From Nanobdellota archaeon (GTDB lineage: Archaea; Nanobdellota; Nanobdellia; Parvarchaeales; Parvarchaeaceae): DNA of 64,000 nt. The notes beneath the pieces are model-generated. The model saw nothing but the letters and a program-made list of their open reading frames with translations. It did no database searches and was not told where the DNA came from. The stretch spans positions 6,182 to 70,181 of the forward strand of contig JAJYZA010000003.1 in NCBI GenBank assembly GCA_021800365.1. Direction: 5' to 3'. Position numbers and translations under genes: made by a program. Numbering within the stretch: the first letter of the stretch is position 1; each line of letters begins with the position of its first letter. This document shows, piece by piece, positions 1 through 64,000 of the stretch.

Positions 1-1
1 G

Positions 2-1039
2 GTCGCCATTGTCGCCGTCTTGGTGTCTTACGCTTTAGGCATATTGTCGGTATCCCCCACACAGATTCAGAATTCTTCAGCAATTTATTTTAATGGGCCG
101 ATAGGAGAATCGCTCGGCAGCGGCTTTATTACAGCATTGTCAAATTTATCGACGCAGCTACAATCTGTAGGTCAGGCACAATTAAGCGGTAAATTAGAGT
201 GTTTTAGTCCGCAGTCTGCTTCTAGCCAAGGTCCGCAGCCAGGATACTGCGTTTTGGTCCTCCCGGATCAGAATTATGCTATAATACCCATTAAAGTACC
301 TACTAATTACTCTGCACCATCATTGATACAAAACGGAAAACCAACATTTGTTTATATCGGAGCACAAGGGTGTCCCTACTGTGCACAGGAGAGATGGGCG
401 TTTACTATAGCATTAAGCAGGTTTGGTAACTTTAGCGAATTATTCTATGATAGATCTGCTACAAATGACGGCAATATAGCAACGTTTACGTACAATTTTT
501 CAATTGCACTATTTGATAGTTTCGTGGTAAATCGATCGATAGTGCGTAATGCGCCATATGGCGATTCAAACCCAACGCCATTTTTTGAGGGCGCGTATTA
601 TCACTCTGCATATATAAATTTCGAACCGTTTGATGAAATCGGAGGGTCGTTTTTTATAAATAGTTCCGGTCTGCCAGCTTTTATAGAAAACTCTGTAATG
701 TCACCTGCCTCTTCTGGCTTTGGAATAAAGAACTTTGTAATCGGAGGCGTGCCATTTTTTGACATAAATAACAAATACGTTTTTGCCGGAGCTACAGTAT
801 ACCCAATACTTTTTTCTAACAGTTATTCTGTGAGCACTGAGCCATCGCAATCTCAGATTCTTAATGCCATAGAAAATCCCGGATCTTCCTCGCCCTTATC
901 ACAATTTGGAGAATCTGTGCTCGGTGCAGCCAATATACTGACTGCACAGATATGTCAGGTTATAAATGGCACTGCCCCAGTATGTAAACTTAGCTATATA
1001 CAAAATCTCGAATCAAAACTAGACAATGCCACTTACTGA
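2..1039 (+). CDS. DUF929-family membrane-anchored thioredoxin-like protein, 5'-partial (frame open to window start)
   Basis: GKPTFVYIGAQGCPYCAQERW..IALSRFG motif; frame reads VAIVAVLVSY from nt 2, so the start lies upstream of the window. Confidence 0.75.
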   Translation, partial: VAIVAVLVSYALGILSVSPTQIQNSSAIYFNGPIGESLGSGFITALSNLSTQLQSVGQAQLSGKLECFSPQSASSQGPQPGYCVLVLPDQNYAIIPIKVPTNYSAPSLIQNGKPTFVYIGAQGCPYCAQERWAFTIALSRFGNFSELFYDRSATNDGNIATFTYNFSIALFDSFVVNRSIVRNAPYGDSNPTPFFEGAYYHSAYINFEPFDEIGGSFFINSSGLPAFIENSVMSPASSGFGIKNFVIGGVPFFDINNKYVFAGATVYPILFSNSYSVSTEPSQSQILNAIENPGSSSPLSQFGESVLGAANILTAQICQVINGTAPVCKLSYIQNLESKLDNATY

Positions 1040-1098
1040 TTTTAAACTAAAATCTAAATTATACACCGTATTTAAACTTTAAACAATAAATACATAGT

Positions 1099-1878
1099 AT
1101 GGAAAGTAGCTTTGTAAATATCTATAAACAGGTACTAGATGCATCATATGATGTTTATGGCGATATAAATAGAATAAACGCAGCGATTTTAAGAGCAACA
1201 ATGGCACTGGGATTAAAGTCAATTCCAATACCCACGCTGGCCGGTCAGTCACAAAAGCAGCCCCCCGCCGAAGAAACAACGAAAGTTTCGTTGCCTACTT
1301 CTCCTAAACTAGTTTATGAAAATGTTCCTATCGCGTCAAGTGAAAAAAATAAGGGAAAAAACGAAAAGGTAGAACACGTTCCCATCAGTGCCGCTATAGA
1401 GGTCCCTATTGAGATGCAAGCACGGCACTCTCTCGAGCAGCAATCGAAGCCAAAGACTATTACGCCGACATTAAAACCCATAGGGAAGACACCAGCAGCG
1501 GAGATAGATGTTGCGGTACCGACATCGAAGTTTAGCGCGAATCCAACAGAAAAGCAGACTTCTGCTCAGCAGGAAGTCGAGATTAAAAAATTAGAACAAG
1601 ATAAGTTATCAACAGAAACTGTAATGCCGTCGAATATCTCAGAAATTCAGGCCGTACAGATAGCCCCGGCCGAAATATCTGATAATAATCTCTCGGATAA
1701 CCCCATATCAAATCTGCTAAAATTAGTAAAATCAAAAGGTTCTCTCACTATTTCAGATGCAGCCGCCATTTTAGGTGTAAAGAGGAGCTTGGTAGAGCAA
1801 TGGGCTAAGATATTAAATAAAAATTCACTTATTAGACTAAAGTATCAATTAGTTGGAGATACGATAATCGAGGTTTAA
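1099..1878 (+). CDS. Hypothetical protein: low-complexity linker plus C-terminal winged-HTH-like domain
   Basis: Long P/A/E/K/T/S-rich middle; C-terminal LTISDAAAILGVKRSLVEQWAKILNKNSLIRLKY resembles a wHTH. Confidence 0.6.
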   Translation: MESSFVNIYKQVLDASYDVYGDINRINAAILRATMALGLKSIPIPTLAGQSQKQPPAEETTKVSLPTSPKLVYENVPIASSEKNKGKNEKVEHVPISAAIEVPIEMQARHSLEQQSKPKTITPTLKPIGKTPAAEIDVAVPTSKFSANPTEKQTSAQQEVEIKKLEQDKLSTETVMPSNISEIQAVQIAPAEISDNNLSDNPISNLLKLVKSKGSLTISDAAAILGVKRSLVEQWAKILNKNSLIRLKYQLVGDTIIEV

Positions 1879-1879
1879 T

Positions 1880-2599
1880 ATGGCAGCAGGAAGTGGAAGA
1901 TTAAATAGACAAATAATAAGGATAAAAACCGGTATAGACGGTTTAGACGAAGCTCTCGGCGGCGGCGTGCCATCGGGAGACATAGTTCTTATTACAGGTA
2001 CACCAGGTTCCGGAAAAACTACATTAGCCGCCCAGGTTTTGGTGTATGGAGCTAGGAATGGTGAACTGGGATTATATTTTACTCTTGAAGAAAGCGCCGA
2101 GGATATAATACAACAGAGTGAAGTATTTTATCCGGATTTTAGGGATTTGATAAACAGTGGAAATCTAAAAATCGTTGAAGTCCCACTTACAGACTACGAA
2201 TCATTTAAGCAGACAATAATTTCGGAGATTGAAGCAACTGGTGCAAAAAGGATTACGATAGATTCGATTACTTACTTTCAAATGTTTTTTAGTGATACAA
2301 TGTCTATAAGAAAAGCAGTAATAGAAGTATCTACTATACTAAAACAGAAAAACTGCCTTGGGTTATTTATAGGCGAGATTGCCTATGGTGAAAACAAACT
2401 GTCCACGTTCGGCGTAGAGGAATTTGCTACGGATGGAGTTATAGAATTATCGATAAAAGAGAAAGGAGGATTATTTATAAGGGCAGTGAGGGTCGTTAAA
2501 ATGCGTAACACTAAACACCTCACAAAATTATGCCCAATGGATATAACAGACAAGGGCATAGTCGTTTATCCAAATGCAGAGCTATTCGCGGACACTTAG
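1880..2599 (+). CDS. Single-domain KaiC-like RecA-superfamily ATPase
   Basis: IKTGIDGLDEALGGG, Walker A GTPGSGKT, TLEES, IDSIT, ADGVIEL-like, VVKMR motifs. Confidence 0.9.
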   Translation: MAAGSGRLNRQIIRIKTGIDGLDEALGGGVPSGDIVLITGTPGSGKTTLAAQVLVYGARNGELGLYFTLEESAEDIIQQSEVFYPDFRDLINSGNLKIVEVPLTDYESFKQTIISEIEATGAKRITIDSITYFQMFFSDTMSIRKAVIEVSTILKQKNCLGLFIGEIAYGENKLSTFGVEEFATDGVIELSIKEKGGLFIRAVRVVKMRNTKHLTKLCPMDITDKGIVVYPNAELFADT

Positions 2600-2600
2600 T

Positions 2601-3548
2601 ATGGTTTTGTGGATAGAAAAATATAGACCTTCGTCTTTTGATGAGATAATTGGACAGAGGGATAGCGTAGAAAAGCTTAAGGCGATGCTGGAAAAAGGAG
2701 ACGTACAGCACATGATCCTTTCTGGGCCACCCGGAGTTGGAAAGACTACTTCGGCAGTTGCTTTAGCAAGAGTCGTTTTTGGTGAATCTTGGACACAAAA
2801 CTTCATGGAATTAAATGCATCTGATGATAGGAAATTATCAGTTATTCAGGGTAAAGTAAAGGAATTCGCGAGATCGAAACCGATTGATGCTCCGTTTAAG
2901 ATAATACTTTTTGATGAGGCAGATTCGCTTACCCAAGAAGCGCAGCAAGCCCTAAGGCGTATGATGGAAGAGTATAGTGGAACATGCAGATTCGTTTTTA
3001 GCGTAAACTATCAAAGTAATATTATAGAACCCCTTCAATCGAGATGTGTTATACTACGTTTTCAGCCACTATCGAAGGAGGACGTATACTCTTTTATAGA
3101 CGGAATAGCTAAGAAGGAGGGCTTATCGGTAAATTCAGAAGCAAAGGAATCGTTAGAATATGTATCAAAGGGAGACCTTAGGGCACTTACAAATATATTA
3201 CAATCTTTATCAAACGTTTCAAAGACTATAACTGCAGAAGCAGTATATGCGAATGCAGGCATATTAGATAGCGGAAAGATAAAACAAGGGCTAAAGGAAG
3301 CTTTAAGTGGAAATTATTTAAAAGCACGAGAATCTTTTGAGACGATTCTTGATGCCGGTGTAAACATGAAGGAAATGCTATCTGAGATATTTGAGATATT
3401 AATAACTTCAGACGATTTAATAGAAACCAAGACAAAATCTTACTTAATAGAAAAACTTGCAGAAACGGACTATCGCATAGTTGAAGGAGCGACCCCATAC
3501 ATTCAATTTCAGGCATTTATAGCCTTTTTGTCTAATCTAAAAAACTAA
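2601..3548 (+). CDS. rfcS: Replication factor C small subunit
   Basis: WIEKYRP, GPPGVGKT, ELNASDDR, FDEAD, SRC motifs; ATG at 2601 chosen over the upstream start. Confidence 0.97.
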   Translation: MVLWIEKYRPSSFDEIIGQRDSVEKLKAMLEKGDVQHMILSGPPGVGKTTSAVALARVVFGESWTQNFMELNASDDRKLSVIQGKVKEFARSKPIDAPFKIILFDEADSLTQEAQQALRRMMEEYSGTCRFVFSVNYQSNIIEPLQSRCVILRFQPLSKEDVYSFIDGIAKKEGLSVNSEAKESLEYVSKGDLRALTNILQSLSNVSKTITAEAVYANAGILDSGKIKQGLKEALSGNYLKARESFETILDAGVNMKEMLSEIFEILITSDDLIETKTKSYLIEKLAETDYRIVEGATPYIQFQAFIAFLSNLKN

Positions 3549-3549
3549 T

Positions 3550-4533
3550 ATGTTTAAAGAGCCTAGCGCAATGCTTAATTCTTTTCTAGAAAATTATCCC
3601 GGAAAAATAAAAGAGAGGTTTATCGATCTAGTAAAAACTGGAAAAAACAAATTTATTTTTGATGGGCCGTCTGGGTCTGGCAAAAGTTTCTTTGCATCGG
3701 CTTTCGCAAATACGTATGGAATGCGATTAGAGGTAATAAATCTTTATTTACTAGACAATATCGATGAGCAGGATCAAGCTGATCTTTTTCTCAGCATGAT
3801 TTCAAAAACGGCAACATCGACTTCTTTATTCGGTCCCGCAAAAAAAGTGCTTTTTATTGAGGACATAGATAAATTAATTTTAGTAAGTCCAACCGTTTTA
3901 AACAAGTTAGTAGATATTAATAATACGATAATTATATTTGAATCACGAGAGGGTTCGGTATTCCGCGCAAAAATTAAACCTTTCGTGCGTGATTATGAAA
4001 TAATACGATTTTATAGACTTAATGATAGAGTTGTAAGAGCCTTTTTATATAGGATTCTATCTTCTAATAAATTAACTCTCTCAGAAGAGATGATAAATAA
4101 AATAATAACAAATGCTCATGGCAATTTATCGAGCGCTTTAACAGATTTAAATCTGGCAATTATTGCCGGGAAAAATATGGATCTTCCGTCAAGAATCTAT
4201 GAAGACTCCATTTTTGAACAGCTAGATCACGTTTTTTTTGTAAAAGACGGAGCGGTCAATACAAAATTTTATTCCGATACCGAAGCAAAGAATTTTGAAA
4301 TCTGGGAAGCCGACAAAGCGCCGCTTGTTTTTAATGCACGTGACAATTATAGGGCTTTTGACCTGCTATCATTCGCAGACATTTTGTTGATGAAGATAAA
4401 AAAGCAGAATTGGGGGCTTTTGAAATATATACAAGCAATTCTTTTCAATGGGATAGGGGCATTAGCAGTAAAAAAATCTACAAGTATAACTTATTATGCC
4501 CCAGATTGGAATCTTTATTACCGTACTGATTAA
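3550..4533 (+). CDS. rfcL: Replication factor C large subunit, shortened and divergent
   Basis: GPSGSGKS Walker A, IEDID Walker-B-like, GNLSSALTDL; directly follows rfcS. Confidence 0.7.
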   Translation: MFKEPSAMLNSFLENYPGKIKERFIDLVKTGKNKFIFDGPSGSGKSFFASAFANTYGMRLEVINLYLLDNIDEQDQADLFLSMISKTATSTSLFGPAKKVLFIEDIDKLILVSPTVLNKLVDINNTIIIFESREGSVFRAKIKPFVRDYEIIRFYRLNDRVVRAFLYRILSSNKLTLSEEMINKIITNAHGNLSSALTDLNLAIIAGKNMDLPSRIYEDSIFEQLDHVFFVKDGAVNTKFYSDTEAKNFEIWEADKAPLVFNARDNYRAFDLLSFADILLMKIKKQNWGLLKYIQAILFNGIGALAVKKSTSITYYAPDWNLYYRTD

Positions 4534-4565
4534 ACACATATATCTTAGGATTATTTTATAGATTT

Positions 4566-5372
4566 TTAATGCATCTGCAAATAAATATCAAAACATTCAC
4601 GAATCAAATATGGAGCGACTTCGCCGGCTCTAATCGCATTTATTTTTCTTATGGTCACTTGCCTAGGTATTAAGGTTCTTATGTTTTTTATCGCAGCCTT
4701 TACGGCTAAATCATAACCTTCTACTACATTTAAAAATGAATATAAGTGAATAACGCAATTTTTATTTGCTGCCGTTAATGCCGCACCTAAAAAATCCTTG
4801 GCGGCAAGTGGAAAATTCATGACTATTCTATCAAATTTTTTATTAATAGTTTTTACTATTTTTTTAGAATCGCCGTTATAAATTTTAACATTGTTTATTT
4901 TATTTAACTGCAAGTTCCTTTTCATAAGGGCTATTGCATTACGGTTTATATCTATTGAATGTATCTCGTTTGCTTTTTTTGCAAGCAGTATAGAGTAAGG
5001 TCCTACACCGCAAAACATATCCAATATAGATTCACCATCTTTTTCAAGTTTTGATATTCTAAGTCGTTCTGAGCCCAAACGAGGCGTAAAAAATACTTTT
5101 TTTATATCGACGTAGAAAGAATAGCCGTTTTCTTTATGTAAGACCAAAGTGCCTTTTTTACCATAAATCCAAATTAGTTTAGCTATTCTTTCTTTGCCTT
5201 CTATTTTACTCGCCTTTTTGAAAACGCGGTCTATATGTTTGTTCTTTAGCACTATTCTTTTCGCCAGTAAAAGTTCGTCTTTCTTTTTCAAGTCGGGAGG
5301 TATCTTTATTATCGCGGCGCTGCCGACGATATCAAATCCACTATCCTTTGTTTCCATTTTTATTTCTTCCAT
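4566..5372 (-). CDS. trm5: Trm5/TYW2-family tRNA (guanine-37-N1) methyltransferase
   Basis: FDIVGSAAII, KVFFTPRLGSER, DMFCGVGPYSI, DRIVMNFP motifs. Confidence 0.85.
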   Translation of the reverse strand: MEEIKMETKDSGFDIVGSAAIIKIPPDLKKKDELLLAKRIVLKNKHIDRVFKKASKIEGKERIAKLIWIYGKKGTLVLHKENGYSFYVDIKKVFFTPRLGSERLRISKLEKDGESILDMFCGVGPYSILLAKKANEIHSIDINRNAIALMKRNLQLNKINNVKIYNGDSKKIVKTINKKFDRIVMNFPLAAKDFLGAALTAANKNCVIHLYSFLNVVEGYDLAVKAAIKNIRTLIPRQVTIRKINAIRAGEVAPYLIRECFDIYLQMH

Positions 5373-5541
5373 TTCGAGTTCGGATTTGTCTTATTTCAGT
5401 TATTTTATGTGGTTCTCTATAGCTAAATCTTCCAAGTGGGAGGAACAATAAAAATATGAATACTAGTGAATGTAACAAAAGAACTAAAGCTAATGCCGTA
5501 ATGATGTTAAATACGATCAGATAAAAAAATCCCTTCGTCAT
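5341..5541 (-). CDS. Putative small single-pass membrane protein (66 aa)
   Basis: ATG 1 nt after the leuS stop; hydrophobic N-terminal half and basic tail; overlaps the trm5 5' end. Confidence 0.4.
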   Translation of the reverse strand: MTKGFFYLIVFNIITALALVLLLHSLVFIFLLFLPLGRFSYREPHKITEIRQIRTRNGRNKNGNKG

Positions 5542-5542
5542 T

Positions 5543-8260
5543 TTAAGACTCTATTTTTATGGCCGGTCTCCCGGGCATCGCTTTTTCTTCTGTTGATTCT
5601 TTTTTGATTTCAATATTTGTCTTAAATGTTTTGCTTATCTGGTCTTTTAGCTCGGAGAATAATAAATATTCGGTTTCTTCGTCGAGTTCTCTGTCTGGTA
5701 TCTTACTCGGATTTTTTAATAGTCTGTCCAAAAGATTGTCGCTGCTTCTTAAAACGCGCCTTATCTCAATAGGGTTTTTTGTTTTTTTCGCTTCAGCCAC
5801 AATTTTATTATATAATTCAAACTTCTGTTTTTTTGCGAGGCTTAGAGTTATTTTAAGGGGGGGCGTCTTTATTAATTTTATAAGCGTTTTTATATCCTCT
5901 AATATATTGGTAAATACTTTAAGTTCATTTTCTAGAATCTCATTTTTATTTTCAGTTTTAGTAACAGGGAAATCAGAACTTTCAAGCAGCTCTTTATTCT
6001 GCATAAGCCCATTAAGCTCCTCTGTTATGTGCGGGAAAAAAGGGTGGTTGAGTTTTAAGAAGGTGTTTATGCAAATTGTAAGTACCTCACTATTGGCCCC
6101 GCCAAGATCCAAGTATAGCTTTATTTCATTAGTTAACTCGAATAAAGAAGCGGACACTGCACTCTCATAACGAAAGTTTTCTATGCTCTCTGTGCTTTTT
6201 GATACAAAATCGTTAATCTTGGAAAGCAGATATGCATCTAGCAAAGCAGATTTTTTATGTAAATCTGGAACGCGTTTTATAATCTGCTCTATGAAGCTTA
6301 TCCTTTGATTGAAACCGTTTATCGATTCAGGGTCCCACTCTACGTCGTCCATGCCATTTCCTGCAGCTGCTATGAACCTAAGTTGATCTGCGCTATACTT
6401 TTCTAAGCCTTTTTTAATTGTAAGAGTCGCGCCTTTTGATTTAGATAACTTTTCGCCACTAACCGTTAGCCAGCCATTTATCCCTATTGCCTTTGGCCAA
6501 TGCTCTTCTCCGAAGATTGCTGCATGGTTAAATAAGAAAAATATGAAGTGATTCTGTAAAAGTTCCTTTGCGCTTACTCTCATATCTAATGGATACCAAT
6601 ATAGGAATTCCTTTCTTAATCCTTCTAGCTTCCTGTTTTCTTGACCTTCTTTTCCTAAAAAGATATAATCCAAAGCACTGTCAGTGAGCTCCGAGGGTTT
6701 TAGTGAAGAAATCGTGTTTGCGATGGTATAATATGCCATATATATTGTTGAATCGCTGAGCGGTTCTATAACCCAGTCTTTATCCCATGGAAGAGCGGTA
6801 CCTAGGCCACCATGTCTTGCTGCAGCCTTATCCTCAAGCCATTCGATTGTGTTGAGGAGCTGTAAACTGACTTCCTCGGGATACGTTTTTATATTTTTTA
6901 CCAAGCGCCGTGTTTTTGCTTTCCATTCTTTATCCGAATAGCGTATAAACCACTGTTTATCAAGTACTTTTACTATCCCTCGAGTCCCGCACCTACACAC
7001 GACTTTTCCTGTTAATTCATACATCTCTGCATATGCATTCTTCTCCTCAAGGAATTTTGATACCGCTTCGTCTACCGCTTTTACTGCCATACCAGCAAGA
7101 GGGCCGGCATTTTTGTTCATAATACCATAGTCAAATTCCTTTTTGTATACATATTTTGTAGCAGCTTTAAGACCGTCTTTTGTCTTGCCGTATTTGTTAA
7201 TCGCCTCTTTGATAAGGTTCTCATTTCCAACATCGATTATCTTCTTAGGAGTTAATCCCATATCTTTTCCGCTCGTTTCAATACCATAGAAATCAAAGGG
7301 AGCATGCATAGGTACGCTCATTACAACACCAGTCCCTATATCTGAATCTACAGAATCAAGCGCTAAAATCGGCAGATTGCTTCCATCTACAGGATTCTTT
7401 ACAGTTTTGCCTACAAAATCTTTTATTTCTATGTCCCGTGCGTAAACCGCGCCGCTAATCTGGTTCTCAAGCTTTTTTATAGAATCGCTCGAAACTACCC
7501 ACTGCTCGTTTCCAGGCATGGTAAGAACAACGTACTTTGCGCCCTCATTTACCCAAATATTAGTAACTCCAAAGACCGTTTCTGGTCTAAGTGTCGCAGC
7601 CGGGAATATAAGTTCTCCGCACCCAAATTTTATTATAGTAAACTTTTGAGGCGATTCGCCTTCTCCTTCTGTTCGGTCATGGTCTCCGAGTGGCGTATTC
7701 TCTTTTGTGCACCATACTACGGGATGTCTCCCTTCAGAGATCAAGCCTTTTTTGCGGAGAGTATTAAACTGCCATTCAATAAATCTGGAATAGTATTCGT
7801 TTAGGTATGAAGTTATGAACGTGCGCGTCCAATCGATGGACATTCCAATTGCCTTGAAATCGGATTTGAAGCTTTCCGTGAAATATTCCGCAAGTAAACG
7901 CGGGTCTTTGGCAAATAACTTTAAGTCAGCATCACTTACACCCTGCTGTTTAAAGGCCCATAATGTCTTTTCATCTTTTTGTTCTATTTTTTTAGATATG
8001 CCTATTATCGGTCCACCGGTAAAATGGAATCCCTGTGGGAATAATACGTTATATCCTTTCATCCGCATAAAACGGGCGTAGATATCCGCACGTGTCCAAG
8101 TATACATGTGACCAAGATGCATCGATCCACTGGGATATGGGATAGGAACTGTTATGAAGAATTTTTTCTTGGATTCATCTATCTTAGGTTCGAATAACTT
8201 TCTTTTTGACCACTCCATCTGCCACTTTTTATCAATTTCCTTTGAAGTAACATCTATCAT
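5543..8260 (-). CDS. leuS: Leucine--tRNA ligase, archaeal type
   Basis: PYPSGSMHLGH, ATLRPETVFG, CP1 GTGVVMSVP, EPLSDSTIYMAYY, KLSKS. Confidence 0.97.
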   Translation of the reverse strand: MIDVTSKEIDKKWQMEWSKRKLFEPKIDESKKKFFITVPIPYPSGSMHLGHMYTWTRADIYARFMRMKGYNVLFPQGFHFTGGPIIGISKKIEQKDEKTLWAFKQQGVSDADLKLFAKDPRLLAEYFTESFKSDFKAIGMSIDWTRTFITSYLNEYYSRFIEWQFNTLRKKGLISEGRHPVVWCTKENTPLGDHDRTEGEGESPQKFTIIKFGCGELIFPAATLRPETVFGVTNIWVNEGAKYVVLTMPGNEQWVVSSDSIKKLENQISGAVYARDIEIKDFVGKTVKNPVDGSNLPILALDSVDSDIGTGVVMSVPMHAPFDFYGIETSGKDMGLTPKKIIDVGNENLIKEAINKYGKTKDGLKAATKYVYKKEFDYGIMNKNAGPLAGMAVKAVDEAVSKFLEEKNAYAEMYELTGKVVCRCGTRGIVKVLDKQWFIRYSDKEWKAKTRRLVKNIKTYPEEVSLQLLNTIEWLEDKAAARHGGLGTALPWDKDWVIEPLSDSTIYMAYYTIANTISSLKPSELTDSALDYIFLGKEGQENRKLEGLRKEFLYWYPLDMRVSAKELLQNHFIFFLFNHAAIFGEEHWPKAIGINGWLTVSGEKLSKSKGATLTIKKGLEKYSADQLRFIAAAGNGMDDVEWDPESINGFNQRISFIEQIIKRVPDLHKKSALLDAYLLSKINDFVSKSTESIENFRYESAVSASLFELTNEIKLYLDLGGANSEVLTICINTFLKLNHPFFPHITEELNGLMQNKELLESSDFPVTKTENKNEILENELKVFTNILEDIKTLIKLIKTPPLKITLSLAKKQKFELYNKIVAEAKKTKNPIEIRRVLRSSDNLLDRLLKNPSKIPDRELDEETEYLLFSELKDQISKTFKTNIEIKKESTEEKAMPGRPAIKIES

Positions 8261-8461
8261 TTATGAAATACTACTTTTATCAATAAAAATGTTTATTTAT
8301 GATTTTAAATTTAAACGACGTAGCGATAGCCGATAATCCCTTTGACCTAAATTATTTATGGCGATTTCACAATCAGTTCGTTAAATAATAATATCTGTAA
8401 GAGGTGAAGCTGTAAATGAGAGATAATTAAGGTTTTTATAGCTAAAAATAGAAAGGTTTTT

Positions 8462-9904
8462 ATGTGTGCAGAAAAACTCAAGGAGAAAAAAGGAAACAAC
8501 TTAATCGAGTGGTATAATGAGGTCCTTTTAAAATCAGAGGCGATGGACTTTTCAGACGTGAAGGGCTTTCCCGTATATAGACCATACGGTTACGCGATGT
8601 GGGAGATTTTAGAGAGCGAACTTGACAATAGGATAAAGAAGATAGGAGTTAAGAATGCATATTTCCCATTACTTATCCCTGAAAAGACTTTGATGAAAGA
8701 GAAAAAACATATAGCCGGATTTTCTCCGGAAGTGGCGTGGGTTACCCTCGGGGGGAAAACAGATTTAGATGAAAGGCTCGCGATTAGGCCAACATCAGAA
8801 ACAATAATGTATGAAAGCTATGCAAAATGGATAAAAAGCTATAGGGACCTGCCGCTTATGCTAAACCAGTGGAATACCGTTGTCAGGTGGGAAACTAAAG
8901 AAACCAGGCTTTTGCTCAGGGGAAAAGAAGTTATGTGGCAGGAGGGTCATTGCGCTTTTGCTACGGAAAAAGAGGCAGAAATCAATGCGCTCGCGGCTTT
9001 AAACATATACAAGGAGACAATGGAAAATCTTATGGCCGTCCCAGTCCTAGTTGGCAGGAAAAGCGAGAGTGAAAAATTCGCAGGTGCCACTAAGACATAC
9101 ACAGTGGAGAGCATACTGTCAAACAATTTTACGTCGCAGTCAGCAACCTCTCATGAATTAGGTCAGAATTTTTCCAAGGCTTTTGACGTTAAGTTTCTGG
9201 ATGAAAATAACGAATGGCGTTACGTATATCAGACTTCTTGGGGCATGGCGATGCGTGCACTGGGGGTAATGGTGTTAGTACACGGTGATGATAAAGGACT
9301 CGTTCTGCCGCCAAAAATCGCTCCAATACAGGTCGTAATAATCCCTATTTTAAACGGGAAGGAAAGTGACGCCAAGCTACTTGAATACACGAAAAGCATA
9401 GCCGAGAAACTGAAAGAGCAGTCAATCAGGTTTCTTTTGGACGATCGGAATACATACTCCGCCGGATGGAAATTCAACGAGTATGATCTTAAAGGAGTGC
9501 CAATAAAATTAGAGGTAGGCGAGAGGGAATTGGCTTCAAATACAATCTCTCTAAAAATAAGATTCAATGGAGAGAAGAAAGCCATTTCATTTTCTGACAC
9601 AAATAAACTAGGTGAGATATTAAACGGGATACAGCGTGAAATGCTGGAGGAAAAAAAGACAGAAAATGGCAAACGTATAAAGACCGCGAAAGCGAAAGAA
9701 GAGTTCATCAATGACTTAAAAACAGCAAAAGCGATAATGAAAGCAGCATGGTGTGGTAAAGAGGACTGTGAAGCAAGAATAAAAGAAATTACCGGCGCGG
9801 TATCAAGACTAATCCCTCTTGAAAAGGAAGAATTAATAGACAAAAAATGCATATTTTGTGGAGAGAAGGCGACTTTTAACGCCTACTTTGCTAAGTCTTA
9901 CTGA
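8462..9904 (+). CDS. proS: Proline--tRNA ligase, archaeal/eukaryotic type
   Basis: RPTSETIMY, QWNTVVRWE, KFAGA, TSHELGQNFSKAF, C-terminal Zn motif CIFCG...FAKSY. Confidence 0.97.
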   Translation: MCAEKLKEKKGNNLIEWYNEVLLKSEAMDFSDVKGFPVYRPYGYAMWEILESELDNRIKKIGVKNAYFPLLIPEKTLMKEKKHIAGFSPEVAWVTLGGKTDLDERLAIRPTSETIMYESYAKWIKSYRDLPLMLNQWNTVVRWETKETRLLLRGKEVMWQEGHCAFATEKEAEINALAALNIYKETMENLMAVPVLVGRKSESEKFAGATKTYTVESILSNNFTSQSATSHELGQNFSKAFDVKFLDENNEWRYVYQTSWGMAMRALGVMVLVHGDDKGLVLPPKIAPIQVVIIPILNGKESDAKLLEYTKSIAEKLKEQSIRFLLDDRNTYSAGWKFNEYDLKGVPIKLEVGERELASNTISLKIRFNGEKKAISFSDTNKLGEILNGIQREMLEEKKTENGKRIKTAKAKEEFINDLKTAKAIMKAAWCGKEDCEARIKEITGAVSRLIPLEKEELIDKKCIFCGEKATFNAYFAKSY

Positions 9905-10398
9905 TGGATGCTCCAGAATATTATAGCACGATAAAGGACAGTTACGAAGCGCTGTATAGACGAGAGCAGGAAGGGAAAATAGCCTATCTTGTTTCGATTA
10001 TTAAACCAAGAAGCAATCAGAAGATTTTGGATGTAGGAGCGGGTACTGGGATATTGGAGGAGAAACTTCCGAAACTAAAGATAGTCGCACTGGAACCGTC
10101 AGATTTGTCAAATATATTAAGCGATAAAAAACTTAAAAATGTCAGGCTAATCAGAGAGCGAATAGCAGATTTCAATTATGATACGAAATTCGATATTATT
10201 TTTTGTATAACTGTGTTGCAGGATATGAACGAAGAGGAACGAAGCAATGCGATGGAAAAGATGCTAAAGTTATGTAAGACCGACGGGAAGATAGTAATAT
10301 CTGTGCTAAATACGTCTAAGATAGACCTTTCAAAATGGGGCCCAAAATCATCCGGACATATAGAAAACGATGTTTTTTATATATTTGAGAAGAAGTAG
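9904..10398 (+). CDS. Class I SAM-dependent methyltransferase (small)
   Basis: ILDVGAGTG motif I, FDIIFCITVLQD; TGATG overlap with proS. Confidence 0.8.
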   Translation: MDAPEYYSTIKDSYEALYRREQEGKIAYLVSIIKPRSNQKILDVGAGTGILEEKLPKLKIVALEPSDLSNILSDKKLKNVRLIRERIADFNYDTKFDIIFCITVLQDMNEEERSNAMEKMLKLCKTDGKIVISVLNTSKIDLSKWGPKSSGHIENDVFYIFEKK

Positions 10399-10402
10399 TT
10401 AT

Positions 10403-11302
10403 ATGCCTTCCAAAGAAAATAAAGATGTAGGGGTGAAGCCATATATCGGCGTAACTGGCCTAACCACACTCGATGAAGTAACTTCTACTTTAAAGTACTT
10501 TAATGGGGCGCGGTATAAAGGTTGTTTACATGTGCCTATGCTGGGTTTTCTGGTGTCTTACAAGTGTCTAGAGTATGGCTTTAACCCAGGAGACAGAAAA
10601 CATCCGAAGTTGAGAGATTTATCCGCTCTACTTTCCGAAGCAAAAAAAGATACGAACGCGTTTGTTACCATACATTATTACACAAAAAACACGTCGCGGC
10701 TTTATAAAGAGATCTCTAAAATACTTAAACTAGATGACATATATGAAAGAGAACTGTGTGATGGCGTGCAATTAAATTCAGTATGGCCACCAAAAAAGGA
10801 GGTCCTCAAAATAAAAGAAAATTTTCCAAGACTTAAAATAATACTGCAACTCCCCAATGGAGCAACCAATGGAATGAGTGCACAGCAGATTTCGAATAGA
10901 GTAAAAAATGATTACCCATACGTCGAACATGTTCTTATAGACCCATCTGGTGGAAAGGGACAACCGTTCGACATAAATCGTTCTACTGAGATATACAATG
11001 CTTTGAAATCAGATGGTTTTAATGGTCATGTAGGATTTGCAGGTGGCCTACGCGGAGAAAACGTAGGCGCCATAATCTCAATGCTACCCTCAACAGGAAT
11101 ATCTATAGATGCAGAGGGGGGTTTACGAGATAAGTTAAGTGATGAAAGCGGTGACTCAGTATTAAACCTGGAGAAAGTTAAAACATACGTAACTAATGCT
11201 TATGCATCCATACGTAAAAGGCACGCGGTTACTTTGTTATGTGCACTCGTATATTATACACATAAAACACCTCCGTTTATTTTGAACCACCGCAAGAAGT
11301 AA
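10403..11302 (+). CDS. TrpF/PRAI-like TIM-barrel protein
   Basis: YIGVTG, VQLN, LIDPSGGKG, GFAGGL..ENV, SIDAEG pattern; ATG at 10403 chosen. Confidence 0.6.
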   Translation: MPSKENKDVGVKPYIGVTGLTTLDEVTSTLKYFNGARYKGCLHVPMLGFLVSYKCLEYGFNPGDRKHPKLRDLSALLSEAKKDTNAFVTIHYYTKNTSRLYKEISKILKLDDIYERELCDGVQLNSVWPPKKEVLKIKENFPRLKIILQLPNGATNGMSAQQISNRVKNDYPYVEHVLIDPSGGKGQPFDINRSTEIYNALKSDGFNGHVGFAGGLRGENVGAIISMLPSTGISIDAEGGLRDKLSDESGDSVLNLEKVKTYVTNAYASIRKRHAVTLLCALVYYTHKTPPFILNHRKK

Positions 11303-11314
11303 TAAAAATAGTAT

Positions 11315-12571
11315 ATGGTAAAAATAGGCTCTTACTGGCTTGACTATGCTTATTCTCCTAGAAGCCCTTTAAAGAAAAACATAAAAACCGACGTTGCGAT
11401 AATCGGCGGCGGTATAACCGGGGTATCAGCGGCTTTTCACCTGGCATCCCGAGGTATAGAGTGTGTACTATTGGAAAAATCGACTATCGGCAGTGGCAGC
11501 ACTGGAAATAGTGAGGGCAATCTGGTGCCATTACCGCTTGGCAGGTTCCGGGAACTTGTAGAAAAGGTTGGCAGAAAAAATGCTTTGGACATATACAATG
11601 CATCTGTTTCAGTAATCCGCGAGATGGCGAATCTGTCAAAAGGCAGACCCGATCTAAGTTTTCACTATACAAAGAAATTCGTTCTAGCCACAACAAGGGC
11701 TCAGGCAGGGCTGTTGAAAAAAGAGTTTAAATTAACGAAAGCGTGCAACATAAAGAGCCGTTTTATACCTGTGCCACACAAAGTTATCGGCGCATCTAAA
11801 ACATTTTATGGCGGATTGATTTATGAGAGTAATTTCGCACGTATAAACCCCGCGAGGTTTGTGCGCGAGTTGGCAACAAGATCCGAGAAAAGCGTAAAGA
11901 TATTTGAGAATACTCCCGTAAAAGTGATACGTAGATTAAAAGACGGGCGGTTCGAGTTGTCTTCAAGCACACACAGAGTGGTGTGTAACACACTAATAGC
12001 CGCCACAGAAACTTTTTCAAGCGAGATAGCATTAAAAGACAAGAATTTTAAATCGATCGGAGTAGTAGCTGCCATTGCTGAACCTTTAGACAAAAATGTG
12101 CTAAGGAAACTAAAGATAGATATAAACACGCGCGTAATAGACACCTCAGAGAATTACGCTGCAATAGGTCCAATAAGCGGCAATAAAATATCTGTCACTT
12201 ATGAAATTAGGCCAAAGTTTTTAAGTGCGTTTCGTCATATAGTGGAGTTTCCCATTATAAGAAACATAGCGGCATATGTTGTAAAGCACGGCCTTGCAAA
12301 GGTGTTTCCCCTCTTAGAAAAATCACGTATTGACCGCATCTGGGGCTGCAAATATGCGAGTACAAAGGATATGATGCCGATTATAGGCAGAGATCCCAAA
12401 AACAGTAACTTTCTTTATTCCATTGGATATGGAGATCATGGCCTCGTATTCGGCTTTCTGGGTGGTAAGATGCTAAGCGAGGTGTATACTAAAACACAAT
12501 CGAGACGAACAAAGAAGCTGTTATCTTTGTTGAAACCTAAAAACGGCAGGAACCTAACTTTAAAGACTTAG
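11315..12571 (+). CDS. FAD-dependent oxidoreductase (DAO/PuuB-like)
   Basis: IIGGGITG Rossmann motif, GSGSTGNSEG, C-terminal GYGDHGLVFG. Confidence 0.85.
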   Translation: MVKIGSYWLDYAYSPRSPLKKNIKTDVAIIGGGITGVSAAFHLASRGIECVLLEKSTIGSGSTGNSEGNLVPLPLGRFRELVEKVGRKNALDIYNASVSVIREMANLSKGRPDLSFHYTKKFVLATTRAQAGLLKKEFKLTKACNIKSRFIPVPHKVIGASKTFYGGLIYESNFARINPARFVRELATRSEKSVKIFENTPVKVIRRLKDGRFELSSSTHRVVCNTLIAATETFSSEIALKDKNFKSIGVVAAIAEPLDKNVLRKLKIDINTRVIDTSENYAAIGPISGNKISVTYEIRPKFLSAFRHIVEFPIIRNIAAYVVKHGLAKVFPLLEKSRIDRIWGCKYASTKDMMPIIGRDPKNSNFLYSIGYGDHGLVFGFLGGKMLSEVYTKTQSRRTKKLLSLLKPKNGRNLTLKT

Positions 12572-12594
12572 TTAATGTCTTATTATTATCTATT

Positions 12595-13341
12595 ATGTCG
12601 GAGAAGGAAATTGAGTGCTGGTGGGATCAGGCATCGGAATACTATCAGAAAGAAATAAACGACAGGTTCCCAAAAACAGTTCATTATGGACCATTCGGCT
12701 CGGATGAGCGTCATCTCAAGCTTTTAGGAGACGTGAACGGAAAAAAAGTATTAGAACTCGGGTGTGGTGGCGGCCAGTGCGCGATAGCACTCGCGAAGGA
12801 AGGCGCTATATGCACTGGTTTGGATATATCCAAAAAGCAGCTCGATTTTGCTAGAAATCTAGCTGAAAAAAACAGGGTTAAAGTAAGTTTTTTAAAGGGA
12901 TCATTTTCTGATTTAACTTCGATAAAAAAATGTTATTATGATATAGTATTATCTGTATTTTCACTGCAATACGCAGAAAACTTGGACTCTGTACTGACAC
13001 AAGTAAATAGGATATTGAGGAGAGGGGGCTTATTTGTTTTTAGTATTGACCACCCATTTTATATAATGATTAGTCCCGATACTTTAAAGGTAGAAAGTAG
13101 CTATTACAAAAACGGAAAAAATATAGAACTAGAAAGATGGCCAGACGGAAGCAGACACAAATCGATAACGTATATCAGAAAAGTAAGCGACATATTAAAC
13201 AGCATATTGAGAAGCGGACTTACTCTAGAAGCCGTATTAGAGCCTTTGGATTTAAATGATAAGATATGGGGAACTGGGTACAGAAGAAAACTTATCAGGA
13301 AAATCGGCCCTACGATAATTTTCAAGTGTTCTAAAAAGTAA
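12595..13341 (+). CDS. Class I SAM-dependent methyltransferase
   Basis: VLELGCGGG, GLDIS, YDIVLS, ILRRGGLFVFSIDHP. Confidence 0.9.
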   Translation: MSEKEIECWWDQASEYYQKEINDRFPKTVHYGPFGSDERHLKLLGDVNGKKVLELGCGGGQCAIALAKEGAICTGLDISKKQLDFARNLAEKNRVKVSFLKGSFSDLTSIKKCYYDIVLSVFSLQYAENLDSVLTQVNRILRRGGLFVFSIDHPFYIMISPDTLKVESSYYKNGKNIELERWPDGSRHKSITYIRKVSDILNSILRSGLTLEAVLEPLDLNDKIWGTGYRRKLIRKIGPTIIFKCSKK

Positions 13342-13445
13342 ATACTTCGGCGATTCGGTGTAACCTAGAAAGCTTTAAATTGCTACTTTCCCTTATTTTA
13401 TATTATCAATGCGCTAGAAAATAGGGCGAGAAACGGAGGCTAATT

Positions 13446-13718
13446 ATGACTGGTGTAACTAAGGGGGAAAGGATTGATGCAAAATCAATAGTTGGAAAGA
13501 CAGTTGTAGGTAAAAGTGGTAAGAAGTTAGGTGTTGTTAACGATTTAGTTTACGAAGTAAGGACGGGTGAACTTGTATATTTAACTATAAGAATGCCTTC
13601 TTCTTATGCGAATACATTTCAGTTTGAGAAAGATGAGAAAGGGTTTGATGAAATACCCTATAATTCTGTAATATCTATAGGTGACTTTGTCGTAGTTGCG
13701 GAAGAAGACATAATCTAA
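13446..13718 (+). CDS. PRC-barrel domain protein (CdpB-like)
   Basis: IVGKTVVGKSGKKLGVVNDL...IPYNSVISIGDFVVV; GGAGG SD at 13435-13439. Confidence 0.85.
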   Translation: MTGVTKGERIDAKSIVGKTVVGKSGKKLGVVNDLVYEVRTGELVYLTIRMPSSYANTFQFEKDEKGFDEIPYNSVISIGDFVVVAEEDII

Positions 13719-13773
13719 GACCACTTGTAGATTATAAATAAATCAATTAAATTTTATAAAAATTACATTAGTA

Positions 13774-13992
13774 TTACTTAGCGGAGTGTTCTATTATATA
13801 GCCTTCTATTTTTTTGTCTTTTGCTAACTTAGTTATAAATCCCGCAATCTTATTTCTGATAGTTTTACTAGCGACAATGATCTTGTTAAGTTCAATCTTA
13901 TTGGCATCGTAATTGCTGCTAAACCCGCCCCTATCTTTCTTTAGCACCTCTAACGTATACTTCCTTACCGTCTTTCCTCTTACTCTTCCCAT
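13774..13992 (-). CDS. rps17e: 30S ribosomal protein S17e
   Basis: MGRVR...FSSNYDANK...SKTIRNKIAGFIT. Confidence 0.93.
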   Translation of the reverse strand: MGRVRGKTVRKYTLEVLKKDRGGFSSNYDANKIELNKIIVASKTIRNKIAGFITKLAKDKKIEGYIIEHSAK

Positions 13993-14314
13993 TTCTTAAT
14001 AAGAAATGTCAGAACTATTTAAAGGTTAATTGTGCTGCCGAAAGACGAGAAGGCGAAACTACAAGTATAATCTACCAATAAGAAATCACGTAATGCAAGG
14101 ATCAAATACGACAAACAGTCATAAAGAAGAGGATTGGCGGTGTGTCAAATCTTTCGACGGGGTAAGGTTTATTTATAAATTAGGTAAACTTGGTTACAAG
14201 AAACATAGATTTAAATCTCGGTAAACTTAGATTAGTATCTTTGTCATAAAAATTTTTATAGTTTATTGTCAGTATATAAGAAGGCTTTTTATTCTTTGAT
14301 TTACTCTTTTTAGT

Positions 14315-17300
14315 ATGCGATATAGCCGTAGATCACAATCCGCTTTAGAATATATAATGAGCTACAGCTGGGCCATACTAATAATAGTGATTGTTGCTGG
14401 AACGCTTTATTCTTTGGGTATTTTTACCCCGCAAAATTCTGCTGGCACGGGCATAACAGGTTTTAGCGACGTAAAGGTATTATCCGCCGTCATCTTATCT
14501 AATGAAATCGAACTGCAGATTGCGAACGAGGCACCAAATCCAATAGTAATAAATGCGATAAATGTAAGTGAAAACAATCAGTTATTTACAAACTTCAAGT
14601 GTGAATCATCAAGTCTATCTATAGGCGACAACACACTTTGTGCAGTATATGGTACATTTCCTTCCCCACGGGCGGCCACTTCAATAAATATCGGGTATAC
14701 CACGACCGGCGTGTTTGAGACCAGTTACATCTCTTCCGGTAGTGTATCTGCTAACATAGCGCCACTACTACTAAATAATCAACTGCCATCGCCCACTAAT
14801 ATTGCCTATGTCGGCAGCTGGTTCGGTACACTTACAGAAATAAACACAACATCTAACACGGTGATAGCTTCGTGGGGAAACCAGTTATGGGGACAGGGAG
14901 ATATATTTTACTCTGCGAATGGAAGTTTAGCATACATAGTCGATGGTTGGACTACAATGGGAATATACAAGACACCGGGTCTTCAACTTGTCAGAAAATA
15001 CTGGATAAATGGTTGTAATCACTACGGTACACTATCGCAGAACGGCGAATACCTGTTTAATACAGTAGATTGTGCGAATTATATAGATGTTACTAATCTC
15101 TCCGAAACAAGTAGTCTATTTGATTTTAAGACCATCACAGTCGGCAACGACCCAGAAAAAATCACGAATATTAATGGCATTTTGTACGTTTTAAATCGTG
15201 CTTCCAATTCTATATCTCTCGTCGGGGATTCGAATTTTACTAATTTTGCCACAATAAGCAACATAGGTATTTTAAATAGCGCCGAATACGACATGGCATA
15301 TGACAGTGCAAACAAAAATCTTTATATAGCAGATTATAACGTAGATAATAATAATCTTTCTATAATAAATACCACTTCAAGGAGCTATATTGGTGGCATA
15401 AACAGCATAGGGCTTAATCCGTGGTATGCAGCTCTCAGCGCGAACGGTAAATTGATGTATATCTCTGATTCTTATAGCAGCCAGGGAGGTAATTATGGTA
15501 AACTATCTATTTTAAATTTATCAAATGGCGTGGTTATTGCGAATGTAAGGACCGGCAATGAACCTATGGGGGTAGCCATAGATCCCTCAACTGGAAATAT
15601 CTGGGTATTAAATTACAACTCAAACAGCATAAGCATAATAAACCCAGTTTCCTATACTGTTACAGCTACGATAACAGGCTTTAACAATCCAGAAGACTTA
15701 ATTATAATAAACGGCTATGCGTATGTAACCAACTATGGCGGAAATACGGTATCCGTCGTATCAACGTCTACAAATTCAATAACGGCAACCATCTCCGTTG
15801 GCTCAAATCCGTTTAGAATAGCGGTTTCTCCAATTAATTCAAGCCAGGTATACGTAACAAACTACGGTTCAAACACCGTATCTGTAATAAATGCAAAAAC
15901 AAACGTCGCGACGACAATATCAAATATGCACAATTGTGCTAATCCGCAAGGCATAGCGTTTACTCCAAATGGCGAAGCAGCGTATATGGCGTGTTGGAAT
16001 AATTATGTTGAGGAAATAAACGCTACGACCAACTTATGGCAAGCGGAGATAAACAGCTTGGGAGAGATACAGGGTAGCAGTTGGACGCCGATAGCGGTTT
16101 CTCCGGACGGTAAGTATGTTTATACAGGACTACAGTATGCCCCCGGACAGATGGATGTGATAGCCACTTCGAATAACTCCATTGTCAAGCGTATAGCAAC
16201 GCCAGTCGACATGTCATATCTTTTGTTCTCTTCTGATGGGTCTATACTATATGCACTGTATTATTGGGAACAAAGCGTTAATTTAGTAGAGTACAATTCA
16301 AATTCTTTAAACATAATCGGCCAAGTCGGCTCATTTTATAGCCCATATCAGATTTCGATTTCGCCTAATAACGAATATCTTGGAGTCTCTGATGCGGCAA
16401 GTCAAGAAGCTAGTATTGTGAATATATCTTCTGGGGCAGTCTATAGTTTTTCTATGAAATGGGGAAATACATGGGGAGTTGCCTTTTCGCCAGATAGCAA
16501 ATTTGCTTATTTCTCTTCTGGTGCGTTTGTTGTCAGGCTTTCATTGTTAAATTATTCACTTAAGACCATATTTACTGGGCAGTGTGCTGGACCGCTTTCA
16601 GTAAGCCCGGATGGAAATTTTCTGTACGAGCTTTTAACTTGTGGCGGAAGCGCTTATTCTGTGCCACAAAGCGGTGTCGTAACCATATCATTAAACCCAT
16701 TTGAGGTAGTTAACTACACCTACCCAGTAGGCATGACAATAAATGGGCTCGCAACGACACCAGATGGATCTAGATTGTTGATATCTAATCACGATGGGAC
16801 CGCATTCTCTGTTATGAATACACTAACTGGCCATATAATCTATTCTACATTGGAGCCTTTTCCTCCTCAGAACTCTTGGGATGTGGTTGATAATGGAAAC
16901 ATAGCATACGTAGCAATGGAAGATTCAGACTATGGAACTCTAAACAGTAGCGGAGGAATAAGTATAATAAATATCTCTTCTGGTAGTATAATCGGGGCGA
17001 TAAATGGGATAGGAGAATATACAACCAGTCTGGCAATATCGCCCGATGGCCAAACTCTATATTCATTATCAAGATTTCCGATGGGGACTGATAACAGTTC
17101 TTATTCCGCGGAGATAAATGTAATTTCCACTGTAACGGATTCGATTACAAATCATATTAAGGTGCCTGGTTGCCCCCTTGCAATGAGGCTTATGCCAAAT
17201 GGAAACACCTTAGTATACCCTGACCCATGTTCAAATAAAGTATTTTTCTTAAGCTTACAGAACGATTCTATTTATGCTCGCATACCAGTTGCATGTGGCG

Positions 17301-17614
17301 CGCAGAACATAGGTGTTACGCCAAACGGAAATTTTTTGGTGGTTTCTGACGCCTGTGGTTATGCTTCTATAATAAATGTCTCTTCCATGACAGACATATA
17401 CGACATAAGTGGCTTGAACAATCCACAGGATGTTTTTATATCCTCTGGTGGAAAGGAAGCATATTTTGCAGATTGGAATGACAACTTGGTGCATGTGCTC
17501 AATATTACAAAAGCCGAGCAAAAAAATGCAAATCCATGGATAACTACGATACCTATGCCAGCCGAATATCTCAGGGTAATAGTAGCCGGTAACGGGGCAT
17601 ATTCAGATTGGTAA
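14315..17614 (+). CDS. Class III signal-peptide (pilin-like) giant YVTN beta-propeller surface protein
   Basis: RRS/QSALEY plus hydrophobic helix; many YVTN-type repeats (AYVTNYGGNTVSVV, VYVTNYGSNTVSVI); many N-x-S/T sequons. Confidence 0.85.
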   Translation: MRYSRRSQSALEYIMSYSWAILIIVIVAGTLYSLGIFTPQNSAGTGITGFSDVKVLSAVILSNEIELQIANEAPNPIVINAINVSENNQLFTNFKCESSSLSIGDNTLCAVYGTFPSPRAATSINIGYTTTGVFETSYISSGSVSANIAPLLLNNQLPSPTNIAYVGSWFGTLTEINTTSNTVIASWGNQLWGQGDIFYSANGSLAYIVDGWTTMGIYKTPGLQLVRKYWINGCNHYGTLSQNGEYLFNTVDCANYIDVTNLSETSSLFDFKTITVGNDPEKITNINGILYVLNRASNSISLVGDSNFTNFATISNIGILNSAEYDMAYDSANKNLYIADYNVDNNNLSIINTTSRSYIGGINSIGLNPWYAALSANGKLMYISDSYSSQGGNYGKLSILNLSNGVVIANVRTGNEPMGVAIDPSTGNIWVLNYNSNSISIINPVSYTVTATITGFNNPEDLIIINGYAYVTNYGGNTVSVVSTSTNSITATISVGSNPFRIAVSPINSSQVYVTNYGSNTVSVINAKTNVATTISNMHNCANPQGIAFTPNGEAAYMACWNNYVEEINATTNLWQAEINSLGEIQGSSWTPIAVSPDGKYVYTGLQYAPGQMDVIATSNNSIVKRIATPVDMSYLLFSSDGSILYALYYWEQSVNLVEYNSNSLNIIGQVGSFYSPYQISISPNNEYLGVSDAASQEASIVNISSGAVYSFSMKWGNTWGVAFSPDSKFAYFSSGAFVVRLSLLNYSLKTIFTGQCAGPLSVSPDGNFLYELLTCGGSAYSVPQSGVVTISLNPFEVVNYTYPVGMTINGLATTPDGSRLLISNHDGTAFSVMNTLTGHIIYSTLEPFPPQNSWDVVDNGNIAYVAMEDSDYGTLNSSGGISIINISSGSIIGAINGIGEYTTSLAISPDGQTLYSLSRFPMGTDNSSYSAEINVISTVTDSITNHIKVPGCPLAMRLMPNGNTLVYPDPCSNKVFFLSLQNDSIYARIPVACGAQNIGVTPNGNFLVVSDACGYASIINVSSMTDIYDISGLNNPQDVFISSGGKEAYFADWNDNLVHVLNITKAEQKNANPWITTIPMPAEYLRVIVAGNGAYSDW

Positions 17615-17620
17615 AATGAT

Positions 17621-18592
17621 ATGGATATAAAACTTAGAGATAGACTTAGCCTTTTTCTTCTTAGGCGCGATGCTAGGAGTAGGTTGAGGCATGGTTCTGG
17701 CAGACGCAGCATCCATAAGACCTCATCGAGATTTATAGACCGAGTAAAATTATGGAGGTTTAGACATGAGATACGATTGATACTAAGCGGAAAGGCTCAG
17801 AAAGTTGAAGCGCGGATGGTAAAAGCCAAAAAGTCAAGTGCAATACCGGAAAGCATAGCGCAAGTTAGGAACCCCTCCTTTTTCAATTCAATGCGTAAGA
17901 CAATAGTAGAGAGAATAAGGCCGGCTCGTAATAAAAAATCAACTACTAATAGATTTAAAACCAACTTTCTAAAGTCCTGCTTTAAAGCGTTATTTTTACA
18001 TCACACTAATGAATCTACAAAGCAAGAATTTTCTCTTAATAAAAGCAAGTTGCCCGTAATCCCAAAGAAACTGCAGAAAATGGTATCATTAGCTACGGTT
18101 GCGATAATAATATTATTCTTAGCTTACAACACGGGGGTTTTTGTACACCTATATAATTCAATCAAGTCTTCTCTAGCACCTTCATCATCGCAGGCGACGC
18201 CTTCACCGCCAACACAGTCCATTCCAAACAATACCAACATTGATGTAAACTATATAACGATAGGTTTAAATTCTTCTGGGGGCGTAGCATCGTCTCTCAT
18301 AGCTACTCCGAGTATAAATGGTTTCAATGTTACGCCGGGAACTGTGCAGGCCATAAACCTGTCGCTTGCATTGTATAATGTATCGATTGTAGGCGGTACA
18401 TCTCCACCGGCGCCAGAAAATATTTCAGCTGTAGAATCCGGGACAAAATCGTTTAACGTGTCCATTAAATCGCCGGTTCTTCCAATAACTGTAAATGTAG
18501 GTAGTATTCGATATATCTATCTAGCTATCAAAACGCCTTCAATTCCGTATAAGGGGACGTTGAATATAATACTCGATGTAAAGGCAAGTTGA
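17621..18592 (+). CDS. Hypothetical single-pass membrane protein with basic N-terminus and extracellular beta-rich domain
   Basis: R/K-rich first ~150 aa, TM LATVAIIILFLAY, P/S/T linker, beta-strand-rich C-terminus; 6 nt after the propeller gene. Confidence 0.65.
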   Translation: MDIKLRDRLSLFLLRRDARSRLRHGSGRRSIHKTSSRFIDRVKLWRFRHEIRLILSGKAQKVEARMVKAKKSSAIPESIAQVRNPSFFNSMRKTIVERIRPARNKKSTTNRFKTNFLKSCFKALFLHHTNESTKQEFSLNKSKLPVIPKKLQKMVSLATVAIIILFLAYNTGVFVHLYNSIKSSLAPSSSQATPSPPTQSIPNNTNIDVNYITIGLNSSGGVASSLIATPSINGFNVTPGTVQAINLSLALYNVSIVGGTSPPAPENISAVESGTKSFNVSIKSPVLPITVNVGSIRYIYLAIKTPSIPYKGTLNIILDVKAS

Positions 18593-18667
18593 ACTCAATA
18601 TTAAATTAGTCCTTTTAAAAACATAAATGCGTCCTTAGTACTCTGCTAGCGTTTCAATGCTCGGGTA

Positions 18668-18674
18668 TTTAAAT
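18668..18674 (+). promoter_or_regulatory. Putative TATA box of tRNA-Thr
   Basis: TTTAAAT about 25-30 nt upstream of the tRNA 5' end. Confidence 0.5.
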
Positions 18675-18698
18675 CTATGGTAAATTTTATAATAATGC

Positions 18699-18770
18699 GC
18701 CTCGGTGGCTCAGTGGTAAAGCGTTTCCTTGGTAAGGAAAAGATCGCGAGTCCGATTCTCGCCCGAGGCT
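18699..18770 (+). tRNA. tRNA-Thr(GGT), no encoded CCA
   Basis: Acceptor GCCTCGG/CCGAGGC, anticodon arm TTTCC-TTGGTAA-GGAAA, T arm GCGAG-TCCGATT-CTCGC. Confidence 0.9.
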
Positions 18771-19186
18771 TGTTATGCCAGCAGAGAGCAAAGTGCCAAA
18801 TAGATTCTAAACCTACTTATTCTATCTCGATAAACCTGCCAATTTTAGAATTGATTTTAAGTAAACTTTAGATCAAACTGGAAAAATTCCGGCGAAATGA
18901 GCAGGTTTTTAGATTTCGGATCTAAGTACGACTAGGGCAACTTAAGAAATTTTAATCTAGATGTTAGGTAATATCTTATAAAGCTCTCGTCTTGTAGAGG
19001 ACCGCATCGAATACTTTAGCAGATAAGATAAGTTTGTTGCTATTTAGATTTAATCCGATAATAAAAATAGAACAGAAATTTAAGTGATCGACTTTCATAG
19101 AATGCTTTTAATCAATTACTGCTTAGGTTTTATAGAGTTCATTGGCGTTTTTGCACATTGTGCTCTATCCTCATTGTGGTAAAATT

Positions 19187-20092
19187 ATGGATCTAAACAT
19201 ATTTAATCCAGTTGGCGTGACTTTGTTTTATGCAATTATAGCCTCTTTTGTATTAGGAATGATTCACGGCATCACTCCGGATGAGCATACATGGCCTATA
19301 ACATTTTCTTATGCAATCGGTAATTTCAGTACAAAAAAAGGGGCGGAAGCAGGATTCATATTTTCGCTTGGCTTTACTATCCAGAGGGCACTGATGGCAG
19401 AAGCGTTTTATGTAATCATCGCTTATAACTTTTCCGGAATTAAAAATTTCTTAAGCTCAAATATTTTCTTTTCCTCGTTGTATTTTTTGATAGGTTTTGT
19501 GATGGGTGTCGCAGGGTATTATGTTAAATACGGGGGCTATTATCCGCATTTGAAACTAAATCATATAATCGGCGGCAAGGGTAAATTCAGACACAAGCAT
19601 GCGGATTTCTACGCTAGAAATGTATCGAATAAGATGGCAATGATACATGGACTGATCGCTGGTTTTGGGATGGGAGCATTTGCATTAATAATTTTCACTG
19701 TGATCGTACCCGAGATGCCGAACATTTATCTTGGCTTCTTACCCGGTGCTGTATTTGGGGTAGGTACTATGGTCATGCAGATTCTGTTCGGTGCTGCGTT
19801 TGGTACGGCTATGCGGCTTAAAAAGTTATCACGGGCTGCCATTCAGTTTCTTGCCAGATACATGTCATCTTTCGTATTGTTGTATGGCGGGATGGCATTT
19901 ATGTTAGCAGGGATATTGAGCCTCGCTTTTCCGACTCTTTTAAGTCTTGGTCTTCCGACTGGCATAGGCGTTTACAACTTGGACAATATAAATCTCGGAT
20001 TTATTCTTGTTATAACGACGGTAGGGGTAATGGGTCTGCTGTCTTACATAAATGGGATTAGACATATAAGAAACAAATCTTACGGTGTTTAG
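19187..20092 (+). CDS. Multi-pass membrane protein, Ni/Co transporter (RcnA/UreH/NicO-like) or TauE-like
   Basis: GMIHGITPDEHTWP, His/basic loop, AMIHGLIAGFG; about 8 TM helices; ATG at 19187 chosen. Confidence 0.6.
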   Translation: MDLNIFNPVGVTLFYAIIASFVLGMIHGITPDEHTWPITFSYAIGNFSTKKGAEAGFIFSLGFTIQRALMAEAFYVIIAYNFSGIKNFLSSNIFFSSLYFLIGFVMGVAGYYVKYGGYYPHLKLNHIIGGKGKFRHKHADFYARNVSNKMAMIHGLIAGFGMGAFALIIFTVIVPEMPNIYLGFLPGAVFGVGTMVMQILFGAAFGTAMRLKKLSRAAIQFLARYMSSFVLLYGGMAFMLAGILSLAFPTLLSLGLPTGIGVYNLDNINLGFILVITTVGVMGLLSYINGIRHIRNKSYGV

Positions 20093-20445
20093 ACAAGCAA
20101 AATGTCATCTAAGTCTTCTATACAGTATACGCCAGCGCTCTTTATCTTAGTTCCGTAAGAATGGTCTATTGGCGTAACTCCGGTAAAGTATGCGTCAAAG
20201 CCATGTAACCGTTTCTGGCCGGTTTTGTCGTTATCAAATAGGGGTATAATCTTTTTTGCAGCGCGCAGTGCAGATTCTAGGTCGCAATAACGCGAATGGG
20301 CCGCCTTTATTATATTTGTTTTTAGTATACCGAGTCGCATGAAGGCCTCAACGTCACGTTTTCCTTCAACAACAAATAGTGTACCCTTTTCTTCAGTAGA
20401 TAGTTCCCTAATTATATCCAGCAGCGCAGCCTTGTTAGGTATCAT
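20089..20445 (-). CDS. Stand-alone small Toprim-domain protein
   Basis: FVVEGKRDVEAF...IIPLFDNDKTG (Toprim E and DxD motifs). Confidence 0.85.
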   Translation of the reverse strand: MIPNKAALLDIIRELSTEEKGTLFVVEGKRDVEAFMRLGILKTNIIKAAHSRYCDLESALRAAKKIIPLFDNDKTGQKRLHGFDAYFTGVTPIDHSYGTKIKSAGVYCIEDLDDILLV

Positions 20446-20532
20446 CTTTCCCCCATACTAAATAACCTGAAGGCACCGCATATTTATACTTTGTTTGTTC
20501 TGAATTTTCGGTATTTTCTTTATGTTGCCGAT

Positions 20533-22302
20533 TTATCCTTGAATTATTTGTAGTTTTGCTATAGATGCTTTTCCAGTGGGGATAAGACGGTCTAGTAGGT
20601 CTCTATTTATAAGTACGCGCGCGTTTTCGGCGATATTTTCCGTTATCTTATTTACCACAATCTTCCTTTCTTTGTTGCCAGGTCTTAATAGCACAAAGCT
20701 GCCCGCTGGTTCATACGGCAATGCAACCAAGGAGTATTCTGCGTCATCGTAATCAAATCCTATGTATATTCCAGTTTCGACTTTTTTTAGGAATTCTTTT
20801 TTGCCCTCTATGTAAAAAGCGCCTTTCTTAAGCGACTCACCGGATGGAGGGGTCTTTGTTACCTGCTCCGGTTTGACCCAGTATACATCGATATTTCCAG
20901 CCCCCGCTTTCCAGGCTGAAGAATATGAAGCCACCATTGTGGCAGCCTCTTCTATATCATTAGCTGTTACATCTTTATTTTGGTCAGCCTTTATGACTGC
21001 AAATGGGCTACCGAATATATCCGCATGCACAATTATGTCATTTTTATCGAGATGCTTTTCTATAAGAGAAACGTTCTGTCCGTTATCCCTGCCGATTACC
21101 ACCAGTTTTTTTGAACGTGTAAAAAACCACCTATATTTTGAATACCACGCTTCCGTGACACGAAAAGGAAGTTTTTTAAGTGGGGGTCGGAGGTCTCGCC
21201 TTTCACTCATCGCCTTTTTTAATCTCTTTGCCTTTTCGTAGTATTCAGATATAACCTTATTTAGTGGTCTGGTGATATCGATTCGTACGTCATAATTATC
21301 TTTTCTTAGAATAAACTTTCCGTTTAATGCCCACCCAATCACATCGAGGTCTTTAATCCTCGAATCCAAGCTTATCTCTGAGTTCCTAGCAATTTTTATA
21401 GCGTCGGTTATCTCTCCATAGTTCTCCTTTATGTAATTTATCAATCTTTCTGTTGTCATGAGTCTGCTTGCTATGTCCGATGGTCGTAATGCCGACGTTT
21501 TTTTCTTTTCATCAATTCTGAAGAATTCGCAGATGGCTTCGTTTATCGTTTTGAAGTGCCTTTTTTCTCCGCTTATGCTTTTTAATTCTGTAATAGAAAG
21601 AAATTTATCATCCACAATGTTTGGATCCGGTTTTTCATCTATCAATGATTTTAATGTGTTGTAAAGCTTGGAAATATCAGATACATTTAGATCTTTTGGC
21701 GATGCGTCCTTGTTTAGACCAACGCGGTAACAGATTTCTTCTGCGTATACACCCCCCAATCCAAAGTCGACTGCAAGCGCCTTCGCAATGTTGTCTTTAT
21801 CCGAAGCAGAAAGGTAACGCTCAAAGTCGGTAGAAGATAGGTTAAATGTATCTAAGGCTTCCGGAGGGTAATCGAACTGCTTTCCTGAGGAAATAACTCT
21901 AGTTCCGTAGTTTCTAGTAAAAAGAGCGAAACTTATTACTTTATCTTCCACTATTATTACGTTTCCCTTGGAAAACAGCTCAATTATCATGCGCGAGTTA
22001 TCTGCTGCTATCTCAATTATTCTATCAGATTTGTGCATCGATAGCGCAATCCGTTTTCCATCAAATATGCTCTTAAGTTTTAATGTAAATGGGAATTCTA
22101 TCGTATCCTCTGGTTTATTCTTAGATACGCAAATGTATTTCCCAGGCACTATTTTAAGCCAATACTCCGTGCCAGCAAATATCAGCAGATAAAGCTCATT
22201 CTTTCTGCTCTTTGCATTTCTCACGATTCCGCCATTTAGAAAGCTCAACTCCTCGATTAATTTACGTATATCTAAAGCGGCTATGCTTTTTGCTATCGGC
22301 AT
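20533..22302 (-). CDS. rqcH: NFACT/Rqc2 (RqcH) ribosome quality-control protein
   Basis: N-terminal ALDIRKLIEEL, HhH FGLGGVYAEEI, NFACT-R WYSKYRWF..IGRDNGQN, HADIFGSP, VYWVKPEQVTKTPPSGE. Confidence 0.9.
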   Translation of the reverse strand: MPIAKSIAALDIRKLIEELSFLNGGIVRNAKSRKNELYLLIFAGTEYWLKIVPGKYICVSKNKPEDTIEFPFTLKLKSIFDGKRIALSMHKSDRIIEIAADNSRMIIELFSKGNVIIVEDKVISFALFTRNYGTRVISSGKQFDYPPEALDTFNLSSTDFERYLSASDKDNIAKALAVDFGLGGVYAEEICYRVGLNKDASPKDLNVSDISKLYNTLKSLIDEKPDPNIVDDKFLSITELKSISGEKRHFKTINEAICEFFRIDEKKKTSALRPSDIASRLMTTERLINYIKENYGEITDAIKIARNSEISLDSRIKDLDVIGWALNGKFILRKDNYDVRIDITRPLNKVISEYYEKAKRLKKAMSERRDLRPPLKKLPFRVTEAWYSKYRWFFTRSKKLVVIGRDNGQNVSLIEKHLDKNDIIVHADIFGSPFAVIKADQNKDVTANDIEEAATMVASYSSAWKAGAGNIDVYWVKPEQVTKTPPSGESLKKGAFYIEGKKEFLKKVETGIYIGFDYDDAEYSLVALPYEPAGSFVLLRPGNKERKIVVNKITENIAENARVLINRDLLDRLIPTGKASIAKLQIIQG

Positions 22303-22305
22303 ATT

Positions 22306-22776
22306 TTACTGTCCAAAATGGGACTGTAATGTGGTTTTAAAGTTCTGTAATTCTTCTTCAAAAGCCGTTTTTCTCTGTTTTATCACTTCTTGGTTCATTT
22401 TATCATATATAGGTCTTATTAATTTGGTTATGCCAGTTGTCCACTTATCTAGGTAATCTAGGAGAAGCTCAGCGGTTATCGTTATCTTTACGGCGCCCGT
22501 CTTAACTTTTATCTGTTTTCCATCTTTCATGGCAGTCCCTTCATTTAAACCACGGTAATCCAATTTAATTGCAAGACGGTAGGCCATATAATCATCAACC
22601 AATTTATTGGCGGTCCAGTCTATTGCATAATTACCACCACCGAACTGTGCATATGAATTTTCAGCGACTTTATACCCAAGCCCCTGCAAGGTGGTCTTTA
22701 TAAAATTATAAGAACCACTATCGTCTATTATTCCTTCATACTGGACAACGGTATTGCCGACTGGAACAACTTCCAT
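22306..22776 (-). CDS. Hypothetical protein (156 aa), 3 nt upstream of rqcH
   Basis: Clean ORF with globular composition and tight coupling; family not recognised with certainty. Confidence 0.7.
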   Translation of the reverse strand: MEVVPVGNTVVQYEGIIDDSGSYNFIKTTLQGLGYKVAENSYAQFGGGNYAIDWTANKLVDDYMAYRLAIKLDYRGLNEGTAMKDGKQIKVKTGAVKITITAELLLDYLDKWTTGITKLIRPIYDKMNQEVIKQRKTAFEEELQNFKTTLQSHFGQ

Positions 22777-22808
22777 AACTATCTTATTTATTTTATACTA
22801 TTTAACCG

Positions 22809-23957
22809 CTATTGATACATCATAGATAAATCTTTTTCATGCAGAGTTTCCCGCTTTTTTTCGTCAATTTTAAGCAACTCTTTTTTAACCATTTCTTTAT
22901 CACCATCATATAAAACCTTCGTCAGCTCCAAGAAATCGTCAAGACCATAAGATATGCGTTTTTGTCGCAGGGTTTGGTCACCTGTTTGGTTAACTTGAGC
23001 AAGCGCAGCAATCGTGTATTCAACGCGTCCATTTACGACGCGTGGCTTATAATTTTTTAGATAGTTTATCCCGAAGTCCTGTAATTCATATATAAGATCA
23101 TTTACGAAATCAGTTAACTCTACCTTTGCGCCGTTTAAAAATACCTCGAGGGAAGCGACATTGTATCTTTTATTTTTTATGTCGGCGAACGATTTTTCAA
23201 GAGTGACAAGCGCATTTCCAATTTCATTGAATTCCGCGGTGCCATATTTTAGCTGCCGTTTAAATTTACCGCCTTCTTTCAGCTCGTAAATTCTAGAAGG
23301 CCATTCCACGTTAGTAACTTTCCTTATATCCTCTGATTTCAAAGTCGATAGATTAACTTTAATAAAATCATTTATATCTACTTGAGATTCACCTGCTTTT
23401 CCAAGTACAAATAGGTAACCTTCTTGCATGTTATCATCCGTGGCAAAAAATATGCTTGTCCAACCAAGTTGTCCATTTATTCCTTGTGTGTTCATTACGA
23501 TATTCTTTATATAAATAGCCTGATGCAAACTAGTTAAATTAATCGACGTTGACGGTTTCTCTTCTAATAGCGCATCTAACTGTACGTCAATCGTTACTAT
23601 TGACTTTTTACTGTCGAAGCAGTCTCTTAGTGCCGCGCCTTTGGCATTTATGCTAGTCATCTCGAGTTCATAATTTCTTATCATGGAGGGCAAATCTCCG
23701 TCATTTTCAGTAAGTTTTTCTGGTTTCATAAATATAGCTTTTTGAGGACCGAACAATTCATAGGTACGATTTTCGACAAGAACTCGCTTGTTTATGTCAT
23801 AATATTGTACTTTGGACCAGCGTAGATACGGCGCCAGCGCAGTATTAAATAACGCAATATCCAACGTATTCCCGTTAACGCTCTCAAATATTTTATTTAT
23901 CTTAGATAGCACGCTTTCTAAATTATAATCCGCACTCGCGTCTTTTGCATCTTCCAT
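22809..23957 (-). CDS. Hypothetical protein, paralogue A of a tandem pair
   Basis: Full-length similarity to 23961-25103 (EN.TYE..GP, SM..N..LEM..INA.GA.L.D, FFATD...EGYL, SLEVF.NG.K). Confidence 0.8.
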   Translation of the reverse strand: MEDAKDASADYNLESVLSKINKIFESVNGNTLDIALFNTALAPYLRWSKVQYYDINKRVLVENRTYELFGPQKAIFMKPEKLTENDGDLPSMIRNYELEMTSINAKGAALRDCFDSKKSIVTIDVQLDALLEEKPSTSINLTSLHQAIYIKNIVMNTQGINGQLGWTSIFFATDDNMQEGYLFVLGKAGESQVDINDFIKVNLSTLKSEDIRKVTNVEWPSRIYELKEGGKFKRQLKYGTAEFNEIGNALVTLEKSFADIKNKRYNVASLEVFLNGAKVELTDFVNDLIYELQDFGINYLKNYKPRVVNGRVEYTIAALAQVNQTGDQTLRQKRISYGLDDFLELTKVLYDGDKEMVKKELLKIDEKKRETLHEKDLSMMYQ

Positions 23958-23960
23958 AGT

Positions 23961-25103
23961 TTATCCAAACATCCCTTCAAAGTTGCCTTTGCCGACCGGC
24001 TTAATCCCGACATCTCCAAATAAATCCTTTTCGGCAGCGTCTTTATCGTTGTTATATAATCTTTTTACACGCTCTAAAAATTCATTGAGTGTATAAGAGA
24101 TTTTAGCAGGTTGCATTGTAATCATACCGCGTTCATCCTTCTTTGGAACGGCGGCAGCATACTGCACGTTTCCGTTTATTATCTTAGGCCGCACATTTTT
24201 TAAATAGCTTATGGCACCGTCATAAAGGTCAAATCCGATATCGCTAAGGAGATCCACTAGGTTGGTTTTCATTCCATTTACAAATACCTCTAGGGAGTTT
24301 ATGTGGCTATGTCTTTCACCATTGATTACTCTATCTTTAAGATTTGTAAGTGAATTTACGAGGTAATCAAACTCTTCTGTTGTTTGTTCTATTTGATGTC
24401 TAACTTGCCCGCTTTCTTTTATCTCATATAATCTGGGCGCCGGTTCTTTACTAACCTTATTTTTTATATCATCTGTCTTAGAAACAGAGAAGGAGAGCGT
24501 GAGGAAATCAGCCGGTTTTAAATGTTTTTCGTTAAGGGTACCGCGTATGATTAGATAACCTTCAGAACCAGAAGAGTCTGTGGCAAAGAAAGTGCTTTCA
24601 AGTATTTTCTCATCTGCTTGGAAATAACTATTTTCCACGATTTTTTTAATGGAAAATCGGGAACTTTCTCTCGCGAAAGTAAATATAGATGGGTCTTTTT
24701 TTAGTATCCCGTTCACTCTTACATCCAATCCGCCAACAGGTCGCTTAAGGACGAGTGCATCATGTAAAGAAGCCCCTCTTGCATTTATATTTATCATCTC
24801 TAGCGAAGAATTCACCAACATAGAAGGGGAGATAACGTCTGCATCGTCCGGCTTTTCGAGTTTCATATAGTGTGCAAAAGGGCCGGGAAATTCGTATGTG
24901 AGATTTTCTAACATAGTCTTACTATCAACGTCGTATTCTGCTAGGAAGGTGCGTCTTAAAAATGGACTAAGGACAAGTGCAATATTGTTAAGTTGGTAAG
25001 TACCATTATCCACAACTTTGTTAAGAAGACTGGTTTTCCTTTCAACTTCATTTAATAGCGTTTCTAAGGTAAGGTCCCTTTCTGCGACAACCTCATTTTT
25101 CAT
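23961..25103 (-). CDS. Hypothetical protein, paralogue B of a tandem pair
   Basis: Same conserved blocks as 22809-23957. Confidence 0.8.
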   Translation of the reverse strand: MKNEVVAERDLTLETLLNEVERKTSLLNKVVDNGTYQLNNIALVLSPFLRRTFLAEYDVDSKTMLENLTYEFPGPFAHYMKLEKPDDADVISPSMLVNSSLEMININARGASLHDALVLKRPVGGLDVRVNGILKKDPSIFTFARESSRFSIKKIVENSYFQADEKILESTFFATDSSGSEGYLIIRGTLNEKHLKPADFLTLSFSVSKTDDIKNKVSKEPAPRLYEIKESGQVRHQIEQTTEEFDYLVNSLTNLKDRVINGERHSHINSLEVFVNGMKTNLVDLLSDIGFDLYDGAISYLKNVRPKIINGNVQYAAAVPKKDERGMITMQPAKISYTLNEFLERVKRLYNNDKDAAEKDLFGDVGIKPVGKGNFEGMFG

Positions 25104-25170
25104 GTTATTATAATGAAAGCAACCTCAATATAAACTTTTAAATTCACTTTAAAGTAGGCTTTTTGGTCGT

Positions 25171-26211
25171 TCACCAAAGAATCAGAAGACTTAGGCTAGC
25201 TACAATGACTTCCAAAACAGTTAGAAGCGACACGATCTGCCATTCGCCGAAGCGACCAGTCCTCAAAAAAAGGTGAGTTAGGGAATAAATTTTCCTTCCG
25301 TGCGGGGATTTTAATTTACCATTACTTTGTATCAGCCCCCATGAATTTGCATGGAATCTTACCCTGGCCTTAAGGATAAATTCTGCTAGCCAAGGAAGTA
25401 TCAATAGCAGACCAAGAATCTGCATGTTTCCTATTATAACTGTGGCTGCGAACGTGGCTCCTATGATATAAGTAAGACTATCTCCGGGCAATATTTTTGC
25501 TGGATACGCGCCATAATAAATATAAGCTAGGAGCGCCCCGATGAACACAATGGATACCGCGAATGCGGTATATGACTGGATATGGTAAGCAAAAAGCGCT
25601 AGAGCAACAAATGCGACAAGGCCCATTTGTACTGAGATTCCATTTAGTCCTTCTAACATATTAAATGCATTTGAAGAGAACACCATCGCTAACGGGATAA
25701 CTACAAGCGCATAAACTATCTGATTTATCGTGATACTCCCAAGCAAAGGTATGCTTATAATCGGAGATCCAAAGTTTATCACCATCAGCGGTATAGCACC
25801 AAGTAGTGTGAATAGTGGTTTCTGCCATTGTTTTATCCCGCCGTTGAAGAAAGTGTAGTTGCGCGCCATCTTCAACGTACTCTGTTTTGAGGTACGTATC
25901 CTATTGCTTGAAATGTCATCCATAAAGCCCACGAATGATATCGCGACTACGCTGATTAAGGTCAATAAAAGTAGATTTTCATTTACGTCGGAGCCGATTA
26001 TGTAATTCGCCGAAAAAACCAAGGCGAGTATCCCGAAGAAAAAGCCAAGAGCAAGGACAAGACCTCCACTGGTAGGCAACATCGGTCGCTTTTTCTTGTT
26101 TATGTCTTGTGCTACTAAGTTGCTTTGGAGCAGGATAGGCATTATAAGCTGGCCGCCGACAAGCACCGAAACAAAAGCAAGCAGTGCGGATACCACTATT
26201 TCGAGTATCAT
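25171..26211 (-). CDS. UDP-GlcNAc:dolichyl-phosphate GlcNAc-1-phosphate transferase (GPT/MraY family 4, AglH-like)
   Basis: VGFMDD, SNAFNMLEGLNG, YPAKILPGDS motifs; multi-pass TM. Confidence 0.88.
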   Translation of the reverse strand: MILEIVVSALLAFVSVLVGGQLIMPILLQSNLVAQDINKKKRPMLPTSGGLVLALGFFFGILALVFSANYIIGSDVNENLLLLTLISVVAISFVGFMDDISSNRIRTSKQSTLKMARNYTFFNGGIKQWQKPLFTLLGAIPLMVINFGSPIISIPLLGSITINQIVYALVVIPLAMVFSSNAFNMLEGLNGISVQMGLVAFVALALFAYHIQSYTAFAVSIVFIGALLAYIYYGAYPAKILPGDSLTYIIGATFAATVIIGNMQILGLLLILPWLAEFILKARVRFHANSWGLIQSNGKLKSPHGRKIYSLTHLFLRTGRFGEWQIVSLLTVLEVIVASLSLLILW

Positions 26212-26295
26212 TTTATTTCTACGACAATATCCTATTTAAGCTTCATGTTGGTAATATTTTTACATACCATAACTCACCGATATAAATTATTAATG

Positions 26296-26302
26296 TTTAA
26301 AA
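26296..26302 (+). promoter_or_regulatory. Putative TATA box of tRNA-Gln
   Basis: TTTAAAA about 26-32 nt upstream of the tRNA. Confidence 0.5.
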
Positions 26303-26327
26303 GTAAACGCTACGATAAACCTCTTAT

Positions 26328-26400
26328 AGCCCCGTAGTGTAGTGGTCAAGCACGCAGGCCTTTGGAGCCTGAAACACTGGTTCAAATCCGGTCGGGGCTA
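26328..26400 (+). tRNA. tRNA-Gln(TTG), no encoded CCA
   Basis: Acceptor AGCCCCG/CGGGGCT, anticodon arm CAGGC-CTTTGGA-GCCTG, T loop TTCAAAT. Confidence 0.95.
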
Positions 26401-26459
26401 TTTTATATGGGGGATAATGTTATCTCAGAGAAATGGGACTATTTTTAAATTAGAAATCA

Positions 26460-27167
26460 TTAATTATTATAGATAAAATCATTTTTTAGAAAAGTCCTAA
26501 ATAGGTACCACCATATGCAAGGCGAATAGAGGTAGTTTTCTGTTATATAACTTTTATTTGCAAATTGTTTAAGAGAACAGTCATTTTTTCCCATATCCTT
26601 TTTAACATTACAATGTAACTGCGCTACAAATTGTTTATTTCTGGTTAGTTTACCTTTTAGATTCCTATAGCTGTAGACTATTTTCTTCTGCTTATTTAAA
26701 CCCAAATAGTATTGAGCGCCATGTCCAAAAATGTAAATTTGTCGTAAATTTTTATTTATAAACACCTCCTCGAATTCTGATTTAGAATTAATAAAATATA
26801 TTCTAAAGCAAATATTTCTCCTTAGTAAGGACCAAATTAACCAAAAAATTCCATTAAAATAAAAATGTGCTAAACTAAAAGGTGTACTTATGGCAATGAT
26901 AATCCCAACTTTCGGGTTTTTAGTTTTATGTAATTGTTTGAAATGTATAGATACATACGAAAACCCCACACCCAACAACATAAATATTGTAAATCCAACA
27001 GCTATGCCACTTAACAAAAGAACAGTGTTCATGGATTGGGTGTTATTTGTCAGAATTATAAAAGTAATTATATCTAAAATTATAGAAAATGATAATAGAG
27101 CTATTGAGAAGGTTGCAGCTAGTATAAAGCTAATTTTTACAGTAATATTGTTTTTGTCTTTAAACAT
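26460..27167 (-). CDS. 2-TM membrane protein with putative caspase/hemoglobinase-fold (clan CD) domain
   Basis: Two N-terminal hydrophobic helices; IYIFGHG (His149) and FVAQLHC (Cys186); visibly AT-richer than the flanks. Confidence 0.55.
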   Translation of the reverse strand: MFKDKNNITVKISFILAATFSIALLSFSIILDIITFIILTNNTQSMNTVLLLSGIAVGFTIFMLLGVGFSYVSIHFKQLHKTKNPKVGIIIAISTPFSLAHFYFNGIFWLIWSLLRRNICFRIYFINSKSEFEEVFINKNLRQIYIFGHGAQYYLGLNKQKKIVYSYRNLKGKLTRNKQFVAQLHCNVKKDMGKNDCSLKQFANKSYITENYLYSPCIWWYLFRTFLKNDFIYNN

Positions 27168-27214
27168 AACCTGAATAGATGCATTATAATATATAAGTAA
27201 ATATAAGTAAAATA

Positions 27215-28093
27215 TTATAAAAGTTTATTCCTTATTTTTCCCCTTAACCTGACTTCCTTCCTTTCACTTATCATTTTTCTCAGCCTGTAGTAAGTCGTTT
27301 TTGGTATTCCGAGATTCTTCGCTTCTTCAAGGCTCATGGATGTTATCTTTTCTAATAGGTTTTCATCTCTCATATAGGTCTCATATCTCACATCATCGAC
27401 TATCCCTGTCCTCTCCAGGTTACTCGCCTCCTTGCCGATGTAAATTATTTTATCGGCTATAACGTGTCTTCTTTATAAAAGACAGATGTCGCCATCAAGC
27501 TTAGATTCTAAATGGTTTATGTATTTTAAGAGAATATCACTTAAAGAACACCAATGTTCTGAGCCGTTCATCACATTACCAGTTCTGTAGTCTACAAAAT
27601 CTTTATGTGGTGCCTCTTGTGACTTTTTAGAAAATGGCGAGAGGGGTTTTATGTCTCTGTTATTGCCAAAACCGATTAGAAAGAAGTCGAACGGGATTAT
27701 ACCGCTCTTGCCGAATTTCTCGTTATATCTATCGAATCTTCTAAGTAGGCTTGGTGAAGATACCGTAAACTCAGATATAGCATAAAAGTTAGAATATTTA
27801 GAGAGAAACTCATCTAGAGTTATCTTTTCGTAGTGTAGTTTAAGTATATCTATCCATATTTCTTTTTGCCACCTTATCTCTGGGTCTCCGAACGGATTAA
27901 GAAGGTGGCCCAACCCGTACAGAGAATAGTTCTCTTTATCTTCTTTATCCTCTATTATAATTTCGCCGTTTTCTCCGAGTTGGTATAAGATGTATCTTTT
28001 AGCGCTTATGCCGTAAAACTAGATATTCTGCTCCTCTCTTTTAAGAAGTGGAATGTTTTTGTCGTATGGATTTAGGGCCTCGAAGAAGTTCAT
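27215..28093 (-). pseudogene. C-terminal remnant of a family B DNA polymerase with C-terminal HTH (casposon-like), two in-frame stops
   Basis: One frame reads MNFFEALNPY...NI*FYGISAKRYILY...YGLGHLLNPF...DGDICLL*RRHVIADKIIYIGKEASNLE...LGIPKTTYYRLRK...KLL*; stops at 28019-28021 (TAG) and 27473-27475 (TAA). Confidence 0.75.
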
Positions 28094-28176
28094 ACGTTTT
28101 AAATAAAGGATTATATCCTTCTATATTCTAATTTATTTATCTTTGAATAACTCGTATAGATAGCGTTCACGACATA

Positions 28177-29235
28177 ATGGAAGACTATGAGAAAGAGATT
28201 TGGGAAATTCTTGGCCAAAACCAGAAGAAAAAACATCCCCTGGCCAAAGAGGCCGGGACATTTTTCCTTTGCGTATTAATCGGTTTTGTAGCGGTAGGTC
28301 TTTATTTATTTTTTACTATCGGTCCACAAGGGATCTTATCCATCCTAACCGGCCTTCCTCAAAACCAATACATAGCACCGTATATTTCTCAAATAATTTC
28401 CGGAGGCCGGGCGCAGCCTACCGGGATTGGTGCCTTTGGCATTTACAACGATTCAGGTAAAATTGTGCCATATTCTGTAGAAACAAATTATATTCAAGGA
28501 AGCGCTAGCATAAATCAAATTTTCGCTTATAATCAAACTCCCCCAGAAGGCATAAGTTCTGACGGAGCCAGTCTGCAATTGAACGCCATGTTGGTCATAA
28601 CTAATTTAAATAGTTCTGAAGAGATTTTTCTAATCCAAAATGTCGTTGGTTTTGAAACTAATAGCGATGTTTTATATTATAATCCCACCGTAGTTTCATG
28701 GCGGAGCTTCACTTCATGTGGAAGTTGGCAATCAAGTACTTACACATATAATGGTAAAATAGAAAGTTTTTGTATTTTGCCGGGTAATGACATTCCGTAT
28801 ACGCTGCCGCTCTCCCTGAAGTTAGAACTCGGTCTTAGTATACAACTTGGGGTTGGTGTAACGATTTCTTACCTAATCAATGGGGCGGATTTAGGTAGCT
28901 TTCTTGTTACCGATAATGAGATTAAAAATGCAACATTCTTGACGAGTGGTTATTCGACATACAATATCGGCAATGGGTCCGTTGATCTCTATGACACCGA
29001 GCTAATATTTGGGGGAGAAGGGGATGGTGAAGCGACTTATTTTAATTCTTTGAACGCAAGCCTAAAGCTTTCGTATTTGAATTCTACTAATAATTCGTTT
29101 GTTGAATTTCCATCATTTTATAGTTTTGGAGCGGATGTCGCAGAAACGGCCGATAATCTAAACGTAACGCCAATAGGTAATGGCTATTACAAAGTGTATA
29201 ACGCTACTAGGCCAGGTTTAAGATATTTAGAGTAA
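28177..29235 (+). CDS. Thermopsin-family (peptidase A5) membrane-anchored protease
   Basis: PTGIGAFG, GASLQLNAML, IQNVVGF, ELIFGGEGDG, FYSFGADVAETADNL; N-terminal TM. Confidence 0.8.
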   Translation: MEDYEKEIWEILGQNQKKKHPLAKEAGTFFLCVLIGFVAVGLYLFFTIGPQGILSILTGLPQNQYIAPYISQIISGGRAQPTGIGAFGIYNDSGKIVPYSVETNYIQGSASINQIFAYNQTPPEGISSDGASLQLNAMLVITNLNSSEEIFLIQNVVGFETNSDVLYYNPTVVSWRSFTSCGSWQSSTYTYNGKIESFCILPGNDIPYTLPLSLKLELGLSIQLGVGVTISYLINGADLGSFLVTDNEIKNATFLTSGYSTYNIGNGSVDLYDTELIFGGEGDGEATYFNSLNASLKLSYLNSTNNSFVEFPSFYSFGADVAETADNLNVTPIGNGYYKVYNATRPGLRYLE

Positions 29236-29366
29236 AAATTCCACAAAATTAGTGCCATTTCTCCGAGATAGCACTGAAAATAGTCCAATATCTCGAGATA
29301 GCATTATCCTGCTATTCAATGATGGGCTTAGAGGATAACCAAAAACTAGATTTGTGCGCTACTAAT

Positions 29367-30290
29367 TTACTCTTCTATCTTGAATCTCTCTCTTAAATTT
29401 AGCGTGATATAAAGTTCTTTATAGCGATTTCTTATAGTTACCTCGGTTATACCAGCCGCCTTTGCTGCGTCCCTCTGTGTTTTTTTCTCTTTATTTATCA
29501 GCGTTGCAACATAAAGAACCGCTGCAGCTATGCCCATGGGGCCTTTACCACTTGTCAATCCTTTTTCTTCAGCTTCTTTAAGCAACTTTATCGAATCCGC
29601 TACGGTCTTGTTGGATACCTTTAATTCGGCAGCAAATTTATAGATATAATCATTTGGAGACGTAGGTAATATCTTTATACCGAGTTCTCTGCATAAAAGA
29701 CGATATGCTTTTCCGACTTCCTTTCTCTCTACGTTGAAGGTTTCAGAAATTTCATCCAGTGTTATCGGCCTAGAGTATTTTCTGGCAGCGGCGTAGAGTG
29801 CACCTGCGATTACGCTCTCCATAGAACGACCCCTGACAAGCCGCCTCGTTATTGCCTCACGATACATCTTGGCCGCTTCTTCTTGAACGACATTAGAAAC
29901 GTGGAGTCTATTACTGGCATGCCTTAATTCCGTAAGCGCAAATTTTAAGTTTCTTTCAAAAGCGGTCGAAATTCTAGGCTGCCACTTTCTTAATTTATAA
30001 AAAGTACGTCTGTTTGAATTTGATAGCTTTATCGATTCACTTGCTTTGCCTATAACTGTGCTGGTTCCCTTGTCATATTTGGCGTAGCTGAGCGGTGAAC
30101 CCATCCTCCCTTTTCCTTCATCTCTTTCATCTTCAAATGAGCGCCATTCTCTTCCATAATCGATCATGTCACTCTCTAATACGTATCCACAACGTTGGCA
30201 TACGGACTCACCAGTAGATTTGTCATAAATGATTGAGTTTGTACCACAGTTTGGACATTTTTGAGAAGATTTGCTTGTTATGACTTTCAT
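29367..30290 (-). CDS. tfb: Transcription initiation factor IIB (TFB)
   Basis: Zn ribbon CPNCG...CQRCG, EWRSF, GRSMES, TSGKGPMGIAAA, EVTIRNRYKEL. Confidence 0.97.
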   Translation of the reverse strand: MKVITSKSSQKCPNCGTNSIIYDKSTGESVCQRCGYVLESDMIDYGREWRSFEDERDEGKGRMGSPLSYAKYDKGTSTVIGKASESIKLSNSNRRTFYKLRKWQPRISTAFERNLKFALTELRHASNRLHVSNVVQEEAAKMYREAITRRLVRGRSMESVIAGALYAAARKYSRPITLDEISETFNVERKEVGKAYRLLCRELGIKILPTSPNDYIYKFAAELKVSNKTVADSIKLLKEAEEKGLTSGKGPMGIAAAVLYVATLINKEKKTQRDAAKAAGITEVTIRNRYKELYITLNLRERFKIEE

Positions 30291-30424
30291 AGTAACCTTT
30301 ATAAAGAGAGACCGTACTTAGTATATAAATCTTTGCTTTTTCTAAGAAATAAGGTTTATTTAACTATTCTTTAGTAATATAAAATATTTATATTATTTCT
30401 TTGTTTAACAGTAACTCAGAATAA

Positions 30425-31090
30425 TCAGCGTATTTTTACGTTTGCTTTAGCTTTTCTCATTGTTTCTATTACAGTTTCATCAGAAACCGGCGGAAAGTCG
30501 CGATAGAATCGGCCGATAGCTAGAAATGGAGAAGGAGTCTCTAAAACAGTGACATCTGCCTTCTTTCTCAAACGGTTTACAACACTTTCCGGTGCGATAG
30601 GTATCGCTAGTATAAGTTTCTTCGGATGCCGTTTTTTGACATAACCTATAGCAGACAATGCCGTATAGCCAGTAGCGATGCCGTCATCTACTATGATCAC
30701 AGTCTTATCTTTTAGACTGGGAAATTTTGTATCCCTACGATAAATCTGTAAACGCCTCTTTATCTCTTTCTTTTCCGAATCTTTTAAGTTCTTTAGTTCT
30801 TCCGCCGATATGTAACTATGGTCTAAGACGTCCTTGTCTATTGTGACAGAACCATCGGCATCCACTGCTCCGATAGCAGTTTCCGGGTCTGATGGCAGGG
30901 CCAATTTACGCGTTACGACAAGATCTAATTCTGCTCCAAGGTAATTTGCGACTTCGTAAGCAGTTATTACGCCGCCTCGCGGAATTGCCAGCACTAAACA
31001 TTTAGAATCTTTATACTCAGATAGTTTAGCAGCAAGGGCCTCGCCTCCGGCTTTTCTGTCCTTGAATATTCTATATTCTTCCATTTCCAT
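30425..31090 (-). CDS. Phosphoribosyltransferase (type I PRTase, putative)
   Basis: FKDRKAGG, LAIPRGGV, IIVDDGIATG PRPP loop. Confidence 0.88.
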   Translation of the reverse strand: MEMEEYRIFKDRKAGGEALAAKLSEYKDSKCLVLAIPRGGVITAYEVANYLGAELDLVVTRKLALPSDPETAIGAVDADGSVTIDKDVLDHSYISAEELKNLKDSEKKEIKRRLQIYRRDTKFPSLKDKTVIIVDDGIATGYTALSAIGYVKKRHPKKLILAIPIAPESVVNRLRKKADVTVLETPSPFLAIGRFYRDFPPVSDETVIETMRKAKANVKIR

Positions 31091-31120
31091 TGCACTAATT
31101 TTTAGTTGGCACGCGTATAT

Positions 31121-31837
31121 TTAATACTCCGTCAATGTATCCAAGACTATTGACGCTGCGTTTTTGGCTCTTCTATGCATCTCATCTATGGATAAAAATT
31201 TCGCTTGTTCCATAATTTTATCTACTACGAGCAGTAAAGATGCCGTTCTGAACTTTCGAAGCCTTCCAAGCATGAATAAAGTTGCGCATTCCATTTCTAT
31301 GGCGACCATCTTCATTTTACTAGCCATTACTTCTTGGTGTCCCCCAAAGAAGGCATCAGTAGAAAAGACCGGTCCGGTTATATATTTTGCACCGCTTCTC
31401 TTCGTATTCTCAATAAGGTTAATGGTAAGTTTTTCATCTGGTTCGAATGCGTTTTTAGAATCGTTAATGCCAATATATTCCCCCATAGTTCCGCCGCCGG
31501 AAGAAAATGCAGAGTCAGGTATAACTAGGTCCCCATAATCCGTTTCTTTCATGCCGCCGCAAGTCCCGAGTCTTACAAAATTTTTTCCACCTAGAGCATG
31601 CAGCTCCTCAACTGCTATAGCGAGCGACGGCGCACCAATACCATGCGAAGCTAGAGTTATAGATTTATTCTTATATCTACCGGAGTATACTGTGTATCTA
31701 TACGTCCAAAGTAGCTTGGGGTTCTCTAATAATTTAGCTATCTCTATTATTCTTTCGGGGTCCCCACCTATAAGCACATTATCAGAAATGTCTCCTTTTT
31801 TAAGCTGGATGTGCACAGGGGTAAGTTCTTTTTCCAT
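31121..31837 (-). CDS. Purine/uridine nucleoside phosphorylase (PNP_UDP family)
   Basis: GGDPERI, SHGIGAPS, RLGTCG, STDAFF, IEMECA. Confidence 0.92.
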   Translation of the reverse strand: MEKELTPVHIQLKKGDISDNVLIGGDPERIIEIAKLLENPKLLWTYRYTVYSGRYKNKSITLASHGIGAPSLAIAVEELHALGGKNFVRLGTCGGMKETDYGDLVIPDSAFSSGGGTMGEYIGINDSKNAFEPDEKLTINLIENTKRSGAKYITGPVFSTDAFFGGHQEVMASKMKMVAIEMECATLFMLGRLRKFRTASLLLVVDKIMEQAKFLSIDEMHRRAKNAASIVLDTLTEY

Positions 31838-31891
31838 AAATTAATCTTCGGAGAAGATAATATAAATAGCTTAAACTGCCATAGAGGTCTT

Positions 31892-33535
31892 ATGGTTGTC
31901 TCAAAGAGAGCGCAATTTATAACGGAATATCTACTAGTAATCGGTATAGCTCTTGTGATCATCGTTGCTTTCACGTTGTACATTACTTTATACTATATAA
32001 GTTATTCCAACGCTTCCAATTCTAATCAGATATATACGGCGGCAGACTCGATAATTCAAGAAGCAAATTATATCTCATCGGAAGGGGTCGGGTCAAAGAT
32101 ATCATTTCCGGTTAATTTTCCAGTGCTCAGCGCAAGCAGTTCGCTGTTTTGCGGGTCCTCTTTTAAAATAACCTCCGATGGATACTCCTCCATAACAGAG
32201 GCGAATGCCGAGATAGAGGGCGTACTGCCGCTTAATGCAGGTAACTCCGTTCTATATGCTCGTTATAACGGTAGTAATTTAGTCCAGATAGGAGTCGACA
32301 GGCCGGTGGCATTTATAACATATAATTATGCCATTTCCGGCAAATACCTCATTTATAATATTTCTTTTTACAATCTCAGTTACTATCCAGCTAAAAATAC
32401 CGGTTTTAATATTAGTGTCCTATACCAAAATGGCACCAGCATAAATAGTACTGTCGGAAGCGCAGTTTCCGGCAAAGTGAACGGTGAAATTTATGTGAAA
32501 GCATTGCCAATACCAGTAATTATCGATATATTTGTGCCACAATACTCTTTGGTTTCTCCATCTTGCTTTCCCATCGGGATAACGGCTCTAACTAATATGA
32601 CAATAAATAATTCTCAGTCCTTAGCGACCATTAGCCCATTTCAGCAGATGGTAAACCTTTCATCCTCCTTTTACAGCAGTTATGCCAATTCAGCGCTTTC
32701 AAACGTAGAGTTCTTTTACGGTAACGGCACGATAATTCCCTCATGGCTTGAGAATTATAGTGCTTCTAATGCGATTTGGTGGCTTAAATTACTACACGGT
32801 ATAGGCGCCTCCTCTTCAATCACAATCTATATTGGTTTCGCCTCAACATCGACAGATTTGTTTAATACCAATAATATCGGGGAAAACCCCCTCCTCTCGC
32901 CAGTTTATGGTGAATATGACGATGGACCAAATGTTTTTACTTTCTATGATAATTTTGCCGGCACACATTTAAGTTATAAGTGGGGCGACAACACGATAAC
33001 TCTAACAAAATCAGGAGGTACGTTGATTATCAACAACAGCATGAGTTTTGAACGAGGTTCACAAGGTAATGCTATTCCTTTTCTTAAGTCGCAAACGACT
33101 GCATTTATCCCCAGCTCAGGCGTAATAGAAGCTTATGGTACTATACCGGCAGGCGCTTCCGGTAGTAGTTATTGTTATGCTGGTTTTGGCATAACCGAGG
33201 CTGCAAATATAAATGCAAACGCGTCTGTAGTTGGTACTTTCTGCGGAACTTATGGACTATTAACTGGTAGCATTGTATCTCAAAATAAAGTAGCGGGATT
33301 GACCGGCGGAAAGTTTCTTTGGCAGATATTTATACCTTCCACTACTCCGTCGATAATATATGCGTCACAGAATTATGGGCCTAAAATTTCTTCTTCTTTA
33401 GATATGCCAAAATTACCGCAAGTCATCACTTTTTTTGATCAGAATGGTACTAATATTAATCTCGGACCATTTTACTGGGTCAGAACTCGTGCTTATCCTC
33501 CAAACGGAGTAATGCCGACAGTCACGGTCGTTTAA
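31892..33535 (+). CDS. Class III signal-peptide protein with DUF2341 domain
   Basis: KRA/QFITEYLLVIG; PFQQMVN...NGTIIPSWLE...WWLKL...IGENP..YGEYDDG; C-terminal YWVRTRAYPPNGVMP; ATG at 31892. Confidence 0.8.
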   Translation: MVVSKRAQFITEYLLVIGIALVIIVAFTLYITLYYISYSNASNSNQIYTAADSIIQEANYISSEGVGSKISFPVNFPVLSASSSLFCGSSFKITSDGYSSITEANAEIEGVLPLNAGNSVLYARYNGSNLVQIGVDRPVAFITYNYAISGKYLIYNISFYNLSYYPAKNTGFNISVLYQNGTSINSTVGSAVSGKVNGEIYVKALPIPVIIDIFVPQYSLVSPSCFPIGITALTNMTINNSQSLATISPFQQMVNLSSSFYSSYANSALSNVEFFYGNGTIIPSWLENYSASNAIWWLKLLHGIGASSSITIYIGFASTSTDLFNTNNIGENPLLSPVYGEYDDGPNVFTFYDNFAGTHLSYKWGDNTITLTKSGGTLIINNSMSFERGSQGNAIPFLKSQTTAFIPSSGVIEAYGTIPAGASGSSYCYAGFGITEAANINANASVVGTFCGTYGLLTGSIVSQNKVAGLTGGKFLWQIFIPSTTPSIIYASQNYGPKISSSLDMPKLPQVITFFDQNGTNINLGPFYWVRTRAYPPNGVMPTVTVV

Positions 33536-33558
33536 TGTTTATTAAAAAGTTCAATTAT

Positions 33559-35634
33559 TTAAGATTTAGACGTCGGTTTTTCTTTTATCCTGCTTTTTAT
33601 TGTTTCTTTATTTTTTAATTCTTCTTTTTTAGGTTTACATGCCGGATTAACACAAAATATATAAGTCCTACGACTTTCTTTTCCATGCCATTCTATCATG
33701 TGTATTCCGCATTTCGGGCAAGCTTGCGGAGAAATAAATAAATAACCAGATTGCGGTAGCGGCATGCCGAAATGACAGTTAGGATAATCAGAACAACCGA
33801 CAAATCGCTTATGAGTTCTTTTTGAAACGAGCATCCTTAGGTCGCCTCCGCTGTTGGGACATTTTCCGAAAATGTATTGGCGCAGTAGCGCCTTATGCAT
33901 AAGCTCTTTTATTTCTTTCCTCTTGCTTACGAGTTTTGCGAGAAGATCTTTTACCATTTTTCTAGAATCGTTTACTACTTCTTCCTTGGTTTTGTTACCA
34001 GATTCGATCTCTTTCATTTCGTCTTCAAGTGCTGCAGTTAGCTTCGGACTGGTAAGGTCCTTAGATATCTTTTTAAGGTTTTCTATCACTGCGAATGCCA
34101 TCTCGCTTGGAATTAGTGTCTTGCTTGAGGAAATATAATGTCTTTCCATCAATTTTTTTAGTATCTCGGGTCTTGTTGCTTTAGTGCCTAGTCTAAAATC
34201 TTCCATTAACTTCATCATTCCTCCCTGGGAATAATGTGGGGGGGGCGTAGTCTCATTCTCTTCTTCATTAATTGATTTTATATTGAGTATGTCGCCTTTT
34301 TTCATCTGAGGCAGTATGTTTTCCTCATATTTTGAGTAAGTATAAACGCTTCTCCAGCCGGGAATTAGCGCAGTAGAACCGTGTGCCGAGAATTCCTTCC
34401 CACCAATGTCGAGTTTTACATTTACTAGCTCCTCTTTTGAAGGGTTTGATAGCGTGGCTAAAAATCTTCTGGCTATTAGGTCAAAGATTTTTGCTTCTTG
34501 CGCAGGTAGTGCTTTTTTAGGCAGCATTACTGGGTGTATTGGGGGGTGATCCTTCGCTTCTTTTCCTTTAGTAGGATGAAGTGGATCCTTTTCAATATTT
34601 TCCACAAACTTATTGTAAGCACTGGATTTTCTAAGCTCATCTAAGATCTCTTTTAAATCGAGAGTAGGTGGGTATACTTCGCTATCCGTACGTGGGTATG
34701 ACACATATCCTTTCATATAAAGCCCCTGTACAATTCTCATTGCGTTAGGGACGCTGAAACCTATCGCCGCAGCGCTGCGCAGGAAGTCAGTAGTATTAAA
34801 TGGTTTTGGCGGTGCGACTTCCCTAATTTTTTTAGTTATGTCTTTTACCTCTGCAGTCTTGCTGTCAATGGTTTTTCTAATCACATCTGCGACTTTAGTA
34901 TCAAATATTTTACCTTCGATAGATTCTGCAACGAATTCTTTTTTGCCTAAACTTACACTCGCTATAAATCTCCAGTATTTTTGTGGTTTAAATAGTCGGC
35001 GCTCAGCGTCTCTATCGACGATTAGAGTCAGCGTGGGAGTCTGGACTCTTCCGACAGATAAGAAATAATTACCGAGCCGTTCGGCGGCGAGTGATATGAA
35101 TCTTGTTAATACGGCGCCAATTAGGAGATCAATCTCTCGCCTTGCGTCTGCGCTATCAGATAAGTTTTTGTTCGGTTTTTTTAGCGATGTAAATGCCTCA
35201 TGTAATTCCTTTGGAGTAAGAGACGAAAAGACGCTCCTGTAGATTTTTGCTGACTTATTTGCGCTCTTTGCTACAGATATGGCTTCAAAACCTATTGATT
35301 CGCCCTCTGTATCATAGTCTGTTGCAATTATTACTTTGTCGGCATCTTTGGAAAATCTCCTTATTACGTCTATGTTGTCTATTGCTGTAGGAACATATTC
35401 AAATTTAGCCGTTATCATCTTGTTTAACGTCGCTTCATCCCATTTTTTAAAAGTCTCTGGATATCTCACTTCTTTTATATGGCCCTTAAGCGGCACTATT
35501 ACAGAATCTTCACCATTTATTTTAGTGAACCAGAACTTCACAAGACCTTGTTCTTCGCTATTTAGTTTTGTCTCAGCGAGATTCTTAGCGATAGTTTCTG
35601 CGGCGGTACTTTTTTCCGCAATTATGAGCTGCAT
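33559..35634 (-). CDS. topA: DNA topoisomerase I (type IA)
   Basis: IIAEK Toprim, ATDYDTEGE, GRVQTPTL, catalytic SYPRTDS, GTKATR, C-terminal Zn ribbons. Confidence 0.96.
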   Translation of the reverse strand: MQLIIAEKSTAAETIAKNLAETKLNSEEQGLVKFWFTKINGEDSVIVPLKGHIKEVRYPETFKKWDEATLNKMITAKFEYVPTAIDNIDVIRRFSKDADKVIIATDYDTEGESIGFEAISVAKSANKSAKIYRSVFSSLTPKELHEAFTSLKKPNKNLSDSADARREIDLLIGAVLTRFISLAAERLGNYFLSVGRVQTPTLTLIVDRDAERRLFKPQKYWRFIASVSLGKKEFVAESIEGKIFDTKVADVIRKTIDSKTAEVKDITKKIREVAPPKPFNTTDFLRSAAAIGFSVPNAMRIVQGLYMKGYVSYPRTDSEVYPPTLDLKEILDELRKSSAYNKFVENIEKDPLHPTKGKEAKDHPPIHPVMLPKKALPAQEAKIFDLIARRFLATLSNPSKEELVNVKLDIGGKEFSAHGSTALIPGWRSVYTYSKYEENILPQMKKGDILNIKSINEEENETTPPPHYSQGGMMKLMEDFRLGTKATRPEILKKLMERHYISSSKTLIPSEMAFAVIENLKKISKDLTSPKLTAALEDEMKEIESGNKTKEEVVNDSRKMVKDLLAKLVSKRKEIKELMHKALLRQYIFGKCPNSGGDLRMLVSKRTHKRFVGCSDYPNCHFGMPLPQSGYLFISPQACPKCGIHMIEWHGKESRRTYIFCVNPACKPKKEELKNKETIKSRIKEKPTSKS

Positions 35635-35761
35635 TATACACCTTTGAAAATTATTCTATATAAGCGTATCTTTCTTTTAATCCGCAGTATAAACTGCATT
35701 TTCTCCTTATATGGAGCTAGAGGCGCGTCACGTTGCATTTAGAGAGGGTTATCATTAAGAT

Positions 35762-36397
35762 TTATTCGATTAGGGTACCAGAAATAGGCTTCCCTTCTAG
35801 GTATGTAACAATATCATCTATCTTGCTTGTAACTAGCACTTTTATCCCGTGTTCTCTGCATAGCGTACATGCTTGTGGGTCAAATATAAAATTCATCCCC
35901 GGCTTCCGTCTATTTACCGTTAACTTAAAAAAATTCTCAAATGAGATGCTCTTTAATAATTTCGCATCATTAAATTTGTTCGGGTCTTTGTCATATACTC
36001 CGTTCTCTTTTGACAGATTAAATAATGTTTTAGAGCCACACGCCACCGCTGCGTATGCGGCACTTACGTCGGTAGTCCATCCCGGCCTGAACCCGCCAAG
36101 CACGGTAATCTTTGCTTTTGGTTTTATTTTAGCAGGATCTTTATCATAGAACCTACCACCCAGTGCTTTAGCTATTACCTCGGCGTTCAATTGGGTTGCT
36201 TTAAGTCCAGCAATATGTTGATCAAGTGTTTTCAATCCAGTACTGGCCGCAAACTTTATATACGCCCTACTGATTTCCCCGCCACCGCAGACTATAACAA
36301 ACTTTTCACGTGAGTTATGGATTAGCCTAGCTAAAGCAGCTATCTTGCTATGGTACTTTGTCAGGAAAGACCCCCCCAGAGAGATAATTATCACCAT
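35762..36397 (-). CDS. pyrH: Uridylate kinase
   Basis: SLGGS, VCGGG, PGWTTDV, GVYDKDP, FDPQA. Confidence 0.9.
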   Translation of the reverse strand: MVIIISLGGSFLTKYHSKIAALARLIHNSREKFVIVCGGGEISRAYIKFAASTGLKTLDQHIAGLKATQLNAEVIAKALGGRFYDKDPAKIKPKAKITVLGGFRPGWTTDVSAAYAAVACGSKTLFNLSKENGVYDKDPNKFNDAKLLKSISFENFFKLTVNRRKPGMNFIFDPQACTLCREHGIKVLVTSKIDDIVTYLEGKPISGTLIE

Positions 36398-36459
36398 ACC
36401 TCAAATATAACAAACCAAGGATTTATATTTTATATATCAATAGAAAGCAGTCGGCAAAG

Positions 36460-36468
36460 TATTAAATA
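36460..36468 (+). promoter_or_regulatory. Putative TATA box of tRNA-iMet
   Basis: TATTAAATA about 27-35 nt upstream of the tRNA. Confidence 0.45.
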
Positions 36469-36494
36469 TCCTATAATTCATTAATCTCTCGTAA

Positions 36495-36570
36495 AGCGGG
36501 GTGGAGCAGCCAGGAGTGCTCGTTGGGCTCATAACCCAAAGGTCGCGTGGTTCAAATCCCGCCCCCGCTA
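36495..36570 (+). tRNA. Initiator tRNA-Met(CAT)
   Basis: A1-U72 acceptor AGCGGGG/CCCCGCT; three G-C pairs in the anticodon stem TTGGG-CTCATAA-CCCAA. Confidence 0.95.
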
Positions 36571-36597
36571 AAAGATAACAATCGTGCTGAAACAGAA

Positions 36598-38058
36598 ATG
36601 GAAACTTTTTACGTCACAACACCGATTTACTATGTAAATGCAAAGCCGCATATTGGTACTGCTTATACCACCATAGTCGCGGATATAATCGCAAGATGGA
36701 AGCGACTGGAAGGGAAAGAGGTTTTTTTTCTTACCGGTACAGATGAACATGGCACCAAGATTGAACGCGCGGCAGCAGCAGCAGGCAAAACACCACAGAC
36801 ATTTGTTGATGAGATATCCTCGGAATTCATGAATACTTGGAAGCCATTAAATATCTCTTATGATAAATTTATAAGAACTACAGACGAACGGCACATAATA
36901 ACCGTAAATGAATTCCTCGACAAACTATGGGACAATGGTGATATCTACAAAGGAACTTATGAAGGATGGTACTGCGTTCCGGACGAAACATTTATCACAG
37001 ATACGGATTTGAAAGATGGAAATTGTCCAAGTTGTGGTAGAGAAGTGCAGAGAGTTAAAGAAGAAGCATATTTCTTTGCACTTAGCAGATATAAAGAAGA
37101 TCTTTTACAGCTGTATTCAGATAACCCCTATTTTATTTATCCAGAATCAAAACTAAAGGAGATACGCGGCAGGCTAAAAGACAATTTAAAGGATTTAGAT
37201 ATAACTAGAAAAGGAGTAAAATGGGGCATCCCATTTAAGTTTGATCCAGAACATACGATTTATGTGTGGTTCGATGCGCTATTAAACTACATAAGTGCTC
37301 TTGGGTGGCCAAATGACGAATCATTTAATAAGTTCTGGCCAGTCGACGTCCATGTCGTTGGGAAGGATATCATCTGGTTTCATGCGGTTGTCTGGCCAGC
37401 AATGCTGATGTCTGCAGGAATAGATATGCCTAAGCTAATCTTAGCACATGGCTGGTGGACTGTTAATGGAACGAAGATGAGCAAGTCACTAGGAAATGTA
37501 ATCGACCCTATTGAAATGGCCAAGAAATATGGCGCGGACGCATTACGTTACTTTTTGATAAAGGAAAAACCAGTCTGGGAGGATGGAGATTTCTCAGAAA
37601 ATGCGTTAGTGTCTAGAATAAACGGAGAGTTAATGTCAGACCTAAGCAACCTCGTCGCAAGAACTTTAACGCTGGCTGAAAAATTCGATGGTAAGTTAAA
37701 ATATAATGAAGGGTTCTCTGATAACTTAGATATGACCCAGATAGTGTCAAAGTTTGATTCATATAACCTATCCGGCGCACTTGAAGATATATGGTCTTTT
37801 GTGCGCAGAACGAATAAGTACATTAATGATAATGAACCATGGAAACTTAATGGGGAAAAACTTTTGATTGTACTGAACGATGCTCTTGAAGCATTAAGAA
37901 TTATATCAATTTTAATTTATTCATTCATGCCAGAGACAGCGGAAAACTTAAGTCAGCAATTGGGATTAAAGTTGGGCAAGATTGATGACTGTAAATTCGG
38001 AGAATTTAATGGAAAAGTAAAGCGTGGTAAGAATCTTTTTGAAAAGGTAAAAAACTGA
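36598..38058 (+). CDS. metG: Methionine--tRNA ligase, short MetRS1-like form
   Basis: YVTTPIYYVNAKPHIG, YVWFDALLNY, GKDIIWFH, KMSKSLGN; the track's start at 36547 lies inside the tRNA, so ATG at 36598 is used. Confidence 0.96.
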   Translation: METFYVTTPIYYVNAKPHIGTAYTTIVADIIARWKRLEGKEVFFLTGTDEHGTKIERAAAAAGKTPQTFVDEISSEFMNTWKPLNISYDKFIRTTDERHIITVNEFLDKLWDNGDIYKGTYEGWYCVPDETFITDTDLKDGNCPSCGREVQRVKEEAYFFALSRYKEDLLQLYSDNPYFIYPESKLKEIRGRLKDNLKDLDITRKGVKWGIPFKFDPEHTIYVWFDALLNYISALGWPNDESFNKFWPVDVHVVGKDIIWFHAVVWPAMLMSAGIDMPKLILAHGWWTVNGTKMSKSLGNVIDPIEMAKKYGADALRYFLIKEKPVWEDGDFSENALVSRINGELMSDLSNLVARTLTLAEKFDGKLKYNEGFSDNLDMTQIVSKFDSYNLSGALEDIWSFVRRTNKYINDNEPWKLNGEKLLIVLNDALEALRIISILIYSFMPETAENLSQQLGLKLGKIDDCKFGEFNGKVKRGKNLFEKVKN

Positions 38059-38061
38059 CTC

Positions 38062-40113
38062 TTATTTGAATAATTTAAAATCTGCCGCAACTGCGCCATC
38101 TTCAGATATAAAAACCGGGTTTATCTCGATGTCCTTTATTTCTTTATTTAAATCCATGAATTTAGATATCCGCAACAAGTAGTCAATTATCTCCTCAAAA
38201 GTTCTTGCTTTTGCTATTTTGTAGATTAGCCTACCTATTTTAGACGTTTTGAAATCCGCTATGTCTTTATCAGATATTGGCCCAAGTAAAAACGTCGTAT
38301 CGTAAAGCGCATCCGTACGTCCTGCGCGTAGTCCGACTGCCATAATTGCACCGAATCTCGCATCACGATGCGCACCGATTAACAGTTCTAGCTTTGATTT
38401 TTTCTCTTTTTCCGCGTCCATATAAAGTTCATAACAAGAAACCTTCAGATGTTCGTTTGCAGCCTTCGTGTTAATACTGTTCATCGCCTTCTTTAAATCC
38501 TCATATGTCTTTATTCCAGTTATTACTCCACCTAGCCGTCCTCTATGTGCGGTATTGCGCAATGCGAGTTTCAGTACACACGGATAACCTATAATTTTTA
38601 TGGCTTTTTGGAGTTCGGATTCTGTCCTAAACGCTACGCCATGTACAGTTCTTATTCCGAGTCTGTCAATAATCTCCTTTGCGGCTAGCCCGAATTCATT
38701 CTCCTTCAATTTTAGGTTATTCACTTTTATTTTAGTCTTTGTATACGCGTTAAAAGTCGGGGGCATAAACGTACTATACTCGTATAATTTTTTAATTATA
38801 TGCGCGGCTTCATGAGGATAACTATAATCGGGGAGACCATGTTCTCTCAAGAAACGCTTTGCTTTCTCTACTCTCAACCCTCCAAGGAATAGCGGAAATA
38901 TCGGTAAATCATGGTTCTGTAATCTTATTTCTGATATTTCTTTTGCAGTTTCTATCGGCATAAACGTCTTCTGTGGAGATACGATAACTACGATTGGCTT
39001 ATTTAATTTTGACACAATCTCTAAGGCTTCTTTATAACGTTCTGGAGTTGCATCTCCAAGTAGGTCTAGTGGATTTTGTATCTTACATTCTTTTGGCAGT
39101 GCTTTTTCTAATTCATTTGCTATATTGTTGTTTAATTTTGCCGCTTTAATTCCAACGGCATTCAATGCATCGATCATTAATGAGCCGGCGCTCTCCGCAT
39201 TCGTGATAACAAATATCTCATCATTTTTTATTCTAATATCGGAAGCATCCCGCATCAAGCTAAGGATTTCTTCAATGCCCTTTACCGGTATTACTCCCGC
39301 ACGCTTGAATGCAAGCCTATAACCGAGATTCTCGTCTATAAGCGAGCTTATAATAGATTCTGTGGTCGCAAGACTAATCTTCGATTTCCCCCCCCTCAAG
39401 ATTATCACTGGTTTTCTTTTAGAGGCCTCTATCGCATTATCTATAAACTCTTCCCCGTTTTCTAGGGTTTCCATGTAAAGTACGATTGTACCGGTTTTCG
39501 CATCTTCTGATAGCACTTTAAGTACTTCCGATGAGTTTAAATTTACTTCGTTTCCAGTGCAGATAATCTTACTGAAACCGATTTTGCCGAGCGTCGCATC
39601 GTCAACAATAACACTTAAAATGGAACCGCTTTGGGATACCAAGGCAGTCTTACCTTCAAACGGTTTTAAATTTGGGTCTATAAATGAGGTATTATATGAG
39701 GGATTAGTGTTTATTACGCCTATTGAGTTTGGGCCGATTACTTTTATCTTTGCTGATTTTAAGAAAGTCTTTATAGCAGCCTCCAACTTAATACCGGCAG
39801 CGTCAGATTCTTTAAATCCGGCACTTATTATATTCGCGAATGCAACTCTTTTCTTTTCACATTCCTTGAGAACGTTTAGTACTTCGTTTGCAGGGACAGC
39901 GATAACGGCGAGATCTAGTGGTTCTTTTATCATTGATACACTTTTGTATGCCTTTACACCTTGCAATTCATCAGCGTTTTTGTTTATAGGAAATATCTTT
40001 CCACGGTAAGTTATTCTTAAGTTTTTTAGTATTATGCTTCCTATCTTGCTCGGATCCCTTGATGCGCCGATTACAGCTATGCTGACTGGATTAAACAGTT
40101 TTTCGTAAACCAT
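38062..40113 (-). CDS. Fused alpha-beta ADP-forming acyl-CoA synthetase homologue lacking the alpha phospho-His
   Basis: IAVIGAS CoA-binding, IGPNSIG, SQSG, NPLDLLGDA, C-terminal ATP-grasp; SSHTGSL replaced by ESIISSL. Confidence 0.85.
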   Translation of the reverse strand: MVYEKLFNPVSIAVIGASRDPSKIGSIILKNLRITYRGKIFPINKNADELQGVKAYKSVSMIKEPLDLAVIAVPANEVLNVLKECEKKRVAFANIISAGFKESDAAGIKLEAAIKTFLKSAKIKVIGPNSIGVINTNPSYNTSFIDPNLKPFEGKTALVSQSGSILSVIVDDATLGKIGFSKIICTGNEVNLNSSEVLKVLSEDAKTGTIVLYMETLENGEEFIDNAIEASKRKPVIILRGGKSKISLATTESIISSLIDENLGYRLAFKRAGVIPVKGIEEILSLMRDASDIRIKNDEIFVITNAESAGSLMIDALNAVGIKAAKLNNNIANELEKALPKECKIQNPLDLLGDATPERYKEALEIVSKLNKPIVVIVSPQKTFMPIETAKEISEIRLQNHDLPIFPLFLGGLRVEKAKRFLREHGLPDYSYPHEAAHIIKKLYEYSTFMPPTFNAYTKTKIKVNNLKLKENEFGLAAKEIIDRLGIRTVHGVAFRTESELQKAIKIIGYPCVLKLALRNTAHRGRLGGVITGIKTYEDLKKAMNSINTKAANEHLKVSCYELYMDAEKEKKSKLELLIGAHRDARFGAIMAVGLRAGRTDALYDTTFLLGPISDKDIADFKTSKIGRLIYKIAKARTFEEIIDYLLRISKFMDLNKEIKDIEINPVFISEDGAVAADFKLFK

Positions 40114-40409
40114 ACTTGGATTATAAGGCAGTTATCAAATTAAAGTATTACTATCTGAACTAGTTAGTGGTAAACATAAAAATAAACTGACCTGGATTAA
40201 CGACTGACGACAAGTGCCCCTTCGATTCCTGATGTGCTCTTATTAAACTTTATACATTTGCTAAATTCCTCCTAAGACAGATTTATGCGAAAGGAATATA
40301 TTTTTTGTAAGCTTTAGTTTTTTAAGAGCCGATAGGCGAAGTTTTCTTATTAGATAGCTATTTATACTATTTTACACCTATAAACTGTATAGTTTATTTA
40401 ATTAGGTGA

Positions 40410-40730
40410 TTGAAAAAAAGAGAAGAGATGACAGAAGTTTGTTCAGTTTGCGGATTGCCGAAAGACCTTTGTATTTGCGGCACGATTTCTCAGGAAAGTC
40501 AAAAGATAAAAGTATTTACAAAGCGTGTTTCATTCAGAAAGGTAGTAACTATAATAAGCGGTTTTGACCAGAAGAGTACCGATATAAAAAACATAACAAA
40601 GCAGCTTAAGAATCGTCTAGCGTGTGGCGGTACGTTTAAAGATGGCGTGATAGAGCTACAGGGCGACCATACAGACAAAATCAAAAAAATACTGATTTCG
40701 CTTGGATTTCAGGAATCGGCATTTGTTTAG
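40410..40730 (+). CDS. sui1: Translation initiation factor SUI1 (aIF1)
   Basis: CSVCGLPKDLCIC, LKNRLACGGT, IELQGDH; AGGTGA SD before the TTG. Confidence 0.95.
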   Translation: MKKREEMTEVCSVCGLPKDLCICGTISQESQKIKVFTKRVSFRKVVTIISGFDQKSTDIKNITKQLKNRLACGGTFKDGVIELQGDHTDKIKKILISLGFQESAFV

Positions 40731-40820
40731 TACCGCATAGCTATAAACTGTGGATAAATCGATTATCTGTCTAAAATCAAAATGAGTTAGAATTATAAAT
40801 TCTCAGCTACACTCTTAGCT

Positions 40821-42257
40821 ATGAACGAAACTCAATTAGAAAAATTATTCTCAAGTGGAATTCTTATTGACGAGAATGTAAAAAGTGCTGAAATAAATGA
40901 CGTCGATTGGCTAATAGTGCAGTTAAAATCGGCAAACATAACCTTCTTAGATCAAAAAACATTACACGATATATATAAAGAAACCGTAGTCTCTCAGGAC
41001 ACTTATATCGAAATAACGAAAAACTATAAGGGGGGCACGTCCGCATCTAAGCCTGCGGATTGGGTGATATACTTCAATGACCGATTTAATCGTTTAAAGA
41101 ATCTTCTCTTGAACAAGGGGATTAGTGGCATAATGTCGATTTCGCAAGTAAAGGAAATGCCGATAGGTTCAGATGTTAAATTCATCGCCATGATCTCTGA
41201 TATATCAATAAGCCCAATCAAAAAATTTACAATAATAGAAGTGGAAGACACTACCTCATCATACAAGGTGATCTCTCCGACAGCCGAACCGGATTTACTT
41301 CCGGATCAGGTCGTGATAATCACCGGCAAAAAATCTAAAGATGCTATATTCGCTAAATCGATAATCTTTCCCGATATACAGGTAAAAGAAAACGAACCGG
41401 TCGCTATAGAAGATGCGTTCGTTCTTTTTCTATCTGATATACACATTGGTTCTAAATTATTTGCACGCGAGGCCTTTGAAAAGTTTATAACGTGGATAAG
41501 TGGAAAAACAAATGAATACTCCGAGATAGCGGGCGCAGTTAAATTTATAGTAATAATAGGAGACTTAGTCGATGGGATAGGTGTATATCCGGACCAAGAA
41601 AAAGAGCTTTCTTTAACTGATCTAAAATCACAGTATAGCGAACTTTATAAATTACTTAAGAACGTGCCGAAAAATATAAAGATACTCATATCTCAGGGCA
41701 ATCATGATGCAACGCACATCGCAGAGCCGCAACCAGGACTAGACCCGATTTTTGGCGAGGAGTTATATAAATTAGAAAATGCAGTGTTTCTTTCGAACCC
41801 GTATCAAGTAAACTTAGTTGTGGGTGGCCATAAAACAAATCTATTGGGATATCACGGTTTCAGTATAACTTACTATGTAAACAATATCGATAGATACAAT
41901 AAGATGACGGTTGAGGACGTGGCTTCGATAATGAGGCTACAGTTGAAGTCACGACACTTGGCGCCGACGCACGGTTCTGCGCAGATAGTGCCATTGACTC
42001 AAGATTATTTAGTGATAGACGAGACTCCGGACATATACGCTGCCGGCCATATACACAAAGCGCTGATATCGAAGTATAAAGAAACTATACTAGTGAATGC
42101 ATCGTGTTGGCAGTACCAGACTTTGTACCAGAAGAAATACGGTATAAACCCGGAAGTAGCTAAAGTACCGATAATAAACCTAAAAAATAAAGAATTCATG
42201 ATGTTGGACTTTCTTGGGGAAAAGGTACAAATATACAAAAAAGGTATTAAAACGTGA
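40821..42257 (+). CDS. polD1: DNA polymerase D small (proofreading) subunit DP1
   Basis: SDIHIGS, GDLVDG, GNHDA, RHLAPTHG, GHIH calcineurin-like motifs. Confidence 0.95.
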   Translation: MNETQLEKLFSSGILIDENVKSAEINDVDWLIVQLKSANITFLDQKTLHDIYKETVVSQDTYIEITKNYKGGTSASKPADWVIYFNDRFNRLKNLLLNKGISGIMSISQVKEMPIGSDVKFIAMISDISISPIKKFTIIEVEDTTSSYKVISPTAEPDLLPDQVVIITGKKSKDAIFAKSIIFPDIQVKENEPVAIEDAFVLFLSDIHIGSKLFAREAFEKFITWISGKTNEYSEIAGAVKFIVIIGDLVDGIGVYPDQEKELSLTDLKSQYSELYKLLKNVPKNIKILISQGNHDATHIAEPQPGLDPIFGEELYKLENAVFLSNPYQVNLVVGGHKTNLLGYHGFSITYYVNNIDRYNKMTVEDVASIMRLQLKSRHLAPTHGSAQIVPLTQDYLVIDETPDIYAAGHIHKALISKYKETILVNASCWQYQTLYQKKYGINPEVAKVPIINLKNKEFMMLDFLGEKVQIYKKGIKT

Positions 42258-42273
42258 TTGAGTATCTTATCTT

Positions 42274-42894
42274 ATGTCAGGGAAACTGATAGTTCTTGAG
42301 GGCATAGACGGCGCAGGTAAATCTACGCTTACAAAAGCATTAACAGAATATCTAAAAAAAACAGGAAGAAAGGTACGTACACTAATATACCCAGATAGAT
42401 CATATATTTACGGAAAGATAATAGACGATTTTTTGCACTCAAAAATTAATCTAAGTGTAGAGGAGCAGTTTCTTTTGTATCTTACTGATATGGTAAAGGA
42501 TAAGATCAAAATCTCTAATGCGATCGCTGACGGCGAAATAGTAATTTTAGATCGATATTTCTTTTCGACGATAGCCTATCAGTGCTCAAATGGATTAGAT
42601 TATGAACGTTCTAAAAACTTCGTAGAATTATTGTCTTTGAACAGATCTTTCGGCGTTTTCTACATAGATATTCCAATCGAACTATCGCTCCAGAGAAAAC
42701 AGAAACAAAAAAGCTTAACCGGTGTCGATAGGTTTGAGGCGAATAAATCATTGTTGCAGAGCGTAAAGGTATTTTATGAACGACTTTTCAGTGAACGTGC
42801 GTTTGCAGATAATTGGGTCAAAATAGACGGCTCAAAGAGCCAAGAAGAAGTTTCTAAAGAACTTATAGATGCTGCTAATAAGCTCGGGATATGA
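42274..42894 (+). CDS. tmk: Thymidylate kinase (canonical P-loop)
   Basis: EGIDGAGKST, LDRYFFSTIAYQ. Confidence 0.92.
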   Translation: MSGKLIVLEGIDGAGKSTLTKALTEYLKKTGRKVRTLIYPDRSYIYGKIIDDFLHSKINLSVEEQFLLYLTDMVKDKIKISNAIADGEIVILDRYFFSTIAYQCSNGLDYERSKNFVELLSLNRSFGVFYIDIPIELSLQRKQKQKSLTGVDRFEANKSLLQSVKVFYERLFSERAFADNWVKIDGSKSQEEVSKELIDAANKLGI

Positions 42895-43496
42895 AAGGAA
42901 AATTTATAGTTTTGGAAGGACTGGACGGTGCAGGGATTGCGACACAGGCAACTCTATTGGCCCATCGTCTTAAAAATGCCGGATTTTCTGTCTTATTGAC
43001 AAAAGAGCCGACTAACGGTTTAATAGGCGGCATTTCCAAAGCTGCTCTTAGGGGCGAATTTAAAATCTCGCCGCGTACATTACAGCTACTGTTCTGTGCT
43101 GATCGTGCACATCATCTAGAAAAAGAAATAGAACCTGCGCTTGCAAGGGGTAAATTTGTAATCTGCGATAGATATCTCTTTTCTACTCTCTCATATGGCT
43201 ATGCTTCAAATGTGAATTACAAATGGCTAAGATACATAAATCTAAATTTTAGATTACCAGACATAGGCATACTATTAGATGTTAAACCAAACGTCTCTAT
43301 GGTAAGAGTCTCTGATGCTGAGGATGGCCTGCAACTGTTTGAAGATAGAGAGAAATTAAATCGGGTTAGGCAGGCGTATCTTAATATAGCTAAAGAATTT
43401 CACTTAAAAAAGATAGATGGGGACAGTAAAATAGATGATGTATCAGATAAGGTCTATAACCTAATAAATAAGGGCTTAGGTGGCCATCAAAAATAA
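42891..43496 (+). CDS. Thymidylate kinase paralogue with degenerate Walker A
   Basis: EGLDGAGIATQ (Lys16 to Ile), KEPT, ADR, CDRYLFSTLSYG. Confidence 0.85.
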   Translation: MKGKFIVLEGLDGAGIATQATLLAHRLKNAGFSVLLTKEPTNGLIGGISKAALRGEFKISPRTLQLLFCADRAHHLEKEIEPALARGKFVICDRYLFSTLSYGYASNVNYKWLRYINLNFRLPDIGILLDVKPNVSMVRVSDAEDGLQLFEDREKLNRVRQAYLNIAKEFHLKKIDGDSKIDDVSDKVYNLINKGLGGHQK

Positions 43497-43501
43497 TTTG
43501 C

Positions 43502-45805
43502 ATGAAAAGACATTATAGAATATCGAGGGGCCAAGTGGCTTTAGAATATTTAATAATAATCGGACTAGCATTAACGATACTTACTGGTTTTCTTATAATG
43601 ACTTTTTATTATGCGTCTGGTTATAACTCAGCCGAGAGTGGTCAGGGCGTGGTCTTAGCAGTCAATACAATAAGTAACGCGGTTGATTCATTGGCATCGG
43701 CGCAGTTAGGTTCTGCCTACGGTTTTTCGTTTGTGTCCTCGGGTTTTGATCAATTGGCTTCTTATTTCTGTGCCAATTATATAACATTGTCTTCATCCGG
43801 ATATCAGGCCGCCGCTACTGTAAATTTGCCGGTGTATGGTGAAATCCCGCTTAACCCAGGACAATATTCAGGGAGGGCGCTTTTAACCAATATAAACGGC
43901 GAGCAGGAGGTACAAATAAGTTTCAATCTCTTAATAGCAACAATAAATACGACTTATGTGTTAAACGGATCTGCATTATTATATAATATATCTTTTTTAT
44001 CCCAGTCAAATACGTTAGTAAATAACGTAAATTTTGAATTAAAAGTATATACTTTAACAAATACTTTTATTGCTGCACAAAATGAAACCGCAGTAAGTGG
44101 AAAATTCAGCGGCCATGTAAATATAAATCACGCATATCCCAACTTAAAAATAATGGTGTTAGTGCCTTCTTATGGGGTAGCTAACACAGAATGCATAGGG
44201 AGCAGTGCGCAAGCACGGCTCAGCATAATAAATTTTCAGTCTTCAGCGACTCCTTCTCCGTTTCAACAGACGGTCACTATAAATTCCTCAGAGTTTTCAA
44301 AGTACGAATCTACTAATTTGCAGAATGTGCAATTCTCTTATCCTAACGGTACAGTAATCCCGTCTTGGTTGGAATCTTCCAACCTCGCAAGTTTTAATAC
44401 GCCGCTTCAGTCACCATTCGCATGGATAAACGTAAGCAATAGCTCATTACTTAAGCCGACTAGCGCGCTTACAGTGAGTGGCTGGGCAAATTTAAGGAAT
44501 TTAAGTGACGTTGGGGGTGTCCTCCCATTGGCTTTATTTTCTAATGAGTGGGCCAATAGAACTAGCGGCATAATGGCATATATAAAAAATGGCGAATTAT
44601 ACTTCTTTGCAAATCTTTCCTCTTCAGGTCGAGTCAATATCAGCACTAACATCTCGACTCTTGGAATAACCGTAAATCAGTGGTTTAATTATGTTGCGAC
44701 TTATTCGGCTGCTACGGGTAAATTTATGCTTTATATAAATGGAGAGCCGGAAGCTACGAAAACGGTACCAACGAGTCAATCGATAGTATACGTGCCGAGT
44801 TCAAAATTTATTATTGGAGCATTCCTACCTGGAGCCGGCTGTATTTTATTGTGTTTAGATTTCATTTTTAACGGTAGCATGGCAAACTTACAGATGTATT
44901 CCTCAGCATTGGCTTCCTCTCAGATCTCTGCGCTTTATTCTGAAGGGATGGGGGGTCAGCCCGTTTCAACCGCCTCTCTTTTAGCCTGGTGGCCGCTTTC
45001 TGGAAATGCCAACGATTTGAGCGGAAATGGCAATTCGGGGATACCTATCGACGTGGTATTCTCTGCCGTTGGATCAGGCAGCACCGGCACAAGATATTGG
45101 TTAAGACTCGGAAGCCTTCCTGCAGACTCTACGACTGAAATATTGATGGACTTCTATCCAACTGATTTTAACGTTTTCAATAATAAAATAACCGGTGAAG
45201 CTCCTCAGCTTTCCTCCACATACGGCAAATATGATAACGGCGTTAATATATTCAATTACTATACTAATTTTTCTGGAACGAGTCTGCCGAGTGGATGGAC
45301 TACAAGCAGTAGCCTGACTGCCACTGTGAGTAATGGCGTAAAACTGGCCAGTTCAGCAGGGAGTCAATATTTAGGATACAATACCGCCGTAAATTCTCCT
45401 TTTGTATTCGAAATCTATGGAAAGGTAACGACAGCAACAACAGTAGATGAATCGAACCTATTGGCGATTGTCAGCAGCTCTCTTGGTGGTGCCACTGATT
45501 GGGCAGGGGAAGCATATTCTTCCGGGGATGTCTTTGGTTACGGTATAGCAGGCAATTGGATCACAACATCGACAAGCTGGAGCATAGGTACTTTTTACCT
45601 GAACGGAGTGGGATTGACGTCTTCGGGGGTTTCCGATTATGTCAATTACAATTTATTAGGCAGTTCCACATCTTCTGGCGGATTATCGAGTGCATATTTA
45701 GAAATATGGCAGGACAATTCAACGACATTCGTCCAGTGGCTCCGCACCCGGGCTTATCCTCCAAACGGTGTAATGCCATATGTTATAGTTGGTGGAGTAC
45801 AGTGA
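43502..45805 (+). CDS. Class III signal-peptide protein with DUF2341 interrupted by a LamG/concanavalin-like domain
   Basis: SRG/QVALEYLIIIG; LTVSGW...WFNYVATY..LYING...FNGSMANLQMYSSAL...WWPLSGNAND; WLRTRAYPPNGVMP. Confidence 0.82.
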   Translation: MKRHYRISRGQVALEYLIIIGLALTILTGFLIMTFYYASGYNSAESGQGVVLAVNTISNAVDSLASAQLGSAYGFSFVSSGFDQLASYFCANYITLSSSGYQAAATVNLPVYGEIPLNPGQYSGRALLTNINGEQEVQISFNLLIATINTTYVLNGSALLYNISFLSQSNTLVNNVNFELKVYTLTNTFIAAQNETAVSGKFSGHVNINHAYPNLKIMVLVPSYGVANTECIGSSAQARLSIINFQSSATPSPFQQTVTINSSEFSKYESTNLQNVQFSYPNGTVIPSWLESSNLASFNTPLQSPFAWINVSNSSLLKPTSALTVSGWANLRNLSDVGGVLPLALFSNEWANRTSGIMAYIKNGELYFFANLSSSGRVNISTNISTLGITVNQWFNYVATYSAATGKFMLYINGEPEATKTVPTSQSIVYVPSSKFIIGAFLPGAGCILLCLDFIFNGSMANLQMYSSALASSQISALYSEGMGGQPVSTASLLAWWPLSGNANDLSGNGNSGIPIDVVFSAVGSGSTGTRYWLRLGSLPADSTTEILMDFYPTDFNVFNNKITGEAPQLSSTYGKYDNGVNIFNYYTNFSGTSLPSGWTTSSSLTATVSNGVKLASSAGSQYLGYNTAVNSPFVFEIYGKVTTATTVDESNLLAIVSSSLGGATDWAGEAYSSGDVFGYGIAGNWITTSTSWSIGTFYLNGVGLTSSGVSDYVNYNLLGSSTSSGGLSSAYLEIWQDNSTTFVQWLRTRAYPPNGVMPYVIVGGVQ

Positions 45806-45923
45806 AATCAATATTTATAAAAGTAAGAGAAACATCACCGAATAACATAATACTGCTCACTATAGTAGGCACTTTAAGTTAATCCTAACGTTAATATTGT
45901 TATATTTCTTTTAAATTAGTAAG

Positions 45924-47258
45924 ATGGAAAACAAAAAGGTAAAAATAATTGCTACCATAGGCCCAGCTTCCGATAGTGAAGCTGTATTAAAAAAACTGAT
46001 GCTTAGCGGCGTAAATGTATTTAGACTTAATTTTTCTCATGCGACGCCGGATTACTTTGCCAAAGTAATAAAACGTATAAATAAATTAAAAAAGAAGCTC
46101 AGGATAAACGTAGTAACATTTCTAGATTTACCCGGGCCGAAGATAAGAACTGGTATACTGCCAAATGGAAAATTTGAGATAAAAGAAGGCGAACGCTATA
46201 TTTTAGGTCCAAATGGAGATATACCGGTATCAAAATCATTACTTAAAGCTTTACCCTCAAAAGGTAAGATCTCTTTGTCAGATGGCAAGATACAGATAGA
46301 ACCCCTGCAGAGGATAAAGAATGGGATTGTAGTAGAAGCACTGGACGACGGCACCCTCTTAAACAACCAAAGTATAAATGCAGCAAATCTTATCTATGAG
46401 AAAAAATATCCCACAAATAATGACATAGCAGGAATCAGGTTCGGCCTTAGACATGGAATAAATGTATTTGCTTTATCTTTTGTATCAAGAAAAGAAGACA
46501 TACAGAAAGCAAGACGGTTTACAGGAAAAAATAGTATAATAATAACCAAAGTGGAACGCGATAGCGCTGTAAAAGATTTTTCTGAAATCGCAAATGAATC
46601 TGATGTAATAATGATAGCGCGCGGGGATTTAGGTTTAAATATAGATATGGTAAAAGTTCCATTTATCCAGCGTAAGCTGATAAAAGAAGCGAACAAGCTG
46701 TGCAAACCAATAATAACGGCGACTCAAGTATTGGAATCTATGATTAGAAACCCGATACCGACGCGCGCAGAGCTAGACGATACATTTACCGCGATAATGG
46801 AGGGAACAGACGCGATAATGCTTTCAGAGGAAACTGCAATAGGGTCTTTTCCAGTAAAATCCGTTCAAACGTTAAGAAAATTGATTGATTTCAATTATAA
46901 GAAGCTTAATCCGACTAGGTATCCAATTAAGGTCGAGGAAGATGCATTAATAGACGATGTAGTTGACTTAGCTCGTAATACGCGTATAAAATCCATAATA
47001 ATGAAGACATCAAATGGCAAAAATGTCCTTAAGCTTTCAAGATACCATATTGACGCAGATATATTTGCGATAACAAACGATACAAATACTGCGAACCTAC
47101 TCTCGTTCAGTAGGGGCGTTATACCTATCCATTCAAACAGGACCTCCTCTGCATTCAAGGCAGTAAATAAGAACTATAACGTGAGCAGGGCGATAATGGT
47201 ATACGACGTTCCAAGAGGTAAAAAAGCGGAAACAGGTCTTAATATCATTAATCTCTAA
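45924..47258 (+). CDS. pyk: Pyruvate kinase
   Basis: KIIATIGPAS, RLNFSH, DLPGPKIR, MIARGDLG, ATQVLESM, PTRAE, DAIMLSEETA. Confidence 0.96.
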   Translation: MENKKVKIIATIGPASDSEAVLKKLMLSGVNVFRLNFSHATPDYFAKVIKRINKLKKKLRINVVTFLDLPGPKIRTGILPNGKFEIKEGERYILGPNGDIPVSKSLLKALPSKGKISLSDGKIQIEPLQRIKNGIVVEALDDGTLLNNQSINAANLIYEKKYPTNNDIAGIRFGLRHGINVFALSFVSRKEDIQKARRFTGKNSIIITKVERDSAVKDFSEIANESDVIMIARGDLGLNIDMVKVPFIQRKLIKEANKLCKPIITATQVLESMIRNPIPTRAELDDTFTAIMEGTDAIMLSEETAIGSFPVKSVQTLRKLIDFNYKKLNPTRYPIKVEEDALIDDVVDLARNTRIKSIIMKTSNGKNVLKLSRYHIDADIFAITNDTNTANLLSFSRGVIPIHSNRTSSAFKAVNKNYNVSRAIMVYDVPRGKKAETGLNIINL

Positions 47259-47340
47259 ATCTAGTGCTTAACTATAACGTATTTAAATGAATTACTTATA
47301 AGTTATATAATCGAAACTATTCCAGAAAATAGATTCAAGT

Positions 47341-48291
47341 ATGGGACATCAAATAACCAAGAAAAGCACGCCACGAAGGGGGAGTTTACAGTACTACCCT
47401 ATAACAAGGAGCGATAAAGCTTATCACAATTTTGATAGATATCCAAATTTAGCGTCCAAAGAATTAAGCGGTTTCGCCGGATATAAAGTTGGTATGACAA
47501 GTGCTGTATATATAGAAAATGACAAAAATTCTCCGGATTTCAAAAATGAGGTCCTAACGGCCGCGACCGTTCTCGAGTGCCCGCCCCTCGTCGTTTGCGC
47601 ATTGAGGTTCTATAAGGATAAGAAGACAATCGGAGAGAGTTGGGCAGAAGGTTTAAACAAGAACATATCCAGAAGAATAAAATTTAAGGAAAAAAATATA
47701 GATTTGGAGAGTTTAAAGAAGGGCGCAGATAATCTAAAACTCCTTGTTTCGACGCAACCGTGGTTAATAGGGCTAAAGAAGACACCGGAACTATTCGAAC
47801 TAGTTATTGGCGGTGATTTAGAATCGAAATATTCGGCAGCAAAGGACCTGCTTGGAAAAGAGATAGATATATCTTCTGTGATAAAAGATGGCACATTTGT
47901 CGATGTTAGTTCAGTAACTAAGGGAAAGGGATTTAGTGGCTCTGTGAAAAGAAATGGTGTAAAAATATACCCAGTTCATGCAAGTAAATCCAGGAGAAAG
48001 GCCGGAAACCTCGGGGCAGAATCAATGGCAAAAGTCCAGTTTACGGTTCCTCAACACGGGCGTTTGGGATTTAATTCGAGAGTAGAATTCAACAAGTTCG
48101 TTTTAAAGGTAATTAAAGAGTCTGCAGAAGTAAACATCAACAGTGGCTACAAAAGATACGGAAACGTTAGTAGTAATGCTTTACTATTAAAGGGATCAGT
48201 AGCAGGTAGCACTGGTAGACTGATAATACTCAGAAAGGCGCTACGGCCCACAAAGAATGCAGAACCGGTAAAAGTAAATTTGGTAAAATAA
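47341..48291 (+). CDS. rpl3: 50S ribosomal protein L3
   Basis: PRRGSLQYYP, GYKVGMT, TKGKGFSG. Confidence 0.95.
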   Translation: MGHQITKKSTPRRGSLQYYPITRSDKAYHNFDRYPNLASKELSGFAGYKVGMTSAVYIENDKNSPDFKNEVLTAATVLECPPLVVCALRFYKDKKTIGESWAEGLNKNISRRIKFKEKNIDLESLKKGADNLKLLVSTQPWLIGLKKTPELFELVIGGDLESKYSAAKDLLGKEIDISSVIKDGTFVDVSSVTKGKGFSGSVKRNGVKIYPVHASKSRRKAGNLGAESMAKVQFTVPQHGRLGFNSRVEFNKFVLKVIKESAEVNINSGYKRYGNVSSNALLLKGSVAGSTGRLIILRKALRPTKNAEPVKVNLVK

Positions 48292-48292
48292 T

Positions 48293-49078
48293 ATGGCGAA
48301 AGTTTTGTCTTTAGACAATAAAAGCTACACAGAGATGGAGCTTCCGAATGTATTCAACCAAAAAGTCGATCCTGATTTCTTGAAGAGAGCCTATCTTGCA
48401 GAAGAATCAAGCAAATTTCAGTTAAAGTATACGGATCCATTAGCAGGTAAGAGAAAGGCGGCAGAGTTGACAAAAAGGAGACGGGCTTATAAGACTACTT
48501 ACGGTCATCAGCACGACAGAACACCTAGAAAAACACTTTCTCACATAGGTACAAGCTTTTCCTTTGCCGGCGCAGTCGCTCCGCAAACCGTCGGGGGGCG
48601 AGAAGCGCACCCGCCAAAACCGGAACACATAATTGCAAAGAAATTGAACAAGAAAGAGAAAGTGTTGGCGATAAAGATGGGGATTGCAGCATCTGTCAAT
48701 AAAGATGCGGTTTCTAAATTTCACAATGTAAAAGACATATCGGTGTTACCGCTTATAGTAGACGACGGCATAAATAAAATATCAAAGACAAAAGAAGCAG
48801 TGGAGGCAATCGGTAAAATTGGGCTTTCAGAAGAACTTTCAAGGATAATGAAAAGGCGAATAAGGGCAGGGAGAGGAAAGATGAGAGGCAGGAGATATAA
48901 GAAAAAACTAGGGCCGGTGTTAGTGACGACAGATACCACGATGGTAGAAAGAGCCCTTTCGAATATTAATTTTACCGTTAAAAAACCGAATGCCTTAACT
49001 ATATCTGACGTAACGCATGCAGGTATGCCAGGCCGCCTGATTATATGGACTAAAAGTGCAGTAGAATCATTAAAGTGA
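48293..49078 (+). CDS. rpl4: 50S ribosomal protein L4
   Basis: GGREAHPPK, RAGRGKMRGR, PGRLIIWT. Confidence 0.95.
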   Translation: MAKVLSLDNKSYTEMELPNVFNQKVDPDFLKRAYLAEESSKFQLKYTDPLAGKRKAAELTKRRRAYKTTYGHQHDRTPRKTLSHIGTSFSFAGAVAPQTVGGREAHPPKPEHIIAKKLNKKEKVLAIKMGIAASVNKDAVSKFHNVKDISVLPLIVDDGINKISKTKEAVEAIGKIGLSEELSRIMKRRIRAGRGKMRGRRYKKKLGPVLVTTDTTMVERALSNINFTVKKPNALTISDVTHAGMPGRLIIWTKSAVESLK

Positions 49079-49082
49079 AAAT

Positions 49083-49346
49083 ATGGAAGAAAATATAAAA
49101 AATATAATAAGTATACAGAGCAGTGAAAAAGCAACTCGACTTATGCAAGAGCAGAACAAATTATCTTTTGTTGTATCAAAGGGTTCAAACAAAATAGAAA
49201 TTAAAAAAGAAATAGAAACACTCTTCAGTGTGAAGGTGGCCAAGATAAATATAGTCAATAAAATGGATGGGCAAAAAATTGCTATTGTAAAGCTTAAGGT
49301 GGAAAACAGCGCAATGGATTTAGCAACTAAGCTAGGACTTGTTTAA
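49083..49346 (+). CDS. rpl23: 50S ribosomal protein L23
   Basis: SEKA..NKLSFVV...K.EIE.LF.VKV. Confidence 0.93.
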   Translation: MEENIKNIISIQSSEKATRLMQEQNKLSFVVSKGSNKIEIKKEIETLFSVKVAKINIVNKMDGQKIAIVKLKVENSAMDLATKLGLV

Positions 49347-49437
49347 AGGACTTGTATAAAACTAATGTAAGTCTTTAGGATCAGTAATTATAGGCTAAAT
49401 ATCTACAGGTTAGTTTACGCTGGCAACGTAATAAACA

Positions 49438-49445
49438 TTTTTAAA
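49438..49445 (+). promoter_or_regulatory. Putative TATA box restarting transcription at rnp1
   Basis: TTTTTAAA about 23-30 nt before the ATG at 49468, in a 121-nt gap. Confidence 0.4.
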
Positions 49446-49467
49446 CACCAATTTTCTTAAATACCTA

Positions 49468-49677
49468 ATGTTAATCGGGAAAACTGTATATACAAAGGAG
49501 AGGGATACAAAAGGTCTTGTTATAGATGAGACTAAGAATACCCTGCTTATAGATGAAAATGGCAAAATTAAAAGGATTATAAAGGATAAAAACAGATTTG
49601 TTGTCTATACAGATGGAAAAACAATTAAAATACGAGGTAGCGATATCGTAATGAGGCCATGGGAGTATGCAGTATAA
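49468..49677 (+). CDS. rnp1: RNase P protein component 1 (Rpp29/Pop4)
   Basis: LIG...GLVIDETKNTL...RP; canonical position before S17. Confidence 0.88.
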   Translation: MLIGKTVYTKERDTKGLVIDETKNTLLIDENGKIKRIIKDKNRFVVYTDGKTIKIRGSDIVMRPWEYAV

Positions 49678-49978
49678 CGATTTAGTAAAGCCAGAAGCGC
49701 AATGTAACGATACGAACTGCCCATACCACGGGTTGCTTAAAGTACACGGGAGGCGATTTGAAGGCATTGTCACGTCTGCAAAAATGCACAAGACTGCAGC
49801 TGTTGCCTGGACTAGATACAGGCGTTTGAAAAAATATGACAGATTTATGAAAGAGCGTACAAAAGTATTAGCTTATAACCCAGAATGTATAAATGCAAAG
49901 TTGAATGACCGAGTGGTGATATATGAAACTAGGCCATTAAGTAGGTGGAAGCATTTCGTTATAGTGAGGAAATTATAA
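49667..49978 (+). CDS. rps17: 30S ribosomal protein S17
   Basis: CNDTNCPYHG, SAKMHKT, ETRPLSRWKHF. Confidence 0.95.
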   Translation: MQYNDLVKPEAQCNDTNCPYHGLLKVHGRRFEGIVTSAKMHKTAAVAWTRYRRLKKYDRFMKERTKVLAYNPECINAKLNDRVVIYETRPLSRWKHFVIVRKL

Positions 49979-49979
49979 A

Positions 49980-50411
49980 ATGGGAACGGGAAGAAAAGGC
50001 GCAGGACTTAAGCCGATGAGGGCCGAGATTGCTAAGTCTATAAATGTCGGGAGTTGGATAAATGTTGCGGATAATTCCGGTGCAAAGATTGCAAAGGTTG
50101 TAAATATCAAAAGTTATCATGGTGTAAAAGATCGGCAGCCACGATGCGGTGTCGGAGATACGGTGTTTGTAGTCGTTAAACGCGGATCACCGGATACAGT
50201 GCATAAAAAGTTTTCTGCCGTGATAGTAAGGCAACGAAAACCATTTAGGCGTCATGACGGCCTAAGAGTAGCATTTGAAGACAATGCGTGTGCCATAGTA
50301 AAGGATATAGAGAAGTATGAACCGCAAGGTACAATATTAAGAGGGCCCATCCCAAGGGAGATATCTATCCGCTTCCCGCACATAACAAAAATAGCGTCAA
50401 AAATAATATGA
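49980..50411 (+). CDS. rpl14: 50S ribosomal protein L14
   Basis: ADNSGAK, AVIVRQRKPFRR.DG..VAFEDNA. Confidence 0.95.
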   Translation: MGTGRKGAGLKPMRAEIAKSINVGSWINVADNSGAKIAKVVNIKSYHGVKDRQPRCGVGDTVFVVVKRGSPDTVHKKFSAVIVRQRKPFRRHDGLRVAFEDNACAIVKDIEKYEPQGTILRGPIPREISIRFPHITKIASKII

Positions 50412-50782
50412 AAGCCGTATCAAGCAAGAGTCCTAGAAAACAGAGAAAATATAGATTTCTCGCTCCGTTGCACGTCAAAAGACGTCTTCTCTCAGCACAT
50501 CTCTCAAAAGAGCTTAGAGCCGCTTATAATACAAGAAACATACCGATAAGAAAAGGGGATTCCATTGTCGTAATGCGTGGTAAATTTAAAGGAACCGAAG
50601 GAAAGATCGATAAAGTTTATACAAAATATTCAAAAGTCAGCGTAGACACTATAAAAACTACCACAAAGAAAGGTAATAAGGTACCTTTTAAGCTAAGGCC
50701 GTCAGCTTTAATGATAAAAGAACTAAATTTGATTGATAATTGGAGGGTTAAGAAACTTAAGGAATATGGCGCGACACGGTGA
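50408..50782 (+). CDS. rpl24: 50S ribosomal protein L24
   Basis: SKSPRKQRK..APLH, IRKGD..VMRGKFKG. Confidence 0.95.
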   Translation: MKAVSSKSPRKQRKYRFLAPLHVKRRLLSAHLSKELRAAYNTRNIPIRKGDSIVVMRGKFKGTEGKIDKVYTKYSKVSVDTIKTTTKKGNKVPFKLRPSALMIKELNLIDNWRVKKLKEYGATR

Positions 50783-51428
50783 ATCAAAACACTTCAAAAG
50801 AAGCGTAGTAACTAGGGCAGTAGTTATCCCAAGGAAAAAATACAAATATTATATTAGACCTTTTCCAGGTAAGCACAAAAACTCAGAGGGAATAGCTCTT
50901 CTGGGGGTACTAAGAGATGTAATGAAAGTGGCGAATAACTCTAAGGAAGCAAGTTATCTAATAAGTGAAGGCCACGTCATGGTGGATGAAAAGATAGTAC
51001 GAGAAGATAAATATAATGTTGGTTTCGGAGACCTAATAGATATAAACGGAGAAAAGTTTAAAGTGGAAATAAACGACAAAGGCAAACTCGTAGTTGCTAA
51101 TGATGACTCCGATCACAAAGTTAAGCAACTGAAAATAATGTCACAAGGAAAATTTAAAGGTGGAAAAACCGTATTAAGAATGAATGATGGCCGCAATATA
51201 ATCTCCGATCGAAATGATATTCAAATCGGCGATACCGTAACTCTAAACTTAAAAAATAACACGATAGAAAAAACTATCCCATTTGAACAGGGCAGACAAG
51301 CGATTGTATTCCGTGGGAAAAACGCCGGCCGCATAGGAAAGATAATAAAAATAGATGGTGATAACGTTGAGCTAGAGAAAGAAGGCAGTTCATTTATAGT
51401 ATCTGCGAGGTCGTGCTTTGTATTATAA
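50766..51428 (+). CDS. rps4e: 30S ribosomal protein S4e
   Basis: HFKR...RPFPGKH, LRDV, GKNAGRIG; ATG at 50766. Confidence 0.93.
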   Translation: MARHGESKHFKRSVVTRAVVIPRKKYKYYIRPFPGKHKNSEGIALLGVLRDVMKVANNSKEASYLISEGHVMVDEKIVREDKYNVGFGDLIDINGEKFKVEINDKGKLVVANDDSDHKVKQLKIMSQGKFKGGKTVLRMNDGRNIISDRNDIQIGDTVTLNLKNNTIEKTIPFEQGRQAIVFRGKNAGRIGKIIKIDGDNVELEKEGSSFIVSARSCFVL

Positions 51429-51430
51429 CT

Positions 51431-51940
51431 ATGGAAAACCCAATGCGAGAAATAAGAATTGAAAAGATCACCTTAAATGTAGGTGTAGGGGAGCCTGGAG
51501 ATAAACTGGAGAAGGTAAGCGGATTGTTGCAGCAAATTTCAGGTGCAAAACCCGCAAAGACCACTACAAAAAAACGCATACCGGAATGGAATATCAGACC
51601 AGGTCTTGAGATCGGTGTAAAGGTTACATTAAGGGGACAAAAAGCAGAAGACCTACTGAAAAGACTTTTTGCATCCGTAGAAAACAAATTATCCAAATCA
51701 AATTTTGATGAGCACGGAAACTTGGCTTTTGGCATTTCTGAATATGTACATATCCCCGGAGCGAAGTATGACTATACTGTTGGTATAATAGGCATTTCAG
51801 TCGCAATAACTCTTCAAAGAAGAGGCTATTCGATATCGAGAAAGCGTATACCTGCCGAGATAGGGAGGTCGCATTTGATAAAGAAAGATGAGGCCGTAGA
51901 ATTTATAAAAAACAAATATAAGGTTACAGTAAACGCTTAA
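51431..51940 (+). CDS. rpl5: 50S ribosomal protein L5
   Basis: NPMREIRIEKITLNVGVG, IGVKVTLRG, FDEHGNLAFGI. Confidence 0.95.
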   Translation: MENPMREIRIEKITLNVGVGEPGDKLEKVSGLLQQISGAKPAKTTTKKRIPEWNIRPGLEIGVKVTLRGQKAEDLLKRLFASVENKLSKSNFDEHGNLAFGISEYVHIPGAKYDYTVGIIGISVAITLQRRGYSISRKRIPAEIGRSHLIKKDEAVEFIKNKYKVTVNA

Positions 51941-51941
51941 A

Positions 51942-52178
51942 ATGGAAACCGCTTTTGAAAGAATTGCAAAAACACTGAAAGGTAAACCGGTAAAATATAA
52001 TCGATTTATAAAATTTAGTAGTCATAAAATACAGCCGCACGATGCCAGATCTAGAAAATGCATACGTTGTAATCGACCAGAGGCGCATATTGGAATACAT
52101 GGACTTAACTACTGCAGACAATGTTTTAGAGAAGTCGCTAAAGACATAGGCTTTAGAAAATACGGAAAGGAGGCTTGA
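51942..52178 (+). CDS. rps14: 30S ribosomal protein S14 (Zn type) with N-terminal extension
   Basis: CIRC...CRQCFREVA..IGF.KY. Confidence 0.92.
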   Translation: METAFERIAKTLKGKPVKYNRFIKFSSHKIQPHDARSRKCIRCNRPEAHIGIHGLNYCRQCFREVAKDIGFRKYGKEA

Positions 52179-52183
52179 TTGTT

Positions 52184-52570
52184 ATGTCGGATAGTTTATC
52201 AAATGTTTTTAATATAATTAATGTTGCTAGAAAGAACGGTAAAAAAACCTGTGTGGTTAGTCCAGTCTCCCGTTTTCTTATAAAGATACTTGATATCGTA
52301 AAGAATAATGATTACATAAAAAAGTACGAGATAATAAATGATTCGAGAGGCGGATTTGTAAAAATAGAACTGAGCGATGACCTTAATGAGTGCAAAGCTA
52401 TAAGGCCGCGACTACCTATAAAAGCGGAGGAAGTAACCAAATATGAAAAAAGGTATTTGCCTTCTCTAGGCTTCGGCTTAATCATATTATCAACAAATAA
52501 GGGGCTTATGACAAATAATGAAGCAAAACAATTAAGGGTCGGGGGCACATTAATCGCATATGTCTACTAA
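52184..52570 (+). CDS. rps8: 30S ribosomal protein S8
   Basis: DSLSN, CKAIRPR, EKRYLPS..FG.IILSTNKG. Confidence 0.95.
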   Translation: MSDSLSNVFNIINVARKNGKKTCVVSPVSRFLIKILDIVKNNDYIKKYEIINDSRGGFVKIELSDDLNECKAIRPRLPIKAEEVTKYEKRYLPSLGFGLIILSTNKGLMTNNEAKQLRVGGTLIAYVY

Positions 52571-53081
52571 ATTCAAGGTTGATGTATCGGCTGCCGATGT
52601 AACTGCTTCTGGTACCACAATCACAGTTAAGGGAAAACTCGGAGAGTTAAAAACGGAGATCAGATATCCATTTCTTCACTTAAAACATGAAGGGAACATC
52701 TTATACATAGAAACTGATAAAAATGTAGCTTATCAAAAAGCAATAGCAGGCACACTAGCTGCAGGCGTTAAAAATATGATAAAAGGCGTAAATGAGAAGT
52801 ATACCGCGGAACTAGAACTGATTTACATGCATTTTCCCGCAACGGTTAAAATAAATGGAAATAAGCTTATAGTAGAGAACTTCGTCGGCGAGAGAAAACC
52901 TAGAGAGATCCCCCTACCGAAGGATGTCGAGGTTAAGGTCAACGGTACCAAAATAAAAATATCCGGTATAGATAGGTATAGCGTAGGACAGATCGCCGGC
53001 TCGATAGAAAGTAAGATACAGATAAAAAATAAAGATAGACGTGTATTTAAAGACGGCATATTTATAACTAAAAAGCCTTGA
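52560..53081 (+). CDS. rpl6: 50S ribosomal protein L6
   Basis: VKGKLG, YMHFP, NFVGE, DRRVFKDGIFI. Confidence 0.95.
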   Translation: MSTKFKVDVSAADVTASGTTITVKGKLGELKTEIRYPFLHLKHEGNILYIETDKNVAYQKAIAGTLAAGVKNMIKGVNEKYTAELELIYMHFPATVKINGNKLIVENFVGERKPREIPLPKDVEVKVNGTKIKISGIDRYSVGQIAGSIESKIQIKNKDRRVFKDGIFITKKP

Positions 53082-53083
53082 AC

Positions 53084-53413
53084 ATGGAATTTATAAAACA
53101 CGATGCGAAAAAATTAAAGCGGGTTGGTTTGTCTTGGAGAAAACCGCGCGGTAGAAAGAATAAGACAAAAGTAGGTAAAAAGGGGCACAAGCCGTTACCT
53201 TCGAAGGGCTTTAAATCCGATTTGAAGACACGTGGAATGATAAATGGAAAAATCCCTCTTCTTGTTCATGCTATATCGGATATAGATAAAGCAAGTGAAG
53301 GAAACATAATCATAATCGGGAGAACGGTAGGCGTATTAAAGCGGAAGCGGTTGCTCGAGGCATGCGCATCTAAAAATTTACAGGTGGTGAATAACAATGA
53401 AAGGCGTACTTAA
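53084..53413 (+). CDS. rpl32e: 50S ribosomal protein L32e
   Basis: WRKPRG..NK, PSKGF, IGRTVG..KR. Confidence 0.9.
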   Translation: MEFIKHDAKKLKRVGLSWRKPRGRKNKTKVGKKGHKPLPSKGFKSDLKTRGMINGKIPLLVHAISDIDKASEGNIIIIGRTVGVLKRKRLLEACASKNLQVVNNNERRT

Positions 53414-53855
53414 GACGCAGCGGCGCCTAGCCAGCGATTTACTGAGTACTGGGGAGAATAAAGTGTGGATGGATCCTACAAAATACAAAGAAATTAAAGA
53501 AGCAATAACTAGAGAGGATGTGAAAAATCTTATTTCAAAAGGCGTTATAATAGAAAGAAAAACAAATGGACAGTCTCGCTCAAGAGCAAGGGCGGTGCAC
53601 AAAAAAACTAAAAAAGGACATAAAAAAGGTCCGGGTAGCAGAAAAGGAAAACACGCTGCTAGATCTAAGTTTGAGTGGAAAGACAAAGTTCGCGCACTTA
53701 GAAACGAGCTTTTCAAGCAGAGAAAAGCAGGTAAACTAGATAAAAAGCTTTTCAGAATAGTTTACAAAAAAATAAAGGGCAACGCGTTTCACAGCGTATC
53801 TCATATGAGAAATATAATCTTGGAGATGAAGAAGGTACAATATGAAAAGCAATAA
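53397..53855 (+). CDS. rpl19e: 50S ribosomal protein L19e
   Basis: QRRLASDLL..GENKVWMDP, AITREDV, GPGSRKG. Confidence 0.95.
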   Translation: MKGVLKTQRRLASDLLSTGENKVWMDPTKYKEIKEAITREDVKNLISKGVIIERKTNGQSRSRARAVHKKTKKGHKKGPGSRKGKHAARSKFEWKDKVRALRNELFKQRKAGKLDKKLFRIVYKKIKGNAFHSVSHMRNIILEMKKVQYEKQ

Positions 53856-54360
53856 GACAAAGACAAATTATAAAAAAAGACTCGCGCTGCTTAAATCTAG
53901 ACTTCCGCGGTTGGTTGTCCGTAAGACAAATAGTAGAATTATCAGTCAATTAATAGAATACTCAGAAAACGGTGACAAAACCCTATCTAGTGCATATGGA
54001 ACCGACCTAAAAAAATATGGTTGGAATTTTAGCAGCAAGAATATCCCTGCGGCATACCTTACAGGTTTTCTTTTAGGTACAAAAACTAGCCAGAAAGAGG
54101 CCATTTTGGATAAAGGAGAAAGGACGTTGAAAAAGGATAGTTTTGTATACTATTTTGTCAAGGGCGCGTTAGATGGTGGTTTGAAGGTACATGCGGGTGA
54201 ATTGCCAATATCATCCGATATAATGTATGGAATACATATAGCAAAGCATTACGAAACTAAAAAAGGAAACCAATTCCATTCTGTTGGTGATAAGATAAAA
54301 GGGATACGCGAAGAAATAAATAAGGTGGTTGATAACATAAAACAGCATGGAAAAGAATGA
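53842..54360 (+). CDS. rpl18: 50S ribosomal protein L18
   Basis: TNYKKRLALLKS..PRLVVRKTN, NIPAAYLTG. Confidence 0.95.
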   Translation: MKSNKTKTNYKKRLALLKSRLPRLVVRKTNSRIISQLIEYSENGDKTLSSAYGTDLKKYGWNFSSKNIPAAYLTGFLLGTKTSQKEAILDKGERTLKKDSFVYYFVKGALDGGLKVHAGELPISSDIMYGIHIAKHYETKKGNQFHSVGDKIKGIREEINKVVDNIKQHGKE

Positions 54361-55132
54361 AGACGGTGTAGCAACTAAGACTATTGAGAACAAGGCCATC
54401 GAAGAAATAAAATCTGAGATTGACACGTCAGTAAAAAGGAGTACGTCCGAAAATAAATCGGTGGCTTATACATTTAGAACCGAGCTGGGGAAAAGAGTTG
54501 CCTCCGGCGAAATAAGTGATATAGATGAGATAATAAGCAACAACCTAAAGGTGCTAGAACCACAAATAATAGATTATCTTTTACCTTCTTTACAAACGGA
54601 GTTTCTCTTTATAGGACAATCAAAAGGAAAACTTGGTGGTGGAAAAAGAAGAATCATAAGAAACACGCAGAAAGTAACTGCAAAAGCAAAACGTCAACAT
54701 TTCTCTGCCATGGCGGTCGTAGGGGATGGTAATGGCCATATAGGTGTAGGAAAAGGAAGCGCATTGGAGTCCGTAGTAGCGAAAGAAAAGGCTGCTAAAA
54801 AAGCGAAATTAAACCTAATAAAGATAAAACGTGGGTGTGGTAGCTGGGAGTGTGCATGTAGTACTCCGCACTCCATTCCATTTAAAGTAAGTGGAAAGAG
54901 CGGTTCAGTTATAGTAACGCTCGTCCCAGCTCCAAAAGGGATCGGGTTCTGCGTAGCTGATGATATAAAAACGTTACTTAAGCTAGCTGGCATAAAAGAT
55001 GTGTGGTCAAGAGTTGAGGGCCAGACAAGCACACGTATAAATCTTGGCTACGCATCATTCGAGGCATTGAAAAAACTCAGTGCTTATAGATTATTAAGCA
55101 ATGAAACTAAATCTCTTGGGCTCACAGGTTGA
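54347..55132 (+). CDS. rps5: 30S ribosomal protein S5
   Basis: VVGDGNGHIGVGKG, RGCGSWEC.C..PHSIPF, PAPKGIG. Confidence 0.96.
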   Translation: MEKNEDGVATKTIENKAIEEIKSEIDTSVKRSTSENKSVAYTFRTELGKRVASGEISDIDEIISNNLKVLEPQIIDYLLPSLQTEFLFIGQSKGKLGGGKRRIIRNTQKVTAKAKRQHFSAMAVVGDGNGHIGVGKGSALESVVAKEKAAKKAKLNLIKIKRGCGSWECACSTPHSIPFKVSGKSGSVIVTLVPAPKGIGFCVADDIKTLLKLAGIKDVWSRVEGQTSTRINLGYASFEALKKLSAYRLLSNETKSLGLTG

Positions 55133-55137
55133 TTTTT

Positions 55138-55587
55138 ATGGGAAAACTATGTGTGATAAAAATAAGATCCTCTCTTAAAAAGAGCGGTGGCGTGCAGACA
55201 GTGATTAAGAATCTAGGTTTAAACAAACTATACTCTTGTGTATTAATCGATGATACGCCCGCAAATATAGGGATGCTAAAAGTAGCAGATAATATACTTA
55301 CATATGGAGAAATAGACAAGGAAATGCTAAAGAAACTCCTCGTCAAAAGGGCGATGACAAGTATACGGAAGAAATACACAGTACAGAATTCGGAATACGA
55401 AATAGTAGCCGATAAATTAATGTCCAGTACCGCAAAACTCGCGGATATGGGCATAAGACGGGTATTCCATTTACATCCGCCTTACGGTGGTTTTGAAAGA
55501 AATGGTAAAAAAACTCCATTCTCTTTGAAAGGGGTATTTGGTTATAGGGGCACTGAAATAAATAAACTTTTAGTGAGGATGGCATGA
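55138..55587 (+). CDS. rpl30: 50S ribosomal protein L30
   Basis: GMLKV..ILTYGE, FHLHPPYGG, GYRGTEIN.LL.RM. Confidence 0.93.
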   Translation: MGKLCVIKIRSSLKKSGGVQTVIKNLGLNKLYSCVLIDDTPANIGMLKVADNILTYGEIDKEMLKKLLVKRAMTSIRKKYTVQNSEYEIVADKLMSSTAKLADMGIRRVFHLHPPYGGFERNGKKTPFSLKGVFGYRGTEINKLLVRMA

Positions 55588-55982
55588 AAAGGAAACATCT
55601 CAGGGGTAGCACAACCGCCGGAAGAGGGTACGGGAAAAGAGCTAGGCATGCTGGTAATAGAGGGGGCAGAGGTCGTGCGGGCGGTGGAAAACGCGGTCAG
55701 CAGAACATGATGTCCATAAGGGCACAGGAGCATAGATATGAACTTTCTAATCTGAAAAAAGTGCCACTGAATCTGAATCACATAACGGATATTCTAGGGT
55801 CTTTAGAGAAGAAAGATGCTTTGAAAAGAGAGGGTGATAAAATAATAATTGACCTCGCCAAATTGGGTTATACAAAGGTTTGCGGTCATTTTGGCCAAAA
55901 AAGAATTAAGCTCATAGTGCGAGGGCGCGCATCGGAAAAAGCGAGAAACGAAATAGTCTCTGCTGGCGGAGAAGTGGTATGA
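55584..55982 (+). CDS. rpl15: 50S ribosomal protein L15
   Basis: RGS.T.GRG..K..R.AGNRGGRG.AG, SEKA...I..AGG. Confidence 0.93.
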   Translation: MKRKHLRGSTTAGRGYGKRARHAGNRGGRGRAGGGKRGQQNMMSIRAQEHRYELSNLKKVPLNLNHITDILGSLEKKDALKREGDKIIIDLAKLGYTKVCGHFGQKRIKLIVRGRASEKARNEIVSAGGEVV

Positions 55983-57379
55983 ATGCACGGCTACAGGCAT
56001 TTATATCTAATCTGCCATCTGTTCCAGTTCCTGAAGAAAAGTTGAGTCTACGAACAAAGTTTGGATGGACATTTGCAATTCTTTTGTTATTCGTAGTGAT
56101 GTCATTTGTACCACTGTTTGGTGTAAGTAAGTCATATAGTCTAAACTTCGAAATACTTCAGGTGCTTATAGCATCTCACTTTGGCTCATTGATATCCTTA
56201 GGCATAGGTCCGATCGTGAGCGCAAGCATAATAATTCAGATGCTGCAGGGTACCGACATCATTCATATAGATACATCAACAAAGGAAGGCAGAATCATGT
56301 TTCAGGGTATACAAAAACTTGCGGCGGTAGCATTTGTAGCGATTGAAAATGGAGTGTACGTTTTCAGCGGTGCATTGGCGCCGGCCGGCCCAGGCTTAGC
56401 ATTTCCTATAATACTATTTGTACAGTTAATTTTAGCAGGGATAGTGCTTATCTTTATGGACGAAGTAGTCAGCAAGTGGGGTATAGGTTCTGGTATAAGT
56501 CTTTTCATACTTGCAGGTATAGCACTTCAGCTTGTAAATACAACGTTGAACCCTTTCGGATCCTTTCCCGGTGCAATACCACAGATAATCTCAGCGTTTA
56601 TGTCCGGTGCAATGAATAGTGCGTTATTACCGATAGTTTCGATAATATCAACAGTGGCTCTATTCGCAGTAGCAATCTGGTTACAGGGTGTAAAGGTAGA
56701 GTTACCTCTTTCGTTTGGAAGATTGAAGGGTTATGCTATTCGCTGGCCAGTAGCTCTTTTTTATACAAGCATAATCCCCATCGTGCTTGTAGTATCACTG
56801 GTAGCAGGGGTCCAATTTTTCGCGATGACGCTTTACAATATGGGTAATCCTATTCTGGGTACATTTACTTCCGCTTCAAGTCCGTTATTTGGGAATCAGC
56901 AAATCGCAACTGGCGGTCTTGCGGCACTTTTGTCTCCGCCAACGCTACAACAGCTTTACGTCAGTGCGACTACCACAGGAATAACAAGTCTCCAGATAGA
57001 ATCTATGGCAGTCTATACTCTAATATTGATCTTTGGAGCCGCAGCATTTTCATATATCTGGATGTATCTCGGAGCACAGGATCCAAAATCAGTTGCTAGA
57101 AAACTTATGGATTCTGGTTTATCTATGCCGGGGTTTAGGCGCGATGAACGTGTAATAACCGATATCTTAAAAAGATATATATTACCATTGGCAATAATCG
57201 GCGGCGCTCTTACCGGGTTAGTAGCGGCTCTAGCTACATTTTTGAATGCATTAACGGCGGGCATAGGTATACTGCTTGTTGTAATGATAATCTATCAGTT
57301 TTATAACTCATTAATGCAGGATAACGCCGCTGAATTTAGACCAATAAAGGAAAAACTAACCGGAGAAACGTTCGACTAA
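55979..57379 (+). CDS. secY: Preprotein translocase subunit SecY
   Basis: LGIGPIVSASII, SKWGIGSGISLFI, FYTSIIP, PGFRRD, GIGILL. Confidence 0.97.
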   Translation: MNARLQAFISNLPSVPVPEEKLSLRTKFGWTFAILLLFVVMSFVPLFGVSKSYSLNFEILQVLIASHFGSLISLGIGPIVSASIIIQMLQGTDIIHIDTSTKEGRIMFQGIQKLAAVAFVAIENGVYVFSGALAPAGPGLAFPIILFVQLILAGIVLIFMDEVVSKWGIGSGISLFILAGIALQLVNTTLNPFGSFPGAIPQIISAFMSGAMNSALLPIVSIISTVALFAVAIWLQGVKVELPLSFGRLKGYAIRWPVALFYTSIIPIVLVVSLVAGVQFFAMTLYNMGNPILGTFTSASSPLFGNQQIATGGLAALLSPPTLQQLYVSATTTGITSLQIESMAVYTLILIFGAAAFSYIWMYLGAQDPKSVARKLMDSGLSMPGFRRDERVITDILKRYILPLAIIGGALTGLVAALATFLNALTAGIGILLVVMIIYQFYNSLMQDNAAEFRPIKEKLTGETFD

Positions 57380-57380
57380 T

Positions 57381-58100
57381 ATGTCCATTGAGGGTTTACT
57401 CGTCATCTTAATCGCTATAGCAGTAGGCGTCTCTGGCCAGTTAGCATATCTCTTTATAGTTGATCATGAGATGGTGCGAGTAAGCAAGGGAAAGATAAAA
57501 GAGTTTCAACAGCAACTAAAAGCGCTAAAGCCGGGGGATGAAAATTTCAAGCCCTTATACTCGCAGCTAATGTCTGAGAATTCTAAGATAATGAAGCAGA
57601 CGATGAAACCTACGTTCGTTACTTTTGTGCCGTTTATAATAATATTCCTAATAATGTCCTCCTTCTTCAGTTACATACCAATGTCTGTTGGTTCGGTCAT
57701 ACAGACAACAATATCCGGTCCAGTAAACGGAACATTGATTTTTTCGAACGGCTGTATAACGATAAATAATAGTAGCGATATAACCTTGGCTTCCAAAAAT
57801 TTGCCGCTTCAAATGGCGGCAACTGTAAATTCCGGAGTATGCACAATGTTTTTGGTACAAAATGGCTCTAAAAGTAATATGTCTCTTTCTGGGTTAATCG
57901 GCTCAACTCAAACAAAGACATATAATGTCAATGGTGTTTCATTATCATTCAACCCGAATCCACTTATAATAGCAAATCTTCCGTTCAGCATTCCTCTGAT
58001 AGGTAATCAGATAAACTGGTTTTGGGCATATCTTATATTTTCGCTTATATCCTCTTTGACTTTGAATAGGGTTTTGCTTCACTATAAATTAATCGCTTGA
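57381..58100 (+). CDS. DUF106 (EMC3/TMCO1, Oxa1-superfamily) membrane protein with an inserted extracellular segment
   Basis: TM1, coiled coil, MKPTFVTFVP, then NWFWAYLIFS; canonical position after secY. Confidence 0.85.
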   Translation: MSIEGLLVILIAIAVGVSGQLAYLFIVDHEMVRVSKGKIKEFQQQLKALKPGDENFKPLYSQLMSENSKIMKQTMKPTFVTFVPFIIIFLIMSSFFSYIPMSVGSVIQTTISGPVNGTLIFSNGCITINNSSDITLASKNLPLQMAATVNSGVCTMFLVQNGSKSNMSLSGLIGSTQTKTYNVNGVSLSFNPNPLIIANLPFSIPLIGNQINWFWAYLIFSLISSLTLNRVLLHYKLIA

Positions 58101-58120
58101 AAGTCCAGCGTATCGTAACA

Positions 58121-59287
58121 CTAGAAATTGTTAAGATTGGTTTGTTTTTCTATATTTGATAAAACTATCGATTTCTTTTCGATATTTATTGGATAAAATA
58201 ACGCTTCTTTTGCATTTCTGATGGCGAGTTCTTGGCTGCCAAAATAATTTAATTCTCCAGACAGCACTCTTCTCGCGCCTTCTCTAACTACCCATACGCC
58301 AAGCGGCGCAAAATATTCAGGTGTTATCTCCCTTATAACAATCACAGAGAACTGTTTCTTCATAGATTTTAGTTTCTCTAGAATAGCCAGGCGTATTGCA
58401 TAATAAGCACCAGCGGTGTTTTTTACATACTTACTTCTTCCACCGTAAAATTCGTGGTCTCCGGCTCCGCTAAAGATATTCTTTCCATCGCGGTTCCACG
58501 TTTCCAATAATTCAAACGACCACATACCTGGAATAAATATAAATACGTAATGGTTTCCTAATACGGTTCCGGTCTTTATTGCACAGCCGTCGCCTTTGGG
58601 ATATGATTTGACTTCTTCTAGCAGGCCTTTTCCTATTACATCGTCTACAGCAGTTATAGCCCACTTTGTGGGCACGATTCTTCTCTTTATCCCGATGGCG
58701 CCCACGCTAAGTGCTTTGCTTATTCTATTGTCATCGATAGAATTGTTATAAAGATATATCATACCGTCTGTCGCCTTTAAGTCTCTATCATAATATACTT
58801 TTTCAAGATTTTTATTCAATCTAATATTTTCTACTAGTTTTAATCCAGATAGCTCCGCCGTAAAACCGTGCGGTGTTAGGTCTTTTGATACCAAAGGACT
58901 GTCATGTATGTGTAATAATCTTAAATCTATAGCCAGCTCGTTTTCTGAGAGTGTCGCTAGCGTGACATTATGCATATATTTATTATCTGGTTTTCTTATG
59001 TCTACGTTATTTTTTGCATTTATGAGTGTAGATCTCAACAAAAAAATCTTTGAAACATCAAACCCAGTTTTTATCCAGAACTTTGGTGCATCATAAATAG
59101 CTGCATTTTGATCCGTTGTAAATATTACTCCTACAGAAACGCGAGGATAATTAAATTCACCTATCAACGTAGATGGTGGAGTGAATCCGCCTATATTTCC
59201 CGTCTTCGCTAAGTTAATTATTCTACTTAGTGTTCTTTTGTTCTTTTTTATTTCTTTATAAACCGACTTTATAGGTATTATTCTCAT
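58121..59287 (-). CDS. nre: Nre-family DNA repair protein with C-terminal PIP box
   Basis: PPS..IG..NYP.V, RRIVPTKWAITAVDD, LGNHY, GAYYA.RL, Y.APLGVWVVRE, QTNLNNF; ATG at 59287. Confidence 0.88.
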   Translation of the reverse strand: MRIIPIKSVYKEIKKNKRTLSRIINLAKTGNIGGFTPPSTLIGEFNYPRVSVGVIFTTDQNAAIYDAPKFWIKTGFDVSKIFLLRSTLINAKNNVDIRKPDNKYMHNVTLATLSENELAIDLRLLHIHDSPLVSKDLTPHGFTAELSGLKLVENIRLNKNLEKVYYDRDLKATDGMIYLYNNSIDDNRISKALSVGAIGIKRRIVPTKWAITAVDDVIGKGLLEEVKSYPKGDGCAIKTGTVLGNHYVFIFIPGMWSFELLETWNRDGKNIFSGAGDHEFYGGRSKYVKNTAGAYYAIRLAILEKLKSMKKQFSVIVIREITPEYFAPLGVWVVREGARRVLSGELNYFGSQELAIRNAKEALFYPINIEKKSIVLSNIEKQTNLNNF

Positions 59288-59288
59288 A

Positions 59289-59465
59289 TCATAATATCCC
59301 ACGTTTAATCAATAATTCTTTTTTTATTTGGCGACGATACTTTGCAATTTCTTCATCTCTCGAATACTTCTGTGGCGCATTTATTATAGTATCAGAATCG
59401 CAAATCTGGCAGGTTTCCTTCAAGGAATACTTTTCGCATTTTTGACAAAATCGTATTTTTTTCAT
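59289..59465 (-). CDS. nop10: Nop10 (58 aa; below the ORF-track cutoff)
   Basis: MKKIRFCQKCEKYSLKETCQICDSDTIINAPQKYSRDEEIAKYRR...; ATGA overlap with aIF2alpha, canonical order. Confidence 0.9.
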   Translation of the reverse strand: MKKIRFCQKCEKYSLKETCQICDSDTIINAPQKYSRDEEIAKYRRQIKKELLIKRGIL

Positions 59466-60196
59466 TCTTTTATTTCCTTATAAGTAAATTCTATACCGAG
59501 TTTTTTACTTTCAGCTTCTAATCCTTCTAGTATCTTTTTATTTTCGCTCAGGGTTTTCTTAGTATCCGAAGCATTTACGCTTAGAAGATAGTGTGGTGCC
59601 TTGATGTACTTTATCGAATAATCTTTATCATTTGTATAATTTTTAATTAGCAGATTTTTAATGCTTTCAACGCCATCTTCATTGAATGCTCGGATGAACA
59701 AATCCGTTTTTATTGTTATTCTTTTTTTAGTTTTTTCTACGAAATCGAGCAGTTCTTCTATGGCAGTTTTGCTTAACTCCATGTTCTTCAATGTAGGTTT
59801 TCCATTTCTTAAAACCGCACTATAAAAATCATATAAAGATCCATACTCGTCTTTAATTTTTTTGATTAGTTCCTGCGCCCCTTTCCCGGCGATCTTTTCT
59901 ATTATCTTTTCCGTCCTAGTGCTTATAGACCATTCCTTTAGTGCCTGCTTCTTTTCATTATCCGTGACCCGTTTCGCAGACAATTCTATCGACTGCGGTT
60001 CGAGTTTTATTAATTTACAAACTATTCTTTCCCCTTGCCTAGCAACATCTTTTACGTTTTTTACCCATCTCTTACTTAATTCCGAGATATGTACAAAACC
60101 TTCCTTGTCAGAATCATCTATGCCAACAATTATTCCATGCTGCAGAAGTTTTCGTACATCGCAGATGTAAATCGCCCCTACAGTTAATTTTATCAT
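59462..60196 (-). CDS. eif2a: Translation initiation factor 2 alpha subunit
   Basis: S1 domain EGFVHISELSKRWVKN, IELSAKRV, YIKAPHY. Confidence 0.92.
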   Translation of the reverse strand: MIKLTVGAIYICDVRKLLQHGIIVGIDDSDKEGFVHISELSKRWVKNVKDVARQGERIVCKLIKLEPQSIELSAKRVTDNEKKQALKEWSISTRTEKIIEKIAGKGAQELIKKIKDEYGSLYDFYSAVLRNGKPTLKNMELSKTAIEELLDFVEKTKKRITIKTDLFIRAFNEDGVESIKNLLIKNYTNDKDYSIKYIKAPHYLLSVNASDTKKTLSENKKILEGLEAESKKLGIEFTYKEIKE

Positions 60197-60278
60197 CTCA
60201 TTTATGCGCCGTTTCTTATATATATCTATTGTGGCTTACGAGTTTAAAATATTAATACTCCAATTAGTTATTTAGTGC

Positions 60279-60596
60279 ATGGTTGAACATCTAGATTCAG
60301 AAAACTTCAATAGCACAATAACTAATTCTAACATAGCAATCGTAGATTTTTGGGCGGACTGGTGCATGCCTTGTAAACAGCTATCTAATATACTGGAAGA
60401 ATTTGAAATTAAATTAGGCGCAGAATCGAAACTATTCAAAGTAAACGTTGACAAAAATCCTGCTCTCGTCGGTCAGTACGGTATAGAAAGTATCCCCACA
60501 ATAATAATCTTTAAGAATGGAAGTCCTATAAGCTCTATAATAGGACTACAGTCAAAAAACGAAATCGAAAAAGCAATTTTCTCTGCAATCAGCTAA
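60279..60596 (+). CDS. trxA: Thioredoxin
   Basis: VDFWADWCMPC, SIPT. Confidence 0.93.
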   Translation: MVEHLDSENFNSTITNSNIAIVDFWADWCMPCKQLSNILEEFEIKLGAESKLFKVNVDKNPALVGQYGIESIPTIIIFKNGSPISSIIGLQSKNEIEKAIFSAIS

Positions 60597-60598
60597 AA

Positions 60599-61117
60599 AT
60601 GGAAGGCGCTACAATATTTAAAAATAGCATGGTAGTTTTCGATCAGGCTCTTGCTTCGAGACTATTTAATAAAGGATACTTCGGTTCTTTTTTAGATGGA
60701 AAACTTGAACTTTCGCTCGAGGAGGCATTATACTTAAAAGAAAAGAAGGGACTTAAGTTGCTTAATGAACGCGGAAGGATATTATCTACACAAAGTTTCA
60801 TGCGTATTGCAGAACGCATACAAAAACGATTTTCGATAAGATATCGCGTCTTTAAAGACATGAGAGATGGGGGTTATATATTAAAGACAGCCTTTAAATA
60901 CGGTGGAGACTTTAGAGTTTACAATAAGGGTGACACCCCGGGAAAAGCCCATGCAATGTGGATATTGTATGCAGCCGATGAGCATGAGTCGATGCGTTTC
61001 CTTTCATTTGCGGCGATGAGCAGGGTAGTGCACAGCGTTAAGAAAAAACTGCTTATAGGTATTGTAGACGATGAAGGCTCAGTGACTTATTATGAGATGA
61101 GGTGGATGAAGTTGTGA
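60599..61117 (+). CDS. endA: tRNA splicing endonuclease, single-unit (alpha4-type size)
   Basis: LSLEEALYL, catalytic Tyr (FKYGGDFRVY), His (KAH) and Lys (VKKKLL). Confidence 0.93.
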   Translation: MEGATIFKNSMVVFDQALASRLFNKGYFGSFLDGKLELSLEEALYLKEKKGLKLLNERGRILSTQSFMRIAERIQKRFSIRYRVFKDMRDGGYILKTAFKYGGDFRVYNKGDTPGKAHAMWILYAADEHESMRFLSFAAMSRVVHSVKKKLLIGIVDDEGSVTYYEMRWMKL

Positions 61118-61122
61118 TTTTT

Positions 61123-61236
61123 ATGGCAAAATTGGCGTTTAAGCATCGCGCGAAAAAAAGAAAGGAGAGATCGAAAGTAAATTCAGATAAAACTAAATTT
61201 AGTAAAATCCTTAGAGGTTATCTTATCAAGAATTAA
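61123..61236 (+). CDS. Putative 37-aa basic small protein
   Basis: MAKLAFKHRAKKRKERSKVNSDKTKFSKILRGYLIKN; starts 5 nt after endA, and its stop overlaps the convergent gene's stop. Confidence 0.35.
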   Translation: MAKLAFKHRAKKRKERSKVNSDKTKFSKILRGYLIKN

Positions 61237-61811
61237 TCAGAGAATGAAACCCGGAGCTTACCTACCCAATTTAGTCCGTCAATTTCTCTCGATCGCACAA
61301 CTACAAAGAGAGTAGTGCCTTGACTCTTGCTTTTCTGACCAGCCCAGCCTATCTTGAATTTAAAACGATTAACGCCGCCACTATCAACAATGGCTTCAGA
61401 TGTAAAATTGTTGAAATAAGCCCCTTCAATCTTATTGAATACTACTGGTAGAAAATTGTCCCTGTCCTCAACCGTGACCTCGAGGACAATAGGCACGTCG
61501 AATCTATTAATTATCTCTATGCTTACGTTCTCGCTTCCTCCGTTCAATAGATTTATGGAATCTGGGGCTATTTTAACATCCAGTCTTGATGCTAACGCTT
61601 CCGAAAGCGCCTCTAAAGCATTCTTTATTTTAAGGCCGTAGCTTTGTTTTACCAATAAGGCATTTATTTCTCGCAAAAGTGAATTTGTTTTTATCTCACT
61701 GAGTCTAAGCAGGGAATAAACGCTGTTCGCACCATCTTCTCCTATTGTTTTCTTTAAAGAGTCAATAATGATACGCTGTAAAATCTTACTGTCAGCAATC
61801 GTCAAGTCCAT
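61233..61811 (-). CDS. Hypothetical protein (helical N-terminus, beta-sandwich-like C-terminus)
   Basis: Clean 192-aa ORF; no recognised motif. Confidence 0.65.
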   Translation of the reverse strand: MDLTIADSKILQRIIIDSLKKTIGEDGANSVYSLLRLSEIKTNSLLREINALLVKQSYGLKIKNALEALSEALASRLDVKIAPDSINLLNGGSENVSIEIINRFDVPIVLEVTVEDRDNFLPVVFNKIEGAYFNNFTSEAIVDSGGVNRFKFKIGWAGQKSKSQGTTLFVVVRSREIDGLNWVGKLRVSFSD

Positions 61812-61922
61812 AGCTTATTTTATTTAGTATAATATTTAATGGTTTTTATTATTTAAGTGTGCAGTTTTGTAAGATCAAATGCCACATTTAAAGTTTAAAT
61901 TGCGCTAATGACATTTTAAAAT

Positions 61923-64000
61923 ATGCCAATCCCGCGTAATAATGGACATAAAAAACGAACTCAAGCAGCAACCGACTTTCTACTTAGTTGGGGCTGGGTA
62001 ATAGCGATAGTTGTAGTTGCAATAATAATAATCTTTGAGCTTGGCTTATTTCCCTCGTCAAAGAATGCAACTCTTATAAATGGCTTTCAAGGAGTTACAA
62101 TCTCTAATGTCGGGGTTAATAGCTCGCTTTTTGTGGTGCAGCTAAAGAATCAATTCGGCCAGCCAGTTAATATTAATAACGTCTCCGTAACGATAAATGG
62201 GCAAACGTATTATGCTTTTCAGTGCAGTACACAGTTAGTAGCTAATGGGGCGATTACGTTATGCAGAGTACCTGTCTCAATAAGCTCGTCAAATTATCAA
62301 TCTTCGGTCAGTATCAAATATGCGCCAGCTGGAGCGCCGGGAACAACGCTTTTTTCAAATGGGACTATATCTGGCTCCCAGTCCCCAGGAACCATTTCTT
62401 TAAACAATCTAAAATATTACTTTGTAGAATCGGGTTTGCCTAATGGATATAGTTGGGGAGTAAACTTGAACCAGTCCGCGGAGGCTACAAATACCTCTAC
62501 ATTAGTGTTCAGTGAACCTTTCGGCACCTATTCTTTCAATGTAAGTAACACTTCTGTGGCGGGCTGCGTAACACGGCTTGCGCCAATCAATGGAACTGTA
62601 TCCTCTGGTGTAACGGAACAGATAGTTTACAACTATAGTTGTACAACGGTATTTCATGAGAGGGGTTTAACTAATAATGACAGATGGAACGTTACATACG
62701 ATGGTGTCGAGAAATCAGCAGCAGGCAGTTCGTCTATAACATTTACAACGGGGGTCGGAACATATGCCTATAGCATCCCTTCTTACGAGGTCCCCGTAAC
62801 TTATCTTGTTACAACTAATCCGACAGTTGCCTCACCGGGTGCGATAGCGTATGACTCCGTAAATAGAAGCTTATACGTGCCATCTTCATCGGGTAATGGT
62901 ATAAGCGTGTTCAATGCGTCTAATGGTTACATCACATTGTCGATTAAGACTTCCTCATCCGGCGCTTATTACAGCCCCGTAGATAGTTACGTTTATATCT
63001 CAAATTCGTCTACAAATAAGGTTCTGTATGTTAGCACATTGACAAATACCTTAAAAGGCTCCATTTCGGTAGGTTCAAGTCCGGGCGCAATAATCGGCGG
63101 TGCAGTAATAGGTACTGAATATTCTGCTCTCGGAGGTGTACCAAACGGTGGACAAAACATATATATAGCGAATTATGGATCGAATACAGTTACAGTATTA
63201 AATAGCGGCTCTGTAGTCGCTACGATTACTTTGGGGGGTAGTTCGCCATCTGCATTGACTTTTGACCCTTCAAACAAGGAAATATATGTCGCCGAGAGCG
63301 GCGCTGTAACTGTGATAAATGATTCCTCACCAAAAGATATAAAGAACATAACAATCTCAGGTACTCTCGATGGGATAGTCTATGATCCAGTGAATGGAGA
63401 AGTTTATGTCTTAGACTCCACTACAAATTCTATTTCTGTTATAAACGCGACTACAAATGCGGTAATAACGACAATTCCTTCGTGCAGCACCCCGAATGAC
63501 ATAGCTATGGATACCGTTAACGATAACTTATATGTCGCTTGTGGGGTATCGAGTGGTTCAGATGTCAGTGTGATAAATGGCTCAGCAAACAAAAATATAC
63601 AGAACTTTTCATTTGGTACCGCATTTACAAAAGCCGCATATGATATAGGAAGTGGAGATCTTTATTTTGTTTCGAATACAGGCAATTCAATTTTGGATTT
63701 TGAGCCATGGGCAGTTAATACCCCCCGGGGTACATTAACAGCTGGGCAGAGCACAACGGTCTCATTTGCACCTTTATCCAGCAGCATATTTGTAACTCCC
63801 CCCTACAAACTTTACAATAATGGGCCGGCAGATTTTTCTCTTTGGTGGTTGAAATATGGTAACGTAAACTTAAGCCAAATGATAGGATCAAATATAGTGA
63901 TTGCCACCGCACCGGCAGCTTCAATGTCTTATAAAGGGGCCATGTATCCATACCAAAATGTAGGCACCTCGCAGCCAGAATTAGACTTCTGTAATATAAT
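61923..64000 (+). CDS. Class III signal-peptide surface protein with F.E.GL..W.V repeats and YVTN propeller, 3'-partial
   Basis: Own translation: MPIPRNNGHKKRT/QAATDFLLSWGWVIAI...; FVESGLPNGYSWGV, FHERGLTNNDRWNV, YIANYGSNTVTV; no stop before the window end; absent from the ORF track. Confidence 0.85.
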   Translation, partial: MPIPRNNGHKKRTQAATDFLLSWGWVIAIVVVAIIIIFELGLFPSSKNATLINGFQGVTISNVGVNSSLFVVQLKNQFGQPVNINNVSVTINGQTYYAFQCSTQLVANGAITLCRVPVSISSSNYQSSVSIKYAPAGAPGTTLFSNGTISGSQSPGTISLNNLKYYFVESGLPNGYSWGVNLNQSAEATNTSTLVFSEPFGTYSFNVSNTSVAGCVTRLAPINGTVSSGVTEQIVYNYSCTTVFHERGLTNNDRWNVTYDGVEKSAAGSSSITFTTGVGTYAYSIPSYEVPVTYLVTTNPTVASPGAIAYDSVNRSLYVPSSSGNGISVFNASNGYITLSIKTSSSGAYYSPVDSYVYISNSSTNKVLYVSTLTNTLKGSISVGSSPGAIIGGAVIGTEYSALGGVPNGGQNIYIANYGSNTVTVLNSGSVVATITLGGSSPSALTFDPSNKEIYVAESGAVTVINDSSPKDIKNITISGTLDGIVYDPVNGEVYVLDSTTNSISVINATTNAVITTIPSCSTPNDIAMDTVNDNLYVACGVSSGSDVSVINGSANKNIQNFSFGTAFTKAAYDIGSGDLYFVSNTGNSILDFEPWAVNTPRGTLTAGQSTTVSFAPLSSSIFVTPPYKLYNNGPADFSLWWLKYGNVNLSQMIGSNIVIATAPAASMSYKGAMYPYQNVGTSQPELDFCNI

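Follow-up and report, generated by a model that had tools for sequence, protein, structure and literature searches.

Modular type IV pilins, where it appears that a pilin had a functional module grafted onto it, are proven in bacteria and only predicted in archaea. Streptococcus sanguinis has two: PilC, with an Ig-like and a ConA-like lectin domain, and PilB, with a vWA domain (PMC9934059, PMC8179133). Among archaeal type IV filament (T4F) systems, the Epd pili of Methanococcus maripaludis belong to 'system 1'; Gln at +1, signals of the PF04021 type, one ATPase with two separate platform genes and an 11-gene operon characterize this system (PMC13705601, PMC4858521). Large DUF2341 proteins have been proposed as pilus adhesins by analogy with PilY1 (Makarova 2016, PMC4858521), and T4F machineries functionalised for substrate binding are treated in PMC13705601. 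The Sulfolobus bindosome places ABC-type solute-binding proteins behind class III signals and uses a PibD-type peptidase with a dedicated FlaI-like ATPase and platform pair. 'Ca. Mancarchaeum acidiphilum' Mia14 (Micrarchaeota) is reported to have an expanded jelly-roll LamG-like family, some members of which are linked to type IV pilus loci and are located on genomic islands (PMC5498576). In a published analysis of a novel Parvarchaeota family, hardly any genes for interaction between cells were reported, virB11 and TadC being the exceptions (PMC7779479).

The window analysed here, a stretch of 64,000 nucleotides from a Nanobdellota contig (JAJYZA010000003.1), contains four genes that, judged from their sequences and structure models, probably belong to a family, now grown large, of type IV pilin-like proteins of archaea that are modular and displayed via a filament; the family would be a new variant of the modular pilins. 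A sequence-only reading had described the four as giant tip adhesins of a DPANN archaeon. The assignment of the organism was right, as the genome is of 0.9 Mb and its relatives are named Parvarchaeota, ARMAN-4 and ARMAN-5; the proteins, at 547-1104 aa, are large rather than giant. The four genes and one neighbour are as follows.

14315-17614, + strand: head-A modular pilin-like protein, 1099 aa, recognised by open reading frame (ORF), head homology and YVTN repeats; parts in approximate order: MRYSRRS as leader (14315-14335), a predicted cleavage site ahead of Gln8, hydrophobic helix (14336-14425), beta-sandwich head (~14426-14779), ~940 aa of YVTN beta-propeller repeats
17621-18592, + strand: downstream partner gene, conserved in residues 149-320
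31892-33535, + strand: modular pilin-like protein of 547 aa with head B, in a frame that at its longest starts at GTG 31811; approximate layout: leader MVVSKRA, helix 10-64, beta head 69-240 (~31892-32611), DUF2341-like region 250-317, ConA-like jelly roll 349-534
43502-45805, + strand: head-B modular pilin-like protein, 767 aa, recognised by head homology and PF04021; approximate layout: leader MKRHYRISRG, head to ~residue 245 (43502-44236), DUF2341-like region split by a LamG-like insert (~293-525, 44378-45076), C-terminal ConA-like domain ending RAYPPNGVMP
61923-64000, + strand: most divergent head-A protein, first 692 of 1104 aa, running past the window end and full length in the contig; the leader ends in KKRT, +1 is Gln and +5 is Asp, the head reaches ~residue 163 (61923-62411), and short beta modules and YVTN repeats come after it

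Each of the four N-termini has a short basic leader, Gln(+1), an acidic residue at +5 and then ~20-25 hydrophobic residues (RRS/QSALEY in 14315, KRA/QFITEY in 31892, SRG/QVALEY in 43502, KRT/QAATDF in 61923), which bears out the class III-type signal claimed for all of them, the Thr at -1 of 61923 being atypical. Pairwise alignment also confirms the two shared heads, head A in 14315 and 61923 (30% identity over 155 aa, E 6e-14) and head B in 31892 and 43502 (36% over 286 aa, E 3e-42); comparison of head A with head B gave no detectable similarity.

Genome-wide, the family has ~23 members, the four window genes included, and takes up 3.8% of the DNA. Head A is carried by ~21 ORFs, with the first 41 residues nearly identical in ~14 of them; the head of 14315 matches 19 other ORFs of the genome at E 1e-9 to 1e-25. 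There are 2-25 head-A copies in each congeneric genome and 0-3 in other families of the class. When the homologue search was confined to residues 1-170 of 14315, the protein itself and a single relative were the only matches. A head-A profile search matched 7039 representative proteins (150-1517 aa, leaving out fragments), with the head at the N-terminus throughout the best 150 of the 7039 matches listed, and homologues combining head A with LamG occur in many Micrarchaeota MAGs. One copy in the genome stands alone:

C15:138589-139071: stand-alone head-A protein, 160 aa, with a helix almost the same as in the head-A family

By its sequence this protein is a candidate filament subunit. The adjoining 227-aa protein was considered as a head B and rejected, only its N-terminal helix matching (hhalign probability 42%). 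Most family members are not in the window but in island-like clusters, where AAA_14/DUF4143 ATPases and toxin-antitoxin genes accompany them, so that dispersal among housekeeping operons, as read from the window, does not describe most of the family. N-glycosylation sequons reach 1.8-2.9 per 100 aa in family proteins versus 0.61 in neighbouring genes and Lys and Arg content is low, which together point to an extracellular character.

AF2 models contain the N-terminal helix, beta head and lectin or propeller modules, and support the modular pilin-like architecture. In the head-A archetype a short helix of ~24 residues (14-37) is followed by a flexible linker, modelled with low confidence, a beta sandwich (50-154) and a LamG domain (164-364; pLDDT 82.7); 31892 has a 55-residue helix (10-64) and beta domains at 69-240 (pLDDT 73.6). 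Both heads are thus modelled with the pilin-type layout of an N-terminal alpha-helix and then a beta-rich globular domain. Foldseek matched the head-A archetype model to pentraxin and LamG lectins and, at rank 36, to the modular minor pilin PilC of S. sanguinis (7oa8, E 2.1e-4); lectin domains dominate, and PilC is the only pilin structure among the 50 matches listed per whole-chain model. Against PDB sequences, the head-A profile gave only chance matches (E at least 0.2). As in PilC, an N-terminal pilin module is combined with an Ig-like domain and a ConA/LamG-type lectin on a short linker. Unlike the S. sanguinis pilins, the family, known here from sequences and models, is archaeal, has Gln at +1 and a head without sequence similarity to bacterial pilins, and numbers ~20 paralogues per genome instead of two, with clear recombinational exchange of heads and passengers.

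The prepilin peptidase and pilus ATPase that such proteins call for were sought in the genome and found, with platform proteins:

C4:2999-3841: Peptidase_A24 prepilin peptidase, the only one in the genome (41.8 bits)
C21:22680-26143: T2SSE ATPase and two T2SSF platform genes (profile matches)
C26:8139-10382: second FlaI/PilB-type ATPase (T2SSE match)

The T2SSE matches score 128.6 and 72.9 bits and the T2SSF matches 52.8 and 38.9 bits. Gln at +1 and one ATPase with two separate platform genes resemble the Epd system, membership of system 1 being proposed here from gene content only; unlike the genes of the Epd operon, the pilin-like genes are scattered or in islands. No pilin gene adjoins the pilus ATPase locus, so there is no genetic link of the family proteins to that machine. 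The archaellum was rejected as user of the ATPases because the genome has no archaellin gene.

In the favoured reading, the single A24 peptidase would cleave the class III signal (basic leader, small residue at -1, Gln at +1, acidic +5), and the freed hydrophobic helix together with the Ig-like beta head, A or B, would form a pilin module. This module would become part of a type IV filament, to be assembled by a machine of Epd-like (system 1-type) kind in which one ATPase works with two platform proteins. The passenger at the C-terminus, be it a LamG domain, DUF2341/ConA-like lectin folds or YVTN propellers, would face outward and bind glycans or proteins, likely targets being those on the host cell or on surfaces. 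We infer signal cleavage, filament incorporation, position on the filament, ligand and host alike; as to position, ~20 bulky subunits cannot all occupy the pilus tip, where the sequence-only reading had placed the four window proteins. The short head-A helix with its low-confidence linker speaks against this reading, and so do the failure of head A to match any PDB sequence and the PF04021 scores and -1 residues given below.

A possible, clearly less favoured alternative is a bindosome-like or pseudopilus display, in which the signal is cleaved by the A24 peptidase and the proteins stay membrane-anchored or enter a short pseudopilus, as a lectin and propeller coat capturing glycans or nutrients rather than as long host-contact pili. 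Sulfolobus sugar-binding proteins with class III signals provide an archaeal precedent, the ATPases match the BasE bindosome model (136 bits, E 1.6e-39, below its cut-off of 1000), and a coat accommodates the many bulky paralogues, and the flexible linker that follows their short helix, more readily than a tip does. Binding domains stand behind a class III signal as in the bindosome, but the cargo is a lectin or propeller: no substrate-binding-protein or ABC-transporter domain, including the ABC-type solute-binding domain, was found fused to the heads, and no bindosome-specific model, BasE included, scored above threshold. The near-invariant helix is common to the stand-alone 160-aa pilin-like protein, which fits co-polymerisation, and pili-like connections of ARMAN cells have been imaged (Comolli work, cited in PMC5498576).

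Filament display also has to be weighed against an uncleaved signal-anchor, in which the hydrophobic N-terminal segment would be a plain type II membrane anchor with no link to a type IV filament; this is unlikely. Most N-termini fail the Pfam class III model: PF04021 (Class_IIIsignal, cut-off 23.7) scores 28.8 bits on the N-terminus of 43502 alone and 23.4 bits on the full protein, and has no match in 14315, 31892, 61923 or canonical head A. The canonical residue at -1 is Gly or Ala (PibD/FlaK specificity); Ser, usual in the family, and Thr, in 61923, are not canonical, and the pilus ATPase loci are at a distance from the genes of the family. However, the pattern [KR]-small-Gln-x3-[ED] is kept in head A, head B and many homologues of other genomes, which a plain anchor would not need, and the helix is 89-100% identical across paralogues otherwise diverged to about 30%.

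Behind the helix and Ig-like sandwich, the passengers across the family are LamG, DUF2341/ConA-like or YVTN propeller domains. Laminin_G_3 (up to 65.5 bits in paralogues), YVTN and DUF2341 are thus joined to an N-terminal pilin module and are known outside pilus biology, the combination by which Raynaud et al. (2021) recognise a modular pilin. The YVTN repeat model (NCBIfam TIGR02276, cut-off 27.85) scores 103.7 bits in 14315 and 70.3 bits in 61923; the short beta modules of 61923 carry the motif F-x-E-S-G-L-P-x-G-x-x-W, with further copies beyond the window end and no match in Pfam or among PDB sequences. The DUF2341 reported behind head B has support by way of homologues and not directly: 31892 reaches 21.7 bits with PF10102 (cut-off 23.4) and 43502 has no direct match, but both align over this region with homologues carrying PF10102, and two paralogues, C23 (55.5 bits) and C15b, pass the cut-off. 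Unlike in the proteins discussed by Makarova et al., the DUF2341 module is fused directly to a pilin head. The LamG expansion recalls Mia14, likewise an ARMAN-type DPANN archaeon, of a different phylum; a class III signal with a pilin head, a conserved 5' block and cassette mosaicism set the present family apart from the Mia14 family as described in the part of PMC5498576 drawn on here.

That the ConA-like, DUF2341 and propeller modules are glycan-degrading or lactonase-type catalysts on the host envelope is very improbable: glucanases occur among ConA-like folds, Foldseek matched the 31892 model to lectin-type domains, including trans-sialidase lectin domains, and to Cip1, and models of lactonase, arylesterase and NHL type have weak matches in the propellers, but the structural matches are non-catalytic lectin parts and the hypervariable LamG cores look like binding modules. 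Three catalytic families exceed their curated thresholds: Lactonase with 32.5 vs 21.7 bits, Arylesterase with 30.6 vs 21.3 bits, both lacking a separate matched stretch, and marginally YNCE with 27.6 vs 27.1 bits.

A constant head with swapped passengers holds in part. Comparison among paralogues and with congeners shows head and passenger recombined, most clearly outside the window. Four members (C21a, C3c, C3e, C26a) have heads 91-99% identical and LamG cores only 32-34% identical, and C3e and C13z have LamG cores 89% identical and heads 39% identical; DNA breakpoints fall at codons 145-162. At fourfold-degenerate sites of codons 1-41, 12 paralogues are 78.6% identical versus 25.8% by chance. 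At the 31892 locus, six congeners have a head-only ORF (231-284 aa, matching residues 1-226). In two of the six it is divergent, beside a homologue of 31121-31837 and with tfb not far off, an arrangement that the window shares; the remaining four also have tfb close to it, and in these the DUF2341 part is absent within the 7-9 kb examined. A passenger has been gained here at a fixed locus.

Among the window genes themselves swapping is weakly seen: YVTN propellers follow head A in either gene, and head B is combined with the same DUF2341/ConA-like passenger in 31892 and in 43502. 31892 and 43502 also share the C-terminal 250 aa and differ, with no passenger exchanged, by the LamG-like insert of 43502, which alignment with head-B homologues places at the same site in four proteins. 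43502 is positionally stable: four congeners have a syntenic orthologue flanked by the two thymidylate kinase genes on one side and pyruvate kinase on the other, and a fifth has an orthologue at a contig end with only the kinase side visible. Of 25 congeneric genomes, only 3 have a full-length orthologue of 14315 (39-42% identity).

The repertoire may diversify through recombination, both where head and passenger join and in a 3' tail that is conserved. The shared 5' block (promoter, leader, helix) would be kept nearly uniform among paralogues. A diversity-generating retroelement was rejected as diversifier because no match to a reverse transcriptase (RVT_1) was found in the genome. Tentatively, the family could serve host recognition as a contingency system of an archaeon: ~20 expression-ready genes have in common a homogenised 5' block of promoter, leader and pilin helix as well as a 3' tail that is conserved, and gene conversion, among themselves and with headless LamG or DUF2341 fragments, would continually re-pair heads and binding cassettes. 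The adhesins on display would then differ from one cell or strain of this obligate symbiont to another, and hosts could be tracked or switched, a functional analogue of pilE/pilS or var-type repertoires. We know of no such system described in Archaea.

The family bears on how ARMAN-type DPANN archaea recognise and hold their Thermoplasmatales hosts. The visible reshuffling of parts suggests that the family is likely a host-contact toolkit, by analogy with a design proven in bacteria; it offers a concrete, very large candidate set for host contact (about 4% of the genome, 2-25 copies per congener), extends an experimentally founded bacterial idea to Archaea and, through cassette exchange, gives a testable model of host-range evolution in genome-reduced symbionts. 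The domains are delimited clearly enough to be taken into expression, glycan-array and antibody work.

The gene at 17621-18592 matched no Pfam family. Its residues 149-320 are conserved (27-34% identity) in three congeners, directly 3' of their orthologues of 14315. Translation probably begins at Met154 (~18080); the product would then have ~170 aa, with a single membrane helix and a domain rich in beta structure.

At all four places where the sequence-only reading had put giant adhesins, each a pilin-like head joined to an exchangeable passenger (the domain or domains C-terminal to the head), an open reading frame begins with a class III-like signal: a basic leader of 7-13 residues and a small residue precede Gln, position +5 is acidic, and a hydrophobic stretch follows. 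The genes are named here by their start in the window, and heads A and B are their two types of N-terminal module.

14315: 14315-17614, 1099 aa, head A and YVTN propeller
31892: 31892-33535, 547 aa, head B; start is that of database protein P0125 (the longest frame begins with GTG at 31811)
43502: 43502-45805, 767 aa, head B
61923: 61923 to past the window end, 1104 aa in the contig, head A and YVTN propeller

The heads are homologous in the proposed pairs, with 30% identity over 155 aa for 14315 and 61923 (E 6e-14) and 36% over 286 aa for 31892 and 43502 (E 3e-42); direct comparison of head A with head B detected no similarity. In 61923, the family's most divergent member, position -1 is Thr and position +5 is Asp. 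In the four proteins Lys and Arg are scarce and Ser, Thr, and Asn abundant, and sequons for N-glycosylation number 1.8-2.9 per 100 aa, versus 0.61 in neighbouring genes. The database copy of the 14315 protein (P0246, 1085 aa) starts at Met15 and lacks the leader and cleavage motif (window 14315-14357); in this family the class III signal may thus go unseen in automated gene calls.

The passengers of the window genes are less interchangeable than had been claimed. YVTN repeats are solid in both head-A genes, but the two propellers are homologous to each other. The DUF2341 domain assigned downstream of head B falls below threshold in 31892, and only homologues reveal it in 43502. The C-terminal ~250 aa are likewise common to these two proteins, and by alignment 43502 is essentially 31892 with a LamG-like insert within the DUF2341 region; homologues in other genomes have this insert at the same site. 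In the 61923 protein the motif F-x-E-S-G-L-P-x-G-x-x-W-x-V recurs in at least six short beta modules (window 62400-62830, continuing on contig C13 past the window end), which match neither a Pfam family nor a PDB sequence.

A scan of the source genome (898 kb in 30 contigs, here C3, C4, and so on; 98% complete), in which the window is C13:6182-70181, found head A in about 21 ORFs; together, head-A and head-B genes number 23 and occupy 34.4 kb, or 3.8% of the genome. The first 41 residues are nearly alike in ~14 members (M[LP]QKAKPNRKS/QSALEYMMTYGWAILIIVIVAGVLYSLGIF). About 12 genes (360-420 aa) carry Laminin_G_3 as passenger; genes on C7, C23, C15, and C4 carry DUF2341 together with a ConA-like domain (the C4 gene has both LamG and DUF2341), and the two head-A window genes carry a YVTN propeller. 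Head A stands alone in C15:138589-139071 (160 aa), whose helix barely differs from the canonical one, which makes its product a candidate filament subunit.

Of 7039 representative proteins that the head-A profile matched, 2187 reach E <= 1e-10; the head is N-terminal in the best 150 of the 7039, and total length ranges from ~150 to 1517 aa, fragments aside. Homologues belong to Ca. Parvarchaeota, ARMAN-4, ARMAN-5, Acidifodinimicrobium, and many Micrarchaeota MAGs; their annotations say no more than "LamG domain-containing" or "DUF2341 domain-containing". Each of 24 congeneric genomes (24/24) carries 2-25 copies of head A, and other families of the class carry 0-3, among them a ~150-aa stand-alone ORF in one listed genome (G028). 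Parvarchaeota genome papers do not report this family. At acid mine drainage sites, MAGs of Parvarchaeota as well as of Micrarchaeota encode proteins joining head A to LamG (loci L029, L033, L037, L050, and others); for both of these DPANN phyla, which are distinct, an association with Thermoplasmatales is reported, and the common architecture could reflect shared ancestry or gene transfer.

Exchange between head and passenger is real and mappable among the LamG-type paralogues, 11 of which (labelled C21a, C3c, and so on) were compared over four segments.

Leader plus helix: 89-100% identity among ten canonical members; about 50% for the eleventh, C13z (C13:1340-2470, just upstream of the window)
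Head beta domain: 91-99% among C21a, C3c, C3e, and C26a; 29-56% in other pairs
LamG core: 24-40% in pairs, including the four that share a head, C3e versus C13z excepted
LamG core, C3e versus C13z: 89%, with heads merely 39% identical

Blocks of high DNA identity start or stop at codons 145-162, the head/passenger junction, which follows the motif EPGQ-x-LSGPY-x-S-x-G; on the 3' side homology lies in the conserved tail ...WWPLDGNANDYSGNNNNGVATNVSWVSP. Identity at the fourfold-degenerate sites of codons 1-41 is 78.6% across 12 paralogues, versus 25.8% expected by chance, and the 50 nt upstream, including a TTTAAAT box, are 92% identical. This silent-site and upstream identity points to concerted evolution of the 5' block, beyond protein-level constraint alone. 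Headless passenger fragments lie in four places (C3:32221-32673, C11:4271-4519, C7:15178-15423, and C23:11967-12407). The genome has no reverse transcriptase, which rules out a DGR as the diversifier.

An AlphaFold2 model of the head-A archetype (55-sequence alignment, pLDDT 82.7) comprises a helix (14-37), a low-confidence linker (41-47), a beta sandwich (50-154) in which Cys63 and Cys118 are invariant or nearly so in the alignment, and a LamG jelly roll (164-364) that includes the conserved C-terminal tail strands. Foldseek searches with this model returned pentraxins, LamG modules, and carbohydrate-binding proteins and, at rank 36, the modular minor pilin PilC of S. sanguinis (7oa8). The 31892 model (pLDDT 73.6) has an N-terminal helix of 55 residues, beta domains to 240, a DUF2341-like region, and a ConA-like domain; its structural neighbours are lectin-type. 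The tail motif W-W-P-L-D-G-N-x-N-D-Y-S-G-N (e.g., C3:27990-29090, residues 325-366) resembles a strand motif that normally precedes LamG_3; it stands before the domain in C21:7697-8845 and after it in most members, and the AlphaFold2 model has it packed into the domain (pLDDT above 90), suggesting that the LamG flank of most members is circularly permuted.

Prepilin peptidase and pilus machinery were looked for and are present.

C4:2999-3841: A24 peptidase, the sole one in the genome
C21:22680-26143: FlaI/PilB-type ATPase and two separate T2SSF platform genes
C26:8139-10382: second, longer ATPase, with a weak T2SSF neighbour

The genome encodes no archaellin, so an archaellum is ruled out as the identity of these machines. 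In gene content, one ATPase, two platform genes, and Gln +1 signals fit the Epd-like "system 1", which has been described for methanogens and for a few DPANN archaea (PMC13705601). Small proteins with class III-like N-termini (112-227 aa), encoded at C26:24713-25051 (MRG/QGLPI), C28:50484-50840 (RKA/QGLPI), C15:147433-147882 (QRG/QATLEL), and C15:139182-139865 (MRS/QFSIEF), are candidates for major or minor pilins; one of these genes is directly upstream of a head-A gene, and another adjoins the stand-alone head-A pilin. Five consecutive genes adjoin the A24 peptidase (C4:4582-10236; 300-492 aa), with an N-terminal hydrophobic helix in at least four of the five, in three after a K/R-small-residue motif; their products could be additional substrates of the filament system or belong to its accessory parts.

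The best reading of the family is a repertoire of putative archaeal modular pilins, diversified by recombination, which would use a type IV filament to present lectin or propeller modules. Its main rival is a bindosome-like coat. The pilus tip, first proposed as their position, is unlikely to be the exclusive one because there are about 20 bulky subunits. The original observation is confirmed and its interpretation supported in part. The closest experimentally founded parallel is PilC/PilB of S. sanguinis (PMC8179133, PMC9934059); archaeal precedents are predictions only, namely DUF2341 proteins (Makarova 2016; PMC4858521) and a LamG expansion in Mia14 (PMC5498576). The family stands out by its scale and its homogenised 5' block, by the cassette exchange that could be mapped, and by passenger gain or loss at an orthologous locus.

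That locus is 31892. Its head gene lies divergently beside the homologue of 31121-31837 and near tfb in two congeners (other genomes of the same genus), as in the window, and has tfb close by in four others. In all six (6/6) it is a head-only ORF of 231-284 aa matching residues 1-226, and no DUF2341 part was found within the 7-9 kb examined in these six; at this locus the head is constant and the passenger has been gained or lost. 43502 is an orthologue that has kept its position: four congeners preserve the order tmk-tmk-adhesin-pyruvate kinase (in a fifth a contig end leaves the tmk side alone visible), with 46-77% identity for flanking genes and 34-44% for the adhesin. In other congeners its head is found on ORFs of 940-1231 aa. 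The two thymidylate-kinase-like genes immediately upstream (window 42274-43496) are tandem, overlapping paralogues, about 32% identical, and the pair is conserved in congeners. Full-length orthologues of 14315 occur in only 3/25 congeners, each followed by a small gene for a membrane helix and beta-rich domain, like 17621-18592.

Dispersal among housekeeping genes, as first described, holds for the four window genes, but the bulk of the family lies in clusters with AAA_14/DUF4143 ATPases, an AbiEii toxin gene, and a nucleotidyltransferase/HEPN pair. Three of four such ATPase genes (AAA_14 + DUF4143, ~420-440 aa) end in VPLWKWLLNL, and ATPase-end remnants of 48-68 codons occur at four further family genes.

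C23:10566-11834, C11:2644-3909, C11:65-1396: ATPase genes ending VPLWKWLLNL
C3:24975-25178, C3:27795-27962, C3:35047-35190, C26:14639-14791: ATPase-end remnants

From these remnants the duplicated unit seems to be "ATPase 3' end + promoter + head". Two of the three ATPase genes are directly upstream of head-A genes (the region downstream of C11:65-1396, at a contig end, is unassembled), and the ATPase stop codon lies inside the TTTAAAT promoter box of the pilin gene. Several short contigs (C11, C7, and C23) start or finish in family genes; these repeats probably broke the assembly, so the count may fall short of the true copy number. On C3 (25206-35461) six head-A genes form a 10-kb array that reaches the contig end, interspersed with an AbiEii toxin gene, a nucleotidyltransferase/HEPN pair, and a headless LamG fragment.

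Follow-up and report, generated by a model that had tools for sequence, protein, structure and literature searches.

Probable Cas1-less remains of a family-2-like casposon at the 3′ end of a tRNA-Gln gene in a DPANN-type archaeon

The window, that is the whole 64-kb stretch of DNA that was analysed, carries a tRNA-Gln(TTG) gene followed by an AT-rich membrane gene, a broken PolB-HTH gene, a thermopsin gene and tfb, in the order and at the site given in a preliminary description of this DNA. Between the tRNA and tfb lies an element of ~2.9 kb (26412-29309), bounded by 34-nt terminal inverted repeats (TIRs) and flanked by a target site duplication (TSD) whose left copy overlaps the final 5 nt of the tRNA gene. 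The features, in order along the sequence, are the following:

26327-26401, + strand: tRNA-Gln(TTG), the integration target (ARAGORN)
26397-26411: left TSD, GCTATTTTATATGGG, with the geometry of the perfect TSDs of the related elements L078 (15 nt) and L045 (13-14 nt)
26412-26446, + strand: left TIR, with matches in the TIRs of L078, an intact casposon, and of L064, a contig end
26460-27167, - strand: membrane-anchored caspase-like gene, 235 aa, low GC
27215-28120, - strand: PolB pseudogene fragment with HTH
28106-28176: deletion junction, from the limit of homology of the truncated PolB to the beginning of the thermopsin gene
28177-29235, + strand: thermopsin-family (peptidase A5) gene, 352 aa
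29245-29276, - strand: inner, extra copy of the right-end TIR, tip-truncated, 25/29 identical to the left TIR
29277-29309, - strand: outer right TIR, 30/34 identical to the left TIR with one 1-nt gap
29311-29326: right TSD, GCTATTCAATGATGGG, matching the left copy in 13 of 16 aligned columns
29327-29366: old-flank residue of 40 nt, up to an inversion breakpoint that adjoins the stop codon of tfb
29367-30290, - strand: tfb

Both ends of the element can be recognised, which corrects the preliminary description, where neither terminal inverted repeats nor an attR copy of the tRNA 3′ end had been found. Specifically, the 15-nt core of the TIRs has exactly two matches in the 64-kb window against 0.18 expected, a number that was reached in 3 of 100 shuffles, and the same TIR is present in the Cas1-bearing L078. 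The left TIR begins 10-11 nt past the end of the tRNA gene, a spacing shared with seven other tRNA-Gln(TTG) and four tRNA-Gln(CTG) loci of the genus. The direct repeat immediately outside the TIRs corresponds to the ~14-16-nt TSD of casposons, although it is short (15-16 nt) and degenerate, with two substitutions and one indel; its equivalents in L078 and L045 are perfect. The spare inner TIR copy indicates a history more complex than one insertion followed by one deletion.

The PolB fragment is the C-terminal third of the protein, contained in a single frame that is interrupted by a TAG at 28019-28021 and a TAA at 27473-27475. The preserved part corresponds to residues ~579-877 of casposon PolBs that are 865-902 aa in full length and, with homology beginning near 28105, spans the thumb region from just past motif C, the KxY motif and the native C-terminal HTH; Exo I-III and motifs A, B and C are deleted, and the intact family B DNA polymerase of a casposon is lacking. 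Searches of Pfam and PHROGs with the fragment, its HTH piece and the membrane ORF returned no match even at E<=10 or E<=1; the identity of the fragment is known only through homology to full-length relatives. In particular, it is 52-55% identical over ~290 residues to the PolBs of L078 and L064, and another relative, with 54% identity, has Cas1 on the same contig. In the protein library that was searched, 287 entries match at E<=0.001, and the full-length ones, which align at residues ~600-800 of 830-950 aa, possess Exo I-III, motifs A and B, YCDTDS and KRY. With 35% identity over 52 aa (E 2e-6), the HTH of the fragment is similar to the one at the C-terminus of the L078 casposase, and a casposase-like C-terminal HTH on PolB is a trait of family 2 casposons (PMC9939771).

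Two apparently intact genes accompany this remnant. The membrane gene is predicted to encode two N-terminal TM helices and a C-terminal caspase-like (clan CD) domain, in which GHG and LHCN motifs are invariant among four homologues; homologues lie within a casposon (L013), a relic (L011) and a defence island (L158). A Foldseek search against the PDB gave nothing at E<=0.001, and a structure model with a mean pLDDT of 67 placed SAVED-CHAT (Z 9.7), CED-3 (8.5) and caspases, legumain and Csx29 (~8) at the top. The thermopsin, an intact single-copy gene with an N-terminal TM anchor, matches PF05317 over profile positions 13-256 of 256 (E 1.5e-37, 129.9 bits against a curated cut-off of 25). The full-length Pfam match and the N-terminal hydrophobic anchor or signal are common to this protein and the thermopsin of Sulfolobus acidocaldarius (family A5); it differs in lying inside transposon ends and in being only 34-37% identical to its nearest named homologues (Metallosphaera, Thermoprotei MAGs), none of which is close enough to point to a donor. 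We know of no established catalytic residues for peptidase family A5. As to composition, the shift considered in the preliminary description is confined to the membrane gene, whose GC content of 27.8% falls in the lowest percentile among 548 ORFs of the genome, whereas the PolB fragment (36.9%) and the thermopsin (39.5%, with host-like GC3 and codon use) resemble the host.

As stated previously, the island carries no integrase or casposase, and this can now be extended to the whole genome: in a 98.4%-complete assembly, neither a match to Cas1 (PF01867), in the island ORFs or anywhere else, nor a second polB was found. Other traces of TIR-bearing elements are present in the same genome, namely a tRNA-Gln(CTG) with a TIR, a TIR on contig C9 and a tRNA-Ser(CGA) with a TIR, the last with a C-terminal fragment of Cas1 1.2 kb off. 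The locus was compared with that of relatives, as proposed earlier. Homologues of the membrane, PolB and thermopsin genes are absent downstream of tRNA-Gln(TTG) in 17 relatives, in which the upstream genes are syntenic and the GT4-tRNA-Gln order is held at 14 of the 17 loci. The picture of genes syntenic in all relatives and devoid of compositional shift is not the one encountered. An inversion breakpoint at the right flank precludes the reconstruction of a true empty site. The stretch 29310-29366 was considered as the ancestral downstream flank of tRNA-Gln seen in the closest relatives and rejected, as its alignment stayed at background (20-84% of random windows score as well or better). Likewise, the reciprocal inversion junction (G000:C15:159189-160275) showed nothing that resembles a TIR more than the background does, and the idea of a casposon relic there was discarded.

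Casposons are self-replicating transposons driven by Cas1, and are thought to be ancestral to CRISPR adaptation. Intact homologous elements with Cas1 and PolB, the search for which had been suggested, do exist. One is L078, a 10.4-kb casposon that lies beside tRNA-Arg in a genome of the same genus and is organised as tRNA-Arg, a perfect 15-nt TSD, TIR, Cas1 (PF01867, E 6e-52), an 865-aa PolB, TIR, TSD and a second TIR in tandem, and whose small ORFs have no Pfam match at E<=0.001; L009 and L010 also encode Cas1. Taken together, the TIRs and TSD, the homology of the PolB fragment, the lack of cas1 and a locus that is not syntenic with relatives lead us to regard the window element, which is without Cas1, as very probably the product of internal deletion in a family-2-like casposon that inserted at the 3′ end of tRNA-Gln(TTG). 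The preliminary idea of a relic of a self-synthesising element that left a cargo gene behind is thereby supported. Having neither cas1 nor an intact polB, the element is not a casposon in the functional sense; it is a well-defined but rather unremarkable remnant of a transposon in a very small archaeal genome.

A family-2-like character is suggested by several likenesses to the casposons of Aciduliprofundum boonei, Methanosarcina and Methanococcoides (Krupovic et al. 2014, PMC4046053; 2016, PMC4779613). These elements have TIRs with a 14-16-nt TSD, insert at tRNA 3′ ends (the target being tRNA-Gln here, which is a difference), occur as tandem insertions with a common TSD, include copies with internal stops in PolB and encode a CDTDS-type PolB with a casposase-like C-terminal HTH; the HTH of the window fragment is alike, and motif C is read only in its full-length relatives. 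The PolBs of Methanosarcina, Methanococcoides and Aciduliprofundum are 40-46% identical to the PolB family of the fragment. Unlike family 2 casposons, the window element is without cas1, the PolB catalytic core and apparently also HNH, and its host, a DPANN-type archaeon with a genome of ~0.9 Mb, also differs from theirs. Decay products with fragmented core genes at a preferred target are known from the remnants and solo TIRs of Methanosarcina mazei and from the inactive casposons of Methanococcoides burtonii (PMC4779613). The M. burtonii copies, however, are without TIRs and TSDs, whereas the window element retains both ends and the TSD, which enclose 2.9 kb that include two intact genes outside the casposon core set.

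From this arrangement we infer the following order of events. By analogy with characterised casposases, the casposase of the ancestral element, a Cas1 homologue, would have recognised the tRNA 3′ region and joined the TIR ends across a staggered cut of ~15 nt, and fill-in repair would have generated the TSD now found beside the element. At least one deletion would then have taken away cas1, accessory genes and the part of polB up to and including motif C, with the exonuclease and palm domains; two nonsense mutations would have struck the polB remnant, and a second, tandem insertion probably collapsed, leaving the spare TIR. What remains, as predicted from the sequence, are two apparently intact genes, for a membrane-anchored caspase-fold protein and for a secreted or anchored thermopsin-type acid protease, between functional-looking ends. 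As the genome has no casposase, the element is unable to move on its own.

The thermopsin is likely to have arrived as cargo. Since thermopsins are absent from all 67 casposon-PolB loci inspected with 10-kb flanks, it is the position of the gene within the TIRs, and nothing else, that points to this status. The same absence fits a different origin, possible but somewhat unlikely, in which a host gene was trapped between casposon ends by recombination or deletion among tandem or neighbouring elements. The composition of the gene is host-like, the locus is rearranged, as seen from the spare TIR and from an inversion breakpoint at a distance of 57 nt, and distant thermopsin paralogues reside on the chromosomes of relatives, where no TIRs were found near them. 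However, the right TSD is similar in sequence to the tRNA-Gln target, and dissimilar to the flank of tfb in relatives, which implies that all DNA up to 29326 already belonged to the tRNA-Gln site when the inversion occurred. In addition, the gene lies only 9 nt inside a TIR copy, and it is 34-38% identical to all other sequences except one, a 98% identical sequence on a 1.2-kb contig, so that no host orthologue is known. We also considered whether the thermopsin gene forms a mini-casposon of its own, with a left TIR where it meets the PolB fragment, and rejected this: the best TIR alignment score between 28086 and 28180 was 19, whereas the genome background averages 18 and has its 95th percentile at 23.

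Alternatively, the element might be not a dead relic but a non-autonomous casposon, comparable to Ds/Ac, whose functional ends would be moved by a casposase in trans and which would spread its protease cargo. We consider this unlikely for the window element, despite the retention of both TIRs, including their tips, and of the TSD. A further point in its favour is an element of 2,021 bp that has no Cas1, belongs to the same TIR family and is flanked by a TSD of 13-14 nt; it is 98% identical in the genomes G024 and G042 (loci L045 and L054) and lies in both at tRNA-Gln(TTG), in opposite orientations and in two species. The GT4 proteins of these genomes are only 57-65% identical to that of the window, G042 (98% complete) has no Cas1 and G024 only a Cas1 fragment. 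The window element, on the other hand, is single-copy with no near-identical copy in 32 same-genus genomes, its TIRs and TSD have diverged, it bears a decaying polB remnant, and its genome contains no casposase. In artificial mini-casposons (Beguin et al. 2016, PMC5137440), TIR-flanked cargo without cas1 is inserted at the 3′ end of a tRNA gene, frequently as tandem copies, by a casposase that is provided in trans; those are laboratory constructs, whereas the window element and the 2.0-kb element are natural, and the mobility of the former is only a proposal. A tentative and rather doubtful generalisation is that the genus harbours natural, non-autonomous, Cas1-less cassettes bounded by TIRs, which casposases would move in trans into tRNA-Gln and which would ferry genes for single surface or secreted proteins between species, the window element being one of them. 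Their candidate cargo would include, for the 2.0-kb element, a beta-propeller protein and, for the window element, the thermopsin and the membrane caspase-like protein.

Finally, it is highly improbable that the remnant stems from another kind of mobile element, for instance a provirus or an integrative plasmid, that used a tyrosine integrase or protein-primed PolB and had its attL/attR in the tRNA: tRNA 3′ ends are classic integrase targets and the PolB of one relative also weakly matches PF03175 (organellar/viral PolB), but searches for integrase and virion genes gave no match, the element ends in inverted repeats that are identical to the ones bounding Cas1-bearing elements, and only ~5 nt of the tRNA are duplicated, with no long att core.

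The interpretation of the window element as a deletion derivative of a casposon would extend the casposon host range to an ultra-small, DPANN-type lineage of acid habitats, and a literature search found no paper linking casposons to these lineages. The 3′ end of tRNA-Gln appears to be a long-lived landing pad in the genus, as a TIR is found there in most of the genomes examined; an intact casposase is kept in only 3-4 of 33 genomes. The decay of a casposon can leave cassettes that are bounded by its ends and contain intact non-core genes, which offers a plausible route for strongly reduced genomes to gain extracellular proteases, adhesin-like proteins and defence genes. The near-identical 2.0-kb element in two species would be a natural substrate for tests of trans-mobilisation by a casposase.

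The window corresponds to C13:6182-70181 of the source genome (G000; 898 kb in 30 contigs, 98.4% complete, GC 39.1%) and carries three island genes between a tRNA-Gln(TTG) gene and tfb, the first housekeeping gene beyond them. The locus is organized as follows:

26327-26401, forward strand: tRNA-Gln(TTG), detected by ARAGORN
26460-27167, reverse strand: 235-aa membrane ORF, downstream of the tRNA
28120-27215, reverse strand: PolB frame, a single reading frame broken solely by TAG (28019-28021) and TAA (27473-27475)
28177-29235, forward strand: thermopsin of 352 aa (PF05317, E 1.5e-37)
29367-30290, reverse strand: tfb, beyond the thermopsin

The preliminary description had reported that terminal inverted repeats (TIRs) were missing from this island. 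They are present at 26412-26446 and 29277-29309, where 30 of 34 positions are identical, with one gap. Specifically, the 15-nt TIR core GGATAATGCTATCTC, searched with up to two mismatches, occurs at only two sites in the 64 kb, both of them the TIRs (0.18 expected). The TIRs are flanked by a degenerate target-site duplication (TSD), with GCTATTTTATATGGG on the left (26397-26411), starting within the last 5 nt of tRNA-Gln(TTG), and GCTATTCAATGATGGG on the right (29311-29326). The right-end TIR is also present in an extra, tipless copy (29245-29276), situated 9 nt past the thermopsin stop codon. Moreover, the same TIR bounds an intact casposon of the same genus (L078), in which tRNA-Arg is followed by a perfect 15-nt TSD, TIR, Cas1, PolB, TIR, TSD and a further tandem TIR, and it also terminates the contig with the closest full-length PolB (L064). 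In Methanosarcina, casposons have been described in tandem with a common TSD, together with PolB copies interrupted by stop codons, remnants and solo TIRs (PMC4779613).

The PolB fragment has no match in Pfam or PHROGs, and an exhaustive profile search retrieved 287 relatives, of which those of full length (830-950 aa) align to it at their own residues ~600-800. An alignment of 15 full-length relatives displays Exo I-III, motifs A and B, YCDTDS and KRY. The window frame starts directly past motif C and ends at the native C-terminal HTH; therefore, about 580 N-terminal codons are missing. Relatives of this PolB reside in Cas1-carrying elements of the same genus (L009 in G010, L010 in G015 and L078 in G043) and of a 14.9-kb metagenomic contig. 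In addition, the HTH of the fragment is similar to that found at the C terminus of the L078 casposase (E 2e-6), a resemblance listed among the features of family-2 casposons (PMC9939771), and PolBs of the CDTDS group are casposon-borne (PMC7544198). By its sequence, the interrupted frame is the remnant of a casposon PolB gene. The genome contains no Cas1 and no other PolB. The window element is casposon-derived and, since it lacks both cas1 and an intact polB, by strict criteria not a casposon.

The compositional shift anticipated for the island holds for the membrane ORF, whose GC of 27.8% places it in the lowest percentile among 548 long ORFs of the genome, and not for the PolB frame (36.9%) or the thermopsin (39.5%), both ordinary for G000. 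In the model of the membrane ORF, two long helices at the N terminus precede an alpha/beta domain at the C terminus. The best structural matches of this domain are clan-CD proteases (SAVED-CHAT, Z 9.7; CED-3, 8.5; caspases, legumain and Csx29, ~8). The fit is modest (mean pLDDT 67; Foldseek match not significant); the motifs GHG and LHCN are conserved without exception among four homologues. One homologue lies inside casposon L013. The closest in the databases (42% identity; L158:10001-10687, DAHVLY010000001.1) is flanked by a type I restriction-modification operon and GmrSD/SocA-like genes, a defence-island context. The thermopsin is single-copy and shares 34-38% identity with everything else, except for one 98% match on a 1.2-kb contig. 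None was seen in 67 casposon-PolB loci, and its status as cargo therefore rests on position: we infer it from the location of the gene inside both right-end TIR copies and from the right TSD, which looks like the tRNA-Gln target and not like the tfb flank.

Upstream of the element, the order tRNA-Thr, 589-aa gene, 156-aa gene, GT4 and tRNA-Gln is conserved across the genus, and the three island genes were found at this tRNA-Gln(TTG) site in none of 17 relatives. At the right edge, homology to the relatives stops exactly at the tfb stop codon; in four of them another gene begins 4-6 nt past it. The genes that follow tfb in relatives map to G000:C15:150162-159188 and those that follow tRNA-Gln to G000:C15:160275-174485, while in the relative G018 tfb and tRNA-Gln lie in the same orientation, 45 kb apart. 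This pattern bears the hallmark of an inversion with respect to close relatives, with one breakpoint within 29327-29366, directly past the tfb stop codon and at most 57 nt from the right TIR. The reciprocal junction (G000:C15:159189-160275) joins the two displaced blocks, and no TIR was found there. Because of the breakpoint at the right edge, no empty site could be reconstructed for the window element.

Counting the window, the TIR core lies 9-13 nt past the tRNA in 8 of 18 tRNA-Gln(TTG) loci; five others carry a variant TIR (judged by eye), two a degenerate trace and three nothing. tRNA-Gln(CTG) also serves as a target (L011, L050, L052, L055 and G000:C24), and L011 is an independent relic, with a membrane-gene homologue and a PolB C-terminal fragment cut at a different point. 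Of 33 genomes, only 3-4 retain an intact Cas1, and four others have fragments. Within G000, further relics are tRNA-Ser(CGA) with a TIR and, at a distance of 1.2 kb, a C-terminal (HTH) piece of Cas1 (C28:26319-27681), tRNA-Gln(CTG) with a TIR (C24:11103-11205), and a perfect TIR core beside part of a 796-aa protein known from casposons (C9:1676-2479).

Most likely, a casposase would have integrated the element at the tRNA-Gln 3' end, generating a ~15-nt TSD, possibly followed by a second insertion in tandem. Through internal deletions, cas1 and the greater part of polB would then have been lost and the tandem copy would have collapsed; the polB remnant would have acquired its two nonsense mutations, and the inversion would have occurred beside the right end. 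Both ends and their TSD, the homology of the PolB fragment, the loss of cas1 and the lack of synteny are established by the data; the sequence of events is deduced from them.

A 2,021-bp Cas1-less element with TIRs of the same family and a 13-14-nt TSD was observed in two species, at L045:5140-7160 (G024:C18) and L054:8096-10116 (G042:C25). It contains a gene for a YVTN-type beta-propeller protein of 385 aa together with a 76-aa ORF. Both genomes carry it at tRNA-Gln(TTG), with the two copies oriented oppositely. We regard it as a candidate for a natural non-autonomous casposon; the open-access literature searched yielded no description of such elements, nor of casposons in these lineages. As the two copies are 98% identical in nucleotide sequence, and Cas1 is absent from G042 and only a fragment in G024, they argue for recent movement in trans of end-bounded casposon derivatives. 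That the window element is of this same kind appears rather unlikely.

The genus harbors a second casposon lineage, L009:977-16272 (G010:C9) and L010/L013 (G015:C8), whose members have far longer TIRs (159 nt at 89%, and 128 nt or more at 100%) and adjoin tRNA-Arg(TCT) and tRNA-Ser(CGA); its PolB shares only ~34% identity with the window fragment. DUF2341-type surface proteins form a large family of paralogues dispersed over G000, with copies at C3:30758-31924 and, in the window, at 14315-14950, 32570-32956 and 44219-45370. The C3 copy is 89% identical to a gene within the G015 casposon, which suggests that casposons act as a vehicle for the exchange of DUF2341-type genes.

Follow-up and report, generated by a model that had tools for sequence, protein, structure and literature searches.

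P0001, a gene in the window (the whole 64-kb stretch of DNA that was analysed), probably encodes a latent, small, membrane-anchored cysteine hydrolase of the caspase-hemoglobinase fold, belonging to an undescribed family linked to immunity and borne here by the remnant of a casposon; we hold this reading with modest confidence. A two-helix hairpin would tether the protein to the cytoplasmic side of the membrane, and a His149-Gly/Cys186 dyad, placed at the C-terminal ends of the adjacent strands β3 and β4, would form its catalytic site. P0001 would most likely be a peptidase resembling those of clan CD, and the location of its relatives inside restriction-modification, BREX and Hma gene clusters makes its family a strong candidate for a defence gene family not described before. 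We infer the catalysis, the substrate and the defence role of this family, which would act as a single-gene accessory module of DNA-modification-based immunity and travel as casposon cargo in DPANN archaea.

Table 1. Features of the P0001 gene and of the element that carries it (positions in the window).
Feature	Position	Strand	Basis or remark
P0001 open reading frame	26460-27167	-	Intact, ATG start, 235 aa
N-terminal membrane hairpin (predicted)	26937-27149	-	AF2 helices and hydropathy peaks
Caspase-like alpha/beta domain (predicted)	26484-26909	-	Residues 87-228; model, Foldseek, profile alignment
His149 codon (G-H-G motif), putative catalytic histidine	26721-26723	-	IFGHG begins at residue 146
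Cys186 codon (Q-x-H-C-N motif), putative nucleophile	26610-26612	-	QLHC begins at residue 183
His185 codon, near-invariant residue	26613-26615	-	
Upstream region with A/T-rich TATA-like boxes	27168-27214	-	Read from sequence
tRNA-Gln(UUG), integration target of the element	26327-26401	+	
Left target-site duplication GCTATTTTATATGGG	26397-26411		Overlaps final 5 nt of tRNA-Gln
Left terminal inverted repeat GGATAATGTTATCTCAGAGAAATGGGACTATTTT	26412-26445		
PolB C-terminal pseudogene, casposon-type, protein-primed	27215-28093	-	~293 codons
Thermopsin-family gene inside the repeat-bounded element	28177-29235	+	PF05317, E 1.5e-37
Extra inner repeat copy, right-end orientation	29245-29273		
Right terminal inverted repeat, reverse complement GGATAATGCTATCTCGAGATATTGGACTATTTT	29277-29309		
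Right target-site duplication GCTATTCAATGATGGG	29311-29326		13/16 aligned positions equal to left copy

The GC content of the open reading frame is ~27%, against a genome mean of 39%. About 18-31 nt ahead of its ATG sits TTATATATTATAA, and the TATA-like boxes of this region would fit an archaeal promoter for P0001, giving a leaderless or short-leader mRNA. At the N-terminus, the AF2 model has two long helices (residues 7-39 and 43-77), and a hydropathy scan places membrane segments at residues 22-40 and 49-67. Lysines lie before the first helix and after the second, with none in the TNNTQSM loop between them; since lysines thus flank the hairpin and are missing from its loop, the positive-inside rule predicts an N-in/C-in topology with the catalytic domain in the cytoplasm. 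An anchor of this kind was detected by a crude hydropathy scan in 55 of 68 family members, with basic residues usually following it. A housekeeping role as sortase or signal peptidase was considered and set aside, because the domain is predicted to be cytoplasmic and the distribution of the family is patchy.

The fold of the domain behind the anchor was predicted by AF2, which returned a pLDDT of 89.2 and a pTM of 0.82 with a 68-sequence alignment, and an all-helical model of pLDDT 54 from the single sequence. DSSP assigned to the former a strand at 87-92 (VGIIIA), helices within 96-116, a strand at 121-126 (CFRIYF), a helix at 129-136 (KSEFEEVF), a strand at 143-147 (QIYIF) followed by G148-H149-G150, a hairpin at 154-158/163-166, and a strand at 178-183 (KQFVAQ) followed by L-H185-C186. 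The overall order is thus β1-α-β2-α-β3(GHG)-hairpin-α-β4(QxHC)-α-β5-α. By prediction, P0001 would therefore be a three-layer α/β/α protein with a mainly parallel sheet and caspase topology, displaying the clan CD features of a His-Gly directly after a hydrophobic strand and a Cys after the next one.

Comparison with known structures pointed in the same direction, at a remote level of similarity. The top 30 Foldseek matches in the PDB were all caspase-3, -7, -2, -4 or -11 or SAVED-CHAT, with probabilities of 0.77-0.99 (mostly ≥0.9), E-values of 3e-3 to 3e-2 (none ≤1e-3) and TM-scores of up to 0.43 relative to the whole length of 235 aa, of which the domain comprises only ~150. Alignment of the family profile by hhalign with 10 Pfam-verified orthocaspases of the same phylum (P=0.0019, 104 columns, probability 15%) placed β1 on β1, GHG on GHG, and the Cys on the catalytic Cys. 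From this register and the position of both residues at the ends of β3 and β4, the side chains of His149 and Cys186 would be expected to lie close together in 3D. A profile search of the PDB sequences found nothing relevant, its best match being a HAD hydrolase (E 0.02). In BFVD, Foldseek matched P0001 to an uncharacterised Myoviridae protein (E 4.7e-4).

The family is unannotated, comprised 75 cluster representatives in one search, and includes bacterial homologues. Conservation was counted over a 97-sequence alignment, whereas library scans and AF2 used 68 members. Gly150 and Cys186 are invariant (97/97 each), followed by His149 and Tyr167 (both 96/97), His185 (95/97), Gln183 (94/97) and Lys178 (92/97); as overall identity is ~20-40%, the near-invariance of these residues indicates that the motif pattern is more than chance. 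His185, next to Cys186, has no counterpart in caspases, and the same is true of Tyr167 and Lys178; the near-invariant His185 could reflect a different chemistry or metal binding. No significant match, noise only, was obtained for P0001 or the 68 members in Pfam, NCBIfam, PADLOC and PHROGs; the family is uncatalogued in PADLOC-DB 2.0.0, where none of the 68 had a meaningful match. Among the clan CD models of Pfam, none matches P0001, including PF12770 (CHAT), and one of the 68 members touches PF00656 at E 0.058, below the level for family assignment. No homologue was found in phage and plasmid collections by tblastn or in IMG/VR by a pattern scan.

A preliminary description, made from the sequence alone, had read from this locus an intact gene for a protein with two transmembrane helices, a given order of strands and helices, and a caspase-like fold with His149 in IFGHG and Cys186 in QLHC, 37 residues apart. 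The reading frame and both membrane helices were recovered, the residue numbering was confirmed by script, and the guessed order agrees with the DSSP assignment of the high-confidence model; the top 30 PDB matches, all caspases or SAVED-CHAT, and the conservation of both putative catalytic residues likewise support the proposal.

The size of the domain bears on what it may do. P0001 has ~150 aa beyond its anchor, its model has five sheet strands, the hairpin and one C-terminal helix, and the p20 plus p10 arrangement with a six-stranded sheet that defines PF00656 is absent. Since the domain is ~100 aa smaller than a caspase and lacks p10-type elements, which in caspases build the S1 pocket and the dimer interface, cleavage of peptides is not assured. 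The family might thus be a caspase-fold enzyme or scaffold other than a protease (another Cys/His hydrolase or a transferase, active at the membrane), or a housekeeping membrane protein that lies near defence genes incidentally, a reading that we regard as quite unlikely. It would accommodate the small domain devoid of p10-type substrate-binding elements, the three conserved residues with no caspase equivalents, and the ordinary setting of some loci, e.g. that of L056 beside a Lit-family membrane protein and that of L040; however, the placement of His-Gly and Cys is the signature of clan CD, in register with orthocaspases, and the genomic contexts described below argue against an incidental neighbourhood.

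Related loci were sought with a 6-sequence alignment as query, and at least 15 of the roughly 23 loci whose flanks were usable proved to be defence or mobile contexts. In type I systems the order is HsdM-HsdS-member (L065, L070, the latter with HsdR farther downstream), a gene order repeated in L015 and L080. The BREX-1 locus L073 reads PglX-PglZ-member-BrxL, and in the Hma systems of L076-L079 the member overlaps the start of hmaA. Further members lie beside type IIG enzymes (L002, L006, L038) or Mrr (L074), with type III systems (L055, L087), or in a locus with type I plus GmrSD (L001). Members are packed co-directionally into these operons, with start/stop overlaps with PglZ and hmaA and gaps of 8-22 nt after HsdS, and the pairing with a type IIG enzyme is kept in two diverged loci, where the enzymes are 50% and the members 37% identical. 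Transposases, SocA/Panacea, ImmA plus DUF4411 and HEPN/NTase genes are frequent neighbours. Ordinary or unclear contexts were also present, namely ribosomal/Lit (L056), replication (L040) and metabolic genes (L063), with L062 unclear. In the window itself, P0001 has no adjacent restriction partner and is not embedded in a known immune system, and no N6_Mtase-type methylase was found in the genome.

Genes lodged in Hma, RM or BREX operons have time and again turned out to be defences (10.1101/2024.01.29.577857; PMC11411939), and for this reason the embedding of family members in such loci leads us to propose a defence role. In our working model, a latent membrane-tethered protease would, in the course of an infection, cleave proteins of the virus or of the host at the membrane, acting as a second line beside restriction, and the outcome would be either abortive infection or the destruction of proteins entering with the viral DNA. 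More tentatively, the family could be a widespread single-gene module, a membrane-tethered mini-caspase guarding or complementing type I, IIG and III restriction, BREX and Hma and spread by casposons in DPANN archaea. Such a protein could trigger abortive infection once methylation-based systems are blocked, in the manner of PrrC, or could, at the inner face of the membrane, cleave proteins that come in with the viral DNA, anti-restriction proteins among them. The DPANN archaea among which casposons would spread the module have reduced genomes, and in these a compact defence of one gene would be favoured.

The same operons allow for a protease that serves the restriction, BREX and Hma systems rather than attacking viruses or killing cells, for example by cleaving a restriction subunit and thereby delaying or relieving restriction in a new host or on unmodified self-DNA. 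The ClpXP-dependent alleviation of restriction offers an analogy. This reading, which we consider unlikely, would agree with the co-directional packing in operons, each of which encodes a methyltransferase together with a nuclease or helicase, and with the pairing with type IIG enzymes kept across divergence; moreover, as the partner systems are mobile (casposons, IS elements), control of establishment would be useful. Nevertheless, the partners differ in mechanism (types I, IIG, III and IV, BREX, Hma), so that a single protease would have to act on many substrates, and members occur in the absence of any such partner in the window, L009 and L056. Known embedded genes, furthermore, turned out to be independent defences (10.1101/2024.01.29.577857; PMC11411939).

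The element that carries P0001 is, as read from its sequence, a decayed casposon remnant at the 3' end of tRNA-Gln. It spans 2.9 kb and is bounded by inverted repeats of 33-34 nt, whose motif was found nowhere else in the 0.9-Mb genome, and by a target duplication of 15-16 bp. The PolB pseudogene forms a single frame broken by TAG (28019-28021) and TAA (27473-27475); ~600 N-terminal codons are gone, and the remaining last third, which retains the KxY-type motif YGISAKRY and the terminal HTH, is 37% identical to residues 626-795 of the PolB of the L009 casposon (E 3e-26). No match to Cas1 (PF01867) was found in the whole genome. The congener G218 has the same repeats and duplication, and empty sites occur in the congeners G018, G342 and G390; as the glycosyltransferase/tRNA-Gln block and the TFB gene lie ~45 kb apart in other species, the right flank offers no simple empty-site control, and the tRNA 3' flank was compared instead. 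Published casposons insert at the 3' ends of tRNA genes with 15-bp duplications (PMC9939771), and the position of the element at a tRNA 3' end and its 15-16-bp duplication match this pattern. It would have integrated with the P0001 gene at tRNA-Gln and subsequently lost Cas1 and most of PolB. P0001 is the terminal cargo and the only casposon-derived gene still intact; the thermopsin-family gene, the GC content of which is host-like, may be either cargo or a later arrival.

As regards the surroundings of the gene, the preliminary description had assumed carriage by a mobile element, which the PolB fragment, inverted repeats and target duplication identify as a casposon remnant. Its statement that no sensor partner is visible holds for the entire window, and the neighbourhoods of homologues that it proposed to inspect turned out to be largely those of defence and mobile genes.

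Outside the window, homologues lie in the related, intact casposons of L006 and L009-L011, whose Cas1 proteins are 60% identical between the two loci and whose PolB proteins are 37% identical (E 3e-175). No convincing inverted repeats were found in L009 and L006, and the cargo gene is placed inside these two elements presumptively. Terminal casposon cargo in the window, and presumably in L006 and L009, would suit a function benefiting the casposons and defence islands themselves. Instead of serving host immunity, the family would then act as a toxin or exclusion factor, for example through post-segregational killing or by stopping rival elements or viruses at the membrane. The common occurrence nearby of transposases and of genes of toxin-antitoxin type (SocA/Panacea, ImmA plus DUF4411, HEPN/NTase) would agree with this, as would the patchy distribution, with about 5 strong matches in 401 genomes of the phylum. 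We nonetheless judge such a selfish function very unlikely, since an all-against-all BLAST of the neighbours recovered no conserved antitoxin-like gene common to the loci, and host defence cargo typically occupies positions such as those that members hold between HsdS and HsdR or between PglZ and BrxL.

The decay of the element also raises the prospect that the local P0001 reading frame is a functionless relic, open by chance since the casposon decayed. The adjoining PolB is interrupted by two in-frame stops and most of its length is gone, the genome has no Cas1, and no restriction partner is nearby; by our own estimate, the probability of finding no stop would be about 0.2 if the reading frame had decayed at the rate of PolB. 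The nearest and only close relative, the near-identical L094, differs by 3 nonsynonymous and 1 synonymous changes, and these 4 differences give no sign of constraint (dN/dS). P0001, however, retains all ten near-invariant residues of the family, and its A/T-rich promoter-like region is intact. We consider a relic rather unlikely, and it would affect the local copy only and leave the nature of the family untouched.

Proteases of the caspase fold are increasingly recognised as effectors in prokaryotic immunity, as in SAVED-CHAT, Craspase, type IV Thoeris and the activation of gasdermins. To our knowledge, all of those described are large soluble proteins connected to a sensor, and members of the P0001 family would be smaller than any other caspase-fold protein known to us. 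The family has a membrane anchor and no sensor, and its members are embedded in DNA-modification defence systems of six kinds; were it active, it would delimit the minimal catalytic core of the caspase fold and give restriction, BREX and Hma loci a protease arm. Casposons are thought to be ancestral to CRISPR adaptation, and the family would, if the proposal is true, be the first defence-type cargo tied to them.

With casposons, which combine a Cas1-solo with a protein-primed PolB, the element in the window shares the type of PolB, inverted repeats, the ~15-bp duplication and the tRNA 3' end. It differs in the absence of Cas1, in the last third of PolB persisting as a pseudogene and in a length of 2.9 kb instead of 8-20 kb, and is thus a non-autonomous remnant. 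PrrC, TgvAB, BrxU and HEC-01 to HEC-09 are, like the homologues of P0001, small independent genes located between defence subunits, but their proteins are unrelated to the family: PrrC is an ABC-ATPase anticodon nuclease, while the HECs are ATPases, nucleases or RNases, none of them a membrane or caspase-fold protein (10.1101/2024.01.29.577857). HetF of cyanobacteria is a membrane-associated protease of the caspase-hemoglobinase fold (PMC9457339). A large regulator of development whose substrate, PatU3, is defined, it acts in another context and has no sequence relation to P0001.

SAVED-CHAT, the TPR-CHAT of Craspase and the caspase-like effector of type IV Thoeris are caspase-fold effectors against viruses. 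Unlike P0001, which has a membrane anchor and neither a sensor domain nor a signalling partner, they are soluble and much larger, and a sensor (SAVED, TPR/Cas or a TIR signal) is fused to them or paired with them. SAVED-CHAT (8tl0) gave the lowest rmsd (4.5-6 Å) and the highest TM-score among the PDB matches of P0001. Compared with caspases, metacaspases and orthocaspases (MEROPS C14, PF00656), P0001 has a domain of ~150 aa rather than ~250, with no p10-type half and no Pfam match, it reads Q-x-H-C-N where caspases have Q-A-C-x-G, and it bears an N-terminal membrane hairpin, with no prodomain or cleavage linker evident. The predicted α/β fold and the order of the strands are shared with this group, as are a hydrophobic strand, His-Gly, a hairpin, a helix, and a Lys-x-hydrophobic strand ending in Gln...Cys.

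P0001, the 235-residue product read in the preliminary description as a membrane-anchored caspase-fold-like protein, is encoded by an intact gene, and its conserved His-Gly and Cys residues sit within a caspase-like core that is predicted with confidence. Residue numbering by script reproduced His149 and Cys186 with their 37-residue spacing, and the two transmembrane segments previously proposed ahead of the domain were recovered both as hydrophobic stretches (residues 22-40 and 49-67) and as two long helices in the AF2 model. Lysines stand N-terminal of this hairpin and past its second helix, with no charge in the loop between the helices (TNNTQSM); the positive-inside rule would then place both termini, and hence the domain, on the cytoplasmic side (predicted N-in/C-in hairpin).

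The AF2 model, computed with the family alignment, has a pLDDT of 89.2 and a pTM of 0.82. When searched against the PDB with Foldseek, its first 30 hits were all caspase-3, -7, -2, -4 or -11 or a SAVED-CHAT filament (8tl0), with probabilities of 0.77-0.99 (mostly >=0.9), E-values of 3e-3 to 3e-2 and TM scores of 0.26-0.43 normalised on all 235 residues, and unrelated Rossmann-like folds ranked below them at lower probability; the caspase-like fold claimed from sequence was thus borne out by prediction. Since about 80 of the 235 residues form the membrane hairpin, we estimate the domain-only TM at roughly 0.6. An orthocaspase (Peptidase_C14) profile was built from 10 sequences found with the Pfam model, which matched 13 genomes of the same phylum. 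In hhalign the P0001 family aligned to it with P=0.0019, a score of 28 and 104 columns (P=0.009 in the script version), in a register that pairs the two b1 strands and matches the family's GHG to the catalytic GHG and its HC to the catalytic (D/A)C. The relation to clan CD is one of remote homology or of strong convergence on the clan-CD plan, and the family is outside C14: the P0001 domain falls about 100 aa short of C14 caspases and has no p10-type half, and the family has its own near-invariant Tyr167, Lys178 and His185. Among viral structures, just one resembles the model, BFVD A0A8S5MXG5 from Myoviridae sp. ctWaE18 (Foldseek E 4.7e-4 and probability 1.00; 320 aa), so phages may encode a caspase-fold protein of the P0001 type.

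Features of the P0001 gene, its predicted product and the surrounding element (nucleotide positions in the window; residues in P0001)
Feature	Position	Strand	Remarks
tRNA-Gln(UUG)	26327-26401		target site of element
Element bounds	26412-29309		33-34-nt inverted repeat at ends
P0001 ORF	26460-27167	-	intact, ATG start, 235 aa
Cys186 codon (QLHC)	26610-26612	-	numbered by script
His149 codon (IFGHG)	26721-26723	-	numbered by script
PolB C-terminal pseudogene	27215-28093	-	one frame, broken by TAG and TAA; next frame upstream of P0001 ORF
Thermopsin-family gene	28177-29235	+	PF05317, E 1.5e-37; intact, host-like GC, within repeat-bounded remnant
Inner third repeat copy	29245-29273		3 nt ahead of right terminal repeat
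TFB gene	29367-30290		archaeal
Membrane-hairpin helices	residues 7-39, 43-77		AF2 model
b1, then helices	residues 87-92, 96-116		AF2 model
b2, then helix	residues 121-126, 129-136		AF2 model
b3	residues 143-147		AF2 model; followed by G-H149-G
Hairpin	residues 154-158/163-166		AF2 model; Tyr167 at its end
b4	residues 178-183		AF2 model; followed by L-H185-C186
Helix, b5, helix	residues 199-202, 203-207, 215-228		AF2 model

Searches of Pfam, PHROGs, PADLOC and NCBIfam gave no match to P0001. A word-index search returned one twin at 99% and one relative at 42%, and exhaustive phmmer across 1.8 billion cluster representatives gave 75 relatives at E<=1e-3; within the phylum, a clear homologue occurs in only about 5 of 401 genomes. 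H149, G150, Y167 and C186 are invariant in an alignment of 68 sequences. When 29 proteins from newly fetched loci were added, the expected conservation of the dyad held (H149 in 96/97, C186 in 97/97), alongside G150 (97/97), Y167 (96/97), K178 (92/97), Q183 (94/97), H185 (95/97), N187 (83/97) and L199 (90/97), giving the signature [ILV]-x-[ILV]-[FIL]-G-H-G ... Y ... K-x-[FY]-[IV]-x-Q-x-H-C-N ... S-L. A crude hydropathy scan placed at least one membrane segment at the N-terminus of 55 of the 68 members, in most cases with basic residues after it. None of the 68 matched a curated family (one grazes Peptidase_C14 at E 0.058). Cys186 and His149 are the putative catalytic dyad of a candidate peptidase; a rival reading is a hydrolase other than a protease, against which stands the catalytic register of the orthocaspase alignment.

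The gene is the terminal one in a non-autonomous 2.9-kb casposon remnant, and the only casposon-derived gene left intact there. Its ORF is a 27%-GC island in a 0.90-Mb archaeal genome (98% complete, 39% GC), ending 14 nt from the repeat and 58 nt from tRNA-Gln. The pseudogene upstream encodes YGISAKRY and, at its end, an HTH. It aligns at 37% identity (E 3e-26) with residues 626-795 of a PolB of 902 aa that adjoins Cas1-solo in a related archaeon, which marks it as what is left of a casposon polymerase, namely the last third. The terminal-repeat motif is absent elsewhere in the genome, and just outside the repeats lies a 15-16-bp target duplication, GCTATTTTATATGGG (overlapping the tRNA 3' end) and GCTATTCAATGATGGG. 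Published casposon hallmarks are tRNA 3'-end insertion, terminal inverted repeats and 15-bp duplications (PMC9939771), and the element thus qualifies as a casposon remnant, in agreement with the mobile-element carriage first suggested. At the tRNA-Gln of congener G218, different contents are enclosed by the same repeats and by a duplication of 15 bp (GCTAAATTTGGTAAG / GCTAAATTAGATAAG); the site is unoccupied in congeners G018, G342 and G390. No Cas1 was found in the genome of the window, and no ends were found for the intact casposons at L009 and L006, two homologue loci. The inner repeat copy could be a trace of tandem or nested insertion. In the G218 element (L037 1695-3720), a YVTN-repeat surface protein takes the place of the thermopsin-family gene; both are of uncertain origin, either cargo or later insertions. 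Aside from the element, the glycosyltransferase/tRNA-Gln block adjoins the TFB gene (25171-30290), and in three congeners (L029-L036) the two are about 45 kb apart in opposite orientation, which suggests a rearrangement with its breakpoint at or close to the element. Two tandem ~380-aa paralogues at 22809-25103 (-) have no Pfam or PADLOC match.

For this copy alone, a relic is a rival reading. The ORF and its motifs are intact, and constraint is not demonstrable because the sole near-identical sequence, L094, differs by three nonsynonymous changes and one synonymous change. The homologue in genome G360 (L040 7374-8027), with an in-frame TAA and primase, PolD small subunit and RNase HII as neighbours, is probably a decaying copy.

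Beyond the window, the family combines a conserved membrane anchor with casposon carriage and embedding in methylation-based defence operons. Of about 23 homologue loci whose flanks could be used, at least 15 have a defence or mobile neighbourhood, as anticipated (a raw tally without a formal null model); contexts are ordinary or unclear at L056, L040, L041, L062 and L063. P0006 (L006) has Cas1 on one side and a type IIG enzyme on the other, PolB being near, and P0007 (L009-L011) adjoins HNH, Cas1 and PolB; the two casposons share 60% identity in Cas1 and 37% in PolB. Directly upstream of the caspase-like gene in L009, two ORFs (257 and 219 aa; 6429-7816) resemble a large DUF2341-like surface protein of the window (31892-33532, +) at 44-64% identity over short stretches. 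Type IIG enzymes also stand near members at L002 and in congener G018 (L038), the pair being conserved between L006 and L038 (enzymes 50% identical). Between that pair and an IS-type transposase, L038 encodes a 235-aa ORF (1392-2099, -; MTIGIAGIF start) which by eye resembles a proteasome-beta/Ntn-hydrolase-type protein. In type I loci the order is HsdM-x-HsdS-member (L065 and L070, gaps of 8 and 21 nt), followed in L070 by Fic and HsdR, and Methanoregula (L015/L080) keeps this order with an extra gene separating HsdS from the member; at L001 the member adjoins hsdRMS, GmrSD and SocA. In a BREX type 1 locus (L073) it follows PglX and PglZ, overlapping the PglZ stop, and precedes BrxL (E 2.7e-252), and in Hma loci (L076-L079), where hmaB lies downstream of hmaA (E 4e-187), it overlaps the hmaA start. 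Type III-like (L055, L087) and Mrr (type IV; L074/L075) contexts also occur.

Such close embedding is compatible with a rival role, a protease controlling the restriction systems themselves; no partner gene is shared among the homologue loci, no restriction partner lies beside the P0001 gene, and in its genome there is no PF02384 methylase, N6_N4 methylases being found only on other contigs. Casposon carriage would also suit a selfish role for mobile elements, as a toxin or an exclusion factor, a reading to be weighed against the embedding in defence operons. Most likely, the family would be a self-contained accessory effector beside restriction, which could trigger abortive infection or cut proteins on the membrane face where DNA enters.

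Since caspase-fold effectors of prokaryotic immunity are already known, the kind is not new. What is new is the minimal size, the membrane tether, the lack of a sensor, the restriction/BREX/Hma embedding and the casposon carriage, none of which was found in the searched family libraries and literature. Hma, type I and BREX loci have repeatedly yielded embedded genes that act as independent defences, for example HEC-02..08, TgvAB, BrxU and PrrC (10.1101/2024.01.29.577857; PMC11411939), and the text of the preprint introducing the embedded-gene approach contains neither 'caspase' nor 'membrane' (10.1101/2024.01.29.577857). Unlike the P0001 family, none of these embedded defences is a membrane or caspase-fold protein.
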